From: Neoechinorhynchus agilis
Lineage: Eukaryota; Animalia; Acanthocephala
Assembly (NCBI GenBank): GCA_051530055.1
Contig: CM121341.1
Span: 6,302,784-6,366,783 of the forward strand
Reading direction: 5' to 3'
Length of the DNA: 64,000 nt
In this document: in pieces, positions 1-64,000 of the stretch
Layout of the letters: the number at the start of each line of letters is the position of its first letter
Numbering within the stretch: the first letter of the stretch is position 1
The notes under the pieces: model-generated
Told to the model about the DNA's origin: nothing
What the model saw: only the letters and a program-made list of their open reading frames with translations
Database searches by the model: none
Program-made: the position numbers and the translations under genes

Positions 1-771
1 CACATCCGCGATAAATGATTTTTTCGATTAAAGACGTTCTGGGAACCTCACCGTGAGTTCATCTCTATAATCAAAGAAATCATTTATCTCGGATGTGAAG
101 ACTTGTAACCGTAAATAATTCTTCTAATTAAATAGCCCCCCGGTATCTCCTCTTCGCATATCGACAGCCGACAAAATTAAATGCTGAATGAGAAAATTAA
201 GCTGATTGCCACAATTTACCCTTTCGAAATATTTCAATAATAATTTCACAATACTTTGAATATTAGCGTTTTATATTTATAAATTCATTGTTTTGTTTGG
301 CGTCGAGACACTCGGATCGTTTTTTTACCTCGGCGCAGGATCTGGTCAAGCAATTGTCTAAGAATTTTTATGGTTACAAAGCTTCACATCCGCGATAAAT
401 GATTTTTTCGATTAAAAAGACGTTCTGGTAACCTCACCGTGAGTTCATCTCTATAATCAAAGAAATCATTTATCTCGGATGTGAAGACTTGTAACCGTAA
501 ATAATTCTTCTAATTAAATAGCCCCCCCCGGTATCTCCTCTTCGCATATCGACAGCCGACAAAATTAAATGCTGAATGAGAAAATTAAGCTGATTGCCAC
601 AATTTACCCTTTCGAAATATTTCAATAATAATTTCGCAATACTTTGAATATTAGCGTTTTATATTTATAAATTCATTGTTTTGTTTGGCGTCGGGACACT
701 CGGGTCGTTTTGTATCTCGGTGCAGGACCTGGTCAAGCAATTGTCTAAGAATTTTTATGGTTACAATATCG
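1..771. repeat. Tandem array (2 units, cut by window edge) of a ~386-bp dispersed satellite containing a long hairpin
   Basis: The unit recurs at ~387-bp spacing (ggttacaaag at 372 and 759). The same unit occurs at 37479-38712 and 52939-53645. Internal inverted repeat: GGTTACAA..CACATCCGCGATAAATGATTTTTTCGATTA / TAATC..AAATCATTTATCTCGGATGTG..TTGTAACC. Confidence 0.95.
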
Positions 772-1174
772 CTTGATCGACTAATAGATCACATGAGAAT
801 TATGGGAAATTAAAATAAAATATGGTGTTGCACGAGATGTTATTTTCAGAGCTTTTATAAAACTTATACGGGTTCATTGCAGTAAACTCAACTCTCATCA
901 CAAGTGTTTTTTTGTGAATGTATCGGACTTGATGTTTTGAATTTGCGAGGAAATCTCGGCGAAACTGCATTCTCGACTAAACGCGAATTTCGAGGCTAAA
1001 TGGGAAAAGGCATTATTTCCCATTTTTTTCAGGACCCCTAAGAAGGAATAAAAGTCCGAGCGAACGGTTTTTAAATCGCTTCAATTGCTTAAATACATGC
1101 GGTTGAGAAATCAGTCTTGACATTCAAACCAACACTGTTTCTATTACTCAAAATGAACGAATATTTTTTCTTTT

Positions 1175-1333
1175 TTATTTGTTGATAGGAGAGATAAATG
1201 AAATTAAGATTTTATTGGATATTTCGATCCACTATCTCGGATCTTTTACAGGCAATCGCTGAAGAAGATCCGAGATAGTGGATCAAAATATCCAATAAAA
1301 CTCTTAATTTCATTTTCTCCTATCAACAAATAA
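1175..1333. repeat. Fold-back palindrome (MITE-like), ~70-bp arms
   Basis: TTATTTGTTGATAGGAGA...ATCTCGGATCTT pairs with AAGATCCGAGAT...TCTCCTATCAACAAATAA around a ~19-nt loop. Confidence 0.85.
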
Positions 1334-1943
1334 CAATGAATTATCTTTTCAACAATATTTTTTGTGTCAAATCAACTTCTTACAAAACTCTTAAATCCAT
1401 TGTTCATAATTAGGAGATTTTTCAAATTATAAAGTATTTCGCTTTGGAAAATGCGAGATAACAAAATGTGAAGATTTTCAAAATGGTTTTTTAGTGATTC
1501 GTTATTTTTTTAGAGATATCTTTATCTTCTTTTTTTTTAAACAAGAGCATACATAATTTATAGTTTCATCAACACTCCTATTCATCGGCGCTGGCCAAAA
1601 TGCTATTGCCCCGCTGCACCGCAATGCTTATTTTTTGCGCCAAGAACGACATCGATCTTGGCTCTCCAGTCGCTGCGTAAATTCGTTTCCCCAAGCGGAT
1701 AAAATCGGGGCCATAAGTTGAATTTTGAAACCCCGGGATCATATTCGGTCAAAAGTCACAAAATCGAATTTCTCTTTCAAAAAAAAGAGAGTATTATGAG
1801 CAATTTTACCTGCACTTGCTTCCATTTTAGTTCAGTCTTACAAAGAAGAGATTCGTAGTTTTATTAAGGTTTCGACGCAACGTTCTTTTTGTATGTTGAT
1901 GATTAAATCCTCAACGAGAGCACTATGACTAACCTTTTCAGAT

Positions 1944-4545
1944 TCACTTAACGTCTTCTCCTAGTTTACATAGCTAAAGTAATCGTTTTGAAACAGACTC
2001 ATTAAGAAATATTGTGGTCGGACCTGATCTAGGAATATTTCCGGACTCAGTAGTTCGGTACATCCGTATGTTATGTTTCTACTGGTGGTTGCGGCGGCGG
2101 CGGTCATTTTGGTGGTGGTGGTGCTGGATCCACCGACGCTTAGACATTCAAGAAGGTTGCTGTATTCCAGATAACAACCTCCTCCGATCACAAAAACAAT
2201 TGAACTTGTGAAAGCGTTATTTTTAAGACGCGACCGTTCAACGTTAGATATACGTTTCGGATCAACGAAGACGAATCGTTCACTACCAGGACAAGCAGTT
2301 TGCTGTTGGTCCATGAGACATTCGACTAGTTTTGTAAGTGGAAGACGTTGCTTTAAAAAAAGGTTCTAAGTTCCATTAACAAAATAACAAGTTACCTTTC
2401 GTTTAATGCTAAAATTACGAACACCATCCATCGCGAACCTTGAGGCTTTCGTCAAAAGGTCAGAAAACATGCTAGTTTGTGCGGTTATAGAAGATCCAGA
2501 ATCAACTGTCATTCGTTGAGTAATACATCGCCAACGATGAACATATCTTATGGCAAGAATGTCCGATTCCGTGCATCCGGACGACAGTAAAGCCTTTTCG
2601 CACTTTGACATTTCTGACTAAACGACGAATTCGGTTTGGTTTAAATTGTTAACACTCACTTTGTTCATAGATGGTGATGAATCCGAGGATATTAAATAAG
2701 TTAGAAATACACGGAGTTTATCACGACCAGTTCCGTCGGTCTTATCGGACAATATTTCCCACATTGGTCTACCCTGCGTACAAATGGAATTAAAATCCTC
2801 TTTTTTTGTCTCTACAACATACCAAATCTTGCTTAGAAGCAAGTTTTTGTTCGTATTCAAATAGAACATCAATCTGCCTGCTTTTTATACGTTCCAAAAG
2901 GGAGGTAGCAATGTTTGTATGCATGTCCAAATACCGCTTTCGTTCGATGAGTTGTGGCAAATTGGAGACAGCAGTGTTAAGTTTACAAGTAGTATCAGAT
3001 ACCATCAATGAAACATCGTCAGTTTCAGATGTTCCCTTTTTTAAATTGGAATGAATAAAAGCTGATTCCATAGACACACACAAAGAATACTCACCAATAT
3101 ATCTCTTAGTGTTTTCACTTCTTGTTCGGATACTCTATACGAATCAAGCTCATGTTGAATGTCCTCAGCAACTTGAGGGAACGAGCTTGAACGATGGTTA
3201 TTCCAGAAATTATCGTTGGTTTCTCCAAGTACGTAAAATGCAGGTTTGTCTTTTCCGACTTGAATTGTGATTCTATTCATACGAGATCCAATCAAGTCAT
3301 GAATTAGTGCCTGATACGACCAAGCATGTTGAAGTGGCGTAGCCATGTCGAAATCTCGATCGACCAGAATCAATAATGGCCGATTAAAGCTAACACACAG
3401 AGAACACGAATTAAGGTTCTCTTAATTGGAGAAAATTAACACCGAACCTTAATTGACCCATTGCGAGACCAACTTCTGAGCCACTGAAGAAATTATTGCT
3501 TGAATCATGTATAGACGCTCTTAGTCTTTTATCAATCGCCTACTAGGATACCAAACGAGAGATAAGAAATTTCTTTTTCTAAGAAATTACCTTTCCAACA
3601 GCTTCGGCCATTCCACCCTGAGAAAACGTGATAAAAGGAATAGAATCCATTGTTAGAAGAACTGAAAAAAGTCCGTCCACGATTACATTGACCATTGCTT
3701 CGATTTCATGTTCACTTGTAATATTTGATCGATTTATATCTTTAGATTACAAGCACGAAAAAAAAGAAGATTCGTCAACAAGGGGGCAGACGACTAACTG
3801 TAGTACGACATTTGGGACAAGATGTTTTGGTTAGGGTTCGACAATACGAACAAATCACTTTCCAAACAAATGAAATTCACATATTGATCATAAATCTACA
3901 CAAGTGAAAACAAAAAAAACCACGCGATTTCTTACCTTCTTTATGAGTTTATTGGTGCCACTTAGGACTACTGTTTCGGCAAGGTATTCAAGGAGTTCGC
4001 GAGGAACATGAGTGATAAAGTTTACGTAATATGATTGATACATGTTTGATCTAAGATCCTTGAAAAAAAACGTTCATTTTGTAGCCTTAAAAATATATTG
4101 GCAAACTTACTTCACATAATCGTTCCACGTTCTCTTGAGTAGGAAGCATAAAGTAGACGGCAGGAGCTTCCTCAATTCGTTCCCGTTTCGATAATAATGA
4201 CCTGGGAAATATTGAACATTCGGCGAAAATCAAAGGACTTACATGTGCATCGTGATTCCAAGTTGCCGAAGCTGTTTAACCGAAAAAATAGGAGATATGA
4301 TACACTGACCCATATCGTCATGAATGAGCACTCGCCAAAAATCAATCGATTGATTCTCAGCATTCTTCTTAAAACTCAATTTGGTACCAAAAAACAAAAC
4401 ACAAGCGTGATACTTACATCAGAACCAAAACGACTTGTTAAAAATCGCTTTATAAAATCTAATTAAATGCTGTGAAAACAGAGAAGAGCCACAAAAAAAA
4501 CTTACACTGTTGCCGATCTCGTAATCCAAATTTTGTTGGATACAT
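1944..4545 (-). CDS. SCFD1: Sec1/Munc18-family vesicle trafficking protein SLY1/SCFD1, multi-exon
   Basis: Motifs include GLRDRQ..IKRFL, FWRVLIHDDMGQCIISP, LILVDRDFDMATPLQHAWSYQALIHD, LDMHTNIATSLL and IVFVIGGGCYLEY. All introns traced are GT-AG and about 40-60 nt. ATG is at 4545, exon 1 is 4545-4506, stop TGA is at 1946-1944. Confidence 0.93.
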
Positions 4546-6272
4546 TTTAAAAAAAATCAATCTGAAGATTTTGAATTTTAAAATTATCTCCGTAATTCCC
4601 TAAAACAATGCTATATTCTCAAGCAAAATGACACTTTTTTCATTCTTAACATGTTGCCATCTCGTAATCCAAATTTTGTTGGATACATTTAAAAAATCAA
4701 TCTGAAGATTTTGAATTTTAAAATTATCTCCGTAATTCCCTAAAACAATGCTATATTCTCAAGCAAAATGACACTTTTTTTTCAATTCTTAACATGTTGC
4801 CATCTCGTAATCCAAATTTTGTTGGATACATTTTAAAAAAATTCAATCTGAAGATTTTGAATTTTAAAATTATCTCCGTAATTCCGCTAAAACAATGCTA
4901 TATTCTCAAGCAAAATGACACTTTTTTTTCAATTCTTAACATGTTGCCGATCTCGTAATCCAAATTTTGTTGGATACATTTTAAAAAAAATCAATCTGAA
5001 GATTTTGAATTTTAAAATTATCTCCGTAATTCCGCTAAAACAATGCTATATTCTCAAGCAAAATGACACTTTTTTTTCAATTCTTAACATGTTGCCGATC
5101 TCGTAATCCAAATTTTGTTGGATACATTTAAAAAAAATTCAATCTGAAGATTTTGAATTTTAAAATTATCTCCGTAATTCCGCTAAAACAATGCTATATT
5201 CTCAAGCAAAATGACACTTTTTTTTCATTTCTTAACATGTTGCCTATCTCGTAATCCAAATTTTGTTGGATACATTTAAAAAAAATTCAATCTGAAGATT
5301 TTGAATTTTAAAATTATCTCCGTAATTCCGCTAAAACAATGCTATATTCTCAAGCAAAATGACACTTTTTTTTCAATTCTTAACATGTTGCCTATCTCGT
5401 AATCCAAATTTTGTTGGATACATTTTAAAAAAAATCAATCTGAAGATTTTGAATTTTAAAATTATCTCCGTAATTCCGCTAAAACAATGCTATATTCTCA
5501 AGCAAAATGACACTTTTTCATTTCTTAACATGTTGCCTATCTCGTAATCCAAATTTTGTTGGATACATTTTAAAAAAATTCAATCTGAAGATTTTGAATT
5601 TTAAAATTATCTCCGTAATTCCGCTAAAACAATGCTATATTCTCAAGCAAAATGACACTTTTTTTTCAATTCTTAACATGTTGCCTATCTCGTAATCCAA
5701 ATTTTGTTGGATACATTTAAAAAAAAATCAATCTGAAGATTTTGAATTTTAAAATTATCTCCGTAATTCCGCTAAAACAATGCTATATTCTCAAGCAAAA
5801 TGACACTTTTTTTTCATTTCTTAACATGTTGCCTATCTCGTAATCCAAATTTTGTTGGATACATTTAAAAAAAATTCAATCTGAAGATTTTGAATTTTAA
5901 AATTATCTCCGTAATTCCGCTAAAACAATGCTATATTCTCAAGCAAAATGACACTTTTTTTTCATTTCTTAACATGTTGCCTATCTCGTAATCCAAATTT
6001 TGTTGGATACATTTTAAAAAAATTCAATCTGAAGATTTTGAATTTTTAAAATTATCTCCGTAATTCCACTAAAACAATGCTATATTCTCAAGCAAAATGA
6101 CACTTTTTTTCCAATTCTTAACATCTTGCCTATCTCGTAATCCAAATTTTGTTGGATACATTTAAAAAAAAATCAATCTGAAGATTTTGAATTTTTAAAA
6201 TTATCTCCGTAATTCCGCTAAAACAATGCTATATTCTCAAGCAAAATGACACTTTTTTTTCATTTCTTAACA
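4509..6272. repeat. ~148-bp tandem array (about 12 copies) whose unit contains the SCFD1 start codon and first exon
   Basis: ctcgtaatcc recurs at 4518, 4661, 4804, 4952, 5100, 5248, 5397 and onward to 6135. On the minus strand each unit reads ATG TAT CCA ACA AAA TTT GGA TTA CGA GAT. Confidence 0.95.
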
Positions 6273-6693
6273 AAAGATGTTTCAAATACCACGGAATCTC
6301 CTTGTAGACTTTGGTCGATGTAATTCTCGAAGTCAATTGTTTTTAATAGATGATTTTCAACGCCAAAAAAACACTCGATGATCAAACAGTGCAAAAGTAC
6401 ACACACAGGAAACAAAATGAAAATGGACTTTTCGTACGATTGCTATTTGTTTCACTGATGATTTCATCGATATTTCCGGTCAATTAGGACATTTCCTCAA
6501 GGTTTGTCATTCACCAGTGAATTCGAAAGCCCAGAATGGCAAAGAGGACATTTGTAGAAAATCCTATCGATTCTATTGATAAATTCTGATCAACTTGAAA
6601 TTTAGATCGTCCAAAGAAGACGATCATTCTTCTGAATCTCAACGTTCATTAGGAGTCGATAATTTATGAACGCACCATGGCTAATTTCTCGGT

Positions 6694-7101
6694 GTGATTT
6701 TTAAAAACCTACTACGACGGCAAAACAAGGCTTCCTCCTCCCACCTTCTGATCGAAAGAACTGGCGGTGTCACATCTACTTTCGGCGACACGCCCCTCAC
6801 CTTTCTCACACACCTGACTTTCCTCAGCGTTCGCCCCGAGATGATGAGACAGAGATTAGAAGGCGTGCCAGCGGATAAATGGCTGGACGCTGCTCAAAAG
6901 GCTATTCGGTTCCTTGAGGATGTATGCGAACGTGAAGATAGGCGCTCGGGACCAAAAGTCCGAACTTTGATCCAACGACACATCAATGCACTCGCCAATG
7001 ACCTCAGACAAACATTCGAGAAAAACATGGACGACAAAGAAGACCGCCACCAAGAAGGACAACAAATAAGTGATGACATCATGAACATTGTGAACCAGTG
7101 A
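6694..7101 (+). CDS. Hypothetical protein (135-aa ORF, unrecognised)
   Basis: Open frame with GC-richer, coding-like composition between two satellites. No motif recognised. Confidence 0.3.
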   Translation: MIFKNLLRRQNKASSSHLLIERTGGVTSTFGDTPLTFLTHLTFLSVRPEMMRQRLEGVPADKWLDAAQKAIRFLEDVCEREDRRSGPKVRTLIQRHINALANDLRQTFEKNMDDKEDRHQEGQQISDDIMNIVNQ

Positions 7102-7180
7102 CTCCTACGCCCCTCTTTATTTTTGATTTCTTCCGTATCTACACGAGTGACGTAATCGTCCAAAAGTGACCGAAATCTCT

Positions 7181-8884
7181 TGTCCATCTCACAACAACAA
7201 CAACAGAATCAATCGAGGAGCGGGGGATTTTTTGTTTCTAACTGTTCACCCCCATCTATTGATCCATCTCACAACAACAACAACAGAATCAATCGAATCT
7301 CTCAATTATCGAGTTCTTTTTTGTCTCTTAGATCTTTAGTCTTTTTTGGCTATAAGAATAGTTCATCGGCGTGGTGGGGGGATTTTCAACTCGTTTCCCC
7401 TGATTATCGATTTGTTTCTAACTGTTCACCCCCATCTATTGATCCATCTCACAACAACAACAACAGAATCAATCGAATCTCTCAATTATCGAGTTCTTTT
7501 TTGTCTCTTAGATCTTTAGTCTTTTTTTTGGCTATAAGAATAGTTCATCGGCGTGGGGGGGGATTTTCAACTCGTTTCCCCTGATTATCGATTTGTTTCT
7601 AACTGTTCACCCCCATCTATTGATCCATCTCACAACAACAACAGAATCAATCGAATCTCTCAATTATCGAGTTCTTTTTTGTCTCTTAGATCTTTAGTCT
7701 TTTTTTGGCTATAAGAATAGTTCATCGGCGTGGTGGGGGGATTTTCAACTCGTTTCCCCTGATTATCGATTTGTTTCTAACTGTTCACCCCCATCTATTG
7801 ATCCATCTCACAACAACAACAACAGAATCAATCGAATCTCTCAATTATCGAGTTCTTTTTTGTCTCTTAGATCTTTAGTCTTTTTTTGGCTATAAGAATA
7901 GTTCATCGGCGTGGTGGGGGGATTTTCAACTCGTTTCCCCTGATTATCGATTTGTTTTAACTGTTCACCCCATCTATTGATCCATCCACAACAACAACAG
8001 AATCAATCGAATCTCTCAATTATCGAGTTCTTTTTTGTCTCTTAGATCTTTAGTCTTTTTTTTGGCTATAAGAATAGTTCATCGGCGTGGTGGGGGGATT
8101 TTCAACTCGTTTTCCCTGATTATCGATTTGTTTCTAACTGTTCACCCCCATCTATTGATCCATCTCACAACAACAACAACAGAATCAATCGAATCTCTCA
8201 ATTATCGAGTTCTTTTTTGTCTCTTAGATCTTTAGTCTTTTTTTTGGCTATAAGAATAGTTCATCGGCGTGGTGGGGGGATTTTCAACTCGTTTCCCCTG
8301 ATTATCGATTTGTTTCTAACTGTTCACCCCCATCTATTGATCCATCTCACAACAACAACAACAGAATCAATCGAATCTCTCAATTATCGAGTTCTTTTTT
8401 GTCTCTTAGATCTTTAGTCTTTTTTTGGCTATAAGAATAGTTCATCGGCGTGGTGGGGGGATTTTCAACTCGTTTCCCCTGATTATCGATTTGTTTCTAA
8501 CTGTTCACCCCCATCTATTGATCCATCTCACAACAACAACAACAGAATCAATCGAATCTCTCAATTATCGAGTTCTTTTTTGTCTCTTAGATCTTTAGTC
8601 TTTTTTTGGCTATAAGAATAGTTCATCGGCGTGGTGGGGGGATTTTCAACTCGTTTCCCCTGATTATCGATTTGTTTCTAACTGTTCACCCCCATCTATT
8701 GATCCATCTCACAACAACAACAACAGAATCAATCGAATCTCTCAATTATCGAGTTCTTTTTTGTCTCTTAGATCTTTGGTCTTTTTTGGCTATAAGAATA
8801 GTTCATCGGCGTGGTGGGGGGATTTTCAACTCGTTTCCCCTGATTATCGATTTGTTTCTAACTGTTCACCCCCATCTATTGATC
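7181..8884. repeat. ~181-bp tandem satellite, about 9 copies
   Basis: tttgtttctaactgttcacc recurs from 7231 to 8851 at ~180-bp spacing and contains a (CAA)n microsatellite. Confidence 0.95.
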
Positions 8885-8976
8885 GAGCTAATTGCTTATT
8901 TTTTTTGGTGGTCATTATTTGTTAAAATGCACTTACAATTTTATGTCGCCTAAATTTCATCATCATTTTTTGAATT

Positions 8977-9699
8977 TTGTTAACCTTTGTGGGTTTTGGA
9001 GTCACCAGTATAGCTGAGCAGGAGCAGTTGCGAATGGATGCCGACGATGACAAGCAGTCGGTTCTTAAAGTGCCCCAGCAACTCATACATCTTGGTCTCA
9101 GTAGGCCTCGTCGTATGAATGTAACTCCGCCTTCTCGTCCACTCACTCAAGCGGTTTCTAATCGTGTACAGCAATTCGAATCCACGGATGAACTTCTTGT
9201 CAAGCGATCGAATCGCCGGTTTCAATATCGCAAAGTTTTCTGTAAAAAAGATAATGGCGACTTTATTGTCCACGCCCGAGCCAGAAGTGCAGCTCCTACA
9301 TCTAATAGAACTAAGATAAACGAAAAGAATAGTGAGAAGAAGGTATCGACGTCCATTCCTTTTAACAAGATTACTACTACGTTGATTACAACAAATCAAT
9401 TGAGTAAATCCGATGAAGATGTTTCTAGTGTTGAAAGGCTCAAATTGAAGACGCATTTCGTAGCTAGAGAGCGAGCGGCCATTCTTGCTTCACAGCTCCC
9501 TGAAAGTAAACTGTTCAACAGCCGTGCCGCTCAGCTCGCAAACGGAGATGAAAACGTTGTCGACAGACGTCGTCTTAGCTGCTTTGGATTTGTAAGGAAG
9601 TCAGTTGTTGGGGAGGATATGGACTCTTACGGTATGTCGGGAATGACGGTCAAACAACGCATCAAACTCTATGATCAGGTCGGAAATGGCGGTAAGTGA
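8977..9699 (+). CDS. Hypothetical S/R/K-rich protein (exon or single-exon ORF)
   Basis: 240-aa open frame. C-terminus VKQRIKLYD is coding-like. No family recognised. Confidence 0.4.
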   Translation: MLTFVGFGVTSIAEQEQLRMDADDDKQSVLKVPQQLIHLGLSRPRRMNVTPPSRPLTQAVSNRVQQFESTDELLVKRSNRRFQYRKVFCKKDNGDFIVHARARSAAPTSNRTKINEKNSEKKVSTSIPFNKITTTLITTNQLSKSDEDVSSVERLKLKTHFVARERAAILASQLPESKLFNSRAAQLANGDENVVDRRRLSCFGFVRKSVVGEDMDSYGMSGMTVKQRIKLYDQVGNGGK

Positions 9700-11337
9700 T
9701 AATAGCATTGAGAAAAGAAATATTGCTGGAAATGATCTCTTTTTTGTATTGAAGGTTTACGCGAAAAAAACCCAACGCGAAACGCGAGTTTGAATATTTG
9801 GGCTCCATTTTAAGCCCATCGGTGTGTGGTCGAGAGTATGGTTTACACTTGATTTACTCGCAAACTTAGCGATCCTTAAATAGTTAAAAAATCTCAAATT
9901 GTACGCATCGATTCTGATGTATGGGTTTTTGCGAACAACATGCATTGATTTACGAGGTGAACGAAACAACACGTCGTGAATTGACGCCTTTTCCCCCAAA
10001 CAAACCGAATGTTAAACTCAAAATACCATTGATAACGACACTATTCTCAAAAAAAACATTTTATATTTCTTGTGAACGAGAAACACTGTCGCAAAAACTT
10101 GAATTTTTGTTAGATCTCTCATTCATTTTATAAAACAAACGCCGCAAAACAGCTTCATTGTTGTAGATTTGTATTGGAAAAATATCGACATGAATGTTCA
10201 CGTTTTCGTTAAGAGCGTAAATCATACGAATTCAAAAAATCATTGCATATCTTTCCAAATTTGCCATTGTCGGAACTGGACCCCCTCGATCCAAGCACAA
10301 ATCAAAATGAAAAAAAAACGCGAAGTAACTGTGGTGAGTTCGATGACATGGAAAAAAAGTTGAATTCTATGGGAATGTATTGGTGGGATTAAGGTGACCC
10401 GAGACAAACCATCGGATTATCAATGCCGTTCTTCAATTTGTGTCTGAAAGTTAATCAGGTCGCTGATTTAAGTTGGTATCGCAAACCATGTCGTAAAAGG
10501 ATAGTCACGCATTGTGATTCCCATTATCCTTTTGGGCAATGAAACAGACAATTTATTCTGAGATGCACAGGACAGCGCTGGTTTGTTCATCTTCATTAAC
10601 GGCGAAACCAAGGGGTCTAAACGGAGTCATGCGGTTCCAGCAGCGGCGGCAGGAGAAACGGAACGATGGTCGTTACCGATTCTCAAAGTAAAAATATATC
10701 AGTGAAAAGTTCACTAGTGACGTTCCAAAAAGCTTCTGCGACGATCGAGAATAAATGTCCGGATTGTCTACGGAGAATCGCACCTACACTTAGGCGAATC
10801 CTTGCGAGAACGAGACATCATAAAACGCCAGAATCGTGTCCAGTTAAGTCAGTGAGCACGAATTACAGATAAGATTCGATTTGAACTCGTACAAGATAAC
10901 CTGTGAACGATGTTTGACCATCACGAGTACATCCTTACGTAATAAATCCGGACGCAAAGTGATGGCTATGGACAAAACACCACTCAGACTACCACAGCGA
11001 CGGGCAGACAATGCGACCGAGAGTTCTGGACATCAGCTAGACAATGCCACAGAACTGCTCAACAAACGGGACGAACGTTCCACATTTCAATATCGCTACT
11101 TTAACACAAACTCAGTTAACATCTCTACGCCGCAGATTCCTGAGCCGTGAGACGGTGAGGGTACGGGAAAAAAAGGTTTTCATTTTATCCCCACAACGAC
11201 CCTCTGCCAATTCTAAATTAAAGAAACTGGATAAATTTGGATTTCTGTTTTTTTCCAATGACCTTCACGTCCTCGTGTACCATAGTTAACTACTAGAACT
11301 AGGCTACTTTTTCCAAAAACGTTGAAAAATGATTTCG

Positions 11338-11794
11338 TTAGGAGATGCTCCGTACAAATGGCTCTGGTCCAACATAAACAATCCGAAAGGCATCATATAC
11401 ATAGTGACTGCTGAAAAGTGAAGAGAGAAAGAGGTAAAATGTCACCCCACAGCCGCCATTACCGCCACCAGTAGATGTTACAGTCTGCTCCGTTGTTAGT
11501 CTTACGCAAGAAGCTCTTCTGCACAAAACATGTGCAGCACTCGATACTGCTCGCTATCCACAAAAAGATAAAAGGAAGAGATCGTTGATGAACAATCGAT
11601 GGAGGAAACAACAGGATTGTCACAGATGCTCCGATTTTGTTGAAAGTGTAAGCAAATTGGGTCGGAAATTGTCGGCCAAAAGTTGCAGTGGTCGCGATTC
11701 TATCCTCACTTCTTAATTTCAGCACCATAAGAACTCTCTCGTAAAAGGCCTGAGGGTTACCTCGAGGTTGGATTCGATAACATAAAAAAATCAT
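11338..11794 (-). CDS. Hypothetical protein, probable spliced exons
   Basis: Two overlapping ORFs in different frames, with a pyrimidine-rich tag| acceptor near 11555. Product not recognised. Confidence 0.3.
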
Positions 11795-11921
11795 CTTGTA
11801 GCTTTAAATATCAGTGACGAAAATTAGGAACACCGTTTTTAATTTTTGGAATAGATTACTTGGATTATTATCTTCGGTGGGGGAAAAGATACTTTGTTTT
11901 CTTTAGTTTTGCCACCTCCTC

Positions 11922-12050
11922 AGTTCACTAATCCTTATTTAACCGATATTTCACCTCTCGGAATGTTTGCAAGTGTTAATGATAGACCTTAATGAAGATG
12001 TCGGAATTATCCGAGAGGTGAAATGTCGGTTAAATAAGGATTAGTGAACT
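11922..12050. repeat. Fold-back palindrome, 41-bp arms
   Basis: AGTTCACTAATCCTTATTTAACCGATATTTCACCTCTCGGA pairs with TCCGAGAGGTGAAATGTCGGTTAAATAAGGATTAGTGAACT, with one mismatch. Confidence 0.85.
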
Positions 12051-12866
12051 TTAGTTCCCGAGGGGTGAATGGCAAAAATAAGAAAAAGAAAATAGATTAC
12101 ATTAAAGCTACACACTAAAGTCGTGCCAAAGTATGGGCAAAAACAGTTGATAAAAAAACGAGTGATATCTACTGGACAAATGACTCTTTCACTCAAAATG
12201 CTCTGATTTGTATTGCCGTAATAGATAGGAAAAAGTATGCTAGGAGCGACTAAGAGCGTTAACGATCACTAAATTTGGAGGTTTGACCTTACTGTGAGAA
12301 GAGAGGTGTTCTCCATTGAGTTGCAAGTGATTTGGAATCTTGATAGCCCTTTCAGAAGAAACGGACAACTCCGTTTGTGAGAAATTCTTAGCATACCTTT
12401 TTCAAGTTGAACTAAACGCAATTTCAAACGGTAAAGTGCGATTTTACGGATTGCGTGAAATGAGAGATTTGAAAACGCGTTTTAATCACTCGTTTCCTTC
12501 CTGGATGACCACCTTCAACGTTTTTCTTTTAGTGCGAATGGTAATTCTTCATACAAACCGAAAATGAGCAAGATTTGAATGATGACTGCAACTTTTCGTG
12601 GTGCACTGCGTCTAACACTGTAATTTCGTTAGAAGTAACATCCGAACCACAGTCAAAAAATTAAATTCCCAACTCTAAATGGTGCACTTTCGCTCATTTC
12701 GACTTCATGACTTCCACAAAAAAAATATTCAATCGGTTTTCGCGACAGGACCCACCTAAAGCTGGAGATCTCCAGTGAACGCGATGATACATCGCTGCTA
12801 ATCTGTTTGAACATAAAAATGTTCATATTTTGGTTATTTTATATGATAGCGTACAGAAATTGAAAT

Positions 12867-13048
12867 GATGGTTTTAAAATCTCCGATTGGTTTAGGAAGC
12901 ACACAATCTTGTTGTTCGCCTTCGTTTGATCAAGGTTTTTATTCGTACTTGAACGTCGGCGGAGATAACACTTTGACAACCTTGATCAAACGAAGGCGAA
13001 CAACAAGATTGTGTGCCTCCGAAACCAATCGGAGATTTTAAAATCATC
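12867..13048. repeat. Fold-back palindrome, ~70-bp arms
   Basis: GATGGTTTTAAAATCTCCGATTGGTTT..CGTTTGATCAAGGTT pairs with AACCTTGATCAAACG..AAACCAATCGGAGATTTTAAAATCATC. Confidence 0.85.
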
Positions 13049-13424
13049 TCAAATGGAACTAATCTGTTCGAAAAGAAGTTTTTTTTAAACCACTGATATG
13101 AAATGTTCTACCTAAATCGATGGAAAATGATCTCGTAGAAACCTAACTTCGGTTCCTGTCGATCATTCGATCCATTTGGATAATTAGCGAACTGCAAAAT
13201 GCGTTTGCTAAATCATGCGGTTCGTCCGTTGCATTACTTTTAGCAAAATTACCCATTACTTGACATTTTATTCTCAGAACATTTTCAAGTCTAGAGAATC
13301 ACCAATGGTAATTTAAACGCAAATATCTCGTATTCCGTCTTTTAGACGCAAATTTCGACCTAACCAGTCCATGAATATAATTTCGTTACAACCTTTTTAA
13401 TTAATTTTCTCAAAAAAATGGAAA

Positions 13425-16083
13425 AATAAAGGAACATCTTTGCCTCGATAGCGTTAGATTCCGTCATTTTTGAATGTCTCATTTCTCTTAGAAAAAACTT
13501 CAATTTAATAATCTTAAAAAAAGGTTAGATTAGAAGACCTCCTCCAATTTTTCCCTCCTTTTTTCGGGAGCGGAAAGGTATAAAAAAGGAACACCTTTCA
13601 TTACGACGATAACTTTAGATTCCGTCATTTTTGAATGTCTCATTTCTCTTAGAAAAAACTTCAATTTAATAAGATCCAAAAAAAGGTTCGATTAGAAGAC
13701 CTCCTCCAATTTTTCCCTCCTTTTTTCGGGGGCGGAAAGGTATAAAAAAGGAACACCTTTCATTACGACGATAACTTTAGATTCCGTCATTTTTGAATGT
13801 CTCATTTCTCTTAGAAAAAACTTCAATTTAATAAGATCCAAAAAGGTTCGATTAGAAGACCCTCCAATTTTTCCCTCCTTTTTTCGGGGGCGGAAAGGTA
13901 TAAAAAAGGAACACCTTTCATTACGACGATAACTTTAGATTCCGTCATTTTTGAATGTCTCATTTCTCTTAGAAAAAACTTCAATTTAATAAGATCCAAA
14001 AAAAGGTTCGATTAGAAGACCTCCTCCAATTTTTCCCTCCTTTTTTCGGGGGCGGAAAGGTATAAAAAAGGAACACCTTTCATTACGACGATAACTTTAG
14101 ATTCCGTCATTTTTGAATGTCTCATTTCTCTTAGAAAAAACTTCAATTTAATAATCTAAAAAAAGGTTCGATTAGAAGACCTCCTCCAATTTTTCCCTCC
14201 TTTTTTCGGGGGCGGAAAGGTATAAAAAAGGAACATCTTTGCCTCAATAACTTTAGATTCCGTCATTTTTGAATGTCTCATTTCTCTTAGAAAAAACTTC
14301 AATTTAATAAGATCCAAAAAAAGGTTCGATTAGAAGACCTCCTCCAAATTTTCCCTCCTTTTTTCGGGGGCGGAAAGGTATAAAAAAGGAACATCTTTGC
14401 CTCAATAACTTTAGATTCCGTCATTTTTGAATGTCTCATTTCTCTTAGAAAAAACTTCAATTTAATAATCCAAAAAAAGGTTCGATTAGAAGACCTCCTC
14501 CAAATTTTCCCTCCTTTTTTCGGGGGCGGAAAGGTATAAAAAAGGAACATCTTTGCCTCAATAACTTTAGATTCCGTCATTTTTGAATGTCTCATTTCTC
14601 TTAGAAAAAACTTCAATTTAATAATCTCAAAAAAAGGTTCGATTAGAAGACCTCCTCCAAATTTTCCCTCCTTTTTTCGGGGGCGGAAAGGTATAAAAAA
14701 GGAACATCTTTGCCTCAATAACTTTAGATTCCGTCATTTTTGAATGTCTCATTTCTCTTAGAAAAAACTTCAATTTAATAAGATCCAAAAAAAGGTTCGA
14801 TTAGAAGACCTCCTCCAAATTTTCCCTCCTTTTTTCGGGGGCGGAAAGGTATAAAAAAGGAACATCTTTGCCTCAATAACTTTAGATTCCGTCATTTTTG
14901 AATGTCTCATTTCTCTTAGAAAAAACTTCAATTTAATAATCTCAAAAAAAGGTTCGATTAGAAGACCTCCAAATTTTCCCTCCTTTTTTCGGGGGCGGAA
15001 AGGTATAAAAAAGGAACATCTTTGCCTCAATAACTTTAGATTCCGTCATTTTTGAATGTCTCATTTCTCTTAGAAAAAACTTTAATTTAATAAGATCAAA
15101 AAAGGTTCGATTAGAAGACCTCCTCCAAATTTTCCCTCCTTTTTTCGGGGGCGGAAAGGTATAAAAAAGGAACATTTTTGCCTCAATAACTTTAGATTCC
15201 GTCATTTTTGAATGTCTCATTTCTCTTAGAAAAAACTTCAATTTAATAAGATCCAAAAAAAGGTTCGATTAGAAGACCTCCTCCAAATTTTCCCTCCTTT
15301 TTTCGGGGGCGGAAAGGTATAAAAAAGGAACATCTTTGCCTCAATAACTTTAGATTCCGTCATTTTTGAATGTCTCATTTCTCTTAGAAAAAACTTCAAT
15401 TTAATAATCTCAAAAAAAGGTTAGATTAGAAGACCTCCTCCAAATTTTCCCTCCTTTTTTCGGGGGCGGAAAGGTATAAAAAAGGAACATCTTTGCCTCA
15501 ATAACTTTAGATTCCGTCATTTTTGAATGTCTCATTTCTCTTAGAAAAAACTTCAATTTAATAATCCAAAAAAAGGTTCGATTAGAAGACCTCCTCCAAA
15601 TTTTCCCTCCTTTTTTCGGGGGCGGAAAGGTATAAAAAAGGAACACCTTTCATTACGACGATAACTTTAGATTCCGTCATTTTTGAATGTCTCATTTCTC
15701 TTAGAAAAAACTTCAATTTAATAATCCAAAAAAAGGTTCGATTAGAAGACCTCCTCCAAATTTTCCCTCCTTTTTTCGGGGGCGGAAAGGTATAAAAAAG
15801 GAACATCTTTGCCTCAATAACTTTAGATTCCGTCATTTTTGAATGTCTCATTTCTCTTAGAAAAAACTTCAATTTAATAAGATCCAAAAAAAGGTTCGAT
15901 TAGAAGACCTCCTCCAAATTTTCCCTCCTTTTTTCGGGGGCGGAAAGGTATAAAAAAGGAACATTTTTGCCTCAATAACGTTAGATTCCGTCATTTTTGA
16001 ATGTCTCATTTCTCTTGGAAAAAACTTTAATTTAATAATCTGAAAAAAAGGTTCGATTAGAAGACCTCTTCCAATTTTTCCCT
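13425..16083. repeat. ~160-bp tandem satellite, about 16 copies, two interleaved variants
   Basis: gattccgtcatttttgaatg recurs from ~13457 to ~15985. The variant segments are cacctttcattacgacgataac and catctttgcctcaataac. Confidence 0.95.
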
Positions 16084-16178
16084 GCCAATTAGTCCCCTCG
16101 ATTAATTCTGGAAGAATTTTTGATGAGTTGAAGTTTGTATTCTTTTATTACCACCATTTTGTGTCCGTTGTATATTAG

Positions 16179-19100
16179 ATGCGGAAAAGTGGAGGACGTC
16201 TCGGTGGTGGTCAATCGTCGGTTTCATTGACTTCTTCAATTGGGGATGATTTGGACACTGCTTGCTGTAGTTCCCTTGACCGGAACAATGTTACTGCAAC
16301 GGTTCCCGGACGAACGTCGATTTTTGGCAATTCCAGACGAGTTCCTTCAACGGACGGCACTGGAGCTCAATCGATCCTCGATCGGATTCCGTTTTTGTCC
16401 ACGTTCGGATCAACGGCAACCGCTTCTTACATGACTCCTTCAACGGATCTTTACGACTATCACGTAACTTTCCTCGATGACACTCAACATCGGTTCACTT
16501 TAAAGGTTTTTCTTCTTTTTTATGAGACCTTTAAAGCCGCCATCCCTCTCTCTGTCACTTTAAAGCGTCAAAGTCCTGGTGGTGATTTGCTCAATCAGGT
16601 TTTCCAATACTTGAATCTCCATGAGTCACAATATTTTGGTCTTCTCGTTCCAACAACCACATCTTCAGATAATCCAGTGAGTCTTTGATTTGATTGAACA
16701 ATTTACACGTACCCTAGAAATGGCTTTGTCCTCAGAGAAATGTGAGAAAACAGCTCAAAGGTCACCACCAGCACCGAACAATCGATTATCCACTCGTGTT
16801 TAGAGTACGATACTTTCCACCAGCGCCAATTATGAACTATCTCAACGATCAGTTGACAAGGTTTTGTTGGTTTTAATTTCCAAATTTACGAGTTTCTTTT
16901 TAGGCACCTTTTTGTTCTTCAATTAAGACAAGACCTCAAAAATGGAAACCTTTACGCCTCACAACATACTCTTCTTCACTTATGTGCTCTATGTCTTCAA
17001 TGTAAGTCCAAACTTCTCTTTAATTGATCCAGAAAAATTTATCTCGAAAAACGATTCTAAAGAGTTCATTTTTGAGATAAAATCGCATTGTTGACCGCCA
17101 TTTCTTCGAGAGGTTTTCGGCTGAACTGTTCCCAATGAAGACAGAGGATTTTAAAGTTTAGTTGTTTTGAGAATGCGTCCATTTTTGAACAAAATCGCAT
17201 TGTTGACCGCCATTTCTTCGAGAGGTTTTCGGCTGAACTGTTCCACATGAAGACAGAGGATTTTAAAGTTTTTAATGCTCTTATTTGTTGAGTTGTTTTG
17301 AGATGGCGTCCATTTTTGAACAAAATCGCATTGTTGACCGCCATTTCTTCGAGATGTTTTCGGCTGAACTGTTCCACATGAAGACAGAACCCTAATGATT
17401 TTGCCATAGTCAGTTTCTGTTGATCATTGTCAAAGGCTTCCCGATTCACAAAAAAACACGATTAAAAAAGAGCGACTCTTGTCGAATTCGGTTCAATAGG
17501 CTGCACAAATATCTGAAATTAAAGACCTATGAATTCTCGCCAAACTGGTTTGAAATAGTTTCTTGTATTCTAATCAAATCACGTATAATTTATCATTCTC
17601 AATTGCGGTTTTACTCGAGTATTCTACAAATTATAGCTACAAATTGTCTGTTTGACATTTGTTTTTTTTGAACCCAGTGTTCTATTCTATATTCTTCTTT
17701 TTTTGTTGATTGAAAAAGTTTAGGTGACCGCGGTTCATACGACGGCCTCAATATTCGCAACAGTGGTATTCTTCGTTCGCTGCCAATTCCGGACGAGCGG
17801 ATCGAGACGCTTTTTGCGCCATCTCCTCAATGTATTCTCGAACTGACCACAAGATACAAACATTTACCAGTTACAATGAGTGTTGCGGACACCGAATGTG
17901 AGTTTTTGAACATTGTTGGTGAACACCTTGACATGTACGGCTACGAGTTTCATTCGGCCTACGTAAAAGTTTCAGCGTCTCCTTCATGTGAGAGCGTTGA
18001 AGTTCGTCTCGGTGTAGGACACGGAGGTCTAGTAATCTTTCAAGAATATCAGCGTATTTCAAGATTCGTTTGGAGTCGAATCACGAAGGTTTCCTACACT
18101 CACCGGCGACTCATTATCCGTCTGAGTACAGACTTACCAAACGATGAATATCCAGCTCGTCTTCTTTTATTGAGTTCCAAGGACGATCATGTGATTTGGC
18201 TTTACTTTCGTTCGTACACTTCGTGTCGGTCAGCCTACCAGGCATGTATTGAACAACACGCGTTCATGAAATCGCTGAGTGAACAACCAAAAAACGGAAT
18301 AGTCGGTATAGATGGGTCCAATTGTGGTGCTGGTGGTGCTTATAAAGATTCCATTTCAATTTTGCCAATTCAAAAGCATCCAAAGTGTCATTTGTTGCTA
18401 AACATGAGACAAATGCAATGTAATGTGAGTGCAGTACAACCTTCTGGTAGACCAAAGTGCCATACAATGGAATGCAATCCATTTCCACGTACTATTCTGA
18501 ACTCACCTATCCCGTTGCCGCCAAGATCCACTCACAATAATAATAGATCACCGACTCCGCCACTCCCAGCATCCAGAACGTCTTCTCAGTCCTCTTTGTA
18601 TGACATTCACTTTGAAAGCATCGATGCAAAAACATCGATTGATCATCTCAGAGATGGACTAGATTCCACGACAGGTTGCGAACTTTTATTTGAATTTGAA
18701 AATCTCTATCGAGCTAAGCCTGGGTATACGTTTGAGGCAAGCAAAAGACTAGATAATGTATCTAAGAACAGGTATAAGGATATTTTGGCTTATGATCAAA
18801 CACGAGTTAAGCTTAAGACATCAAGAAGAGTAGGCGACGAAAAGAGCGATTATATTAATGCCAATTAGATCGGAGAATGATATGTCCATTTACGAAAGTT
18901 GGATTTTTGTTGTAAAATGTTTGAAAGAAAAAACCTTTGATAAAATTGGAATTATTTCAATTTTGAGCCGTTTAAACTCTCTTTTTTTAGTGGCAAAATG
19001 GGGACAAATTTTGTCCCAAGAACTTTCCCCGTTATCCCTATAAATTTAAGATTTCAATTACTCAAGAGACATCATTCTTCGAAGAGTACGTCAGCATGCC

Positions 19101-19861
19101 TATATGTTCGACTTTAAACTTAACAAATCGATATATTGCAAGTCAAGGGCCTCTGGCATCTACATGCACTGATTTTTGGCAAATGATTTACGAACAGGAC
19201 ATTCGAATAATTGTTATGTTGACTACAGTGGTGGAGGGCGGTCGCATGAAATGCCACAAGTATTGGCCATCAAAATCTCAACGTTACTGTCAATTTGGAA
19301 GGTTTGAGATTCGACGGAAAAGCTGTCAACCTCACTTCGAATGCTACAATGGCGCATTGGATCATCGGCATCTTTCGTTGAGAGCTTATCCACATCGGCG
19401 TGATAGAGATATTGTGCAAGTTCAATGTAATTGGTGGCCTGATCATGGAGTTCCCACTCACGCCCACCATTTTCTCCAATTCCTTAACTCAATAAGGCAG
19501 CTTAGGGCAAGGTCCACTCAATCGCTACTGGTGCATTGCAGTGCAGGCATTGGACGGACTGGAGTGATGATTTTAGTCGAGACCGCTTTGTCTTTACTTG
19601 AACGCAACATGCCAATCAATCCGCTGGATATCGTGAAGCAGATGAGAAATCAGCGATATTGTATGGTTCAAAATAGCGTAAGTCTTTTAAAAATGGGAAA
19701 TTAGAAGTATGAATGTCAGAATTTCCTTCTAGGAACAATTCCGGTTTGCCTGTGAAGCCATTCTGCTCGCTTTTGACGAACGCACAAATTCGCATACGTC
19801 CACTAACCGAAACGAAATAATCAATCATCTCAGGATTGAAGATGACGACGACGAATGCTAG
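16179..19861 (+). CDS. FERM-domain non-receptor protein tyrosine phosphatase (PTPN3/PTPN4-like, no PDZ seen)
   Basis: FERM exons (YHVTFLDD, QYFGL, FRVRYFP, DMYG) plus PTP motifs NRYKDIL, DYINAN, YIASQGP, FWQMIYEQ, KCHKYWP, WPDHGVP, VHCSAGIGRTG and MVQN. It has GT-AG introns plus one non-GT-AG interruption at 18866-19086. Confidence 0.92.
17066..17390. repeat. ~120-bp tandem repeat (about 2.5 copies) inside a PTP intron
   Basis: aaaatcgcattgttgaccgccatttcttcgaga occurs three times. Confidence 0.85.
18866..19086 (+). other. Non-canonical TA-bounded, stem-closed insert (221 nt) in the PTP catalytic domain
   Basis: GCC AAT|TAGATCGGAGAATGAT...ATCATTCTTCGAAGAG|TAC GTC. There is a 12-bp stem with one G-U pair. 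Removal gives DYINAN-YVSMPI. Confidence 0.85.
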
Positions 19862-20246
19862 CGCTAGATGTATTCGTCCTTCGTGTACATTATAAATATT
19901 CTCTCACTAATAAGTCAATAATGCTACAAAAAAACTGTTTTTGTGAACTCTCTGTGAATGTTTTTTTGGTAGAACGATTATGTTTTTTTTTCGCTCTCAC
20001 TTCATTTACCTTAGCAATCTTATCGTCTTATTATAAACCCTTGAATTTCGCCAAATGCAATCGACGTTGTGAGAATTGAACATCTTCAAACTGCATCACA
20101 GATTGTCCAACTCAACCTATCTCAAACATCCAAACAAAATTTAGTCACTCGACTGTAAGGAGGCTGAAATGGAAGCTTTACGATGGTCGATTTAACGATA
20201 AACAAATAAGGTATATATTTATACGATTAAGGCTTTCGCTCGAAAT

Positions 20247-22723
20247 TCAATACTGAACGTCTTGTACTTTTGTGAACAGGATTACTTCATTGCTATAGTC
20301 TGTGAAAAAGAACCAAAAGAAGAGAGAAATCGAAAGCAATACAAGAGCATTGATATCACAAACCATGCCCCAAAACGGATCGCTATTGATCGATGTGTCT
20401 ATTGCGACCTCTACGTTGTTTTCATTCATTATTCCACTTTGATCTTCAATACCACAAATCCATTTGCCGGCCTCAATGATTGCTGATTTGAACGTCAACT
20501 TCGGTTTGCTAGGCTTGTTATCGTTCACATCATCTATATCATTCGAATGGACAGAGGAGTTTCTACCGTCAACGAGTGAAGGAATGCTTTCAAAACTTTG
20601 ACCTTGTTTATCTAGGGATTCTTGTTGTTTGGCCAAAGCAGCTTTAACATCGAAGTAGACGTCTGCTTTCTTGAAGAAGCCTGAAGCTGTTGGGATGCTA
20701 ATACGAGGGGTGTCGTTGAATCGATCAGGAAACGTTAGACCATGAATGCAGTCCATTGGAATTGGTTTCGTTAGAAGGCTCACAGCCCAGAGGACAATAG
20801 AGGCGAGAACGAATAGAACGATTCCAAAGTTTAGGTAGTGAAGCTGTACAACTGCTGGCATTGGATTGGGAAGTCCTGATGAACATGATGGTACCGTGTA
20901 CGAGAATTCCCATCCAAATCGAATGAGTCCTATGATAAATCCGGTAACAAGACACCAGAATCCACCTTCTTCATTCACTCGTTTAGACATGATTGCGAAA
21001 AAATAGAGTGCAGCAATCGGTGGAGCCAGAAAGCTAGTGACCGATTGAATGTAATCAAACAATCGACTGTTCTGAGACGCTTGAATTACAGGTATCCATA
21101 GGATACTGATCACGACTAATAAGAGTACAAACACTCGTCCGACAACCATTAGTTCCCATTCCCTTGCGTTTTTCCGAATTCTCTGATAAATGTCCACGGT
21201 GAATATTGTACTGCTACTATTGAAAATGGACGTTAGTGAAGACATGAGAGCGGCTATCATGACTGCTAACATCAGACCACGAATGGCTAATTTAGAGATT
21301 GTGAGTTAATTTTGTTCTAAACTAAAACAACACTATACCGTGTGGCATAATTCTAAGGACGAGAAGTGGAAAAGCTACGTCGTTGCATCCACCAGAACTG
21401 GAGCAAATGGCAGTACATATTTCCGATTGGGAACAGCCGATTTCGTCTTAAAACACAAGTGTATTTTGTGATAATTCTAAGGAGGACTACTAACTTGGCC
21501 ATAGAGTTCTGGACATCATTCCTGGAATTGCCATTATAAATAACGGAAGCAGCTTGATGTATCCAGCGAGCACGCATCCTCCTTTTACATGATCCATATT
21601 TTTTGCAGCTAAAGTCCTCTGCACAATCACCTGATCCGAGCACCAATACCACATAGCCGAGATGGTGAGTCCGAACATGGATATCCATGAAAGATCCGAG
21701 TCAAGTGGACGCATGAATGAGAAGTAATGCGGAGGAACTTCTCCACATTGGAGTTTTGTTAAGAGAGTTGTGTTCGCGATCGCAAATGGGTACACTTCCT
21801 TCAGATCCTGAAGACCGCCTACTCGACTAAATCCTGTTCGATAAGGAATAAACGAAAAATGGTAGTGACAAAACAATCATATACAAACCAATTCCCATCA
21901 ATATGAAGGCACCAATTATCATAATGACCGTCTGGACGAAATCGGTCCATATCACAGCCGTCAAACCACCTCCAATGGTGAACAATGCGGCCAATAGAAC
22001 CAAAAAAATAACGGAAACATAAATGTTCCAATTCAGAGCTTGTTCCAAGAATATTCCTCCCGCAAATAGATCCACCTTTTTTTGGTAGTATTTAGAATGA
22101 TCCTTAATGTTCGCTCTCCCTTCTTTTACTTACGGAAATTTTCGTGAAAATCGAAAGCAAAAGAGCGATAATAGCAAGAAGCAATCTGATTCGTTCTCCA
22201 CCGAATCTTCGCTTCAGAAATTCTGGCATCGTATATACCTAGTTGAAGGGAAAAGCTTGTTTTTATACTCTCTTTTTTTTTAAATTTAAACTTACACCTG
22301 CGTGAACGTATACGGGCGCATAAAGCCATCCAAGCATAAGAAGAGCCAATGCTGCCTGAAAAATAAAGTAGTTTCCAAAGGGACAGAGGGATGAAGCGTA
22401 CATTGACTTCGAAGCCAGCGATCGCTATGCCAGAATCAGCTCCTGATCCAGCGATTCCGACAAAATGACCACTTCCAATATTACTGGCAAATAAAGATGC
22501 GCCTACTAGGACGAAGTTCATATTTCTACCGGCCAAAAAGTATCCACCGAGACTTCCACGATTTTGGCATGATGACTAAAAAAAGGTTATGTTTCCGTGG
22601 AAAAGGCCAACAACAACACCATATACAAACCCATATTCCAAATCCAATAACGACCAGGAAATAGAGAACGAGAATCAAAATGTCTGACCAATGGAGACTT
22701 GTGTTAGCGAATCCAGTAGCCAT
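20247..22723 (-). CDS. Sodium/solute symporter SLC5A (SGLT/SMIT-like), 7 exons
   Basis: [69 protein letters not shown] and [16 protein letters not shown]. All introns traced are GT-AG. Confidence 0.95.
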
Positions 22724-22955
22724 TTTATCTTCTCTTTGTTAAAGAAAGGGTTTGAAATGATACGAGGAGTTCTCAAATGAGTTTTAAGCCGAAACAAGAA
22801 GGATGAGCAATCGACGTCTCATGGTGCTTACAACACAAATGTGTAATTCAGGCGGATTGTGTAGAGCTGTTCAACTAACGGAAAATGAGTAATCGTGAGT
22901 TTCGCTCTCTCTCTCACACACACTTTTTTTGATAACATTTAAACGGATATTTTTC

Positions 22956-24435
22956 TTAGAGCGATTGAAGCAGTTTGCGTGAGGAAAGTGTTAAACATGC
23001 ATCTTTTCGGCGGCAATCGCTCACTTTCATCCACTCAAGCGTGCTTTTAGGATGTCTAAATTGAACTAACGACAAAACGTTGTCGGGGTCGTCTTTGTAC
23101 CTATAAATGGTTGCTTCAATCCATGCATTGTCAGTATTTCGGGCGTCTTCAAGATATCCTTCATGAACGATTTCAGGTTTTTGTCTTCGAAGACAGTTTA
23201 GAACATGGATACGTTGACTCGTTGCCTCGGCGTCTTCGCCGCTACCACGTTCATCCGTTACATTTCGACAAATGTCACCCAATAAACGATCAGGAAGCGA
23301 TCCATTTCCATTGAATATCTCGTTTCGAATTTCAGGAAGGCGGCGAATATTCCCAGGCTCACCTTTATCTATCAGACATTCAAGAGTGTTCAAAGTAAAT
23401 GAACGAGTTATTATGAATATCGATAGATGATTTGGACCGAATCTCCACAAACGACCAAGACCCGTGTATCCCGTCTTCTCTGCTTTATTTAAAGGAAGAC
23501 CTGATTTGTCGTATTCTAATGGACCCATACAACTTGTTCTATCAACGTGCCGGGAAACATTTCGTCCAAAGTGAATATAAGTAACCGTATCCACTTTATC
23601 GAACGCAAATCGATCTACATATTTGTCGCAATCAATATCATCAGTGTCTTTGTGCTGAAATTCTATTCGGCGATCAAAATATCATGTCTATTATGAAAAA
23701 AAAGTCATGTTTTCTCGCTAAAAAACCTTTACTGAAATATGTGCGCGTTTTTTGGATTGATTTTGTTGAAAAAAGAATTCTAATGACCCAAGACTCGATT
23801 TTGATCGATGATAATTTAACGGGTGAGTAGACTTTTCCCGAATCTGAAACGGACGCTGGTGCAATCCCATTTTCTGCAATCATACAGTGCAGAAGATCTT
23901 CTTGTTTTCCCGAATCTTGTGCTGCTAAGACTTTCTCATTAGGTTCGAGTGATTTAAACGGTCTGTGGCGTTCTAAATGAGCACAAATACATTGCCCGAG
24001 TTTTCGCCGTACATCTTCGTCGATAATAATGTCAGCAGTCTTCTCGTCCTTTATAGTTAAAATTTCGCTTCCACGCAAATGCACTAGTAGTTGCATTTGC
24101 TCAATAGATGGTGGTGGTGGTGGTGGTGGTTCGTTTGTACAACTTTGGTTACTTTCACCAAAATCTTTTAAAGAGGATTCCTTCTCAACAAGAAGCCTTA
24201 ACAAATGCTCTCTCTCGGTCCTAAACACTGGATCGTCCGACGATATTTGACTCATTCTGAAGCAAATATCCCTCAGTGTGTCGATGCTGTGCTCACTATT
24301 CATCAGCAGCCTACAGCTATCCTCGAAAAATCCACCGGATCGAGCTGCTCTGAGCCGTTTTTGTAGACCGCTGTAATCGAACATGGACCGCCGGTTAGCT
24401 TCGAGATGTGGGGACGAGCTCACTCGTTTCATCAT
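22956..24435 (-). CDS. NUDT9-like (ADP-ribose pyrophosphatase fold) protein with an extended N-terminus
   Basis: KTGYTGLGRLWRFGPNH and GYLEDARNTDNAWIE match NUDT9/NUDT9-H conserved blocks. The Nudix box looks degenerate. Confidence 0.7.
23666..23813 (-). other. Candidate TA-bounded, stem-closed insert (148 nt)
   Basis: AAA T|TATCAT CGATCAAAAT...ATTTTGATCG CCGAA|TA GAA has a perfect 10-bp stem, and removal is in frame. A weak GT-AG alternative (23787-23655) also restores the frame. Confidence 0.55.
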
Positions 24436-24685
24436 GCCTCTTACCCATGTCTATCAAAAACAAGACAATCGTTACCATAGCAATCGATGAAAAAGTCAAA
24501 GATGGTTTTTTTCGAAAGAAGAGAACTTTAGAGGAGGCAAACACATAAGAAGCGCGACTTTGTGATACATTCGAAAAAAAAAGATTATTTGAAACGGTTT
24601 TAGAGTGTCTCACAAAAACCCTCGACGGATGATGATAAATCTTTTTTTTGTCTAGTTATGATGAAGATAACCTGATTGAGCTCAG

Positions 24686-26047
24686 TCAATTCCAAATTCG
24701 GATAATGGAATCCCAAGATCCAGTTGCGACAGCATTAGCTTTTCGGCTGACTCCTAAGCACTGGACGCGGTTCTCGTGTCCATGCAAATGATCTATACAT
24801 TGCTGTTTCAACACATCCCAAAGAACACAATCAAAGTTGTCGCATCCGCCGAACATGAGACGTCCACTCAATGAGAAACCCATGCTCGTAATGGGAATTC
24901 CTCCTGAGGAAATGAGAGGTGATGGAACGTGGTTTGTGTCTTGGTCGTACTTGAACTCCCCATTTAAACCGGACTCGGCGCTACGTTCACTTACAATCGA
25001 ATCAACTCTGTCGGATCGGTTCATCCGTTGTTGTTGTTGTTGTTGTTGTTGCTGGTGGTGGTGGTGGGTGGAACTTGTAAGTTTTGAGGCGCAGTTGGTG
25101 CTTGTGCAGCAATCAGTCGTTCGTTGATTTGCTGCTCTAGTTGACGATTCGTGGCCTTCGACGATAGTACCTGAAGGTACCCAATAGGTCCCGATTTTAC
25201 ACGCCGACCGCAAATCGACCAAGTGAACGAAACAATCATCTGAACCGGTGGCGATCGCGTTACCATTCGGGAAAAAAGCAGCGCAATTGATGTCTGTCTC
25301 ATGGAGATCGAACATGGTTAATTCACATCCTCGTTTGGTTCTCAGATCCCATAACTTCATGGACCGATCGGCGCTTCCAGTGGCGAAAACGTTTGAGGGC
25401 TCGTTTAAAGGTTGTACTCAAATGTGTTCCGCCCCTTCCACTTGAACACATTTCTAATGGGCTAAACAAAGACAATAAATTTCACTAATATGCCCAGTTA
25501 GCGTCCTGATTTGTTGACCGTTGTTAATATCCCAAAGACAGCATTTTCTATCAGAAGACGAAGTAAGCAGCTGATTTGAACAAACAAACTGTGCTCCTGA
25601 AACGAATCCATCGTGGCCGATTAACTCACGCACTAAACGACCGCTACTATCATCTTTTAATAAATAGACCGAAGCCGCATTATCCATTCCGGCTGACGCT
25701 ACAAGATCATTTTCGGCTCTAAAAGCGCATGCCATGGTCCATGCGCAATTAAGTTCGATTGCATGAGTTTTAGAGTGTTGATGAGTGTCCCAGACAATGA
25801 GTGTTGAGTCTTGACTGGCACTTAACAAGTGATCAGTTTGGGATGACCATGCTAAAGCGTACACTTTTGCAGCGTGGCCTTTCAATTTACATCGACTTTT
25901 TATTTTGAGTTTTTGAATGCATGAAACGCGTTCAGATGCCTTTTTAAGACTACAATCACGAATACCATCTCTGAGTTCTTGAATTCGTTCTTTTAAAATG
26001 AACAACTCGTGCTCGAGATCCGCCTCACTAATGCCAGTTGTCGACAT
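24686..26047 (-). CDS. Heterotrimeric G protein beta subunit (divergent, WD40 x7)
   Basis: [76 protein letters not shown]. One 48-nt interruption at 25417-25464. Confidence 0.93.
25417..25464 (-). other. Non-canonical TA-bounded, stem-closed insert (48 nt) in G-beta
   Basis: TGT T|TAGCCCATTAG AAATGTGTTC...GAACACATTT GAG|TA CAA. The insert contains two in-frame stops and a perfect 10-bp stem. Removal gives [13 protein letters not shown], matching the GHxxxVxxLxLxP spacing. Confidence 0.75.
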
Positions 26048-26893
26048 TTCTAGAATAAGAAAACGCGCTTTATGGGACAATGGAACCGCCGGGAACTCTT
26101 CAGCAACCTTTCTTGAATGAAAGACGTCAACTGTTTCAGCAGCAATGGGGCGCAAGAGTGTGACAAATCGGCAGAAAAAGAAGAAGCTGTGTTAGTGTGC
26201 GTTTGCACACTAACACGGAAACGTCGCTCAGGCGCCGCTACGTCTCATGAGGCGTTAGTCTTGCACTCACGGGACTACTCGCGTAATGAACCTCATTTTT
26301 CGTCCTCGGAACGCTTTCTCCCCAAGGAAACTAAGTCAAACACACAAACTTAATCGGAACAACACCTTAGCTACTACTCCCTTTTAACCATCGTCAAATT
26401 CATCAGGCGAATCGGAGCGAAAAACACCAACAATTTATACATTCTGCTGCGGAGAAAAACACGCAGGTCTCGAATTGCAGATCTTGAAGTAATCAAAGTT
26501 TGCGCGAATGAGGAAAACGGTTTGTTGCCCAAAAAAATTGGACTCATTCCGGGGGATATCAATAGGACCTCGCCGTGATCGTACTTAAAAGTGGCCAGAA
26601 TTTTGCCCGATTGAGGTGGCCGCTCATACCTTTTTCAATACCGTTCGTCTCTAAAAAACCGGATCCACAGATAGTCCTAACGGGCCAAATCGGTAAATTC
26701 ACCCAGAAACGAATTGGGTTTTTTTGTTTGCAAACTAAGATAAAGTGATTCTAAGACTCGAGCTAATTTACAGAGGACATTTTAAAAATAATAAATCGTT
26801 TGTTCAATCATGTTGGACCAAACCCGAAGATTTAAAGACACATACAAGGTTTTGCTGATTTCGACATTAAGGTGATTGAACAATTCCTCTCTT

Positions 26894-29800
26894 TTATTGA
26901 CCCTCTTCCATCTTCTTTTCGTTTTCACCGTTTGAGCTTTGTTCGTTGACCACAAGTGACTGGTTGCCGGAGATGGCGGCGGCGGCGGTGGCGGGAGATA
27001 AAGCAGTGATTGTGCTTGCATCTCGAGATGGCAGCAGATTCATGTAGCGTGACGACGACGTAGCTCCCGATTGAAATGCTGAAGAGTTGTGAGTTGCTCG
27101 AGATGCAAATAATGAAACATATTGATGGTGACCAAGAAGGTGATTTGTACTCATTGAGCTACCGGTGTTCGACGATACAGATTCATCGTCGTCTTCTGCA
27201 TCAAACATGTCCAAATCTCCACCCGAACTAATCGGTGTACCTGATACGAGATTCCGAAGATTACTTGAAGTAACTCGCATCGATGAAACTGAAGCTGACG
27301 ACCTAACCGTCTCCATTTGTCGAATCTTCTGCTCCCGAAATGATAAGACACCTTCGAGTGCTTCCTTTTCGCGTTGGAGTTTTCGTATCTTTCCTTTTAG
27401 AATAGACGCATTCTCTTCGTGGTCATCATTCACCTTCTTTAGTTGCCTTACGCGGCTAGCAACATTCTCAACTTGCTCGCGAGCATTCGTTGCAGCATTT
27501 TTCTCGTCTTCACATTTTAAAGTCAATTCTCGCAGTTTCTTCTCAGAACATCTTAAAGCTCGTGCCAGTCGTTGGCGCTCCTTTTGTTCCACATCCAATT
27601 GTTGTTCGAGAGAGGATAGTTTGCTTTCCAGGGACGATATTGTGAGCTTATTCCGATTGCGGTAGACTTCTTCAGCATCAGCCAACTTTTGCTTTAATTC
27701 CCGTAAAGCACGCTCGCTGGTTTCTTTACTCATCTCGGCCTTGTTCACATTAAGACGCTCCTGATTCAAATCATTGATCAGTTGGTCATGCTGCTGAACT
27801 AAAGCACGCAACCGTTCACTTAACTCACTTGTTTGTATACTTTCTTCGGCCAAATCTTCCTCTAACTCAGTAACCCGCGCCTCTAATCGCCGTTTCTCGT
27901 CATGCCACCGACCGTTCAACTCATCATTTCGAGCAATACTGACTTCCTGTCTAAAATCGTCCAACTCACTCGCCAAGGTCCGTTTAGACTTCTCAATTTC
28001 GTCGCGCTCGTCCTGGGTCTGTTGAAGAAGTTGCTCCAGAGAACAATACCTTTTCTCCCACTCTTTTGTGATATCGTCCTTAGTTGCTCGAGCTTCTTCC
28101 AATTCCCTTTTCAAATCCTTCAAAGCCATCGCAGCTCGTTTTATCTGTCTCTGTTGATCCTCCCGTACTCGCATAAGGTCACTAAGTTGAGCACTCGCAT
28201 CACTAATGTCTAATTCAAGCTTCTTTTGATGACTGATCGCAATCGACTTCATTTTTCGCTCCTCGTCCAACTCTGTGGCCATATCACGAACCTGCTTTAA
28301 AGCTGTTCTGTACCGGTCGTCACTGTTCTCATTTGCTTCAGCGACCTGCCGCTCTAATTGCTGCTTTAAAGCGTTCATATTAACTTCAAGTCGAAGCTTC
28401 GCGGTCTCAGCGTTACTTAAGTCATCTTCTAATTGCGAAACCTTTTGCCGCAATTCCTCACATGTAGACTCAAGAGTCCGTTTAGCCCTTTCAAGACCAC
28501 ATACACTCCGACCAACATCATCTTTGCCCGAGAGAGCATCATCCAACTCACTTCTCAACTGCTTGATTTTTGTCTCAGCTTGTTTTAGAGTATCATCTCT
28601 ATCTTGGAGATCGTATTGAAAACTAAGCAACCGGGTCTCTTTCTCCCGACATTCACGCTCAGCGTTTTCTAAGTCGGATCGCAACTTCTCTTGCAGAACC
28701 TTCTCGTCCAGAAGCTTCCTATCAATCTGCTTCTGACTTTTCTCAAGTGCATTACAATTGGACCGATAACGTTCCATCTCGACGCTAACATCAGCCAACT
28801 CATTCTGCAATTTGTTTCGGCTAGCTGTTGCTCTACTTAGCTGATCACTAAGATCTTGAATTTGAGATATAAGATTTTCTCTCTCTCTTTGAAAACCCCG
28901 CTTATGCTCGTCCAACTTCATCTCATACTCAGCTTGTCCTTGAATACGAACTTCATTGAGCGCATTTCCGAGCGACTGGCACTTCATCTCAAGCTTGGAA
29001 TATTCTTCGCATTTATCGGCATGAAGTTCACTTATAGAATCAATCTCAGATTCGAGCAAGCGATTTCTATTTTCTAACACCGATCGACTATCCAACTCAT
29101 CGTGTAAACGACTCTTCGTGTCTTCTAATTGTTCTCGACAAGATTGAAGGCAGTTTTGAATTTCAACCAACTTTGTTTCAGCGGCTGCTTGTGCTGCTTG
29201 AGCTCTCTCAGCTGTACGCCGAACTTGGCTGAGCTCGTTTTCACGCAGCAACTTCTGTTGTTCCACTTCATTCAGTGCTTCCAAATTCACATGTAGCTCA
29301 GTCTCCACAATCTTTAGCTTGCTCCGGAACGTATCACGAGCATTCTTAGCTTTAAGAAGCTCATCATCTCTCTCAGTCGCACGTTCAATCAATTCATTTT
29401 TTTCCTTTTGAAGATTTTGATTTAACCGCTGCAACTGGTCCATTTCGTCCGTCATTCGTTTCAGTTGCTCCGTAAAGCGAACCTTTACAGCCTGAACGGC
29501 CTCTACTCGAACCTCCTGCTCGCTCTCTAGTTTTCGCTTCAATTCATTGTATTCGGCCTCTCTTTTAGAATATTGAACCTGCATTGTGGCAGTTGTGTCC
29601 GAATGACCGGTTATCTCGTTTCGGAGAGCTTCATTCTCTTCCGACAAATCACGCCGGTCCGCTTCTGCCTTCATTCTCGCATCTTGCTCCGACTTAAGAT
29701 CCTCTTGAATATCCGTTAACTGTCCTTTAATATCTCGAATCTCACGTTGACGGGAACTTAACAATGTCATGATCTCCTCTAACTTAGCATTCGACAAACC

Positions 29801-32800
29801 TAACTCTCTGTCCTTCTTAGCTATTAAAATCTTCGATTCCTCAATGTCTTGTCGACTTTCATTCAATAGGTCTCTATGTTCAATCAACTCTCTATCTAAA
29901 GATCTTGCAATCGTCTCATACTTCTGCCTTTGTTCACTCTCAGACTTTAATTTCGCCTCTATATCAACAACAATTATCTCAAATTTTGCATTCTGCTTTG
30001 CAAGCTCTCGCACTTTATCCTGTAATTTCCTCTGCTCCAGCTCAGCCTCATTCAAACGCTTATCAGATGCTTCTTTTGCCTTGGAATACTTATCCAAGTG
30101 AGCAACCTTATCAACCAGCTCCTCTTCAGCCTTCTTTGCCCGCCCTTCCACCACGACCTTTTCAATCTCCATTTTCTGGTTTTTCCTCTCTTCTTCGCCT
30201 AATCTTCCTGTCAAATCCTTGATAGTCTGCTGAAGATCCTTTCGTTCCTCGACCCAATCAGCAGCTTTCACATCATCCTCCATTACCCGCGCTTCCACTT
30301 TCTGGATATATTTCTCAAGTTCGGCCTTCCGTGATAGTAGTCGTGTTCGACTATCAGCAAGCTCTTGATTTGCTTCTCTTTCCTGACTTAGCTCTTCTAA
30401 AGCTACATTTCGTTCGGCTGTTAAATGATCTATTCTCGATCTTAGTTCATCGCTTTCATCATAAAGTCTCTGAATCAAGGTTTTACTACTCGAAATTTCA
30501 CGTTCTTTAGCAACCAGGAGTTTATCGAGTCTCGTGACTCCGAGCATTGGCTTTAACCTTGAGTACAACTTAAACCATTTCCAATGACGGATTTGGAGCA
30601 GAACACGGCCGTTCCGCTGAAGTACAAGTATTGACGATACTTGCTGAGTTCGCTTCTTATACTGATTCCGAGCGATTTTCCCTCGGCACAAACACTGTAA
30701 ATGCATCACGATATCCGAGATTTTCTGATCTCGTTCTTCCTCTAAATGAGCAAGTACGCCTGCTCTAAAGAATATCTTAGTTTGTCCAATTCGATATAAA
30801 TTAGTGTCAAGCTCAAGTTCCTGAAGAAGCTTTTCGCAAACTAAACGGCCGTCTGCAAATCCACGAGGGAGCACTGCTGAACAAAGGACTTCGTAACGGT
30901 GTCTAAACTCTTGGAATGGTATTCTATTGGGAAACCCGTGACGGCAAATTCTTATTCCTTCAAGAACTCCGTTACAGCGTAACTGCGATAGCACTAAGTT
31001 GGGTTCCATTTTTTGACTTGATTTTGTACGATTTGGCATTATACATCGAATAAAATTTGGAGTTGTTCGATTTAGAATACTCATAAGAGAGTTCAGTTGC
31101 TCCTTGTACATTTGCCCGACCGTCCTAAAGCGTCCTTTCTTTATGCTGGTTTTGATTGGAGCTGCAATTGGCGGAAATGTGTCCTGATTGTTCAATGTGA
31201 TAACCTCCGTGTTTTTCCACAATTCATTCACAAACTCTTGATTTGAATTTTGGAGAAGATGAACGATATTATCGTTGATTGGATCAGTGTTCTTCACTAG
31301 CCATTGATCGACGCAATAGTTCACAGATCCGGCATAGTGAAAGATGGAGAAATCATGTTTGGATCGAACAGTGGGTTTAGCAAAGTTCTTGTGTGACGAT
31401 TGAGCCGAAATGAGCTTTTCAACGTACGTCCTATCCGTGGAGTTAGGAAAGACGCATTCTTCATCCAATAGACTCAAAACGCCCATGCTTTTCTCAATAA
31501 GATCTATGGTCGGTTGAAGATCGAGTCCGAAGTCGGTGAATTTCCATTCGATGTTTTCGCGAGCATATTCACGCTGCTCAAGAACGAACATTGTGTGGTT
31601 AAAGAGTTGTTGAAGTTTTTCATTTGTGTAATTGATGCAAAGTTGTTCAAATGAATTCACGTCGAATATCTCGAATCCGGCAATGTCGAGAATCCCGATA
31701 AAATACTGCGACCGCCTTTTCGTGGCTTTGCTCAAAGTTCGATTAATTTTAGCAAGTATCCATTTGAAGAGTTGTTCATAGGTAGCTTTAGCAATGGCTT
31801 CTAGCGCAAACTCAACCTGCTTTTTATCCTGAGCTCGTACGACAAGCTCTCGGCCACACTTCACTTTGGGATTTAGAAGACATCTCGAGAAGTCAATGAC
31901 ATTAATGCCGAGAAGTTTGCATATTTTCTGAGCGATGGTATCATCGGGCATGATTGCTTGTCCGGAATCCTTGTCATTAACGAAAGCGAGATTTCCGATA
32001 AGTAAAACGGCACTCAAAGTTGCACAAATCGATTGGATCTGTTCATCGGTGGTTTCCATGATTCGGAGTGCGTTTATCGTTGAGACGAACTGTTCGACGT
32101 CGTCTGCTTCTGGAAGCTCTACGTTTCCGTTCGATAAATACGCATACGATTCGATTTGGTCGAATAGGAGAAGATCGGAAGACGACGAAGAGATGGAATG
32201 AATTGCACCATTTTGCGATTTGGCATAAGAAGGACAGAATGAGCGTAGTAATTGGTAGAATATATGAAAGTTTCGTTCACTTTTGGCTTGCCTGACGGTT
32301 CGTGATTTCTCTAGAAGGTAAGTTTCTATAGATCCTGCGGTAATAAATCCCACTGAATCGAAATTGATTCTGATGAATTTGCCAAATCTGGACGAGTTAT
32401 CATTTTTCACGGTCCGTGCATTTCCAAAAGATTCTAGGATAGGATTGGCTTCTAGAAGTTGTTGTTCTAGATCAGCAGTCGATGTGTTAGTTGATCGACT
32501 TAGCCTGAAATCCGAAGACGATCTCGGTGATTTGGCTACATATGCGAGATACTGAATGACTTTTTTGGTGTTTTCAGTTTTCCCAGCTCCGGATTCTCCG
32601 GTACAAAGGATAGATTGGTCATTACGATCTAAGAGCATGGCTCTATATGCTCGATCGGTGATAGCAAAAACATGAGGAGGTACATCTTCGGCTCTTCTTC
32701 CCTTATAATATTGCATGAGTGCATCGGTATAGATTGGAAGTCGTCGATAAGGATTGATTACAACACAAAAGAGTCCAGAATAAGTATAGATGAGTCCGTC

Positions 32801-33142
32801 CATGTATCGCTCCCGTAAATTGTAAAGGACCGAAGCGTCATTTAAACAAGTCAAATCAGCCATATTGGCCGCTTTCCTAAACTTTGTTGGATTTGACTTT
32901 TGGCATTCGTCTACACTGACTTGGATCTTGGCCCTGGTCAATTCCAGTTCAACGATTATCGATTCTTCGCCGCATTCTTCAATTACGTGAGCTTTAACAA
33001 AACCTTCCTGAGAGTCAGGAACCCAGACTTGCCGCCTTAGAGGATCAACTTCCATGATAAGTTGATGACTATGACCACAAGAATGGTCCTGGACGACCAA
33101 ATACTTGAGCTCGTCCGGTGGCAATTGGAGTTTATCAATCAT
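26894..33142 (-). CDS. Myosin II heavy chain, non-muscle type (single exon, 2082 aa)
   Basis: SH3-like N-terminus, P-loop GESGAGKT, NDNSSRFGKF, DIAGFE, QLRCNGVLEGIRICRHGFPNR, an IQ region and a long coiled-coil tail. Confidence 0.97.
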   Translation of the reverse strand: MIDKLQLPPDELKYLVVQDHSCGHSHQLIMEVDPLRRQVWVPDSQEGFVKAHVIEECGEESIIVELELTRAKIQVSVDECQKSNPTKFRKAANMADLTCLNDASVLYNLRERYMDGLIYTYSGLFCVVINPYRRLPIYTDALMQYYKGRRAEDVPPHVFAITDRAYRAMLLDRNDQSILCTGESGAGKTENTKKVIQYLAYVAKSPRSSSDFRLSRSTNTSTADLEQQLLEANPILESFGNARTVKNDNSSRFGKFIRINFDSVGFITAGSIETYLLEKSRTVRQAKSERNFHIFYQLLRSFCPSYAKSQNGAIHSISSSSSDLLLFDQIESYAYLSNGNVELPEADDVEQFVSTINALRIMETTDEQIQSICATLSAVLLIGNLAFVNDKDSGQAIMPDDTIAQKICKLLGINVIDFSRCLLNPKVKCGRELVVRAQDKKQVEFALEAIAKATYEQLFKWILAKINRTLSKATKRRSQYFIGILDIAGFEIFDVNSFEQLCINYTNEKLQQLFNHTMFVLEQREYARENIEWKFTDFGLDLQPTIDLIEKSMGVLSLLDEECVFPNSTDRTYVEKLISAQSSHKNFAKPTVRSKHDFSIFHYAGSVNYCVDQWLVKNTDPINDNIVHLLQNSNQEFVNELWKNTEVITLNNQDTFPPIAAPIKTSIKKGRFRTVGQMYKEQLNSLMSILNRTTPNFIRCIMPNRTKSSQKMEPNLVLSQLRCNGVLEGIRICRHGFPNRIPFQEFRHRYEVLCSAVLPRGFADGRLVCEKLLQELELDTNLYRIGQTKIFFRAGVLAHLEEERDQKISDIVMHLQCLCRGKIARNQYKKRTQQVSSILVLQRNGRVLLQIRHWKWFKLYSRLKPMLGVTRLDKLLVAKEREISSSKTLIQRLYDESDELRSRIDHLTAERNVALEELSQEREANQELADSRTRLLSRKAELEKYIQKVEARVMEDDVKAADWVEERKDLQQTIKDLTGRLGEEERKNQKMEIEKVVVEGRAKKAEEELVDKVAHLDKYSKAKEASDKRLNEAELEQRKLQDKVRELAKQNAKFEIIVVDIEAKLKSESEQRQKYETIARSLDRELIEHRDLLNESRQDIEESKILIAKKDRELGLSNAKLEEIMTLLSSRQREIRDIKGQLTDIQEDLKSEQDARMKAEADRRDLSEENEALRNEITGHSDTTATMQVQYSKREAEYNELKRKLESEQEVRVEAVQAVKVRFTEQLKRMTDEMDQLQRLNQNLQKEKNELIERATERDDELLKAKNARDTFRSKLKIVETELHVNLEALNEVEQQKLLRENELSQVRRTAERAQAAQAAAETKLVEIQNCLQSCREQLEDTKSRLHDELDSRSVLENRNRLLESEIDSISELHADKCEEYSKLEMKCQSLGNALNEVRIQGQAEYEMKLDEHKRGFQRERENLISQIQDLSDQLSRATASRNKLQNELADVSVEMERYRSNCNALEKSQKQIDRKLLDEKVLQEKLRSDLENAERECREKETRLLSFQYDLQDRDDTLKQAETKIKQLRSELDDALSGKDDVGRSVCGLERAKRTLESTCEELRQKVSQLEDDLSNAETAKLRLEVNMNALKQQLERQVAEANENSDDRYRTALKQVRDMATELDEERKMKSIAISHQKKLELDISDASAQLSDLMRVREDQQRQIKRAAMALKDLKRELEEARATKDDITKEWEKRYCSLEQLLQQTQDERDEIEKSKRTLASELDDFRQEVSIARNDELNGRWHDEKRRLEARVTELEEDLAEESIQTSELSERLRALVQQHDQLINDLNQERLNVNKAEMSKETSERALRELKQKLADAEEVYRNRNKLTISSLESKLSSLEQQLDVEQKERQRLARALRCSEKKLRELTLKCEDEKNAATNAREQVENVASRVRQLKKVNDDHEENASILKGKIRKLQREKEALEGVLSFREQKIRQMETVRSSASVSSMRVTSSNLRNLVSGTPISSGGDLDMFDAEDDDESVSSNTGSSMSTNHLLGHHQYVSLFASRATHNSSAFQSGATSSSRYMNLLPSRDASTITALSPATAAAAISGNQSLVVNEQSSNGENEKKMEEGQ

Positions 33143-33397
33143 ATTCTGAAATCAAACAAGGAGGTCAGGGCGGCGACTGGCAGCAAAGGCACACACACAG
33201 CGGAGGAGGCGTTAATGTACATCGTAGACGCGATGGTGGCGGCGGCGGCGTCAATATGCAGCAACGATATGCTGATTGCGCGAATGCTTGCGGGATGTGG
33301 GGAATGTCCGAGATCTCAACACGAAGAAAGCGCTTTGTAAAATGATGGTTTTTGAGGGCGGTTTTCTCTTTTAGAAGTAGGAGGAGGCAATCGCCCG

Positions 33398-35560
33398 GAG
33401 ACTGGGATCCGTCGGATTCTATTTTAGGGGTTTTATTTGGGAGACGAGGATCTGTCGGATTCTATTTTAGGGGTTTATTTGGGAGACGAGGATCTGTCGG
33501 ATTCTATTTTATGGGTTTATTTGGGAGACGAGGATCTGTCGGATTCTATTTTAGGGTTTTATTTGGGAGACGAGGATCTGTCGGATTCTATTTTAGGGGT
33601 TTATTTGGGAGACGAGGATCTGTCGGATTCTATTTTAGGGGTTTATTTGGGAGACGAGGATCTGTCGGATTCTATTTTAGGGGTTTATTTGGGAGACGAG
33701 GATCTGTCGGATTCTATTTTAGGGGTTTATTTGGGAGACGAGGATCTGTCGGATTCTATTTTAGGGTTTTATTTGGGAGACGAGGATCTGTCGGATTCTA
33801 TTTTAGGGGTTTATTTGGGAGACGAGGATCTGTCGGATTCTATTTTAGGGGTTTATTTGGGAGACGAGGATCTGTCGGATTCTATTTTAGGGGTTTATTT
33901 GGGAGACGAGGATCTGTCGGATTCTATTTTAGGGTTTTATTTGGGAGACGAGGATCTGTCGGATTCTATTTTAGGGTTTTATTTGGGAGACGAGGATCTG
34001 TCGGATTCTATTTTAGGGTTTTATTTGGGAGACGAGGATCTGTCGGATTCTATTTTAGGGGTTTTATTTGGGAGACGAGGATCTGTCGGATTCTATTTTA
34101 GGGTTTTATTTGGGAGACGAGGATTTGTCGGATTCTATTTTAGGGTTTTATTTGGGAGACGAGGATCTGTCGGATTCTATTTTAGGGTTTTATTTGGGAG
34201 ACGAGGATCTGTCGGATTCTATTTTAGGGGTTTATTTGGGAGACGAGGATCTGTCGGATTCTATTTTAGGGGTTTTATTTGGGAGACGAGGATCTGTCGG
34301 ATTCTATTTTAGGGGTTTATTTGGGAGACGAGGATCTGTCGGATTCTATTTTAGGGGTTTATTTGGGAGACGAGGATCTGTCGGATTCTATTTTAGGGGT
34401 TTATTTGGGAGACGAGGATCTGTCGGATTCTATTTTAGGGGTTTTATTTGGGAGACGAGGATCTGTCGGATTCTATTTTAGGGTTTTATTTGGGAGACGA
34501 GGATCTGTCGGATTCTATTTTAGGGGTTTATTTGGGAGACGAGGATCTGTCGGATTCTATTTTAGGGGTTTTATTTGGGAGACGAGGATCTGTCGGATTC
34601 TATTTTAGGGGTTTTATTTGGGAGACGAGGATCTGTCGGATTCTATTTTAGGGTTTTATTTGGGAGACGAGGATTTGTCGGATTCTATTTTAGGGTTTTA
34701 TTTGGGAGACGAGGATCTGTCGGATTCTATTTTAGGGGTTTTATTTGGGAGACGAGGATCTGTCGGATTCTATTTTAGGGGTTTATTTGGGAGACGAGGA
34801 TCTGTCGGATTCTATTTTAGGGGTTTATTTGGGAGACGAGGATCTGTCGGATTGAAGGATTCTATTTTAGGGGTTTTATTTGGGAGACGAGGATCTGTCG
34901 GATTCTATTTTATCGGTTTTATTTGGGAGACGAGGATCTGTCGGATTGAAGGATTCTATTTTAGGGGTTTTATTTGGGAGACGGGGATGGAACGTCGGAT
35001 TGAAGGAGGGATTTTGTTTCGGGGTTTTAGAAGGAGACGAGGATGGAACGTCGGATTGAAGGAGGTATTTTGTTTCGGGGTTTATTTTAGGAGGAGGATG
35101 GAGCTGTCGGATTAAAGGATTTTGTTTCGGGGTTTTAGATGGAGGCGAGGGTGGAACTGTCGGATTGAGGGATTTTATTTTAGGGTTTCTTTTAGAAGGA
35201 GAAGGCAATCGCATTGAGGAGGTTGGAATGCTGGAAAAAGGAGGGATTTTGTTTCGAAGTTTCTTTTTGAAAAAGGAGGATGGAACACCAGATTGAAGAT
35301 TTTGTTTTAGGGTTTTATTTAGGATTGAAGGATTTGGTTTTAGGATTTCTTTTAGAAGAAGGATGGAACGCCGGATTAAAGGATTTTTGTTTTGTCGTTT
35401 TTCTCTTTTAGAAGGGGGAGGATGGCACGCCGGAAAAGAGGAGGGATTTTGTTCTAGGTTTTTATTTAGGAAACTGGAAGTCCGGAAAAATTAGGGATTT
35501 TGTATTGAGGAATTAGGAAAATGGAACTCCGGAAAAAAGAAGAGATTTTTCCATGTTTTT
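33398..35560. repeat. 39-40-bp minisatellite (~40 copies to ~34980) decaying into a G-rich degenerate tail
   Basis: Unit: ggattctattttaggggtttatttgggagacgaggatctgtc. Single-G indels account for the frame-switching ORFs in the track. Confidence 0.95.
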
Positions 35561-35914
35561 TTGAAGAAAATGAGATTTTGATACTTCAGTTGACCAGTTT
35601 AGCGACCTTGAATTTTGAGGACTTTGAAGAAACGAAGCGTACGTTGACGTCTAAACGTAAAAGTCGTTTTGAATTTATTCTTAAAAGATTCGCGTAGAAA
35701 TTTTAACTCTTCACAATTTCGTTGAACCAAAATTCCATTTTTCCAATTCTGTGGCCAATGTGAAAAAAGAATCCATCCAATGCCAATAATATACTGAGCG
35801 AATAATTGATTTAAAATTGTTTAGAAAATTCGTCACGGTATTCTTATTAAATTTAGTTTGCACTTTAGTCTTTGTGACGGATAAATTGAAGAAGTTTTAT
35901 TGATTCCGATTTGG

Positions 35915-36170
35915 ATTCTACACTTAACGACAATGAACTAAAGATATTTGTTCTGATTTGTCTCTTTTTTTGGGTTCAATTAGAGCTGAAACAACTTTAG
36001 AGGTCTATAGATAAAATATCAAATAATTTTCTATGTGTAGAAATTCACAAATCAAAATTAAACTTGCTTGCATTCTACACTTTTAACGACAATGAATTAA
36101 AGATATTTGTTCTGAATTGTCTCTTTTTTTGGGTTCAATTAGAGCCGAAACAACTTTAGAGGTCTACAGA
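35915..36170. repeat. Direct repeat pair (~157-bp spacing)
   Basis: ttctacactt..aacgacaatgaa..ttcaattagagc..gaaacaactttagaggtcta occurs twice. Confidence 0.8.
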
Positions 36171-36464
36171 TAATAGGCACTCACATTTCCACATCCTGTC
36201 TCTTTTGAAGTGTTTTTTATTAGCACTTTTAAAACATTCCTTTCTCTCTTCTTGAAAACAAGTGCTATTCTCCCTGACAAAAGTAGGAGGCCAAGAATTT
36301 GTCGCTTTTTCGCGAGTACGTGACACTTGTAATGAACTTAAGATCCTGAAATCAGAATAATACAAAGGATGCTGTGTGCGTGCCGATTTAGCCAAAGAAA
36401 ACCTTGAAATGTAATGCTCGTGTTTAGAAAATCAAATATTTGCTTTAGGCAACAGGGACGAATA

Positions 36465-36635
36465 ATTTTGCTCAACTTGGAAGCTTTTTGGGTTTTCTTT
36501 AAGGAGCAATGTCTCGGCAAAGAAGCCGATTATTTCCTCTCACGACTGGGAGGGATGCTAAAACATACCACCGGCGATATGCGATCCAGCAGCTTCCTGT
36601 TGCAGCGAATCAGCGCTTCGATCCAACGAGGCCAT
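36465..36635 (+). mobile_element. Degenerate fragment of a CRE-clade-like non-LTR retrotransposon (C-terminal restriction-like endonuclease region)
   Basis: LGKEADYFLSRLGGMLKHTTGDMRSSSFLLQRISASIQRG resembles the ...LxQRISxAIQRGN terminus of RLE-type elements. Recalled from memory, not searched. Confidence 0.5.
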
Positions 36636-37478
36636 CAATTAAGCAAACGAACAAACATAACATTTGAAGAAAACGAAACTATGTTCATTCATAGAATTTA
36701 TAATGTCGTATTCGGAAAAATGAACTGTTTTATTTCTTATTTGTCGTGTCCAGAAAAGATTGCATCAAAGTATTTTCGGACTACCGTTTTAGATCAACTG
36801 AAATGTTCTTAAAAAAATAATCGAACTTTGTCGCTTTTCACATAACCTCGTTTTATATACTTTAATTGTAAATTCGAACTAACCTCGAGATTTTAATTGT
36901 TTCTATTAAAAATACACAAAGTGATCACTTCGTTTAAGGTAGCGAATTGACTTTACCTTTTTTGTAGTTCAAGGTGACAATAATTGCCCGTTAGCGAACC
37001 GAAAATGGGCTACTTTTTTCTTCATTATATTCGACGTCCGTGTCATTTCTCCTATTGTGGTACAGAACGCATTCAACAATTGGAATATTCGCTAACTTTT
37101 GTATATCATTGTAGTCCACGTTCGCCAAGGATTCTTGCAATATAAAACTCGCCTCTTTTAAATTGGAGGAGCAACTGCAACCGCCGATAAGGATCGCGAA
37201 ATTAAAAAAATTCAGGAATTTAGGTAGAAATCATTATTTCGTTCGTTTTGAAGTTGAGGTGCTCGGATCGTTTAGTTTTGGGAAAGTAGAAAGTGGCCAA
37301 TTAATGGAACAAGGGACGATCCGAGGACAAGAGCATTCCTCCTGCAACGAAGAGAGAACGGCAACTGAGTGATCCCAAGCAGTGGCGCAAATGTTTTTAA
37401 ATATTTTGGATTGAGCAGTTTACAAAAAGGAAGCAACTGAGTGATCCACAGCGGTGTCGTGGATTGCAATTTGAAAGG

Positions 37479-38712
37479 ATCATTTATCTCGGATGTGAAG
37501 ACTTGTAACCGTAAATAATTCTTCTAATTAATTCCCCCGGTATCTCCTCTTCGCATATCGACAGCCGACAAAATTAAATGCTGAATGAGAAAATTAAGCT
37601 GATTGCCACAATTTACCCTTTCGAAATATTTCAATAATAATTTCACCGTACTTTGAATATTATCGTTTTATATTTATAAATTCATTGTTTTGTTTGGCGT
37701 CGGGACACTCGGATCGTTTTTTTACCTCGGCGCAGGATCTGGTCAAGCAATTGTCTAAGAATTTTTATGGTTACAAAGCTCACATCCGAGATAAATGATT
37801 TTTTCGATTAAAAAGACGTTCTGGGAACCTCACCGTGGGTTCATCTATTTAATCGAAAAAATCATTTATCTCGGATGTGAAGACTTGTAACCGTAAATAA
37901 TTCTTCTAATTAAATAGCCCCCCGGTATCTCCTCTTCGCATATCGACAGCCGACAAAATTAAATGCTGAAAGAGAAAATTAAGCTGATTGCCACAATTTA
38001 CCCTTTCGAAATATTTCAATAATAATTTCGCAATACTTTGAATATTAGCGTTTTATATTTATAAATTCATTGTTTTGTTTGGCGTCGGGACACTCGGATC
38101 GTTTTTTTACCTCGGCGCAGGATCTGGTCAAGCAATTGTCTAAGAATTTTTATGGTTACAAAGCTTCACATCCGCGATAAATGATTTTTTCGATTAAAAA
38201 GACGTTCTGGGAACCTCACCGTGGGTTCATCTCTATAATCGAAAAAAATCATTTATCTCGGATGTGAAGACTTGTAACCGTAAATAATTCTTCTAATTAA
38301 ATAGCCCCCCGGTATCTCCTCTTCACATATCGACAGTCGACAAAATTAAATGCTGAATGAGAAAATTAAGCTGATTGCCACAATTTACCCTTTCGAAATA
38401 TTTCAATAATAATTTCGCAATACTTTGAATATTAGCGTTTTATATTTATAAATTCATTGTTTTGTTTGGCGTCGGGACACTCGGATCGTTTTTTTACCTC
38501 GGCGCAGGATCTGGACAAGCAATTGTCTTAGAATTTTTATGGTTACAAAGCTTCACATCCGCGATAAATGATTTTTTCGATTAAAAAGACGTTCTGGTAA
38601 CCTCACCGTGGGTTCATCTTTTTAATCGAAAAAATCATTTACCGCGGATGTGAAGACTTGTAACCGTAATAATTCTTCTAATCCCCCCCCGGTATCTCCT
38701 CTTCGCATATCG
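37479..38712. repeat. ~386-bp hairpin satellite, about 3.2 units
   Basis: Same unit as 1-771, with ggttacaaag at 37769, 38154 and 38541. Confidence 0.95.
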
Positions 38713-39261
38713 AAATTTTTGTGGCGTGAATGTTTTTCGAACTCGTTTTTGTAGAAAAATTTAGCACATTGTTCCATCAAATATGAAAGTGATTTTTTGT
38801 TCTATCGACACAATGTTTATGTCGAACTCTTTGATGGTTGGGAAAGTAGAAAATCCAGCCTGATTTGATCAAAACTCGTAAGGTAGAAGGTACGAATAAT
38901 TTTTTGTTCGAAGAAATTACATTTTTCGAAAAACTGTCATTTTTGTATTGCTGGTAGCTTGGTCGGCCATATCGCTTGTGAAGCGCTGGGGCATCGGACA
39001 AGAACTTTTTTTTTTCAAATAAAAGTTTTTGAAGTCTACCACTATTTTAGAGATTGGCGCATGGACGGTCGACGGTATGTATAAAGCTTATTAAATTGTG
39101 ATTGTTACGAAAATAGATTCTATATCGTATCCGTATTTGTTTGCACCAATTTCCCCATCTCTCAGACTGTTTTTTTTGTTCAAAATGTTTGCACAAATCA
39201 AAAGTGCTTCTCCTTCAAACAAGATATTTTCGATGATTGAACAGAATGTTTTTTTGTCTTC

Positions 39262-40719
39262 TTAGGACCTGTCTTTAATTGGATACGAATATTCACCGCT
39301 GTTTTGTTTAACAGTAGACACTAATGTTGCACTGAACTTTACATTAGTTGAAGCGAAGAACATTGGTGATATTGTGTAGATGAAGAAATTAATTATGTAA
39401 CTTGAGTTCTTAATGATCGTTGTAATCTCCTTTATTATGACTATTTGAGCAGCGTTAATTCCATCGTTTTCGGCACTTAACTCTTCAAGACTTTTAGTTT
39501 TGCCCTTGAATGACGAGATTTGCTCATACCACCATATAATTTGGTATGGAGTCGTAAGGAAAACGAACGTTGAACAAACCGTGAGAAGCATTATGTTGAT
39601 TTGACGTTTTCGTTCATTTCGATGCCTCAAGTGATTTCGGAGGACGCATATTGTGTGAATACTAAGACCGGTGACCGTAATTGAAGGCAGAACGTATATT
39701 AGAATCGATGACATGAACCCGAGAATTTGGTACGTCAAATTCTGACTGATTGGGTTTGCTATGAGAAGTGAACCTTCATCGTTCAAAACCTAGCAATGCT
39801 CCCATATAAATCTTGGTCTACTCTCGGTTTTGCAACAACCAAAAAATCTAGAGAGAGAGACTAGTAGCGAAAACTGAGTTTCGGCCAATTCACTTTTTTT
39901 TAGAAAAAGAAGTTTCGAAATCACTGGAGGTGCAGCGGAAAGGAGGAAGGCCCACTATTTTGTCCCCTTAGCTCGGCACTCTGCTCCAGGATCTCTCGAA
40001 GAAATTGAGAGGACAAAATATCTCGCTCGCAGTACAACGAGGCAGCCTAGAAAAGAGAGAAGCTACGATTTTCCGGGCCGTGATGATTGGACGTTTTGTG
40101 CTTTATTATTGTAAACGCTAGAAAAATAATAGAATTTTGAGTTAAAAAACTAATAGGAAGTATTGGTAGTTGTATAATGAGAAGAGCGAGGTTCACTTTT
40201 TGGTTTTAAACAGTCTAGTTTTGTAACTTTGATAAGAACGGGATACCAACTGAAGACAAAAGTGTTCAATACAACAATGATGATTGAGATTGTATCCAAG
40301 AATGTAGTTCCAATGACGAAGTTTCCCCTAATGGGTTTGCATACTCCGACCCACCGTTCGAGAGAAACAAGTACGATAAGCCAGGATCCACTAGCAGCCA
40401 ATGCCATATCAATATAGACATGGAGAGTACACCAGAACTTGTTGGTGCTCAATTGCATGTTCCCTACGAGGCCAATGGTGTGAATTAGAACTGGACAAAT
40501 GAGTTGTAAAGTGTTCACAATCGATAAGGTTATAAGAGGACCTCTAGTTTTAAGATGTGCAAGTCGTCCAATGGTGAACATGATCACTGAGAATATATGA
40601 CTCGGGATTCCAACGACAACAAACAAAGTGTTCATTATTATGTAAGCGTTTTCAGAAGCTAATAGCCACTTTATACTCTTTTCGCCGATTGGCGAACCAT
40701 GCGGCAACAAATCACACAT
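39262..40719 (-). CDS. Rhodopsin-type (class A) GPCR, peptide-receptor-like
   Basis: TM3 SLERWVGVCKP, TM5 LIYVLP, TM6 FVFLTTPY and TM7 INFFIY. The two ORFs are in the same frame and are joined by removing 39762-40208. Confidence 0.85.
39762..40208 (-). other. Non-canonical TA-bounded, stem-closed insert (447 nt) in GPCR extracellular loop 2
   Basis: TGT T|TAAAACCAAA AAGTGAACCT...AGGTTCACTT CTCA|TA GCA has a perfect 10-bp stem. Removal gives LDC-LANPISQNLTY. Confidence 0.7.
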
Positions 40720-41958
40720 TGTGATCTTCTCCTATTAATGGCGGTGGTTTCGCAAAAGCCCAGAGTAAGTCGTCCTCTCGAAATACTCTAAATGTACCCA
40801 AAAACACTCAGTGACTCTCATTCTATGCCCTTTCGCTCTCAATTAAACAAAGCAAACTCTGAACCAATTGCGCATAATCAATGAAAACTTATGCAAATCT
40901 AAAACCGAGTGCATTCGAATGCCACTTCAACAGTCTCTTCTAATTGAGTTTTAGTGCCGAATTAACGGAATCAAATAATGCGAGCTGAAAAACGCCATCC
41001 TATTCCTTTTTTAAACCTAAAACCTCGGAAAATGCTCGGTGTTAGGCATTTTTCGGGGAAGAGAAACTAGGCTGCTAGCCGAAAGTGTGCACTTTTTATG
41101 TGGAGGAATCAAAATTCTTAAGACCACGACTAAACCGCTATAAGAAAATAATCATTTTGTAATCGAAAATGGTTTTATGCGGTTTAGAAGAAGAAAAAAA
41201 GGTCACCAAGTAACATTTTATTCTTCTAGCCGAACCATAGATGGATTAAGCGAATTACAAAGCTTAAAATGGGTGTTCGGAGGAGCCAAATATTTAATTG
41301 GTTGGAATTCGTGTGAGATATTTCCTTGAGGTCTTCCTCTCCATCAGGGTAGGGATAACCTTTATTTTGATATTACTAAGCATTTTAATAAGTCCCTTTC
41401 ATTACCGTCAAAAACACAAATATAATTGCAACTTTGGTTGAAAAAACGTTATTCTATCCAATTGTTCTCGAGTTTTTTTCAAGTCCACATCCATTTTACG
41501 ATGCTTGAGAAGGAGGCTGATGCCTTGAAAATTCGCTTTGTGTCATAATAGCGGTTTTTATGCTTTAGGGAATGAATATTTAGAAAAAACATCGTTGATA
41601 AAAGGGGATTCCCAATGGAATTTTAACAAATTAATCTTGGGCACCCCAAGGCAAAACATTTTCATTTACCTAAAGACATATCTGAGGAAATGCTTTAAAA
41701 ATCCTGAATTCCAAGACATCATTTTACAGCGTTGACGCGAGCTTTGAATTAGCGATTGATGCTATGAATTCCCTATCGCTGGATTCGACACAATTTCCCT
41801 TCCGTCCACTGAACTATGCGTCGAACCGTAATTTGAAATTGCGACACTGTATTTCATCGATCGTGTACATTCGGCTGCATTGAACGTCGTAGCGCAAAAA
41901 ATCCAGGTTCGCAAAACACTCACTCATTCCAACCGTTAATCTACTTTATCTTCGCAAG

Positions 41959-43107
41959 ATGACAGACGCGTCCAGAATTATCGACCGTGGATCCATAGAG
42001 GAAATAGTACGAAAAAGCGGCATGGATCGCTTTGTAACCGTTGAGGACGGCTCACCTACCAAGGATAGTCGGCGTAGTCGATCACAGTTCAGTTTGTCCA
42101 GGACATCAAATGACTCCGTAAGAGCAAAGCACCGGTCACTAAGTCGTCCTCGAACCACAAGACAAACGCCTAAAAGGTTAAAAGTCACCCATTAGGAATT
42201 TCTTTTGCAAGTTACCTTTAGTTGCCGGACTCCACGCACATCTCGAAGTATCAGTGCTGAAAGCTGCTATTGTTCGGATACAAGCAACGACGATGAAATC
42301 AGTATTTCGGTTTTTGACCATCCTCGCGAAGTGTTGAGGATGCCCACTCCCCCTCCAATACTCAGGAGAATAGTAGAACGAGCACCAACTCCTACTCCTT
42401 TTGTCATTGAGCGAGTTATTATCAAACCGTCACCTCAAAGAATCGTTGAACGCATAATAGAAAGGCCGCAAACTCCGCCACCTAAGATAGTTGAAAAGGA
42501 AGTGTTCGAGACCCCACCACCGCCCATCATTAAAACCAGGTTTGTCCATAAAAGTCTTGTTCCGATTATCATTTATAAAAAAAGAATCATAAAAGTGGAG
42601 GCATGGCCCACGATGCCGGCAATGCATTACGGTCCTCCCTGTTCTTATTACTACTATCAACCGGAAGGAGCCATATACAATCCACATGAATCTCGGAGTT
42701 ATTCATCAACGCAAAGTCAACAAGACAACTACCAACTCTACGATGACTTCTCAAGTGATTGCAGTTCGTGTTCATCGGCTAAGAGTTCAAATGTAAGCAG
42801 ACTTTGTGCTAAGTACGAAGAAGGTAACGTGCAATTCATTAATCCGGATACGGCACCTCAGTTTCCCGTACCGAATAACTACCAATCATTTATCCCAAGA
42901 AATCCTCAGACCGGAATGTACTCTGTGCCGTTTGTGCCGTGTAATTTGCACAACGCATGGCATCCCAACTTACCATTTGGATCTTGGACGAACACAATAG
43001 CCGGCCCACAATTTACATATTTTTATCCAAACCAACAAGAGCAATCGATGCGAAGAATACCGAATAGTTTCGGTGGAGGATTTATGCCGTCCTTCCATTT
43101 TAACTAG
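41959..43107 (+). CDS. Pro/Val/Glu/Arg-repeat protein (RAPTPTPFVIERVIIKP-type), 2 exons
   Basis: Two in-frame ORFs joined by a 45-nt GT-AG intron (~42177-42221), with repeated PTPP..IVER motifs. Confidence 0.7.
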
Positions 43108-43424
43108 TTAGTATAGTCAGAACCGACTAGTCACACATTAAATTTTAACAAAGTCTTTGAACATTATGAGTGTGTGCGAGTCAGGTATGGAGAAAAAAAG
43201 TATAACCTCACCTCAAAAAAATTATGTGGGGAAACCAAAGTCGTCCCAGATTTACAACTGAAATTGGGCACAAATTTTAGCAATCAGGTAGTCAACTTTA
43301 CACGGAAGCGCTCAAAGAAATCCGGAGATGGTTATTGGTTTGAAAATTAATGCAATTAAGAAACAATAACAAAAGAACTCGATTTAGTGTAATTCAGTCG
43401 GCAAAAAAACTGATTTTTTTTGTC

Positions 43425-44048
43425 TTATCCAAATTTCAGATCATTTGCGCTTTTTTTTTTCGTGTAACACTGAAATGTGTACTGGAGACCGGACTTTTCG
43501 TCAGTTCTAATTAAGTTACCATCGCCGAGCCAATCTCGCAACTGGTCAGTACAACCGGGGATCTGATCTGGATTGGTCACTAATTCGAACTGATCCCAAT
43601 CAAAGTGGACGACATTGTCGCACTGAAAATGCCCGTGGACGCGCGTATGGAAAAGGAGATGAAAATCATCTCGTTCGAAGGATTCTTCGTATACTCTGCT
43701 GCCTCCGAAGATGAAAATGTTTCCACGAGATTCCATTTTTGATATCTTCTCAACTGCATCATCCATGCTTTTGCATATATAGTGAGCCTTGTCGGAATCG
43801 ACAAACGGTTCATCAGTTCGAGATGTCAGGACCAAATTTATTGTCTCGGGCATTGGTCTCGTTGGCATATCAATCCAAGTCAGTTTACCCATCACGAGAA
43901 TATTCTGAGCTGAGGGATTGTTGGGATCTTTTAGTTGACGGCAAGTGTGCTTATAAAACTTGACATCTTCAGGGAGTCGCCATGGAATCTTACCAAGTTT
44001 AGAGATTCCTCCATCAAGATCAGCAGCCAACATTGCGTACAACTTCAT
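43425..44048 (-). CDS. DHFR: Dihydrofolate reductase-like protein
   Basis: AADLDGGIS..IPWRLPEDVKFYK, LVMGKLTW, INLVLT, IFIFGGSRVY and FQCD. Single exon. Confidence 0.85.
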   Translation of the reverse strand: MKLYAMLAADLDGGISKLGKIPWRLPEDVKFYKHTCRQLKDPNNPSAQNILVMGKLTWIDMPTRPMPETINLVLTSRTDEPFVDSDKAHYICKSMDDAVEKISKMESRGNIFIFGGSRVYEESFERDDFHLLFHTRVHGHFQCDNVVHFDWDQFELVTNPDQIPGCTDQLRDWLGDGNLIRTDEKSGLQYTFQCYTKKKSANDLKFG

Positions 44049-44289
44049 TGATCTAAAAAGTATTGATTGTATTTAAGCTATCTGAAATCGAATTAGTGTT
44101 TTCGTTCAAAGAAATCAAATTGTCCTATGCGATCGCTAAATATTCGGTTATCTGAACAAGCGTTTAACATCATTGTTGAATGTACGACACTAAAAGACTT
44201 GAACAAAGACGAAATATTTCAGGTGTCTTTTCTTAACCAAAGAAAATATCAATTGCGCACTTCCAACTAAAGACGAAACACTTTACGTT

Positions 44290-44595
44290 CAATTTCAAGG
44301 ATCAAATTAGAGAAGCAAGTACAATAATGTCCAATGTTATTTTTGGTATGATTTTGAAAAACGCCAATCCTCTCTGAGAAAATGCTTGCAAACTGAAACG
44401 TTATTTTACAATTGGGAATCGAAAAGATGGTCACATTTGAAATAAAACAATAGAAATCATGAACACTGTGAACTTAAAAAAAGATTTAATTTCAAGGATC
44501 AAATTAGAGAAGCAAGTACAATAATGTCCAAAAAAATTGTTATTTTTGGTATGATTTTGAAAAACGCCAATCCTCTCTGAGAAAATGCTTGTAAA
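44290..44595. repeat. Direct repeat pair (~196-bp spacing)
   Basis: atttcaaggatcaaattagagaagcaagtacaataatgtccaa..gaaaaacgccaatcctctctgagaaaatgcttg occurs twice. Confidence 0.8.
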
Positions 44596-45029
44596 CTGAG
44601 TTTGCCTATCGATCAATCACCGGCTTATTGACTATGAAGCAAAAGAAATGCTAAAAGACACGGACGAGGTTTGTGTAGTTGATTTCAGGACGGTGTTTTC
44701 AAAAAAATAATTGCATTAATGTATCACAGTTCACATGACTAATAATGATGATTTTCGGTGGAGCATTTCAAAGCTATGAATAGACAAAGGCCTTATTCAT
44801 GTAGAAGTGACTCTTACACAGCGGAATCGCAATTTAAGATACTAAAATTACGCAGATTGATTACAGGTCAGTCTGTCGGTTGCACTGTCTCATTGCAAAG
44901 AACATCGAGTTTTATCGGCCGAATACTATCAAATGAAATCGAAGACGGGCAAAACGGCTGCTACATTACTCCATAAATTGAGCATCCGAGAAGCGTTACT
45001 ATGGCTATAGTTGGTTCTTTAAGATCCAG

Positions 45030-45824
45030 TTGCGTTTCTGCTCAATGATAATGCGGCCAAAAAGCATTTCCGAATTGAACCAAATATTATTGTCCGGCGA
45101 GGAAAACGACAGTCCGAAATTAGTTATTTTTGATATAGGCGACAGCGAGTTGTTCCAGAAGATGATAAACAGCATAGGATCGAAGGATGTCGTCTACGTT
45201 GATATGAATATTGTAAAAGGTGCAAGAGATCATTTCGAAATTATCGCTATCCCAACAACCATTTTGATGTGTGCATTAGGAGAAATCAATCGTTTTGTAG
45301 GAATAAAAAGCGCCGATTTTTACGCGAAAATTCTTAATTCCATGCAGTATGGATCATGTGAGTTTGGTGTAACAGAAATCAATTCGATCGATCAATTCGA
45401 TAGTCTTCTTAATGGGAAACGGTTGCTGGTTTTACACGTTTACTCGACGAGTTGTCTGCCATGTCGAGTATTTAATCAGACGATGTATTCATTGTCCGTT
45501 GCTGCTCTTAAATGGGCCAACGCAGTGTTCGGTAAGGTGAATATCATTTCACCACTGGGAAGCACGATAGCTCGGGCTTTCGGCGTATCCACTCTTCCAA
45601 CGATATGTCTGATCGCTAATAAAAATCAGATCACAGAAAATGAAGATTTATTCGACCACGTTTGTTTCGACGGCAATCCCAATTGTTACACAAAGGTCGA
45701 TTTTCTAACGGGATATCGAAGCAAGGCTGCTGTTGTCGCGTTTATTCAAATGGGACTCGAAAAAATTAAAGGCGAAATTCACGAAAGTCGACTGAGGTCG
45801 GTTAGAAAAGAAACAAATGTTTAA
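45030..45824 (+). CDS. Two-domain thioredoxin-fold protein (second domain CLPC)
   Basis: LVLHVYSTSCLPCRVF..FGKVNI..FGVSTLPT. The N-terminal Trx-like domain (FEIIAIPT) lacks CxxC. Confidence 0.75.
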   Translation: MRFCSMIMRPKSISELNQILLSGEENDSPKLVIFDIGDSELFQKMINSIGSKDVVYVDMNIVKGARDHFEIIAIPTTILMCALGEINRFVGIKSADFYAKILNSMQYGSCEFGVTEINSIDQFDSLLNGKRLLVLHVYSTSCLPCRVFNQTMYSLSVAALKWANAVFGKVNIISPLGSTIARAFGVSTLPTICLIANKNQITENEDLFDHVCFDGNPNCYTKVDFLTGYRSKAAVVAFIQMGLEKIKGEIHESRLRSVRKETNV

Positions 45825-46098
45825 AAAATATCGTGTTTCCTGAAAATGACGATATTATTATGCATTGTGCCACAAAGATATGTTATTTTTCATTGATTCT
45901 TTTTAATTTTACTACAAGTTTCTTACTTTGAGTGGAATTACGCCTACTTTTACAATTTACTTTTTCCAAAAAAAATACAAGTTTTTCATAGGTCGATAGT
46001 TCCGATTCAGAACAAACGCTCGTCAAAATGAAATCACATTGATGGCGATCATTTCTATAGTTTGTCGATATGTGAGACGAGATACCAGGCTTTATGAT

Positions 46099-46270
46099 TA
46101 GAAGAATTATTGTTTAGAAGTCTTCACCACGTAATTAATGAGTTTAATAGAGACGTTCTGCACACCCAGTCGGGTTCATTATCAATTCTATGATGAACCC
46201 GACGAGGTTCGCAGAACGTCTCTAATAAACTCATTAATTACGTGGTGAAGACTTCTAAACAATAATTCTA
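46099..46270. mobile_element. Solitary TA-flanked fold-back element related to the 386-bp satellite hairpin
   Basis: Near-perfect ~59-bp arms plus an 11-bp inner stem. It shares gacgttctg.gaacctc..gggttcatc and gtgaagactt.taa.c..aataattct with the satellite. Confidence 0.8.
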
Positions 46271-46366
46271 TAGTTTGAATCTCAACTTTCTGCACCAACA
46301 AAGAGTAATTTATAGCGTTGACTTTTTAAAAAATCTTCTGAAAAACGTATTCAGTATTTTATTAAG

Positions 46367-49171
46367 TCACGAACAGTTCAACAAAAATTGTTCCATGTCT
46401 GCACAAAAATCATTTGCTAGAGAAAAGAGTTGAACGTAGTTGGACACGAGATCCACGTCGTCCAGTGATTGTGACAGATCCCTCATTTCAAGGACTGATC
46501 GTTTCGCCTCCCTGAATGCTTCGGACCACGCACTTCGTAATGCTTTTACTTTGCTCTTTCGTCCCATTTGTCGCTCCTTTAAAATCTCTTTTAGACAAAA
46601 TATGCAAAGTGAATAACATTCCATACGAACGCTAAATCGATTCACAAAATCCTCCAAAGTGCTCACTTCATTTCTTGTGCTAACAGAACCAATTTCTATG
46701 AGTGCATCGTCGATTGTTTCACGGAGCATTGTTTCATTTGAGTGCGAGAGTAGATGGAGATGAATGAGAACTAAAGGATAGAATTCGACGAAAGGTTTGA
46801 ACATGCCGATCGGTAGTATATGAAGTGAACATGCATTGAGTTCAGTGAGTCTGGACTGCTCATCAGTAAATGAGTTTACTTTAAAGCGCAGATCGTCCAA
46901 TAAACTCACGTCCCTTTGGACGAAGAAACTTAATATTTGAAAACGAATGAGACAAATCTCATAAAAGACCCGATCGAACGTATTCTGTTTTTTCGAATAT
47001 TCAACATCGCAACAAAAGGGAGTCAACAAAGAGTTCTCGATGTGCTGGTTATCACTCACATCTACTTCGCGTAATCTATCACGTAAAATGTTCAGATCGA
47101 ATGAATGAATAAAATCCAGAGTCATGGACGTAACTATTAGACAGAAGCAATTGGTGGAATATCTCAAATCCCCCAACAATTCCGATAGTTTTACCAAGTG
47201 AACGAACGTGTTTAGGTCACCACTGTTTATTCCTTCATAGGCGGTAATCAATAATCGACGAATGTCCGACACTTGTCTCCCAATCGTCAAACGACTTTCT
47301 TCTATGTCACCGATAATCGATCAAAAAGGAACCAAATGCAATGATCGATGACGTAAATGGAAAGCAATATTCCGAATGGTGAGAGCGACGTTCACTTCAG
47401 CAGATTTACGTGAGTGCGGTCTTACAAATGATGCATATGAGAGGACGATTGGCAAAACGAATCGGCCAATCAGGCAGAACACCTCGAGGTTTTTGACGTT
47501 CAGCCGCGAGTACTCAGCGAAAGCGCGAACAATGTCCCCATAATGAACATAGGCGATTATAAGCATCGTATTGTAGTAGTGCCAAACACCACGCTCTTCT
47601 CCGACATTTAAACAAACCTCTTTTAAATGCTTAATAACGTCCAAGAGGACTTTACGGCCATTGTTTTGAGATGCGTAAATGTCCAATAAAAGACATTGCT
47701 TCCAGTCGTCGCCGCCGCCGCCCTTATGATCGCAGGATTTGTGCATTGAATCCTTCTTGGACGGTAATGACGGCTCTCCGTAAGCTTCCACAAACACTCT
47801 AGGACTTAACGTGGACACGACCAATGACACTTTCTCGTTTAGATCAGTTTTTGCGGGGGAAAATTGTGAAATGAGCAACGCTGCTATCTTTTCTGCCCTT
47901 TCAAGCTCTTCTCGTGCGATAAATCGCCATGTTTCGAAGTGAGTCGAACTTTAAGAGGACAACAAAAAAGAGGACATAAAACGGAAAAATCCACTAAAGC
48001 GTCGACCGGTTGTATTTTATCAATTTAATTCGTAATTTTGTTTACTAATCGACTAGATCCAACTATCGCCAAATGGAATTCTCAATAAGATCTAATGGTA
48101 CCGGCCAATATTTGACTTCACTTCTCTTAGTCAAACTCAGTCTATCCGTAGTTGAGATAAGAACTCTTTTCAGTGGCTCTATGGACCGTTCCAGCTCACT
48201 GATCGTCATCAATGCACAAGTTAAGACGTCTTTTTTAAACGAGGAATCGCTGTTTTTGGGCAAACTAAGACATTGTGAGGCCACATCAATTTTGTTTAAG
48301 GTGTCCACTTTAAGAGGAACTTCGAGTTTAAGACATTCTTTGATGGTTAGACAAGACGATTTTAAGAGAGTTTCATCTATCAATTGGCGAGAGCTGACGT
48401 TATTGCTTATCACTTCATCATGAGCATTGTTGATATTTGGTGAACATAGAAAACCGATAAGCTTAAATAGTTCGCTTTTACGACGATCTGAACGTTCGCA
48501 TAATCTCTTGGCCATGGCAAAGTGAGCACTTTTGAGGTTATCATCGCCAAAATGATCAGTAAAGTAACCGCTAATGTAAAAAGCAAGAATCATCCACAAT
48601 TCATTATGGGGTGACCTATCAAAACTAAACATTTTCAATGACAAAAGTCGCTGTTGTTCCAGCATTTCATGTTCGCGTCCTATTTTGGCCCAAAAAGGAC
48701 AGGAATTTCTCTTAAACTTTTAGCGTACGTCAAATACAGTTTCTCCGACACAAACCGATCCGTTTGGACGTTAGCGTACGTAAGTTCCAATAGTTTTATA
48801 AAGCACCGGACATCGTTGGACTCTGTAGAAATCACTTGCAACACATGAAAAATATTCTGTCTACTTCTTATCCATACGGCATCCTCGGAATAGACGGCTG
48901 GACTATTTAAGTACATTTCGTCGATGCGATCCAACGCAACGAAATAATCAGGTATTTTTGAACACCGAAGTAACGCTAAACAACGGAGAGCCTGAAGGAC
49001 TATCGGGAAATCATCCGGAGTGCTCGATCGATTAGATATCTTTTGGATAAGCTTATCCAAATCACCTAAAGCAATCCGAGGATTCGATTCCAGTGATGCA
49101 CATATTCTTCGGAGTTTCCGTTCAGCCGTATTGAAGCTACTCGCGATCCGGGCGAACAAATTGTCGTCCAT
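46367..49171 (-). CDS. Large unrecognised alpha-helical protein, four ORF segments
   Basis: Consecutive long ORFs separated by short hairpin-containing breaks at ~48690, ~48080 and ~47330. No family recognised. Confidence 0.65.
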
Positions 49172-49544
49172 TTTAAACTAATATATGAAAAATCAGAACG
49201 AGAAATGCTCACATTTACACCAAACACAGATTGTGCGGAAAAATAAGAATTTTGGAAAATGATAAACGTCTTTTTTTCTAAAGTTATCAAACTTTTATTC
49301 CAAGCGATTAAAAGTACAAAACGTGCAATCACCAATGTCCGCAAAATTAAAGCTTCTCGCCTTATTTTAAAAAGAAAATAGAGAATTACTTTACATGGAA
49401 AGATGACGTAACTTCTTTTTAGTGAATCCGAACAAATACGTTCAAAAAAGGCGACCTCACGCAGCACTTTAACGTCATTTAAAACTCATCACGAACGCAG
49501 CATCGTAAATGACGAGTTTAAAAAGATTCTTTTGGAACAAATAT

Positions 49545-49910
49545 CCAGAATACGGAAGAATCATGGACGTTCGCTTTATATTCACGATTACTAAGAAAAA
49601 CAAGTTCACCAGTTTTTGCGGGGGACGGGAGATAGGTTATTTGTTTGACTAAGAACAACCACAATGATCAGTCGAATTTTTAATTTAAAAAGAAGGTTTT
49701 CCGAGTTTTGATACGGAAGAATCATGGACGTTCGCTTTATATTCACGATTACTAAGAAAACAAGTTCACCAGTTTTTTGCGGGGGTGAATAGGTTATTTG
49801 TTTGACTTAGAACAACCACAATGATCAGTTGAATTCTTAATTTAAAAAGAAGGTTTTCCGAGTTTTGATACGGAAGAATCATGGACGTTCGCTTTAGATT
49901 CACGATTCCG
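49545..49910. repeat. ~160-bp direct repeat, about 2.3 copies, between divergent genes
   Basis: atacggaagaatcatggacgttcgcttta.attcacgatt occurs three times. Confidence 0.8.
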
Positions 49911-50084
49911 AGGGAATTTGGGTAAAATTGATATTTTTTCTGGTTTTGATTGATTGCGAGGCGCTTTTTTTGTGTGCTTGATATCCCTTTTTTTAACGGG
50001 TTTTTGTTGACAGAACGCGTGTTTTCAATTTTAGTTGATCGCATTGTTTATTTTCGAACTTCTTTCAAAAATCCAGATTTTTGA

Positions 50085-50895
50085 ATGCGTGGTTTGAAAG
50101 GCAAATCGTCAGTAATAGAAAAGCTTCGTAAGCGTTTGAGGGGTACTCGTTTTCGGTGTATGAATCAAACGATTGACAATAGGAAATCAATTGAGAATTT
50201 AAGGGCATTTCAGGAGAATCCGGAGGAATTTCGTGAATACCACGCCCTATACAAGTCTCAAATGTCCAAATGGCCTTGTGGTGATCCTCTTCGCCTCATA
50301 ATATCTTGGATAGAATCTGTTCGATGCAAAGATCGTAAATTGATTGTTGCTGACTTGGGATGTGGTGACGCTCGACTCGCCACAGCATTGGATGGCAAAT
50401 GGAAAGGAAAGACTAAAATCGAAGTTCTGTCTTTTGATTTATGCGATGCGTTGAACGAGAAAGTTCAAGTCTGTGATATGAGAGATTTGCCTCTCGCAAA
50501 TGAAAGTATCGATGTTGTAGTGATTTGTCTCAGTCTTGTCGGAACAGATAGCCTTGATGCACTATGCAGCAGCGAGTTTGTGGTGTCTCGAGAGACAAAG
50601 ATCCACACACTCGTGAATAAGGGAAGTTAGCCGAGTTCTAAAGATGGGAGGTTGTTTTTTATTGATTGAACTTGCAAGTCGGTTTGTTGATCGGGAGTGC
50701 TCAAAGTCAAGAAAACAGCCATTTCCCTCCAACAAGAGATTGTGTCACCAAATCGAAAAACTCGGTCTTAGTCTTAAAAAGAAGGAACTTATCGACAATG
50801 ACTTTTTCTGGTTCTTTGTCTTTACCAAGAACAGTAAAATCAAACAAATACGGAATGTACAACCTCTTAAAAAATACCGATACAAGAAACGTTGA
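50085..50895 (+). CDS. RRP8: RRP8/nucleomethylin rRNA methyltransferase domain
   Basis: LRGTRFRCMNQ, FREYHALYKSQMSKWP, IVADLGCGDARLA, DVVVICLSLVGT, RVLKMGG..IELASRF and KYRYKKR. One 55-nt interruption. Confidence 0.9.
50563..50617 (+). other. TA-bounded, stem-closed insert (55 nt) in RRP8
   Basis: GCA C|TATGCAGCAG CGAGTTTGTGG...CCACACACTCG TGAA|TA AGG GAA has an 11-bp stem with one mismatch. Removal gives DALREVSRVLK. Confidence 0.7.
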
Positions 50896-51240
50896 TTGTG
50901 ATCAGTGTTTGATTTACGTATTTATTGAACTAATCGTTCAATTCTCTTCCTTGTGTGGCTTTCTAAAAGTCTTAATCAAACGGAAATGGGAACATTTGGA
51001 CTTTTTTTCGATTACGAAATTTTTGAACTTGACGTGTCATTTTCTCTCGTTTCCTCATCTTCCCCCCCCCCGCCCGTCGAAGGATTTCAGGAGTAATTGG
51101 ATCTTCGAAAAGTATTGTAGCTTATATTCGTGCTCTCGTGTGGTAACTAGATGATTTCGAGGATGTTTTTGAGGAGACTTTAAAAAAAGATCTAATTTTA
51201 TTCAGAAACGTTATTGTTAGATACCGTTCCCACTGTCCAA

Positions 51241-51482
51241 TCATCTCGTGGAGTGATATTTTGAAAGAACTGAGATCAATATAAGACCGGCTAAGATGAG
51301 TGCGACGAATCCCATTGAAATGACGCCGAGATAATCAAATCCTGGTACAGAAGTCGAGCACTCAATCTTGTTTTCATTGTCCGTTATAACTAACGATTTT
51401 TTTTGAGGGACAAAGAATAAAACGAAATACCTGATTGAAGAGCGATCAGTACAAACAATGGAGCAAGTATTCGTTTGTCCAT
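51241..51482 (-). CDS. Putative 66-aa single-pass membrane micropeptide, 2 exons
   Basis: ATG at 51482 and a 41-nt GT-AG intron (51430-51390). The product has a hydrophobic N-terminus and a TM segment (YLGVISMGFVALILAGLILISVL) followed by SKYHSTR*. Confidence 0.5.
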
Positions 51483-52019
51483 TGAAAGGGTGAGTTTTAA
51501 GGTTGTAAAAGACTAATGTAGAAAGATCTACTCGTGTTTTATAAGACCAAAGATGTCATATGACAGTCTCTTAGAGTTAAGGTCAAAAAAGAAGTCATTT
51601 TTCAAAACGATTATTGTGATATTTTTGATTATTCGTAGCAAGAAATAACGTGTTCAGCTCACCGCCGGTCGGACAAATGGAATCCGAAAATTCATCGTTC
51701 AATGATACTTTTAAAAGCACTTCCTCGCCATAACCTGAAAACGATCTTCTTGATTTGGATGATTCGACCCTTTTATTTGGTTTTTTCTCAAAAATCAACT
51801 GCTCATTTGAAAAAATTTCACCAATGTATACTTGGTTGCGTTTGTATTGTTCTCATATATCAAAAAAAATAAACTTACAAGCAACCTGAACAAGTCTTTA
51901 TTTTTGTAATCACCAAAGAACACATTTTATGTGTGTTCATTTTTTTGTGATTTGTATCCTCTACCTTTTAGAAATGAGTCCGGTAGTCATTCGTCCGTTA
52001 ATGTTTCAGAGTTTGCGTA

Positions 52020-52775
52020 ATGAACAATTTTGATCATGAAACTCTTGAGATTGTCAAACGAATGAACGAACAACTTACTGAAAATCTATCGAAAGTCGAA
52101 AATCTTCATTCTCGTTTTGTGGATGTTCGTCACAAGATGAGAATAATGCGTGAGTTTGACGAGTTTACGAGCAATATGAATTCGAGTGTTCATGGAAACA
52201 ACTGCGATCAAGTAGTGAATCGAATCCAATTGGAAAGTGAGATCATTAGACGATGTCAGACTGAGAACGATTTTCTAGAGTCGGAGGTTTCAGAGATGCG
52301 AGCTGTTCTTGAAGTAGTAATGAACAATTATCGAAATACAATGGAGAAAATGATGAGAACGGATGCAAGTTCAATGGCTAACGAATTCACGTTAGAAGAT
52401 TTATTAGCTGAGCGCATCGAAGTACAATCAAAGTATATTGAACAAATGAACACTGCTCTTTCTTGCATTGGAGAGACAGCAGCCCAATTAGAGGCTAAAC
52501 TCAAGAATGAAATCAACGAACTAAAGATCCGGAACCTCTCACTCGAATCACATCTTCGAAGTGCTTGTGATATCCTTAAGCATAAACGGCATTTATTGCG
52601 AGAGTCCAGCGACGCCGGTGTTCAGTGCGATCACGAAACTAACAATGACATTGAGTGTCCAAACAGCGGAGAAGAAATCGCTTTGAACGATGCAATCTAC
52701 TCACAGACGCTGGAGAATTCAAAGAAAACACAAACTGAACTCACAGAGTACGTATTTAGTGACTCAAATCCTTGA
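52020..52775 (+). CDS. SIKE/FGFR1OP2-family coiled-coil protein
   Basis: IQLESEIIRRCQTENDFLESEVSEMRAVLEVVMNNYRNTM resembles the SIKE/FGFR1OP2 block IQQENRQIRELQQEN..ALELIMSKYREQM. Confidence 0.65.
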   Translation: MNNFDHETLEIVKRMNEQLTENLSKVENLHSRFVDVRHKMRIMREFDEFTSNMNSSVHGNNCDQVVNRIQLESEIIRRCQTENDFLESEVSEMRAVLEVVMNNYRNTMEKMMRTDASSMANEFTLEDLLAERIEVQSKYIEQMNTALSCIGETAAQLEAKLKNEINELKIRNLSLESHLRSACDILKHKRHLLRESSDAGVQCDHETNNDIECPNSGEEIALNDAIYSQTLENSKKTQTELTEYVFSDSNP

Positions 52776-52938
52776 TGTACGATGAAACATTGAAACATCG
52801 ATCTTTGTGAGAGTCGCGGGTTAAAAAAACAAGTGGACCAGATTGTGTTTTCTATTGAGATAAATACGTAAATTGAAATCTCGAAATCGCACTCTCATTT
52901 AGAACATTCAACCTGTCGACCGACAAGACTAAGCTTAG

Positions 52939-53645
52939 TCTTTCAATAATTTCACGATACTTTGAATATTAACGGTTTATATTTATAAATTCATTGTTTT
53001 GTTTGGCGTCGAGACACTCGGGTCGTTTTGTATCTCGGCGCAGGATCTGGTCAAGCAATTGTCTAAGAATTTTTATGGTTACAAAGCTCCACATCCGAGA
53101 TAAATGATTTTTTCGATTAAAGACGTTCTGTGAACCTCACCGTGGGTTCATCTTTTTAATCAAAGAAATCATTTACCGCGGATGTGAAGACTTGTAACCG
53201 TAAATAATTCTTCCAATTAAATAGCCCCCCCCCGGTATCTCCTCTTCGCATATCGACAGTCGACAAAATTAAATGCTGAAAAAGAAAATTAAGCTGATTG
53301 CCACAATTTACCCTTTCGAAATATTTCAATAATAATTTCGCAATACTTTGAATATTAGCGTTTTATATTTATAAATTCATTGTTTTGTTTGGCGTCGAGA
53401 CACTCGGGTCGTTTTGTATCTCGGCGCAGGATCTGGTCAAGCAATTGTCTAAGAATTTTTATGGTTACAAAGCTCCACATCCGAGATAAATGATTTTTTC
53501 GATTAAAAAGACGTTCTGGGAACCTCACCGTGAGTTCATCTTTTTAATCGAAAAAATCATTTATCTCGGATGTGAAGACTTGTAACCGTAATAATTCTTC
53601 TCATTAAATAGCCCCCCCCGGTATCTCCTCTTCACATATCGACAA
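52939..53645. repeat. ~386-bp hairpin satellite, about 1.8 units
   Basis: Same unit as 1-771 and 37479-38712. Confidence 0.95.
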
Positions 53646-54061
53646 TTGTCGAAGAGATTGAGACGAATCACTTTTCGATCCGGCTACGCAACGAGGGAAC
53701 GCTGTATCCGTCCTTTCGACCGTTACACCAAGACGAAACCTTGAGATATGCTGAGAGGCGGTGGTTTGAATGATTCTTCTCCGAGATTCTGAAGGTTATG
53801 TTAATAATCTTTTGATTTAAATGACATTCAGCACAGTCAAATGCCGGCCCAATAAAATATTTAAGGGTTAAGATCACCACATAGGCTAATTTTTTCCATA
53901 GGATTTTCTCTCAACGATAACTTTGTGTATGGTAAAACCATAATTGTACTGTAATTATGGCAAATGAAGTCAATAAAAGTACTTTAAGAAGTTTTGCTAT
54001 TATTTGCACATTCTATCATGTAAATTACATTTCCGTTTTCTCTTGAGAGCGAGAGATAGAA

Positions 54062-54758
54062 ATGAGAACTTTGGGTTATTCTTTTTTTGTCCTTGTTACA
54101 ATGGTTATAGAAAGTTCCTTTAATGTAGTAGAATTCATAGTGTTCATGTAGGAAATTGCCCTCTTATTCAGTTCTAACGGATCATTTAAGCTTGTTTAAC
54201 TCTTCAGATGATATCATCACACATTTACCCACGTCGCCTTTTGATACTACAAAAACGTCCACCGAAGCTACTTTTCGAATGGTCTTCTTCATCTAACAAA
54301 TCCAATCCTTTACTTCTTGGTTTTATACAATCGCTCATGGATTTTGAGTCATTTCTTCGAAAAGGACTAACGTTAGTAAATCTCTTCTTTTCTTTTATCA
54401 CCGACATAATTCGCATAGTTCTCTGAAATCGAGCAACAAAATATACGATTTCTTTCAAGTTGCAACAGACTCGTACACTGTTCACATTCTCGATGTCGCT
54501 GCAGGAACCACAATTGCAATGGTCACGAGCGCCGCATTGGACGCAATTACAAACTGTTCAGTCTCGTTTATTCCGACTCTGAACGAGAATGCTTGTGATG
54601 TTCTCGTTCAAGTATACCGAGATTTGTTCATTCAACACCAAAATGAATATTGCCCAATGAGTGAGGATGGCGTTAGGCATAAAAGCGTCTTATTTGAAAA
54701 AATTGATCAGTTCTTTAGAAACGATAAGAATGTTCGTCCGGGTACCACAACTGTCTAG
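54062..54758 (+). CDS. Hypothetical, possibly secreted multi-exon protein
   Basis: Signal-like N-terminus MRTLGYSFFVLVTMV. A GTTAGT...catag intron joins the two track ORFs in frame. The ends are uncertain. Confidence 0.4.
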
Positions 54759-55488
54759 CTTCAGTCAAGAAAAAATAAATGCTCGGTTGAAATTTGAAGC
54801 CGTATGCACGTCCATCAAACGAAACTGTTGTGAAAGTCTATACTTTGTCAGTTAGGTGAAACCGTCTAGGATCACTCTGAAAATAGATTTATTTTTTCGG
54901 AGCAAATACACACTCAACGAAGAGCAAGAATAAACGCGAACGTTTAAAGTTGAACCAATCGGTGAGCCGTTTACTGTGGCCACTTAGAAATTATGATGCT
55001 TTTTCTGAACGCTGATTGGCTACATTAGAATTCTTTCAAAAAAAAGTTGCTTAGCTATGAATTTGTGTGAGACTCTCAAGTCACCACGGAAATATTTTTG
55101 ATTTCTCAAAAATTATAAGCAGCTTAATTTTGAGATTTATGTTTTGTTATCCCAACTAAGAACCCACGCAATTTTATTGGTCGCTTCAAATCTAAGAATT
55201 AATTTATATTCGGTTTATATTGGGGGACGTTGAAAATTAATTATTAAAAATTCCAAGCACCCATTTTTTTTGAAAACGTTTAGATCAAAAGCATCTTAAA
55301 AGCGAACATCTCTATAAAGTGTAATTGGTCGTCAAAATTCGGCTCAGCCAATGACATCAATAATTTGTGGCATAGATAGGAAAGGGAATATTTATTTATA
55401 AGACACGGTGGGTGTAATGTACGCAATAATGTAAGTAGACGGTTCAATGAGTAGTGTATGAACACTAATGATTTAGATCGACAGGTGC

Positions 55489-56471
55489 TCAATTTTCGTT
55501 TGGTGCTTGTGAACTACACTCTGCATTTTCATTTGTGTTCGTAAAGGTCCTCGGTGATGGTTGTCTAAAGTGGTTTACCGTGTTATTGCGTGTGTATTGG
55601 TATGGGTCGTTGGGTTGACCATTGAACTGTGGATCGAATTCTCTCCTTTGTTTCCTCCACTTGGCTCGGCGATTCTTGAACCATACCTGATCGACCAACA
55701 ACAAAAAGAATTCTATCCGCTATATAACTTTTCTCTAACTCACCTCTACCCTTTCTTCCTTTAATCCAATTTTATCAGCAAGCGCTTCTCTGACGACCAC
55801 GTCCGGGTAATGCGTTGTAGCGAACGCAGCTTCAAGCTCGGTCAATTGTTCATCGGTGAAGATGGTTCGATGTCTTCTTTTCCTCTTCTGAGGTATATGG
55901 TCAGCCGAAACTGACTGAAGATTCGACTCAGTTCCCCCGGCGTTTGCGTAAAGGAGGTAATTGTGCAATGCTGTCATTCCTGCAATTGTAAAGACACATT
56001 CGAGTGGGTAAATATATATATGCAGTGTTAAAGAGCGGAAGGATTGTTTGCCGGCAGGGAATGACTGTCTAAGTCAGCTCTACTGAGTGTTTGCATCTAT
56101 TGTATAGTTGGATGAATTACTTTGATGTGAGGTTTTATATTAAACCCATTAATAGTAAATATCTTAGACAATTAGGCTTTTGAGACAAAAGTGATAGGGT
56201 CTTGTTTACTTAGCCACCCGGTGCTGCCTAACTTACCCAAAATTCGTTCAGAGTAGCTGATCAGTCCCGAAATTAGTTTCGCTGCATCGGCTCGAGGGAT
56301 GAAGGGTACAGATGCTAAAAGCGGTGATTGGCTCGCATTAGGGGAAGACTGAGGATTGATTGCATTGTTGGCAGCGTTTGCGGTCACCGCGCTAAGGAGA
56401 TTATCGATTGAGAATTTGTGGAGTTTAACTCTGGACTGTCTTGGTGTCGCCGGATCCTTGTCTTGTTGCAT
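55489..56471 (-). CDS. gsc: Goosecoid-class K50 paired-like homeobox protein, 3 exons
   Basis: eh1 motif FSIDNLL and homeodomain [48 protein letters not shown]|[15 protein letters not shown], with a GT-AG intron inside helix 3. Confidence 0.9.
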
Positions 56472-57579
56472 TTCTGAGAAAGTAGATGAAAGTGGAAGTT
56501 GAAAATGCAGCAGTACACGTTTGAGGAGCGTGAAACTTTTTATAGTGAGCCGGAAAATTCCTTTTGTCTTTCCTTACTCTTGTTCCGCCCTTTTTTAAGG
56601 GTGAATATGTGTGGGCGGGTGCTCTATAGTAGCGGTGGCGCTGCTCCTCGTTGTTTCGGGTGTTACTGATGATAAGTATATAGAGTACACTGCTGGAGCA
56701 ATAGAGGAGAATGAGGTTAAATGCTCTGTGTATGCTGCGATAGGTGCTCGCTTCGTACCGATAACAAGCGAAAAACGAGAATAAATACCACGAAGCCTAT
56801 TAAAAGGGGAATTGTATGCGTTCGTGATGCAGGGTGTCAGGGACGGGATCACGCTCGTGTAAAATTAAGAACAAACATCGTAATGGATGTTGGAGGCGAT
56901 AAAGCAAATATCGTGCTTTGTCTCCAAACACGTTATCCAGAGGGTTTGTCAAAAGAAAAACATACAGCAGCCACGTATAAATGCTCTCTTCTTTGACCAA
57001 TCAGAAATATACACGCCCACCAACACCGAACAAATTTCTGTTTTTTTTCGGTGCATATAAGCGCGAAATTAGACACCAATCCGTTCAATATTTAACGTGT
57101 TTAAAAAAAATTCGTTTTAATTAACTTGCATGAGGTGAAATGTTCTTTACTATAGTCCAAATCATCTTTCCCATTTCCGCATAAAATGTCACTTAACAAC
57201 AAAAAATGTAATCCTTTTTTTTTAAGAATCGAAATGCTTAAAAAATTAGTGCAATTGTTTTATAGAACATTTAATACGAACCACAATGTCGACTCTCCAT
57301 TTATAAAACCAAAATTCTTTGAGGACTTCGTAAATGTATTCGTTATCCTAAAAAATACGACATTTTTTGTTGCTGCAAAAAAACATCGACCATTAAAGGG
57401 ACTTGCTGCAATGCTCATTCGCTAGAAGCCTATTACCTCAGCAAATGACAAAAAAATCTATTATCGTTAATTAGTTAATAGACAAAAATTGTGAGATTTA
57501 AAAAAGCAAAAAAGAGAGTGATTTTATTCACAAACGTCCGTATCGACTCGATGCAAAAAATTTTGTTTTAGCGGACTTT

Positions 57580-58526
57580 TTATTTCTCCAAACTGTCTAG
57601 ATATCGATTCCAATCGCGCCTATAAGTCTGAACGAACTTCCTTCCGTAATTCAAAGTGACAAAGTAAAAGGATCGAAACTGTTGTTTGTAAACGGGAAAC
57701 AATTGGTTAAATTGGCTTGCGTGAATTCCCAAAATGTTTGCCAATATTCCCAGATGAATATCTTCGAAATAGCATTCACAAGTGTTATATTTTTGGTAGA
57801 AGAGTTTGGCGTAATCACTCGTGAGGACGACAGCTCCTCCGGTTACATAATTCGGATAGTGAGAATACGGGTAATCATTTGTCGATATGAACCATTTTGA
57901 GAAAAAATTCCGTCGTGGTTTGGACGCCTTATAAACGTATCCTCCATAGATGGATTTATTTATCGTTGATTTGAACTTATTAAATTCTCGGGGGAAAAGG
58001 AGGTAGTCATCATCGATAAAAAGGCAAAGAGAGTGCTGATCATTAGATTGGGCGCACAATCGAATGGCTTGAATGTTCTTTTGGCAGATTGTAGTGTACA
58101 AGTCTAATAGATGACATTTTAACAAGAGCCAAGAGAAAATATCATATTTTTTTGTAAAACTTGTGAATCGAGAACATCGTTGTAGTATTCGCTTTCATTT
58201 GCTAGTTTTATCATTGTCTTGATATTCTTTGATCGTCCAATCAGAAACTTTGCGCTTGCAAAATCACCTTGAGTGGTAAGGTGTCGTAAATACGTATTTC
58301 TGATTATTTTGCGATTCTCAAAATTATCCACAAATGATTTAACAAAGATTTTCAGACTCAATGAACTTCCATTGAGTGTCAAGGGTTCGTTTGAGAGAAT
58401 TTGGAAGTCTTCAAGTGGCGTTTGTCTGATAAACTCGAATATTCCGATCGATTCACAGAGTAAAAAAATCAAAAAGAAGCACAGAATGATTCCAATTGAT
58501 TTGATAAATCGATGTCCGTGCGGCAT
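57580..58526 (-). CDS. Beta-1,3-galactosyltransferase family (GT31) protein
   Basis: N-terminal TM, RKIIRNTY, ESEYYNDVL, FIDDD, YPNYVTGGAVVLT and FEDIHLG. One 50-nt interruption. Confidence 0.85.
58107..58156 (-). other. Non-canonical TA-bounded, stem-closed insert (50 nt) in the GT31 gene
   Basis: GTT T|TACAAAAAAAT ATGATATTTT...AAAATGTCAT CTAT|TA GAC has a 10-bp stem with one G-U pair. Removal gives NDVLDSQVL-DLY. I found no nearby in-phase GT-AG pair. Confidence 0.8.
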
Positions 58527-59014
58527 AATCCAATGAATCGGACGGCGATAATGATGCTATCGGAAGGCGAGGTTTGAGCATCAATGAGAATCCTTGATTA
58601 AGAATCTTACCTTACAAGATTTCATCTGAAAAAAAAACAATTTGTTGATAGTGTCACTTTTTGAAAGAAATTCATGACAATAAAAATGAAGAAAAAATCG
58701 CGTTTCATTATGATCGTCTTGCTCACAAATATTTTGAACATTAGCGAATTTGCGAGTAAATCGGTCGATTAAAAAAAGAGATTTTCGAACGAGAAAACTA
58801 TTTTGGCGTGTCGGAGAAATCCTTCTATTTTAAATTGACGATTGTTCTCAGCGAGCCACAATCTTGTTTTAAATTCGTAACGCCACACAAAAACACCAAA
58901 ACAATTCAATCTTCAAAAAAATCAAGGACGATTTCATTCTTTCGAGTGATCGGGAAGAATTGTCAAAAACAAGTTTCTTGTCAACGATACGTCAAGCTTC
59001 TTTTTTTGAGAACG

Positions 59015-61609
59015 ATGCATGACCATTACCAATGCCATCAGCAGCAGCAGCAGATTTCTGCTCCGCCAATAATGCGTCCCAAGTCTCTGTTGGAAATCCC
59101 GGTACCACCGCCAATGGACGATTCTCAACAGATCGTAAGTCCGAACGGATTAAAACTCCGAGAAACTCTGTACCGTCTCATGATGAGTCAACTCGCACTC
59201 GATGGACATCAACACGTCGCTTCGTCCCTCGCAACGATGATGAACGCCAAACCCCTGTGTCCACCGTCTAACCGTCTATTTCAGTGGTTCCCAAACCTCT
59301 TTTTTCGGCCCTCGGAACGATGAAAAAAACTTGATCACGGAAGGGTCAAAAAACCTTGAGCATGTGGACCCTGCCCACTGACTCTCTCCACGGAAGGGTG
59401 CAAAAACCTTGAGCATGGACCCTGCACACGGAAGGGTGAAGAAACCTTGCCCACTGACTCTGCCCACTGACTCTCCCCACCGAAGGATGAAAAAACCTTG
59501 CCCACTGACTCTCCCCACCGAAGGGTGAAAAAACCTTGCCCACGGACCCTGCACACGGAAGGGTGAAGAAACCTTGCCCACTGACCCTGCCCACTGACTC
59601 TCCCCACCGAAGGATGAAAAAACCTTGAGCATGGACCCTCCCTTCCGGAAGGGTGAAGAAACCTTGCCCACGGACCCTGCCCACGGAAGGGTGAAGAAAC
59701 CTTGCCGACTGACCCTGCCCACGGAAGGGTGAAGAAACCTTGCCCACTGACCCTGCCCACTGACTCTCACCACCGAAGGATGAAAAAACCTTGAGCATGG
59801 ACCCTCCCTTCCGGAAGGGTGAAGAAACCTTGCCCACTGACCCTGCCCACTGACTCTGCCCACCGAAGGATGAAAAATCCTTGCCCACGGACCCTGCCCA
59901 CGGACCCTGCCCACAGGTGAAAAACTTGCATACTATTTTCTCTTTTTTTCATATTTAACATTGTGCGAACCCGATTTCCAATGTTGTCCAGGGACCCAAA
60001 ATTAATTTTCCACTGACCCCTTGAATGATTGTGTTGAACCCTTCTAAGCAGCCTTAATAAATAGGCTTGACGAAAGCAAAGGGGATTTAACAAAAGAATT
60101 TAACTCAATTTTAGTCACCGTCCTAAAAGAAAGAAAAACACTTTGGGAACCACTGGTCTATTTAATCTCGTTACTGCTGGCTTACGAGCAGAGGGTGCTT
60201 TAGCGAGTGATGGCGAACCAATCAACGATTCTCTTCTTCTCGGTGGGCGGTCCACTTCCGGTCTAAATTTCGAATATCAAGCGGATGCCAGGGTTGAGAG
60301 TAGCGATACAAGTAAATATGAGACTTGCTACGTTACGGCTCATAAGGCTCCGTGTAGAGCTGCTGCCTTTGATCACACTGGAAGCGTGATCGCCACTGGT
60401 GCAGTTGACGCTTCCATTAAAATCCTGGACGTTGATCGTATGATTGCTAAGGGTGAACTACAGGCAACCGGAGTTGGTGGTCCCGGAGTCGAAAATGAAA
60501 GCGTAGAAAACCATCCAGTCGTAAGAACTCTTTATGACCATGCTGATGAAATCACTTATTTGGAGTTTCATCCTCGTGCACAAATCCTGGCTTCAGCTTC
60601 TAAGGATTATACTATTAAGTTCTTTGAGTATGCGAAACAAGCTTCTAAGAAAGCTGTCAAAACTTTACAGGAAGTTGAGTATGTTCAATGTTTTAGCTTT
60701 CATCCATCGGGAGAATATATGATCGTTGGAACTTCTCATCCTACTCTTCGGCTGTATCACGTCGAAACCTGTGATTGCTGGATCTCACCGAATCCTAAAG
60801 ACCAACACAACGAACCCATTATCCGATTGATTGCTTTAGTTTTTTTGATCGCGTCTTCGCACAGTCGATTTCAAAAAAACTGCAAAGCCTCGAGAACTTA
60901 GTTACGTTATTGCGATAGTAATCCGCTCCCCTCTATATTTTTTAAATGAAAGATCTTCCACTGTTGACATATTTCAACATGTTTTTTTGTATCCGATGAT
61001 TCCCACAACTCCAAACTAAGAATATTCTTTTTTTTCTTGGAAATATCCCTGTTTTAGCTAGCTGTTTAAATCTTTTTTTTTTGGATAACTGAAGCAATCA
61101 ATCATACGGCAGCCACTTACTCATCGAATGCACGGGTTTATGCGTCGGCTTGTGAGGGAGGTGTTATAAAGCTATGGGATGGAGTTAGCAACAAATGCAT
61201 CAATACATTCACTGACACTCACAGCGGCCAAAGTGTGAGTTCGTTACAATTTACAAGGAATTCCAAGTACCTTTTATCGTCAGGGAAAGACAGTCAGGTT
61301 CGTTTGTGGGATATTAGTGCAGGACGCTGCCTGATTAGTTATACCGGGGCTGGTCTTATGGGAAAACAAGAGTACCACGCGAATGCCGTGTTCAATCATA
61401 CCGAAGATTTCGTTCTTTTCCCAGACGAACGAACAATCAGCCTCTGTTGCTGGAACGCTCGCAACGCAGAACGGCACAATCTTCTGTCTCTTGGGCACAA
61501 TTCTAGCGTCCGATGGATCGCACATAGTCCCGTATATCCTGCTTTTCTCTCCTGCAGTGATGATTACCGAGCGAGGTTCTGGTGCAGACCTGCATCAAGT
61601 CTCACCTAA
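59015..61609 (+). CDS. CSTF1: Cleavage stimulation factor 50-kDa subunit (CstF50)
   Basis: [71 protein letters not shown] and [10 protein letters not shown]. Both interruptions are inverted-repeat inserts. Confidence 0.95.
59282..60155. mobile_element. Non-autonomous hAT (Buster/Charlie-type) element, 874 bp, inside the CSTF1 coding sequence
   Basis: Perfect 14-bp TIR CAGTGGTTCCCAAA / TTTGGGAACCACTG and an 8-bp TA-centred target-site duplication GTCTATTT (59274-59281, 60156-60163). The interior is a minisatellite with no transposase. Confidence 0.9.
59335..59915. repeat. Composite minisatellite inside the hAT element
   Basis: Shuffled short motifs: gaagggtgaagaaaccttgccca, ctgaccctgccca and ggaccctgc. 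Confidence 0.9.
60820..61104 (+). other. Non-canonical TA-bounded, TIR-closed insert (285 nt) in a CSTF1 WD repeat
   Basis: CCC AT|TATCC GATTGATTGCTTTAGTT...AACTGAAGCAATCAATC A|TA CG has a 17-bp stem with one G-U pair. Removal gives DQHNEPITAATYSS, the same length as human DQHTDAICSVNYNS. Confidence 0.85.
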
Positions 61610-61692
61610 CAAAAAACTTCTTAAGAATTGATTCTGGACGTTATGCGTTCGGCTTTTTTTGTAAACACAACTACAATTATTCTTTTTTAAAT

Positions 61693-62547
61693 TTAAAGAA
61701 ATGAACCTTGGATCAATTTTCGATCAATCATCTCTTGCAGAAGCCAAGACAGAGCAGTCGAAGGAATCCATTGATGCCTCCATTTATTTACTTCTTCGTA
61801 TCCAGCATAAGCTGCAAGAGCCACTTCCCGCTCTTCGAAATCCAACTGCCTTATCAAACTTTCACGCCCTAGAAACCCACATCCAATCGTGGCCTCAATC
61901 ATTGCTAATGTACGTTTTATCAATACCTTTTTTTTTGTTCCTCAAAAACACGACACAATAGTAAAGTCGCTTACCTCGAGAATTTCTTTTCCTATTTGGA
62001 TGATATCGAATCGCTGTACATTTTCGAGCAGAAATACACCTACTGCGAAATAGATGCTCGGCACTCGAACGTTTGGAATGTCGAGTTTTTTGCGAGATAA
62101 TATTAGGTTTTCGGTTGCGTGTCTTAATTCATCCGGACAGAATATAATGACAGCGTGTTCATCTGACGAATTGCAGATTCTCAGTGAGTTTACTGAACTC
62201 TATAGAACTGTTCCGACGCTTCTACCACGATCGCACACTTTCTTTTTAAGAAAACATTCTTAAATTTGGACAAATTTTAGATTTTATTATATAGGAAACG
62301 GGGGGGGGTCGTTCGCTCCAGAAATGCGAGAACCTACAATTTAAAGAGACTGCGCTAACCAGCATGGCATTACATAGTGCTTTCCTTTCTCCACTGGAAT
62401 AAAAGATTGTTCGTCGTCGTCCTCCTCCTCCTCTAAGCTGATTTCGGGCATTTCAACTGTTGTCTTAGCGAAAATCAAGGCCTGCGAAGTAATTATAGAC
62501 TTCAAATCGTAGTATTCATCATCGAGAAAATAGAGAACATTTTCCAT
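61693..62547 (-). CDS. GINS3: GINS complex subunit Psf3-like
   Basis: EYYDLKSII, HYVMPCWLAQSL, YFAVGVFLL, LIKRTLAMIE and QLDFEEREV..KWR. It has one GT-AG intron plus one ambiguous stem-closed break. Confidence 0.7.
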
Positions 62548-62770
62548 AACAACGAATGAGGGGCAAATCTTGAGCGAAATGCACTAGGCGCAACTATTAA
62601 GAGACACAATAAGGTCAATTTCTTAAAGGTCTTACACTCCTTGTAAAAGAATATCTTATGAAAAATTATTCGATCTCTAAACATTGAATAAGCGACAATG
62701 AGTGTTGCTGAAAATCTTTTCCTAAGGATTCTATTAACTAAGTGATAAACAATTGTCACTTTTTAATTTT

Positions 62771-62867
62771 CTGCGAACCTCGTCGGGTTTATCATCAGTT
62801 CGATAAACCCTACGAGGTTCGCAGGACGTTTTTTAATCGAAATAAGACTTCTAACCATAATAATTCC
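62771..62867. repeat. Short fold-back related to the 46.1-kb element and the 386-bp satellite
   Basis: CTGCGAACCTCGTCGGGTTTATC / GATAAACCCTACGAGGTTCGCAG, followed by gacgttttttaatcgaaataagacttctaaccataataattc. Confidence 0.75.
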
Positions 62868-64000
62868 AATCACATTCCTCATATCGACTCTTTTGTTTGA
62901 ATCGTTACAGTGGATATTTTTTGTTTGTAAACAATATGTTTTCGTGGATATTTTTTGTTTAGTAAATAAGAAATAAAGATTAATTTATTGATTCCCTTTC
63001 ACACAGTTTGTTTCGCATTGTGAAGATTTTCGTTCTTTTGCGATCACTATTTTGGAATTATCTTCAAACGCAAACGGATAAAGAATGATGTGAAACGAAA
63101 AAACGTCTAACACATTTGAGTTCGTAATTGTGGCATTTTGAAATTTGTTTATATAAAAAAAGTGATTTATTTTACACTCGCGATTATGAGCGATGCTTTG
63201 TTCTACTGAAATACATTTATAATACTGAATTCGAATAAAACGACGATCCTTCTCAATACTTTGTAGATATTTCAGACTTCTCCTTTTTGTAGGCACACAG
63301 CCAATCGATATCTTATATATCAGAGGAAGTGATTGGATTTCAAAATCCACGAGCGCCGATATCGCATAACCTAAAGGGGACGCAATAGCTTATTAAAGTA
63401 AACTCACTAATGAGTCCCGTTTCCTCATTGAAAGACGAATAACTCAAGAATTATGAAAGCTATCGCAAATCCGAAACAAGATTTGGAATCAGCACGCTGA
63501 GATGTACTAAATAGACATGACCAATATACTACAGCTGTCTTATTGGCGTCGGAAATCGCATTATCATATTTGGTCAATAGTCACAAGAGTGAATATCTGA
63601 GGATTCGGACGGGGATTCGTATAAAACTCGATACCCAATCATTTCTCTGATATATAAGAGATCGTTTGTGTGCCTAATAAGCCGAGTAAGAGATGTTGTA
63701 CAAAAACACTCATTATTTCAGACTTCTATTCCGAATTGAATGTTGTTGGGAACGGGAAACCGAGACCCTTCAAATCCCTTACTGCATCCCCAATCCATTC
63801 ACGATGGGGTCAATACGTGACCCCTAAAGGAAACCGGCGTAACCTCTTGCTGTTTTAACATCACTATCTGAAAAAAGTGAGGGTGTTACAGGGCATTTAT
63901 AACCTTTTGAGGTCGACTTGAGTGTGAGCGAGCCTTCAACTCCATAAATACTTGCTAATTTTGTATTTCGTCGAGTTTGTGTTCTTTAACATTAGCTTGC

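Follow-up and report, generated by a model that had tools for sequence, protein, structure and literature searches.

Interrupted genes in the window

The stretch of DNA that we analyzed (the window, 64 kb in length) lies on chromosome CM121341.1 of Neoechinorhynchus agilis, a protostome and an acanthocephalan parasite of fish, and not a larvacean. Within 45 kb, seven inserts of 221, 48, 447, 55, 50, 285 and 882 nt interrupt six conserved genes, and all seven were found with exactly the lengths given in the original prediction. Every insert contains in-frame stops or a frameshift, and exact repeat-to-repeat deletion gave a single long ORF in all seven cases. After removal, the catalytic motifs HCSAGIGRTG (PTP), DLGCGDA (RRP8) and DDD (GT31) are all intact, and taking out the insert with one repeat copy gave the top profile score in 6/6 genes (only marginally for G-beta). 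Exact deletion restores the proteins, as the original prediction had claimed. Coordinates are in plus-strand numbering of the window, with one register per insert.

The RNA-seq-guided BRAKER annotation (GenBank) is broken at all seven inserts. Since BRAKER-type pipelines discard non-canonical junction hints, these breaks cannot separate retention of the inserts from their non-canonical removal. Public N. agilis RNA-seq (PRJNA1223661) dates from 2025, and our protein searches returned no transcript-derived N. agilis protein.

PTP221 (18866..19086, plus strand), 221 nt in length, interrupts the catalytic domain encoded by a FERM-type protein tyrosine phosphatase gene. It has TA/TA flanks and arms TCGGAGAATGAT / ATCATTCTTCGA 4 nt from either end (stem p=0.004), and its deletion restores DYINAN/YV. 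Pfam Y_phosphatase then gives a single continuous match of 234.2 bits, 10.6 more than with the nearest GC-AG alternative (223.6), and no GT-AG alternative preserves the motif. The annotation cuts the gene at this insert into 607-aa and 236-aa products. The 50-nt insert GT31_50 (58107..58156, minus strand), in a GT31 galactosyltransferase gene, has TTA/TTA flanks and a stem ATGATATTTT / AAAATGTCAT with one G-U pair and gaps of 9 and 4 nt (p=0.014 for Watson-Crick pairs only, 0.006 with G-U allowed). No in-frame GT/GC-AG solution preserves its D..D.Y motif, and Pfam Galactosyl_T scored 91.5 bits with the insert removed versus 81.2 and 87.4 for shifted junctions (gain 4.1-10.3). The GT31 gene is missing from the annotation.

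Two inserts occupy CSTF1. The first, CSTF1_882 (59274..60155, plus strand), lies in the N-terminal domain. Its 8-bp duplication GTCTATTT and its 14-bp repeat CAGTGGTTCCCAAA are both perfect, it has CAGTGG ends, and its core consists of ~38-nt tandem repeats (59336-59914). Because of the 8-bp repeat we place it outside the TA group and classify it as a non-autonomous, hAT-like element, a separate element class. The second, CSTF1_285 (60820..61104, plus strand), interrupts a WD40 repeat; between TA/TA flanks it carries a 17-bp repeat with 16 matching positions, GATTGATTGCTTTAGTT / AACTGAAGCAATCAATC (p=0.002), whose arms are separated from the TA copies by 3 and 1 nt. Against a profile built from 24 homologues, exact removal scored 674.1 bits, the top of 20 models (shifts of ±3 and ±6 nt at all four boundaries, plus GT-AG alternatives), and the annotated GT-AG model (P0001) scored 655.6. 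The annotated protein P0001 runs into CSTF1_285 and stops there; GT-AG alternatives for this insert were 23-50 bits worse. Thus PTP221, GT31_50 and CSTF1_285 are left with no usable GT-AG solution, and we consider that these three cannot be GT-AG introns.

The caveat that some inserts have GT-AG alternatives proved true for the remaining three, and these alternatives are credible since GTTT-type 5′ splice sites are normal in the introns of the window. G-beta48 (25417..25464, minus strand) is 48 nt long and interrupts a G-beta-like WD40 gene; it has TA/TA flanks and a perfect 10-bp stem AAATGTGTTC / GAACACATTT with gaps of 9 and 3 nt (p=0.002). Against PDB G-beta1, TA-to-TA removal scored 238.9 bits versus 237.3 for a 51-nt GT-AG intron (GTTTAG..TTTGAG), and with only 1.6 bits between them we regard this junction as ambiguous. 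The annotation divides the gene into 197-aa and 224-aa products and leaves the 51-nt alternative unused. RRP8_55 (50563..50617, plus strand), a 55-nt insert in an RRP8 methyltransferase gene, has TA/TA flanks and a stem CGAGTTTGTGG / CCACACACTCG with one U-C mismatch and gaps of 8 and 4 nt (p=0.004). Pfam Methyltransf_8 gave 186.2 bits for TA-to-TA and 178.1 for a 46-nt GT-AG intron (GTTTGT..AAG), which the annotation did not adopt, its 181-aa product ending inside the insert. GPCR447 (39762..40208, minus strand), a 447-nt insert in the TM4-TM5 interval of a rhodopsin-family receptor gene, has TA/TA flanks and a 10-bp core repeat AAGTGAACCT / AGGTTCACTT that extends to ~15 bp with degenerate positions (p=0.004). 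Pfam 7tm_1 scored 43.6 bits for TA-to-TA versus 38.2 for a 453-nt GT-AG intron (GTTTAA..TAG); only a 150-aa C-terminal product is annotated, the N-terminal half being unmodelled.

Two further candidates lie in the unnamed gene at 46-49 kb. The first (47930..48071, minus strand), a 142-nt segment that was not on the original list at this length, has a 7-bp direct repeat TGGCGAT and no terminal hairpin. Without it, an ORF of 216 codons and one of 202 become continuous, and the annotation breaks the gene there into 322-aa and 423-aa products. For the second, of 51 nt (47303..47353, minus strand), the predicted TA/TA flanks and an 8-bp palindromic stem ATCGATCA / TGATCGAT are present, but by eye a GT-AG intron of equal length (GTCATC..ACATAG) is also in frame.

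Terminal repeats compared with ordinary introns

Terminal inverted repeats, 10-17 bp in length, are present in all seven inserts. We scored the best ungapped Watson-Crick stem close to the insert ends and obtained values of 7.5-14.5, each exceeding dinucleotide shuffles (p=0.002-0.014). The 20 canonical GT-AG introns used for comparison, which are 40-59 nt long and come from this window too, scored 3-7 and have no terminal repeat, so that the two distributions are fully separated (Mann-Whitney p=4.2e-5; p=0.003 for the three short inserts alone). The control genes were an SLC5-family transporter gene (20250..22738, minus strand), whose seven GT-AG introns measure 46-58 nt and possess weak 5′ splice sites (GTTTGT in two of them), and a Sec1-family gene (SCFD1/SLY1-like; 1964..4418, minus strand), with ten of 40-59 nt; terminal stems are absent from both. 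The shuffle test and the intron control uphold the claim that each insert has its own inverted repeat near its ends, and we regard the inserts as a class of their own, apart from the ordinary GT-AG introns (40-59 nt) in the N. agilis genome.

The direct repeats are exactly TA at six inserts (TTA at GT31), as predicted, but the claim of a duplicated TA around every insert does not extend to the 882-nt one with its 8-bp repeat. An in-frame TA..TA alternative lies no more than 3 nt away in 3/10 canonical introns, which makes TA flanks alone weak evidence. The predicted asymmetry of the TA-to-stem gaps on the sense strand (8-9 nt at the 5′ end, 3-4 nt at the 3′ end) was present in G-beta, RRP8, GT31 and GPCR, though lessened in GPCR by the longer degenerate repeat. 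The idea that stem imperfections are G-U pairs in the sense RNA failed: G-U-tolerant scores were better on the sense than on the antisense strand in three inserts, worse in two and equal in two. Predicted RNA folds were no better than those of shuffles for G-beta48 (z=+0.5), GPCR447 (z=-0.1) and the 142-nt candidate (z=+0.7).

We found no second copy of any insert within the 64-kb window, which leaves membership of a repeat family unproven, and no Pfam domain in ORFs of the four longer inserts (882, 447, 221 and 285 nt). Beyond TA, the seven inserts have neither terminal dinucleotides nor internal splice signals in common; a spliceosome would require some other cue.

Origin and removal of the inserts

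The explanation towards which we lean, by a modest margin over even odds, is that the inserts are non-autonomous DNA transposons in coding exons that are removed exactly before translation, likeliest as non-canonical introns. Most elements would be Stowaway/Tc1-mariner-like with TA duplication, one hAT-like with 8 bp, and three would be remnants of about 50 nt. Taking out the element with one copy of the target-site duplication would keep the gene functional, and the likeliest route would be excision from the pre-mRNA, where the terminal inverted repeat may form a helix that brings both repeat copies side by side. The machinery would probably be a permissive U2-type spliceosome, as reported in Fritillaria borealis, or, with less probability, a distinct activity that reads structure, such as the one suspected in euglenids. 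The predicted second intron class thus keeps its transposon hallmarks, its location in conserved coding blocks, its best-scoring exact removal and its distinctness, and loses the G-U argument; the absent sense-strand bias and the RNA-fold results count against the explanation.

If the inserts instead stay in, they would be recent or polymorphic transposon null alleles kept by a pooled-worm assembly, or pseudogene copies. The perfect duplication and terminal repeats of CSTF1_882, nearly matched by those of CSTF1_285, make the long inserts look young, so that they could be recent disruptive alleles; the annotation does contain truncated products, and the assembly, an ONT + Illumina hybrid, was made from pooled worms with haplotig purging (PMC12690905). 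We consider this unlikely, since a stretch of 45 kb has seven insertions spread over six conserved genes, including two in CSTF1, normally a single-copy gene, and since long intact ORFs and catalytic motifs are kept on both flanks. The inserts of 48-55 nt, each of them unique, have degenerated to remnants, which points to long residence in undecayed host ORFs. When intact paralogues were sought, as the original prediction had proposed, the protein collection contained a single N. agilis CSTF1 and no second RRP8 at E<=1e-25. The transcriptome also surpasses the genome in published BUSCO completeness (54.9% against 47.1% for metazoa, 71.0% against 58.4% for eukaryota; PMC12690905), as expected if transcripts are without interruptions that gene finders cannot model. 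Assembly or polishing artefacts, conceivable in a hybrid assembly, are hardly credible, since they would not yield terminal inverted repeats and exact target-site duplications whose removal mends conserved proteins, and the 35.6 kb of the window that were compared match the deposited chromosome at 100%.

That G-beta48, RRP8_55, GPCR447 and the 51-nt candidate are ordinary GT-AG introns with a hairpin by chance seems to us about as improbable as null alleles. In-frame alternatives of 51, 46 and 453 nt exist, GTTTGT serves as 5′ splice site in two bona fide SLC5 introns, TA..TA alternatives lie near 30% of canonical introns and the G-beta scores are close. However, the stems of the three named inserts (10, 8.5 and 10) exceed the maximum of 7 in 20 canonical introns, the profiles prefer TA-to-TA for RRP8 (+8.1 bits) and GPCR (+5.4), and 453 nt is about eight times the normal intron size. 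The annotation skipped the G-beta and RRP8 alternatives and left out the GPCR N-terminal half, yet modelled the weak-site SLC5 introns and rendered that neighbouring gene, with all seven, as one 701-aa product; PTP221, GT31_50, CSTF1_285 and CSTF1_882 would moreover stay unexplained. Less probable still, the inserts would be germline-type sequences that somatic or transcriptionally active nuclei cut precisely out of their DNA at the duplicated TA. The model here would be the internal eliminated sequences (IESs) of Paramecium, which are TA-bounded, PiggyMac-dependent and of Tc1/mariner ancestry, lie in coding sequence and have decayed to very short sizes. The TA bounds, transposon origin, coding location and sizes down to ~50 nt do resemble these, and an absent splice-site consensus would be natural for a DNA-level process. 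On the other hand, the 5′ ends of the inserts mismatch the Paramecium consensus TAYAGYNR, an excisase specific for TA does not fit the 8-bp and 7-bp duplications, the assembly obtained from whole-worm DNA was clean and contains the inserts, and one review leaves programmed DNA elimination in Acanthocephala unmentioned.

Comparison with known systems

Paramecium IESs share with the N. agilis inserts a duplicated TA at both ends and the need for exact excision, but they are removed at the DNA level, in a ciliate whose germline and somatic nuclei are separate, and have an end consensus that the inserts lack; we found no comparable DNA elimination in acanthocephalans. The preferred reading, removal as non-canonical introns, has precedents in F. 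borealis, Amoebophrya and euglenids, where the same anatomy of direct and inverted repeats occurs. Euglenid nonconventional introns have variable non-canonical borders, junction repeats resembling target-site duplications and an end-joining helix near the ends at an asymmetric distance from the junctions. They are excised as circles after conventional splicing, and their CAG/CTG helix at +4..+6 and -8..-6 was not seen in the N. agilis inserts. Introners (Micromonas, Aureococcus and others; Huff et al. 2016; Gozashti et al. 2022) are likewise DNA transposons turned introns on insertion, with the element and one duplication copy removed, but they carry or create canonical GT-AG sites and form large near-identical families.

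The closest anatomical match is found in the introner elements of the dinoflagellate Amoebophrya (Farhat et al. 2021, PMC7789003), whose introns have 8-20 nt inverted repeats between their ends, short direct repeats over the exon/intron boundaries and no conserved terminal dinucleotides, coexist with canonical introns and are proposed to join exon ends through the hairpin. Their direct repeats are of 3-5 nt, compared with 2 or 8 nt in N. agilis, and they form repeated, RNA-seq-validated families in a protist host.

Fritillaria borealis (Henriet et al. 2019; Soo et al. 2026, PMC13326754) has MITE-derived introns with terminal inverted repeats, target-site duplications and non-GT-AG ends, which interrupt genes at lineage-specific positions and carry at both ends a repeated boundary motif, YAY, that contains TA. 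GT-AG introns make up <10% of its introns, the main classes being AG/AC and AG/AT, and it has been documented that the U2 spliceosome removes them and that U2AF subunits are duplicated (PMC13326754, PMC11282704). In the N. agilis window, by contrast, GT-AG introns predominate (20 vs 7-8), the inserts have no common terminal dinucleotide, and the host is a protostome parasite. Transposon-derived non-canonical introns are unreported for Acanthocephala; if our reading is true, N. agilis would possess a second, non-GT-AG intron class, which in animals has so far been documented only in one tunicate lineage.

Inserts in conserved genes and their terminal repeats

All seven inserts of the original prediction were found in conserved coding regions with exactly the lengths claimed, and we name them here by gene and insert length: PTP221 (18866-19086, + strand gene, 221 nt), G-beta48 (25417-25464, - strand, 48 nt), GPCR447 (39762-40208, - strand, 447 nt), RRP8_55 (50563-50617, + strand, 55 nt), GT31_50 (58107-58156, - strand, 50 nt), CSTF1_882 (59274-60155, + strand, 882 nt) and CSTF1_285 (60820-61104, + strand, 285 nt). 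Duplicated TA flanks had been predicted throughout; we observed them in six of the seven inserts (as TTA in GT31_50), whereas CSTF1_882 is flanked by an 8-bp duplication. Besides the TA target-site duplication, the inserts share with Stowaway/Tc1-mariner-type MITEs the terminal inverted repeats beside the duplication (10-17 bp, 1-11 nt from the TA) and, for the TA inserts, a small size (48-447 nt). No Pfam domain was found in the ORFs of the 882-, 447-, 221- and 285-nt inserts, no transposase being seen, and blastn gave no second copy of any insert within the 64-kb window, where the multi-copy family expected of a MITE was not observed.

The target-site duplication of CSTF1_882 (GTCTATTT) is a perfect 8 bp on both sides, its terminal inverted repeat (CAGTGGTTCCCAAA) is paired at 14/14 positions and its core consists of tandem repeats of about 38 nt. 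This combination is the anatomy of a non-autonomous hAT-like element. The ends of hAT elements are short terminal inverted repeats starting with CAG/TAG.

Each insert had also been said to carry its own inverted repeat near its ends. When the best stem without gaps that the two 28-nt ends of an insert can form was compared with dinucleotide-preserving shuffles, this was borne out in all seven (scores 7.5-14.5; p=0.002-0.014 for individual inserts). The control set of 20 canonical GT-AG introns of 40-59 nt from the same window (seven from the SLC5 transporter gene, ten from the Sec1/SCFD1-like gene and one each from PTP, GT31 and Psf3) scored 3-7, with zero overlap with the inserts (Mann-Whitney p=4.2e-5), and the three inserts of 48-55 nt also differed from equally short canonical introns (p=0.003). 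Since the stem scores do not overlap, two classes of interruption exist in the window, the hairpin class making up roughly a quarter of the interruptions within it.

The helix offset proposed for G-beta48, RRP8_55, GT31_50 and GPCR447 was recovered at 8-9 / 3-4 nt, with the 5′ arm 8-9 nt inside, a longer degenerate repeat accounting for part of it in GPCR447. The claim that G-U pairs in the stems favour the sense RNA did not hold, the sense strand being better in three inserts, the antisense in two and both equal in two. Folded as whole RNAs, RRP8_55 (z=-1.7), GT31_50 (z=-2.1) and CSTF1_285 (z=-2.1) were modestly better than shuffles and G-beta48 (z=+0.5) and GPCR447 (z=-0.1) no better; an Rfam search of the window gave no match. 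The TA flanks by themselves are weak evidence (background 30-40%), since TA..TA alternatives also occur near canonical introns, three of ten having one in frame at most 3 nt away. An unbiased scan for TA..TA deletions joining ORFs proved too noisy as a statistic, with 1912 solutions of which 31 passed the stem filter, most of them spurious.

Other elements were noted in the same region. A 7-bp direct repeat (TGGCGAT) flanks the segment at 47930-48071 (- strand, 142 nt), in the gene at 46-49 kb. The annotated gene is split at precisely this point, and with the segment removed, ORFs of 216 and 202 codons become one. Lacking a terminal hairpin, the segment may represent a third type of insert. 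About 3.7 kb past the right end of the window, a 457-nt segment bounded by TA on both sides (positions 18683-19139 of locus L001) has 11-bp terminal repeats (TAAATCGAAGT / ACTTCGGTTTA) that begin directly at the TA. Deleting it fuses ORFs of 190 and 63 codons within an annotated gene of 245 aa in which Pfam has no domain. An intergenic palindromic MITE-like repeat family (1-490, 37479-38713 and 53065-53600; arm CTTCACATCCGCGATAAATGATTTTTTCGATTAAAAAGA), partly a 387-nt tandem array, has a TA 5 nt outside both arms and no sequence relation to the genic inserts. Near-perfect long non-coding hairpins with arms of 25-80 nt occur at 46103-46269, 11922-12050, 12867-13048, 1210-1300 and 62769-62826; the genome is rich in hairpin elements outside genes too. 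Large tandem arrays with 95-98% unit identity lie at 4508-6272, 7231-8884, 13428-16083 and 33397-34947 (periods of 148, 181, 158 and 42 nt), the 42-nt array, which is strongly GC-skewed in the positive direction and whose open frames are unlikely to be coding, adjoining a myosin gene. The latter (26894-33142, - strand) encodes a myosin-II-type heavy chain in one unbroken ORF of about 2085 codons, and the genes near it have an intron per 150-300 nt.

Proposed exact removal and its canonical alternatives

At every insert, both flanks retain long ORFs and catalytic motifs. For CSTF1, 20 gene models (exact removal, shifts of ±3 and ±6 nt at the four boundaries, and in-frame GT-AG alternatives) were scored against a profile of 24 homologues, and exact duplication-to-duplication removal was the best of them at 674.1 bits, compared with 659.8-669.0 bits for the shifted boundaries, 655.6 bits for the annotated GT-AG model and 651.0 and 624.0 bits for the other GT-AG models. 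The repaired CSTF1 protein has 95% identity to the hypothetical protein ACOME3_001437 of Neoechinorhynchus agilis, the next matches being rotifers at about 57%. Loci reached via this protein and two further ones match the window at 100% over 15.0 and 20.6 kb and locate it at about 6.30-6.37 Mb of CM121341.1 (GCA_051530055.1), which makes the animal an acanthocephalan and not a larvacean. TA-to-TA removal likewise gave the highest Pfam scores in PTP (234.2 bits; nearest alternative 223.6), RRP8 (186.2; 178.1), GT31 (91.5; 81.2 and 87.4) and GPCR (43.6; 38.2), each product being a single continuous domain. The prediction that TA-to-TA deletion restores the proteins was therefore upheld for these four and for CSTF1_285, but not clearly for G-beta, where comparison with the solved G-beta1 gave 238.9 bits for TA-to-TA removal and 237.3 bits for a 51-nt GT-AG alternative, so that the G-beta48 junction is left ambiguous. 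The predicted joined 40-mers are GCGATTATATTAATGCCAATTACGTCAGCATGCCTATATG (PTP), TGAAATTTATTGTCTTTGTTTACAACCTTTAAACGAGCCC (G-beta), AGTTACAAAACTAGACTGTTTAGCAAACCCAATCAGTCAG (GPCR), AACAGATAGCCTTGATGCACTAAGGGAAGTTAGCCGAGTT (RRP8), TGTTCTCGATTCACAAGTTTTAGACTTGTACACTACAATC (GT31), CCTGTGTCCACCGTCTAACCGTCTATTTAATCTCGTTACT (CSTF1, 882-nt insert) and GACCAACACAACGAACCCATTACGGCAGCCACTTACTCAT (CSTF1, 285-nt insert).

When all in-frame, stop-free GT/GC-AG solutions around each insert were enumerated, none that keeps the conserved residues was found for PTP221, GT31_50 or CSTF1_285. Such solutions do exist, as the original prediction had allowed for some inserts, at G-beta48 (GTTTAG..GAG, 51 nt), RRP8_55 (GTTTGT..AAG, 46 nt) and GPCR447 (GTTTAA..TAG, 453 nt). 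That these three are ordinary GT-AG introns is a serious alternative, because GTTT-type 5′ sites are in real use in this genome (GTTTGT starts two SLC5 introns). We nonetheless consider it unlikely, since all three inserts have hairpin stems, the profile scores of RRP8 and GPCR prefer TA-to-TA removal and the annotation did not take up the G-beta and RRP8 alternatives. U12-type AT-AC introns were rejected, no register giving a /ATATCC 5′ end or an AC 3′ end, as were mirtrons, the stems being only about 10 bp.

The canonical introns of the window have peculiarities of their own. Several of them, for example those at 22076-22133, 3036-3094 and 61927-61974, have an A-run (AAAAAAAG) before the AG and no pyrimidine tract. 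The canonical 5′ sites (GTTTGT, GTACGC, GTATAG) are also weak, and N. agilis may be generally relaxed in how it recognises splice sites. The gene at 22956-24435 (- strand) is NUDT9-like (PDB 1q33, E=2.6e-13), and the annotation gives it a single product of 471 aa and roughly 64 nt of intron; the 148-nt insert predicted within it was not located. Its Nudix-box region aligns poorly, either because the box has degenerated in the manner of TRPM2 NUDT9-H domains or because an unrecognised in-frame insert is read through.

Annotation, gene content and the probable route of removal

BRAKER-type pipelines drop non-canonical junction hints, and for this reason a broken annotation cannot separate retention of an insert from its non-canonical removal. 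The GenBank gene models of N. agilis were made by BRAKER with mRNA-seq evidence (PMC12690905). In the window, the SLC5 gene, with seven weak-site introns, is annotated as a single 701-aa product. PTP is split at its 221-nt insert into products of 607 and 236 aa and G-beta at its 48-nt insert into products of 197 and 224 aa, the 181-aa RRP8 product ends inside the 55-nt insert, only the last 150 residues of the GPCR are present, and GT31 is missing. The 351-aa CSTF1 model splices at a GT-AG pair within the 882-nt element and ends at a stop that it reaches by reading into the 285-nt insert. GT-AG-only gene finders thus break or miss six named insert-bearing genes among roughly 20 annotated in the window; the supplement of the N. 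agilis paper does not mention these genes.

For this eoacanthocephalan fish parasite, with a genome of 46.2 Mb, BUSCO completeness is higher in the transcriptome than in the genome (54.9% versus 47.1% for metazoa; 71.0% versus 58.4% for eukaryota; PMC12690905). Together with the broken annotation of insert-bearing genes, this suggests that published estimates of gene loss in N. agilis may be too high because of unmodelled inserts. Where massive gene loss has been claimed for acanthocephalans on the basis of BUSCO (PMC12256650, PMC12690905), part of it may be an artefact of unmodelled introns, and the same may hold for lists of drug targets.

We propose that DNA transposons inserted into coding exons, where the short inserts would be remnants shrunken in situ, and that they are tolerated through exact removal of the element and one copy of the duplication. 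Removal from RNA as non-canonical introns seems to us the most likely route, a preference held with moderate confidence, because the same anatomy of direct and inverted repeats is known in RNA-seq-validated introns of Amoebophrya and euglenids, because Fritillaria borealis removes such introns by the U2 spliceosome, and because BUSCO is higher in the transcriptome. The last point also speaks against the possibility that the inserts are disruptive alleles, or the gene copies pseudogenes, which we consider improbable. The ORFs and catalytic motifs on both flanks are intact, and no intact paralogue is evident, since the protein collection contains only a single N. agilis entry for each of CSTF1 and RRP8; a search for RRP8 homologues (E<=1e-25) matched solely the window's own shortened product. 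A homologue search with the repaired GPCR, aimed at paralogous loci, gave no match. Moreover, the 48-55 nt inserts are unique and in part degenerate; this implies that they have long been present in host genes that nevertheless did not decay. As signs of removal, all of these points are indirect. An assembly artefact is hardly credible.

Excision from DNA akin to that of internal eliminated sequences (IESs) would fit the TA boundaries, yet the TAYAGYNR ends of IESs are missing, and we regard it as doubtful, more so than the pseudogene reading. Taken more broadly, there is a small chance that transposon insertions are removed from coding sequence with no conventional splice-site recognition at all. 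This might occur through an RNA excision that measures the helix, resembles that of euglenids and may be non-spliceosomal, with predicted cuts about 10 nt to the 5′ side and about 4 nt to the 3′ side of the terminal helix, or else by programmed precise DNA elimination at the duplicated target sites. If true, the latter would be the first case described in Gnathifera.

Comparison with known systems

Full-text searches of the literature turned up no account, for either Acanthocephala or rotifers, of introns that are non-canonical or derived from transposons, and the word 'intron' is absent from the acanthocephalan genome papers and review searched for it. If transcripts confirm the removal proposed here, N. 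agilis, a protostome whose genome is 46 Mb in size, would be the second animal lineage known to tolerate exonic transposon insertions through exact removal, independently of the first, and convergence with Fritillaria, Amoebophrya and euglenids would be open to study from public data. The case bears on the birth of introns from transposons and on how far splice-site recognition can relax.

The non-canonical introns of F. borealis have inverted repeats and a duplication at their ends, as do the N. agilis inserts, but the latter fail the F. borealis motif (AG/AC or AG/AT with YAY before the 5′ site and at the 3′ end). In the register starting with A, their ends are AG..GT in PTP and G-beta, AT..AT in RRP8 and CSTF1_285, AC..TT in GT31 and AA..AT in GPCR, and a pyrimidine before the 5′ TA (7/7) is the only shared feature. 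The CAG/CTG pairing of euglenids at +4..+6 and -8..-6 does not occur, the stems lying elsewhere and being unrelated in sequence. Paramecium IESs, whose end consensus is TAYAGYNR, have TA boundaries in common with the inserts, yet none of the TA insert ends (TAGATCGG, TAGCCCAT, TAAAACCA, TATGCAGC, TACAAAAA and TATCCGAT) fits that consensus. Because the defining end motifs of all three systems fail, the inserts, judged by their ends, may work like those of Fritillaria, euglenids and Paramecium and yet cannot be filed as members of any. Amoebophrya introner elements have inverted repeats of 8-20 nt that pair their ends, much like the 10-17 bp found here, and direct repeats of 3-5 nt across the exon/intron boundaries, compared with boundary-overlapping repeats of 2 nt (3 in GT31_50) or 8 nt in N. 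agilis. They are the closest system in anatomy, and Fritillaria is the closest in biological setting.
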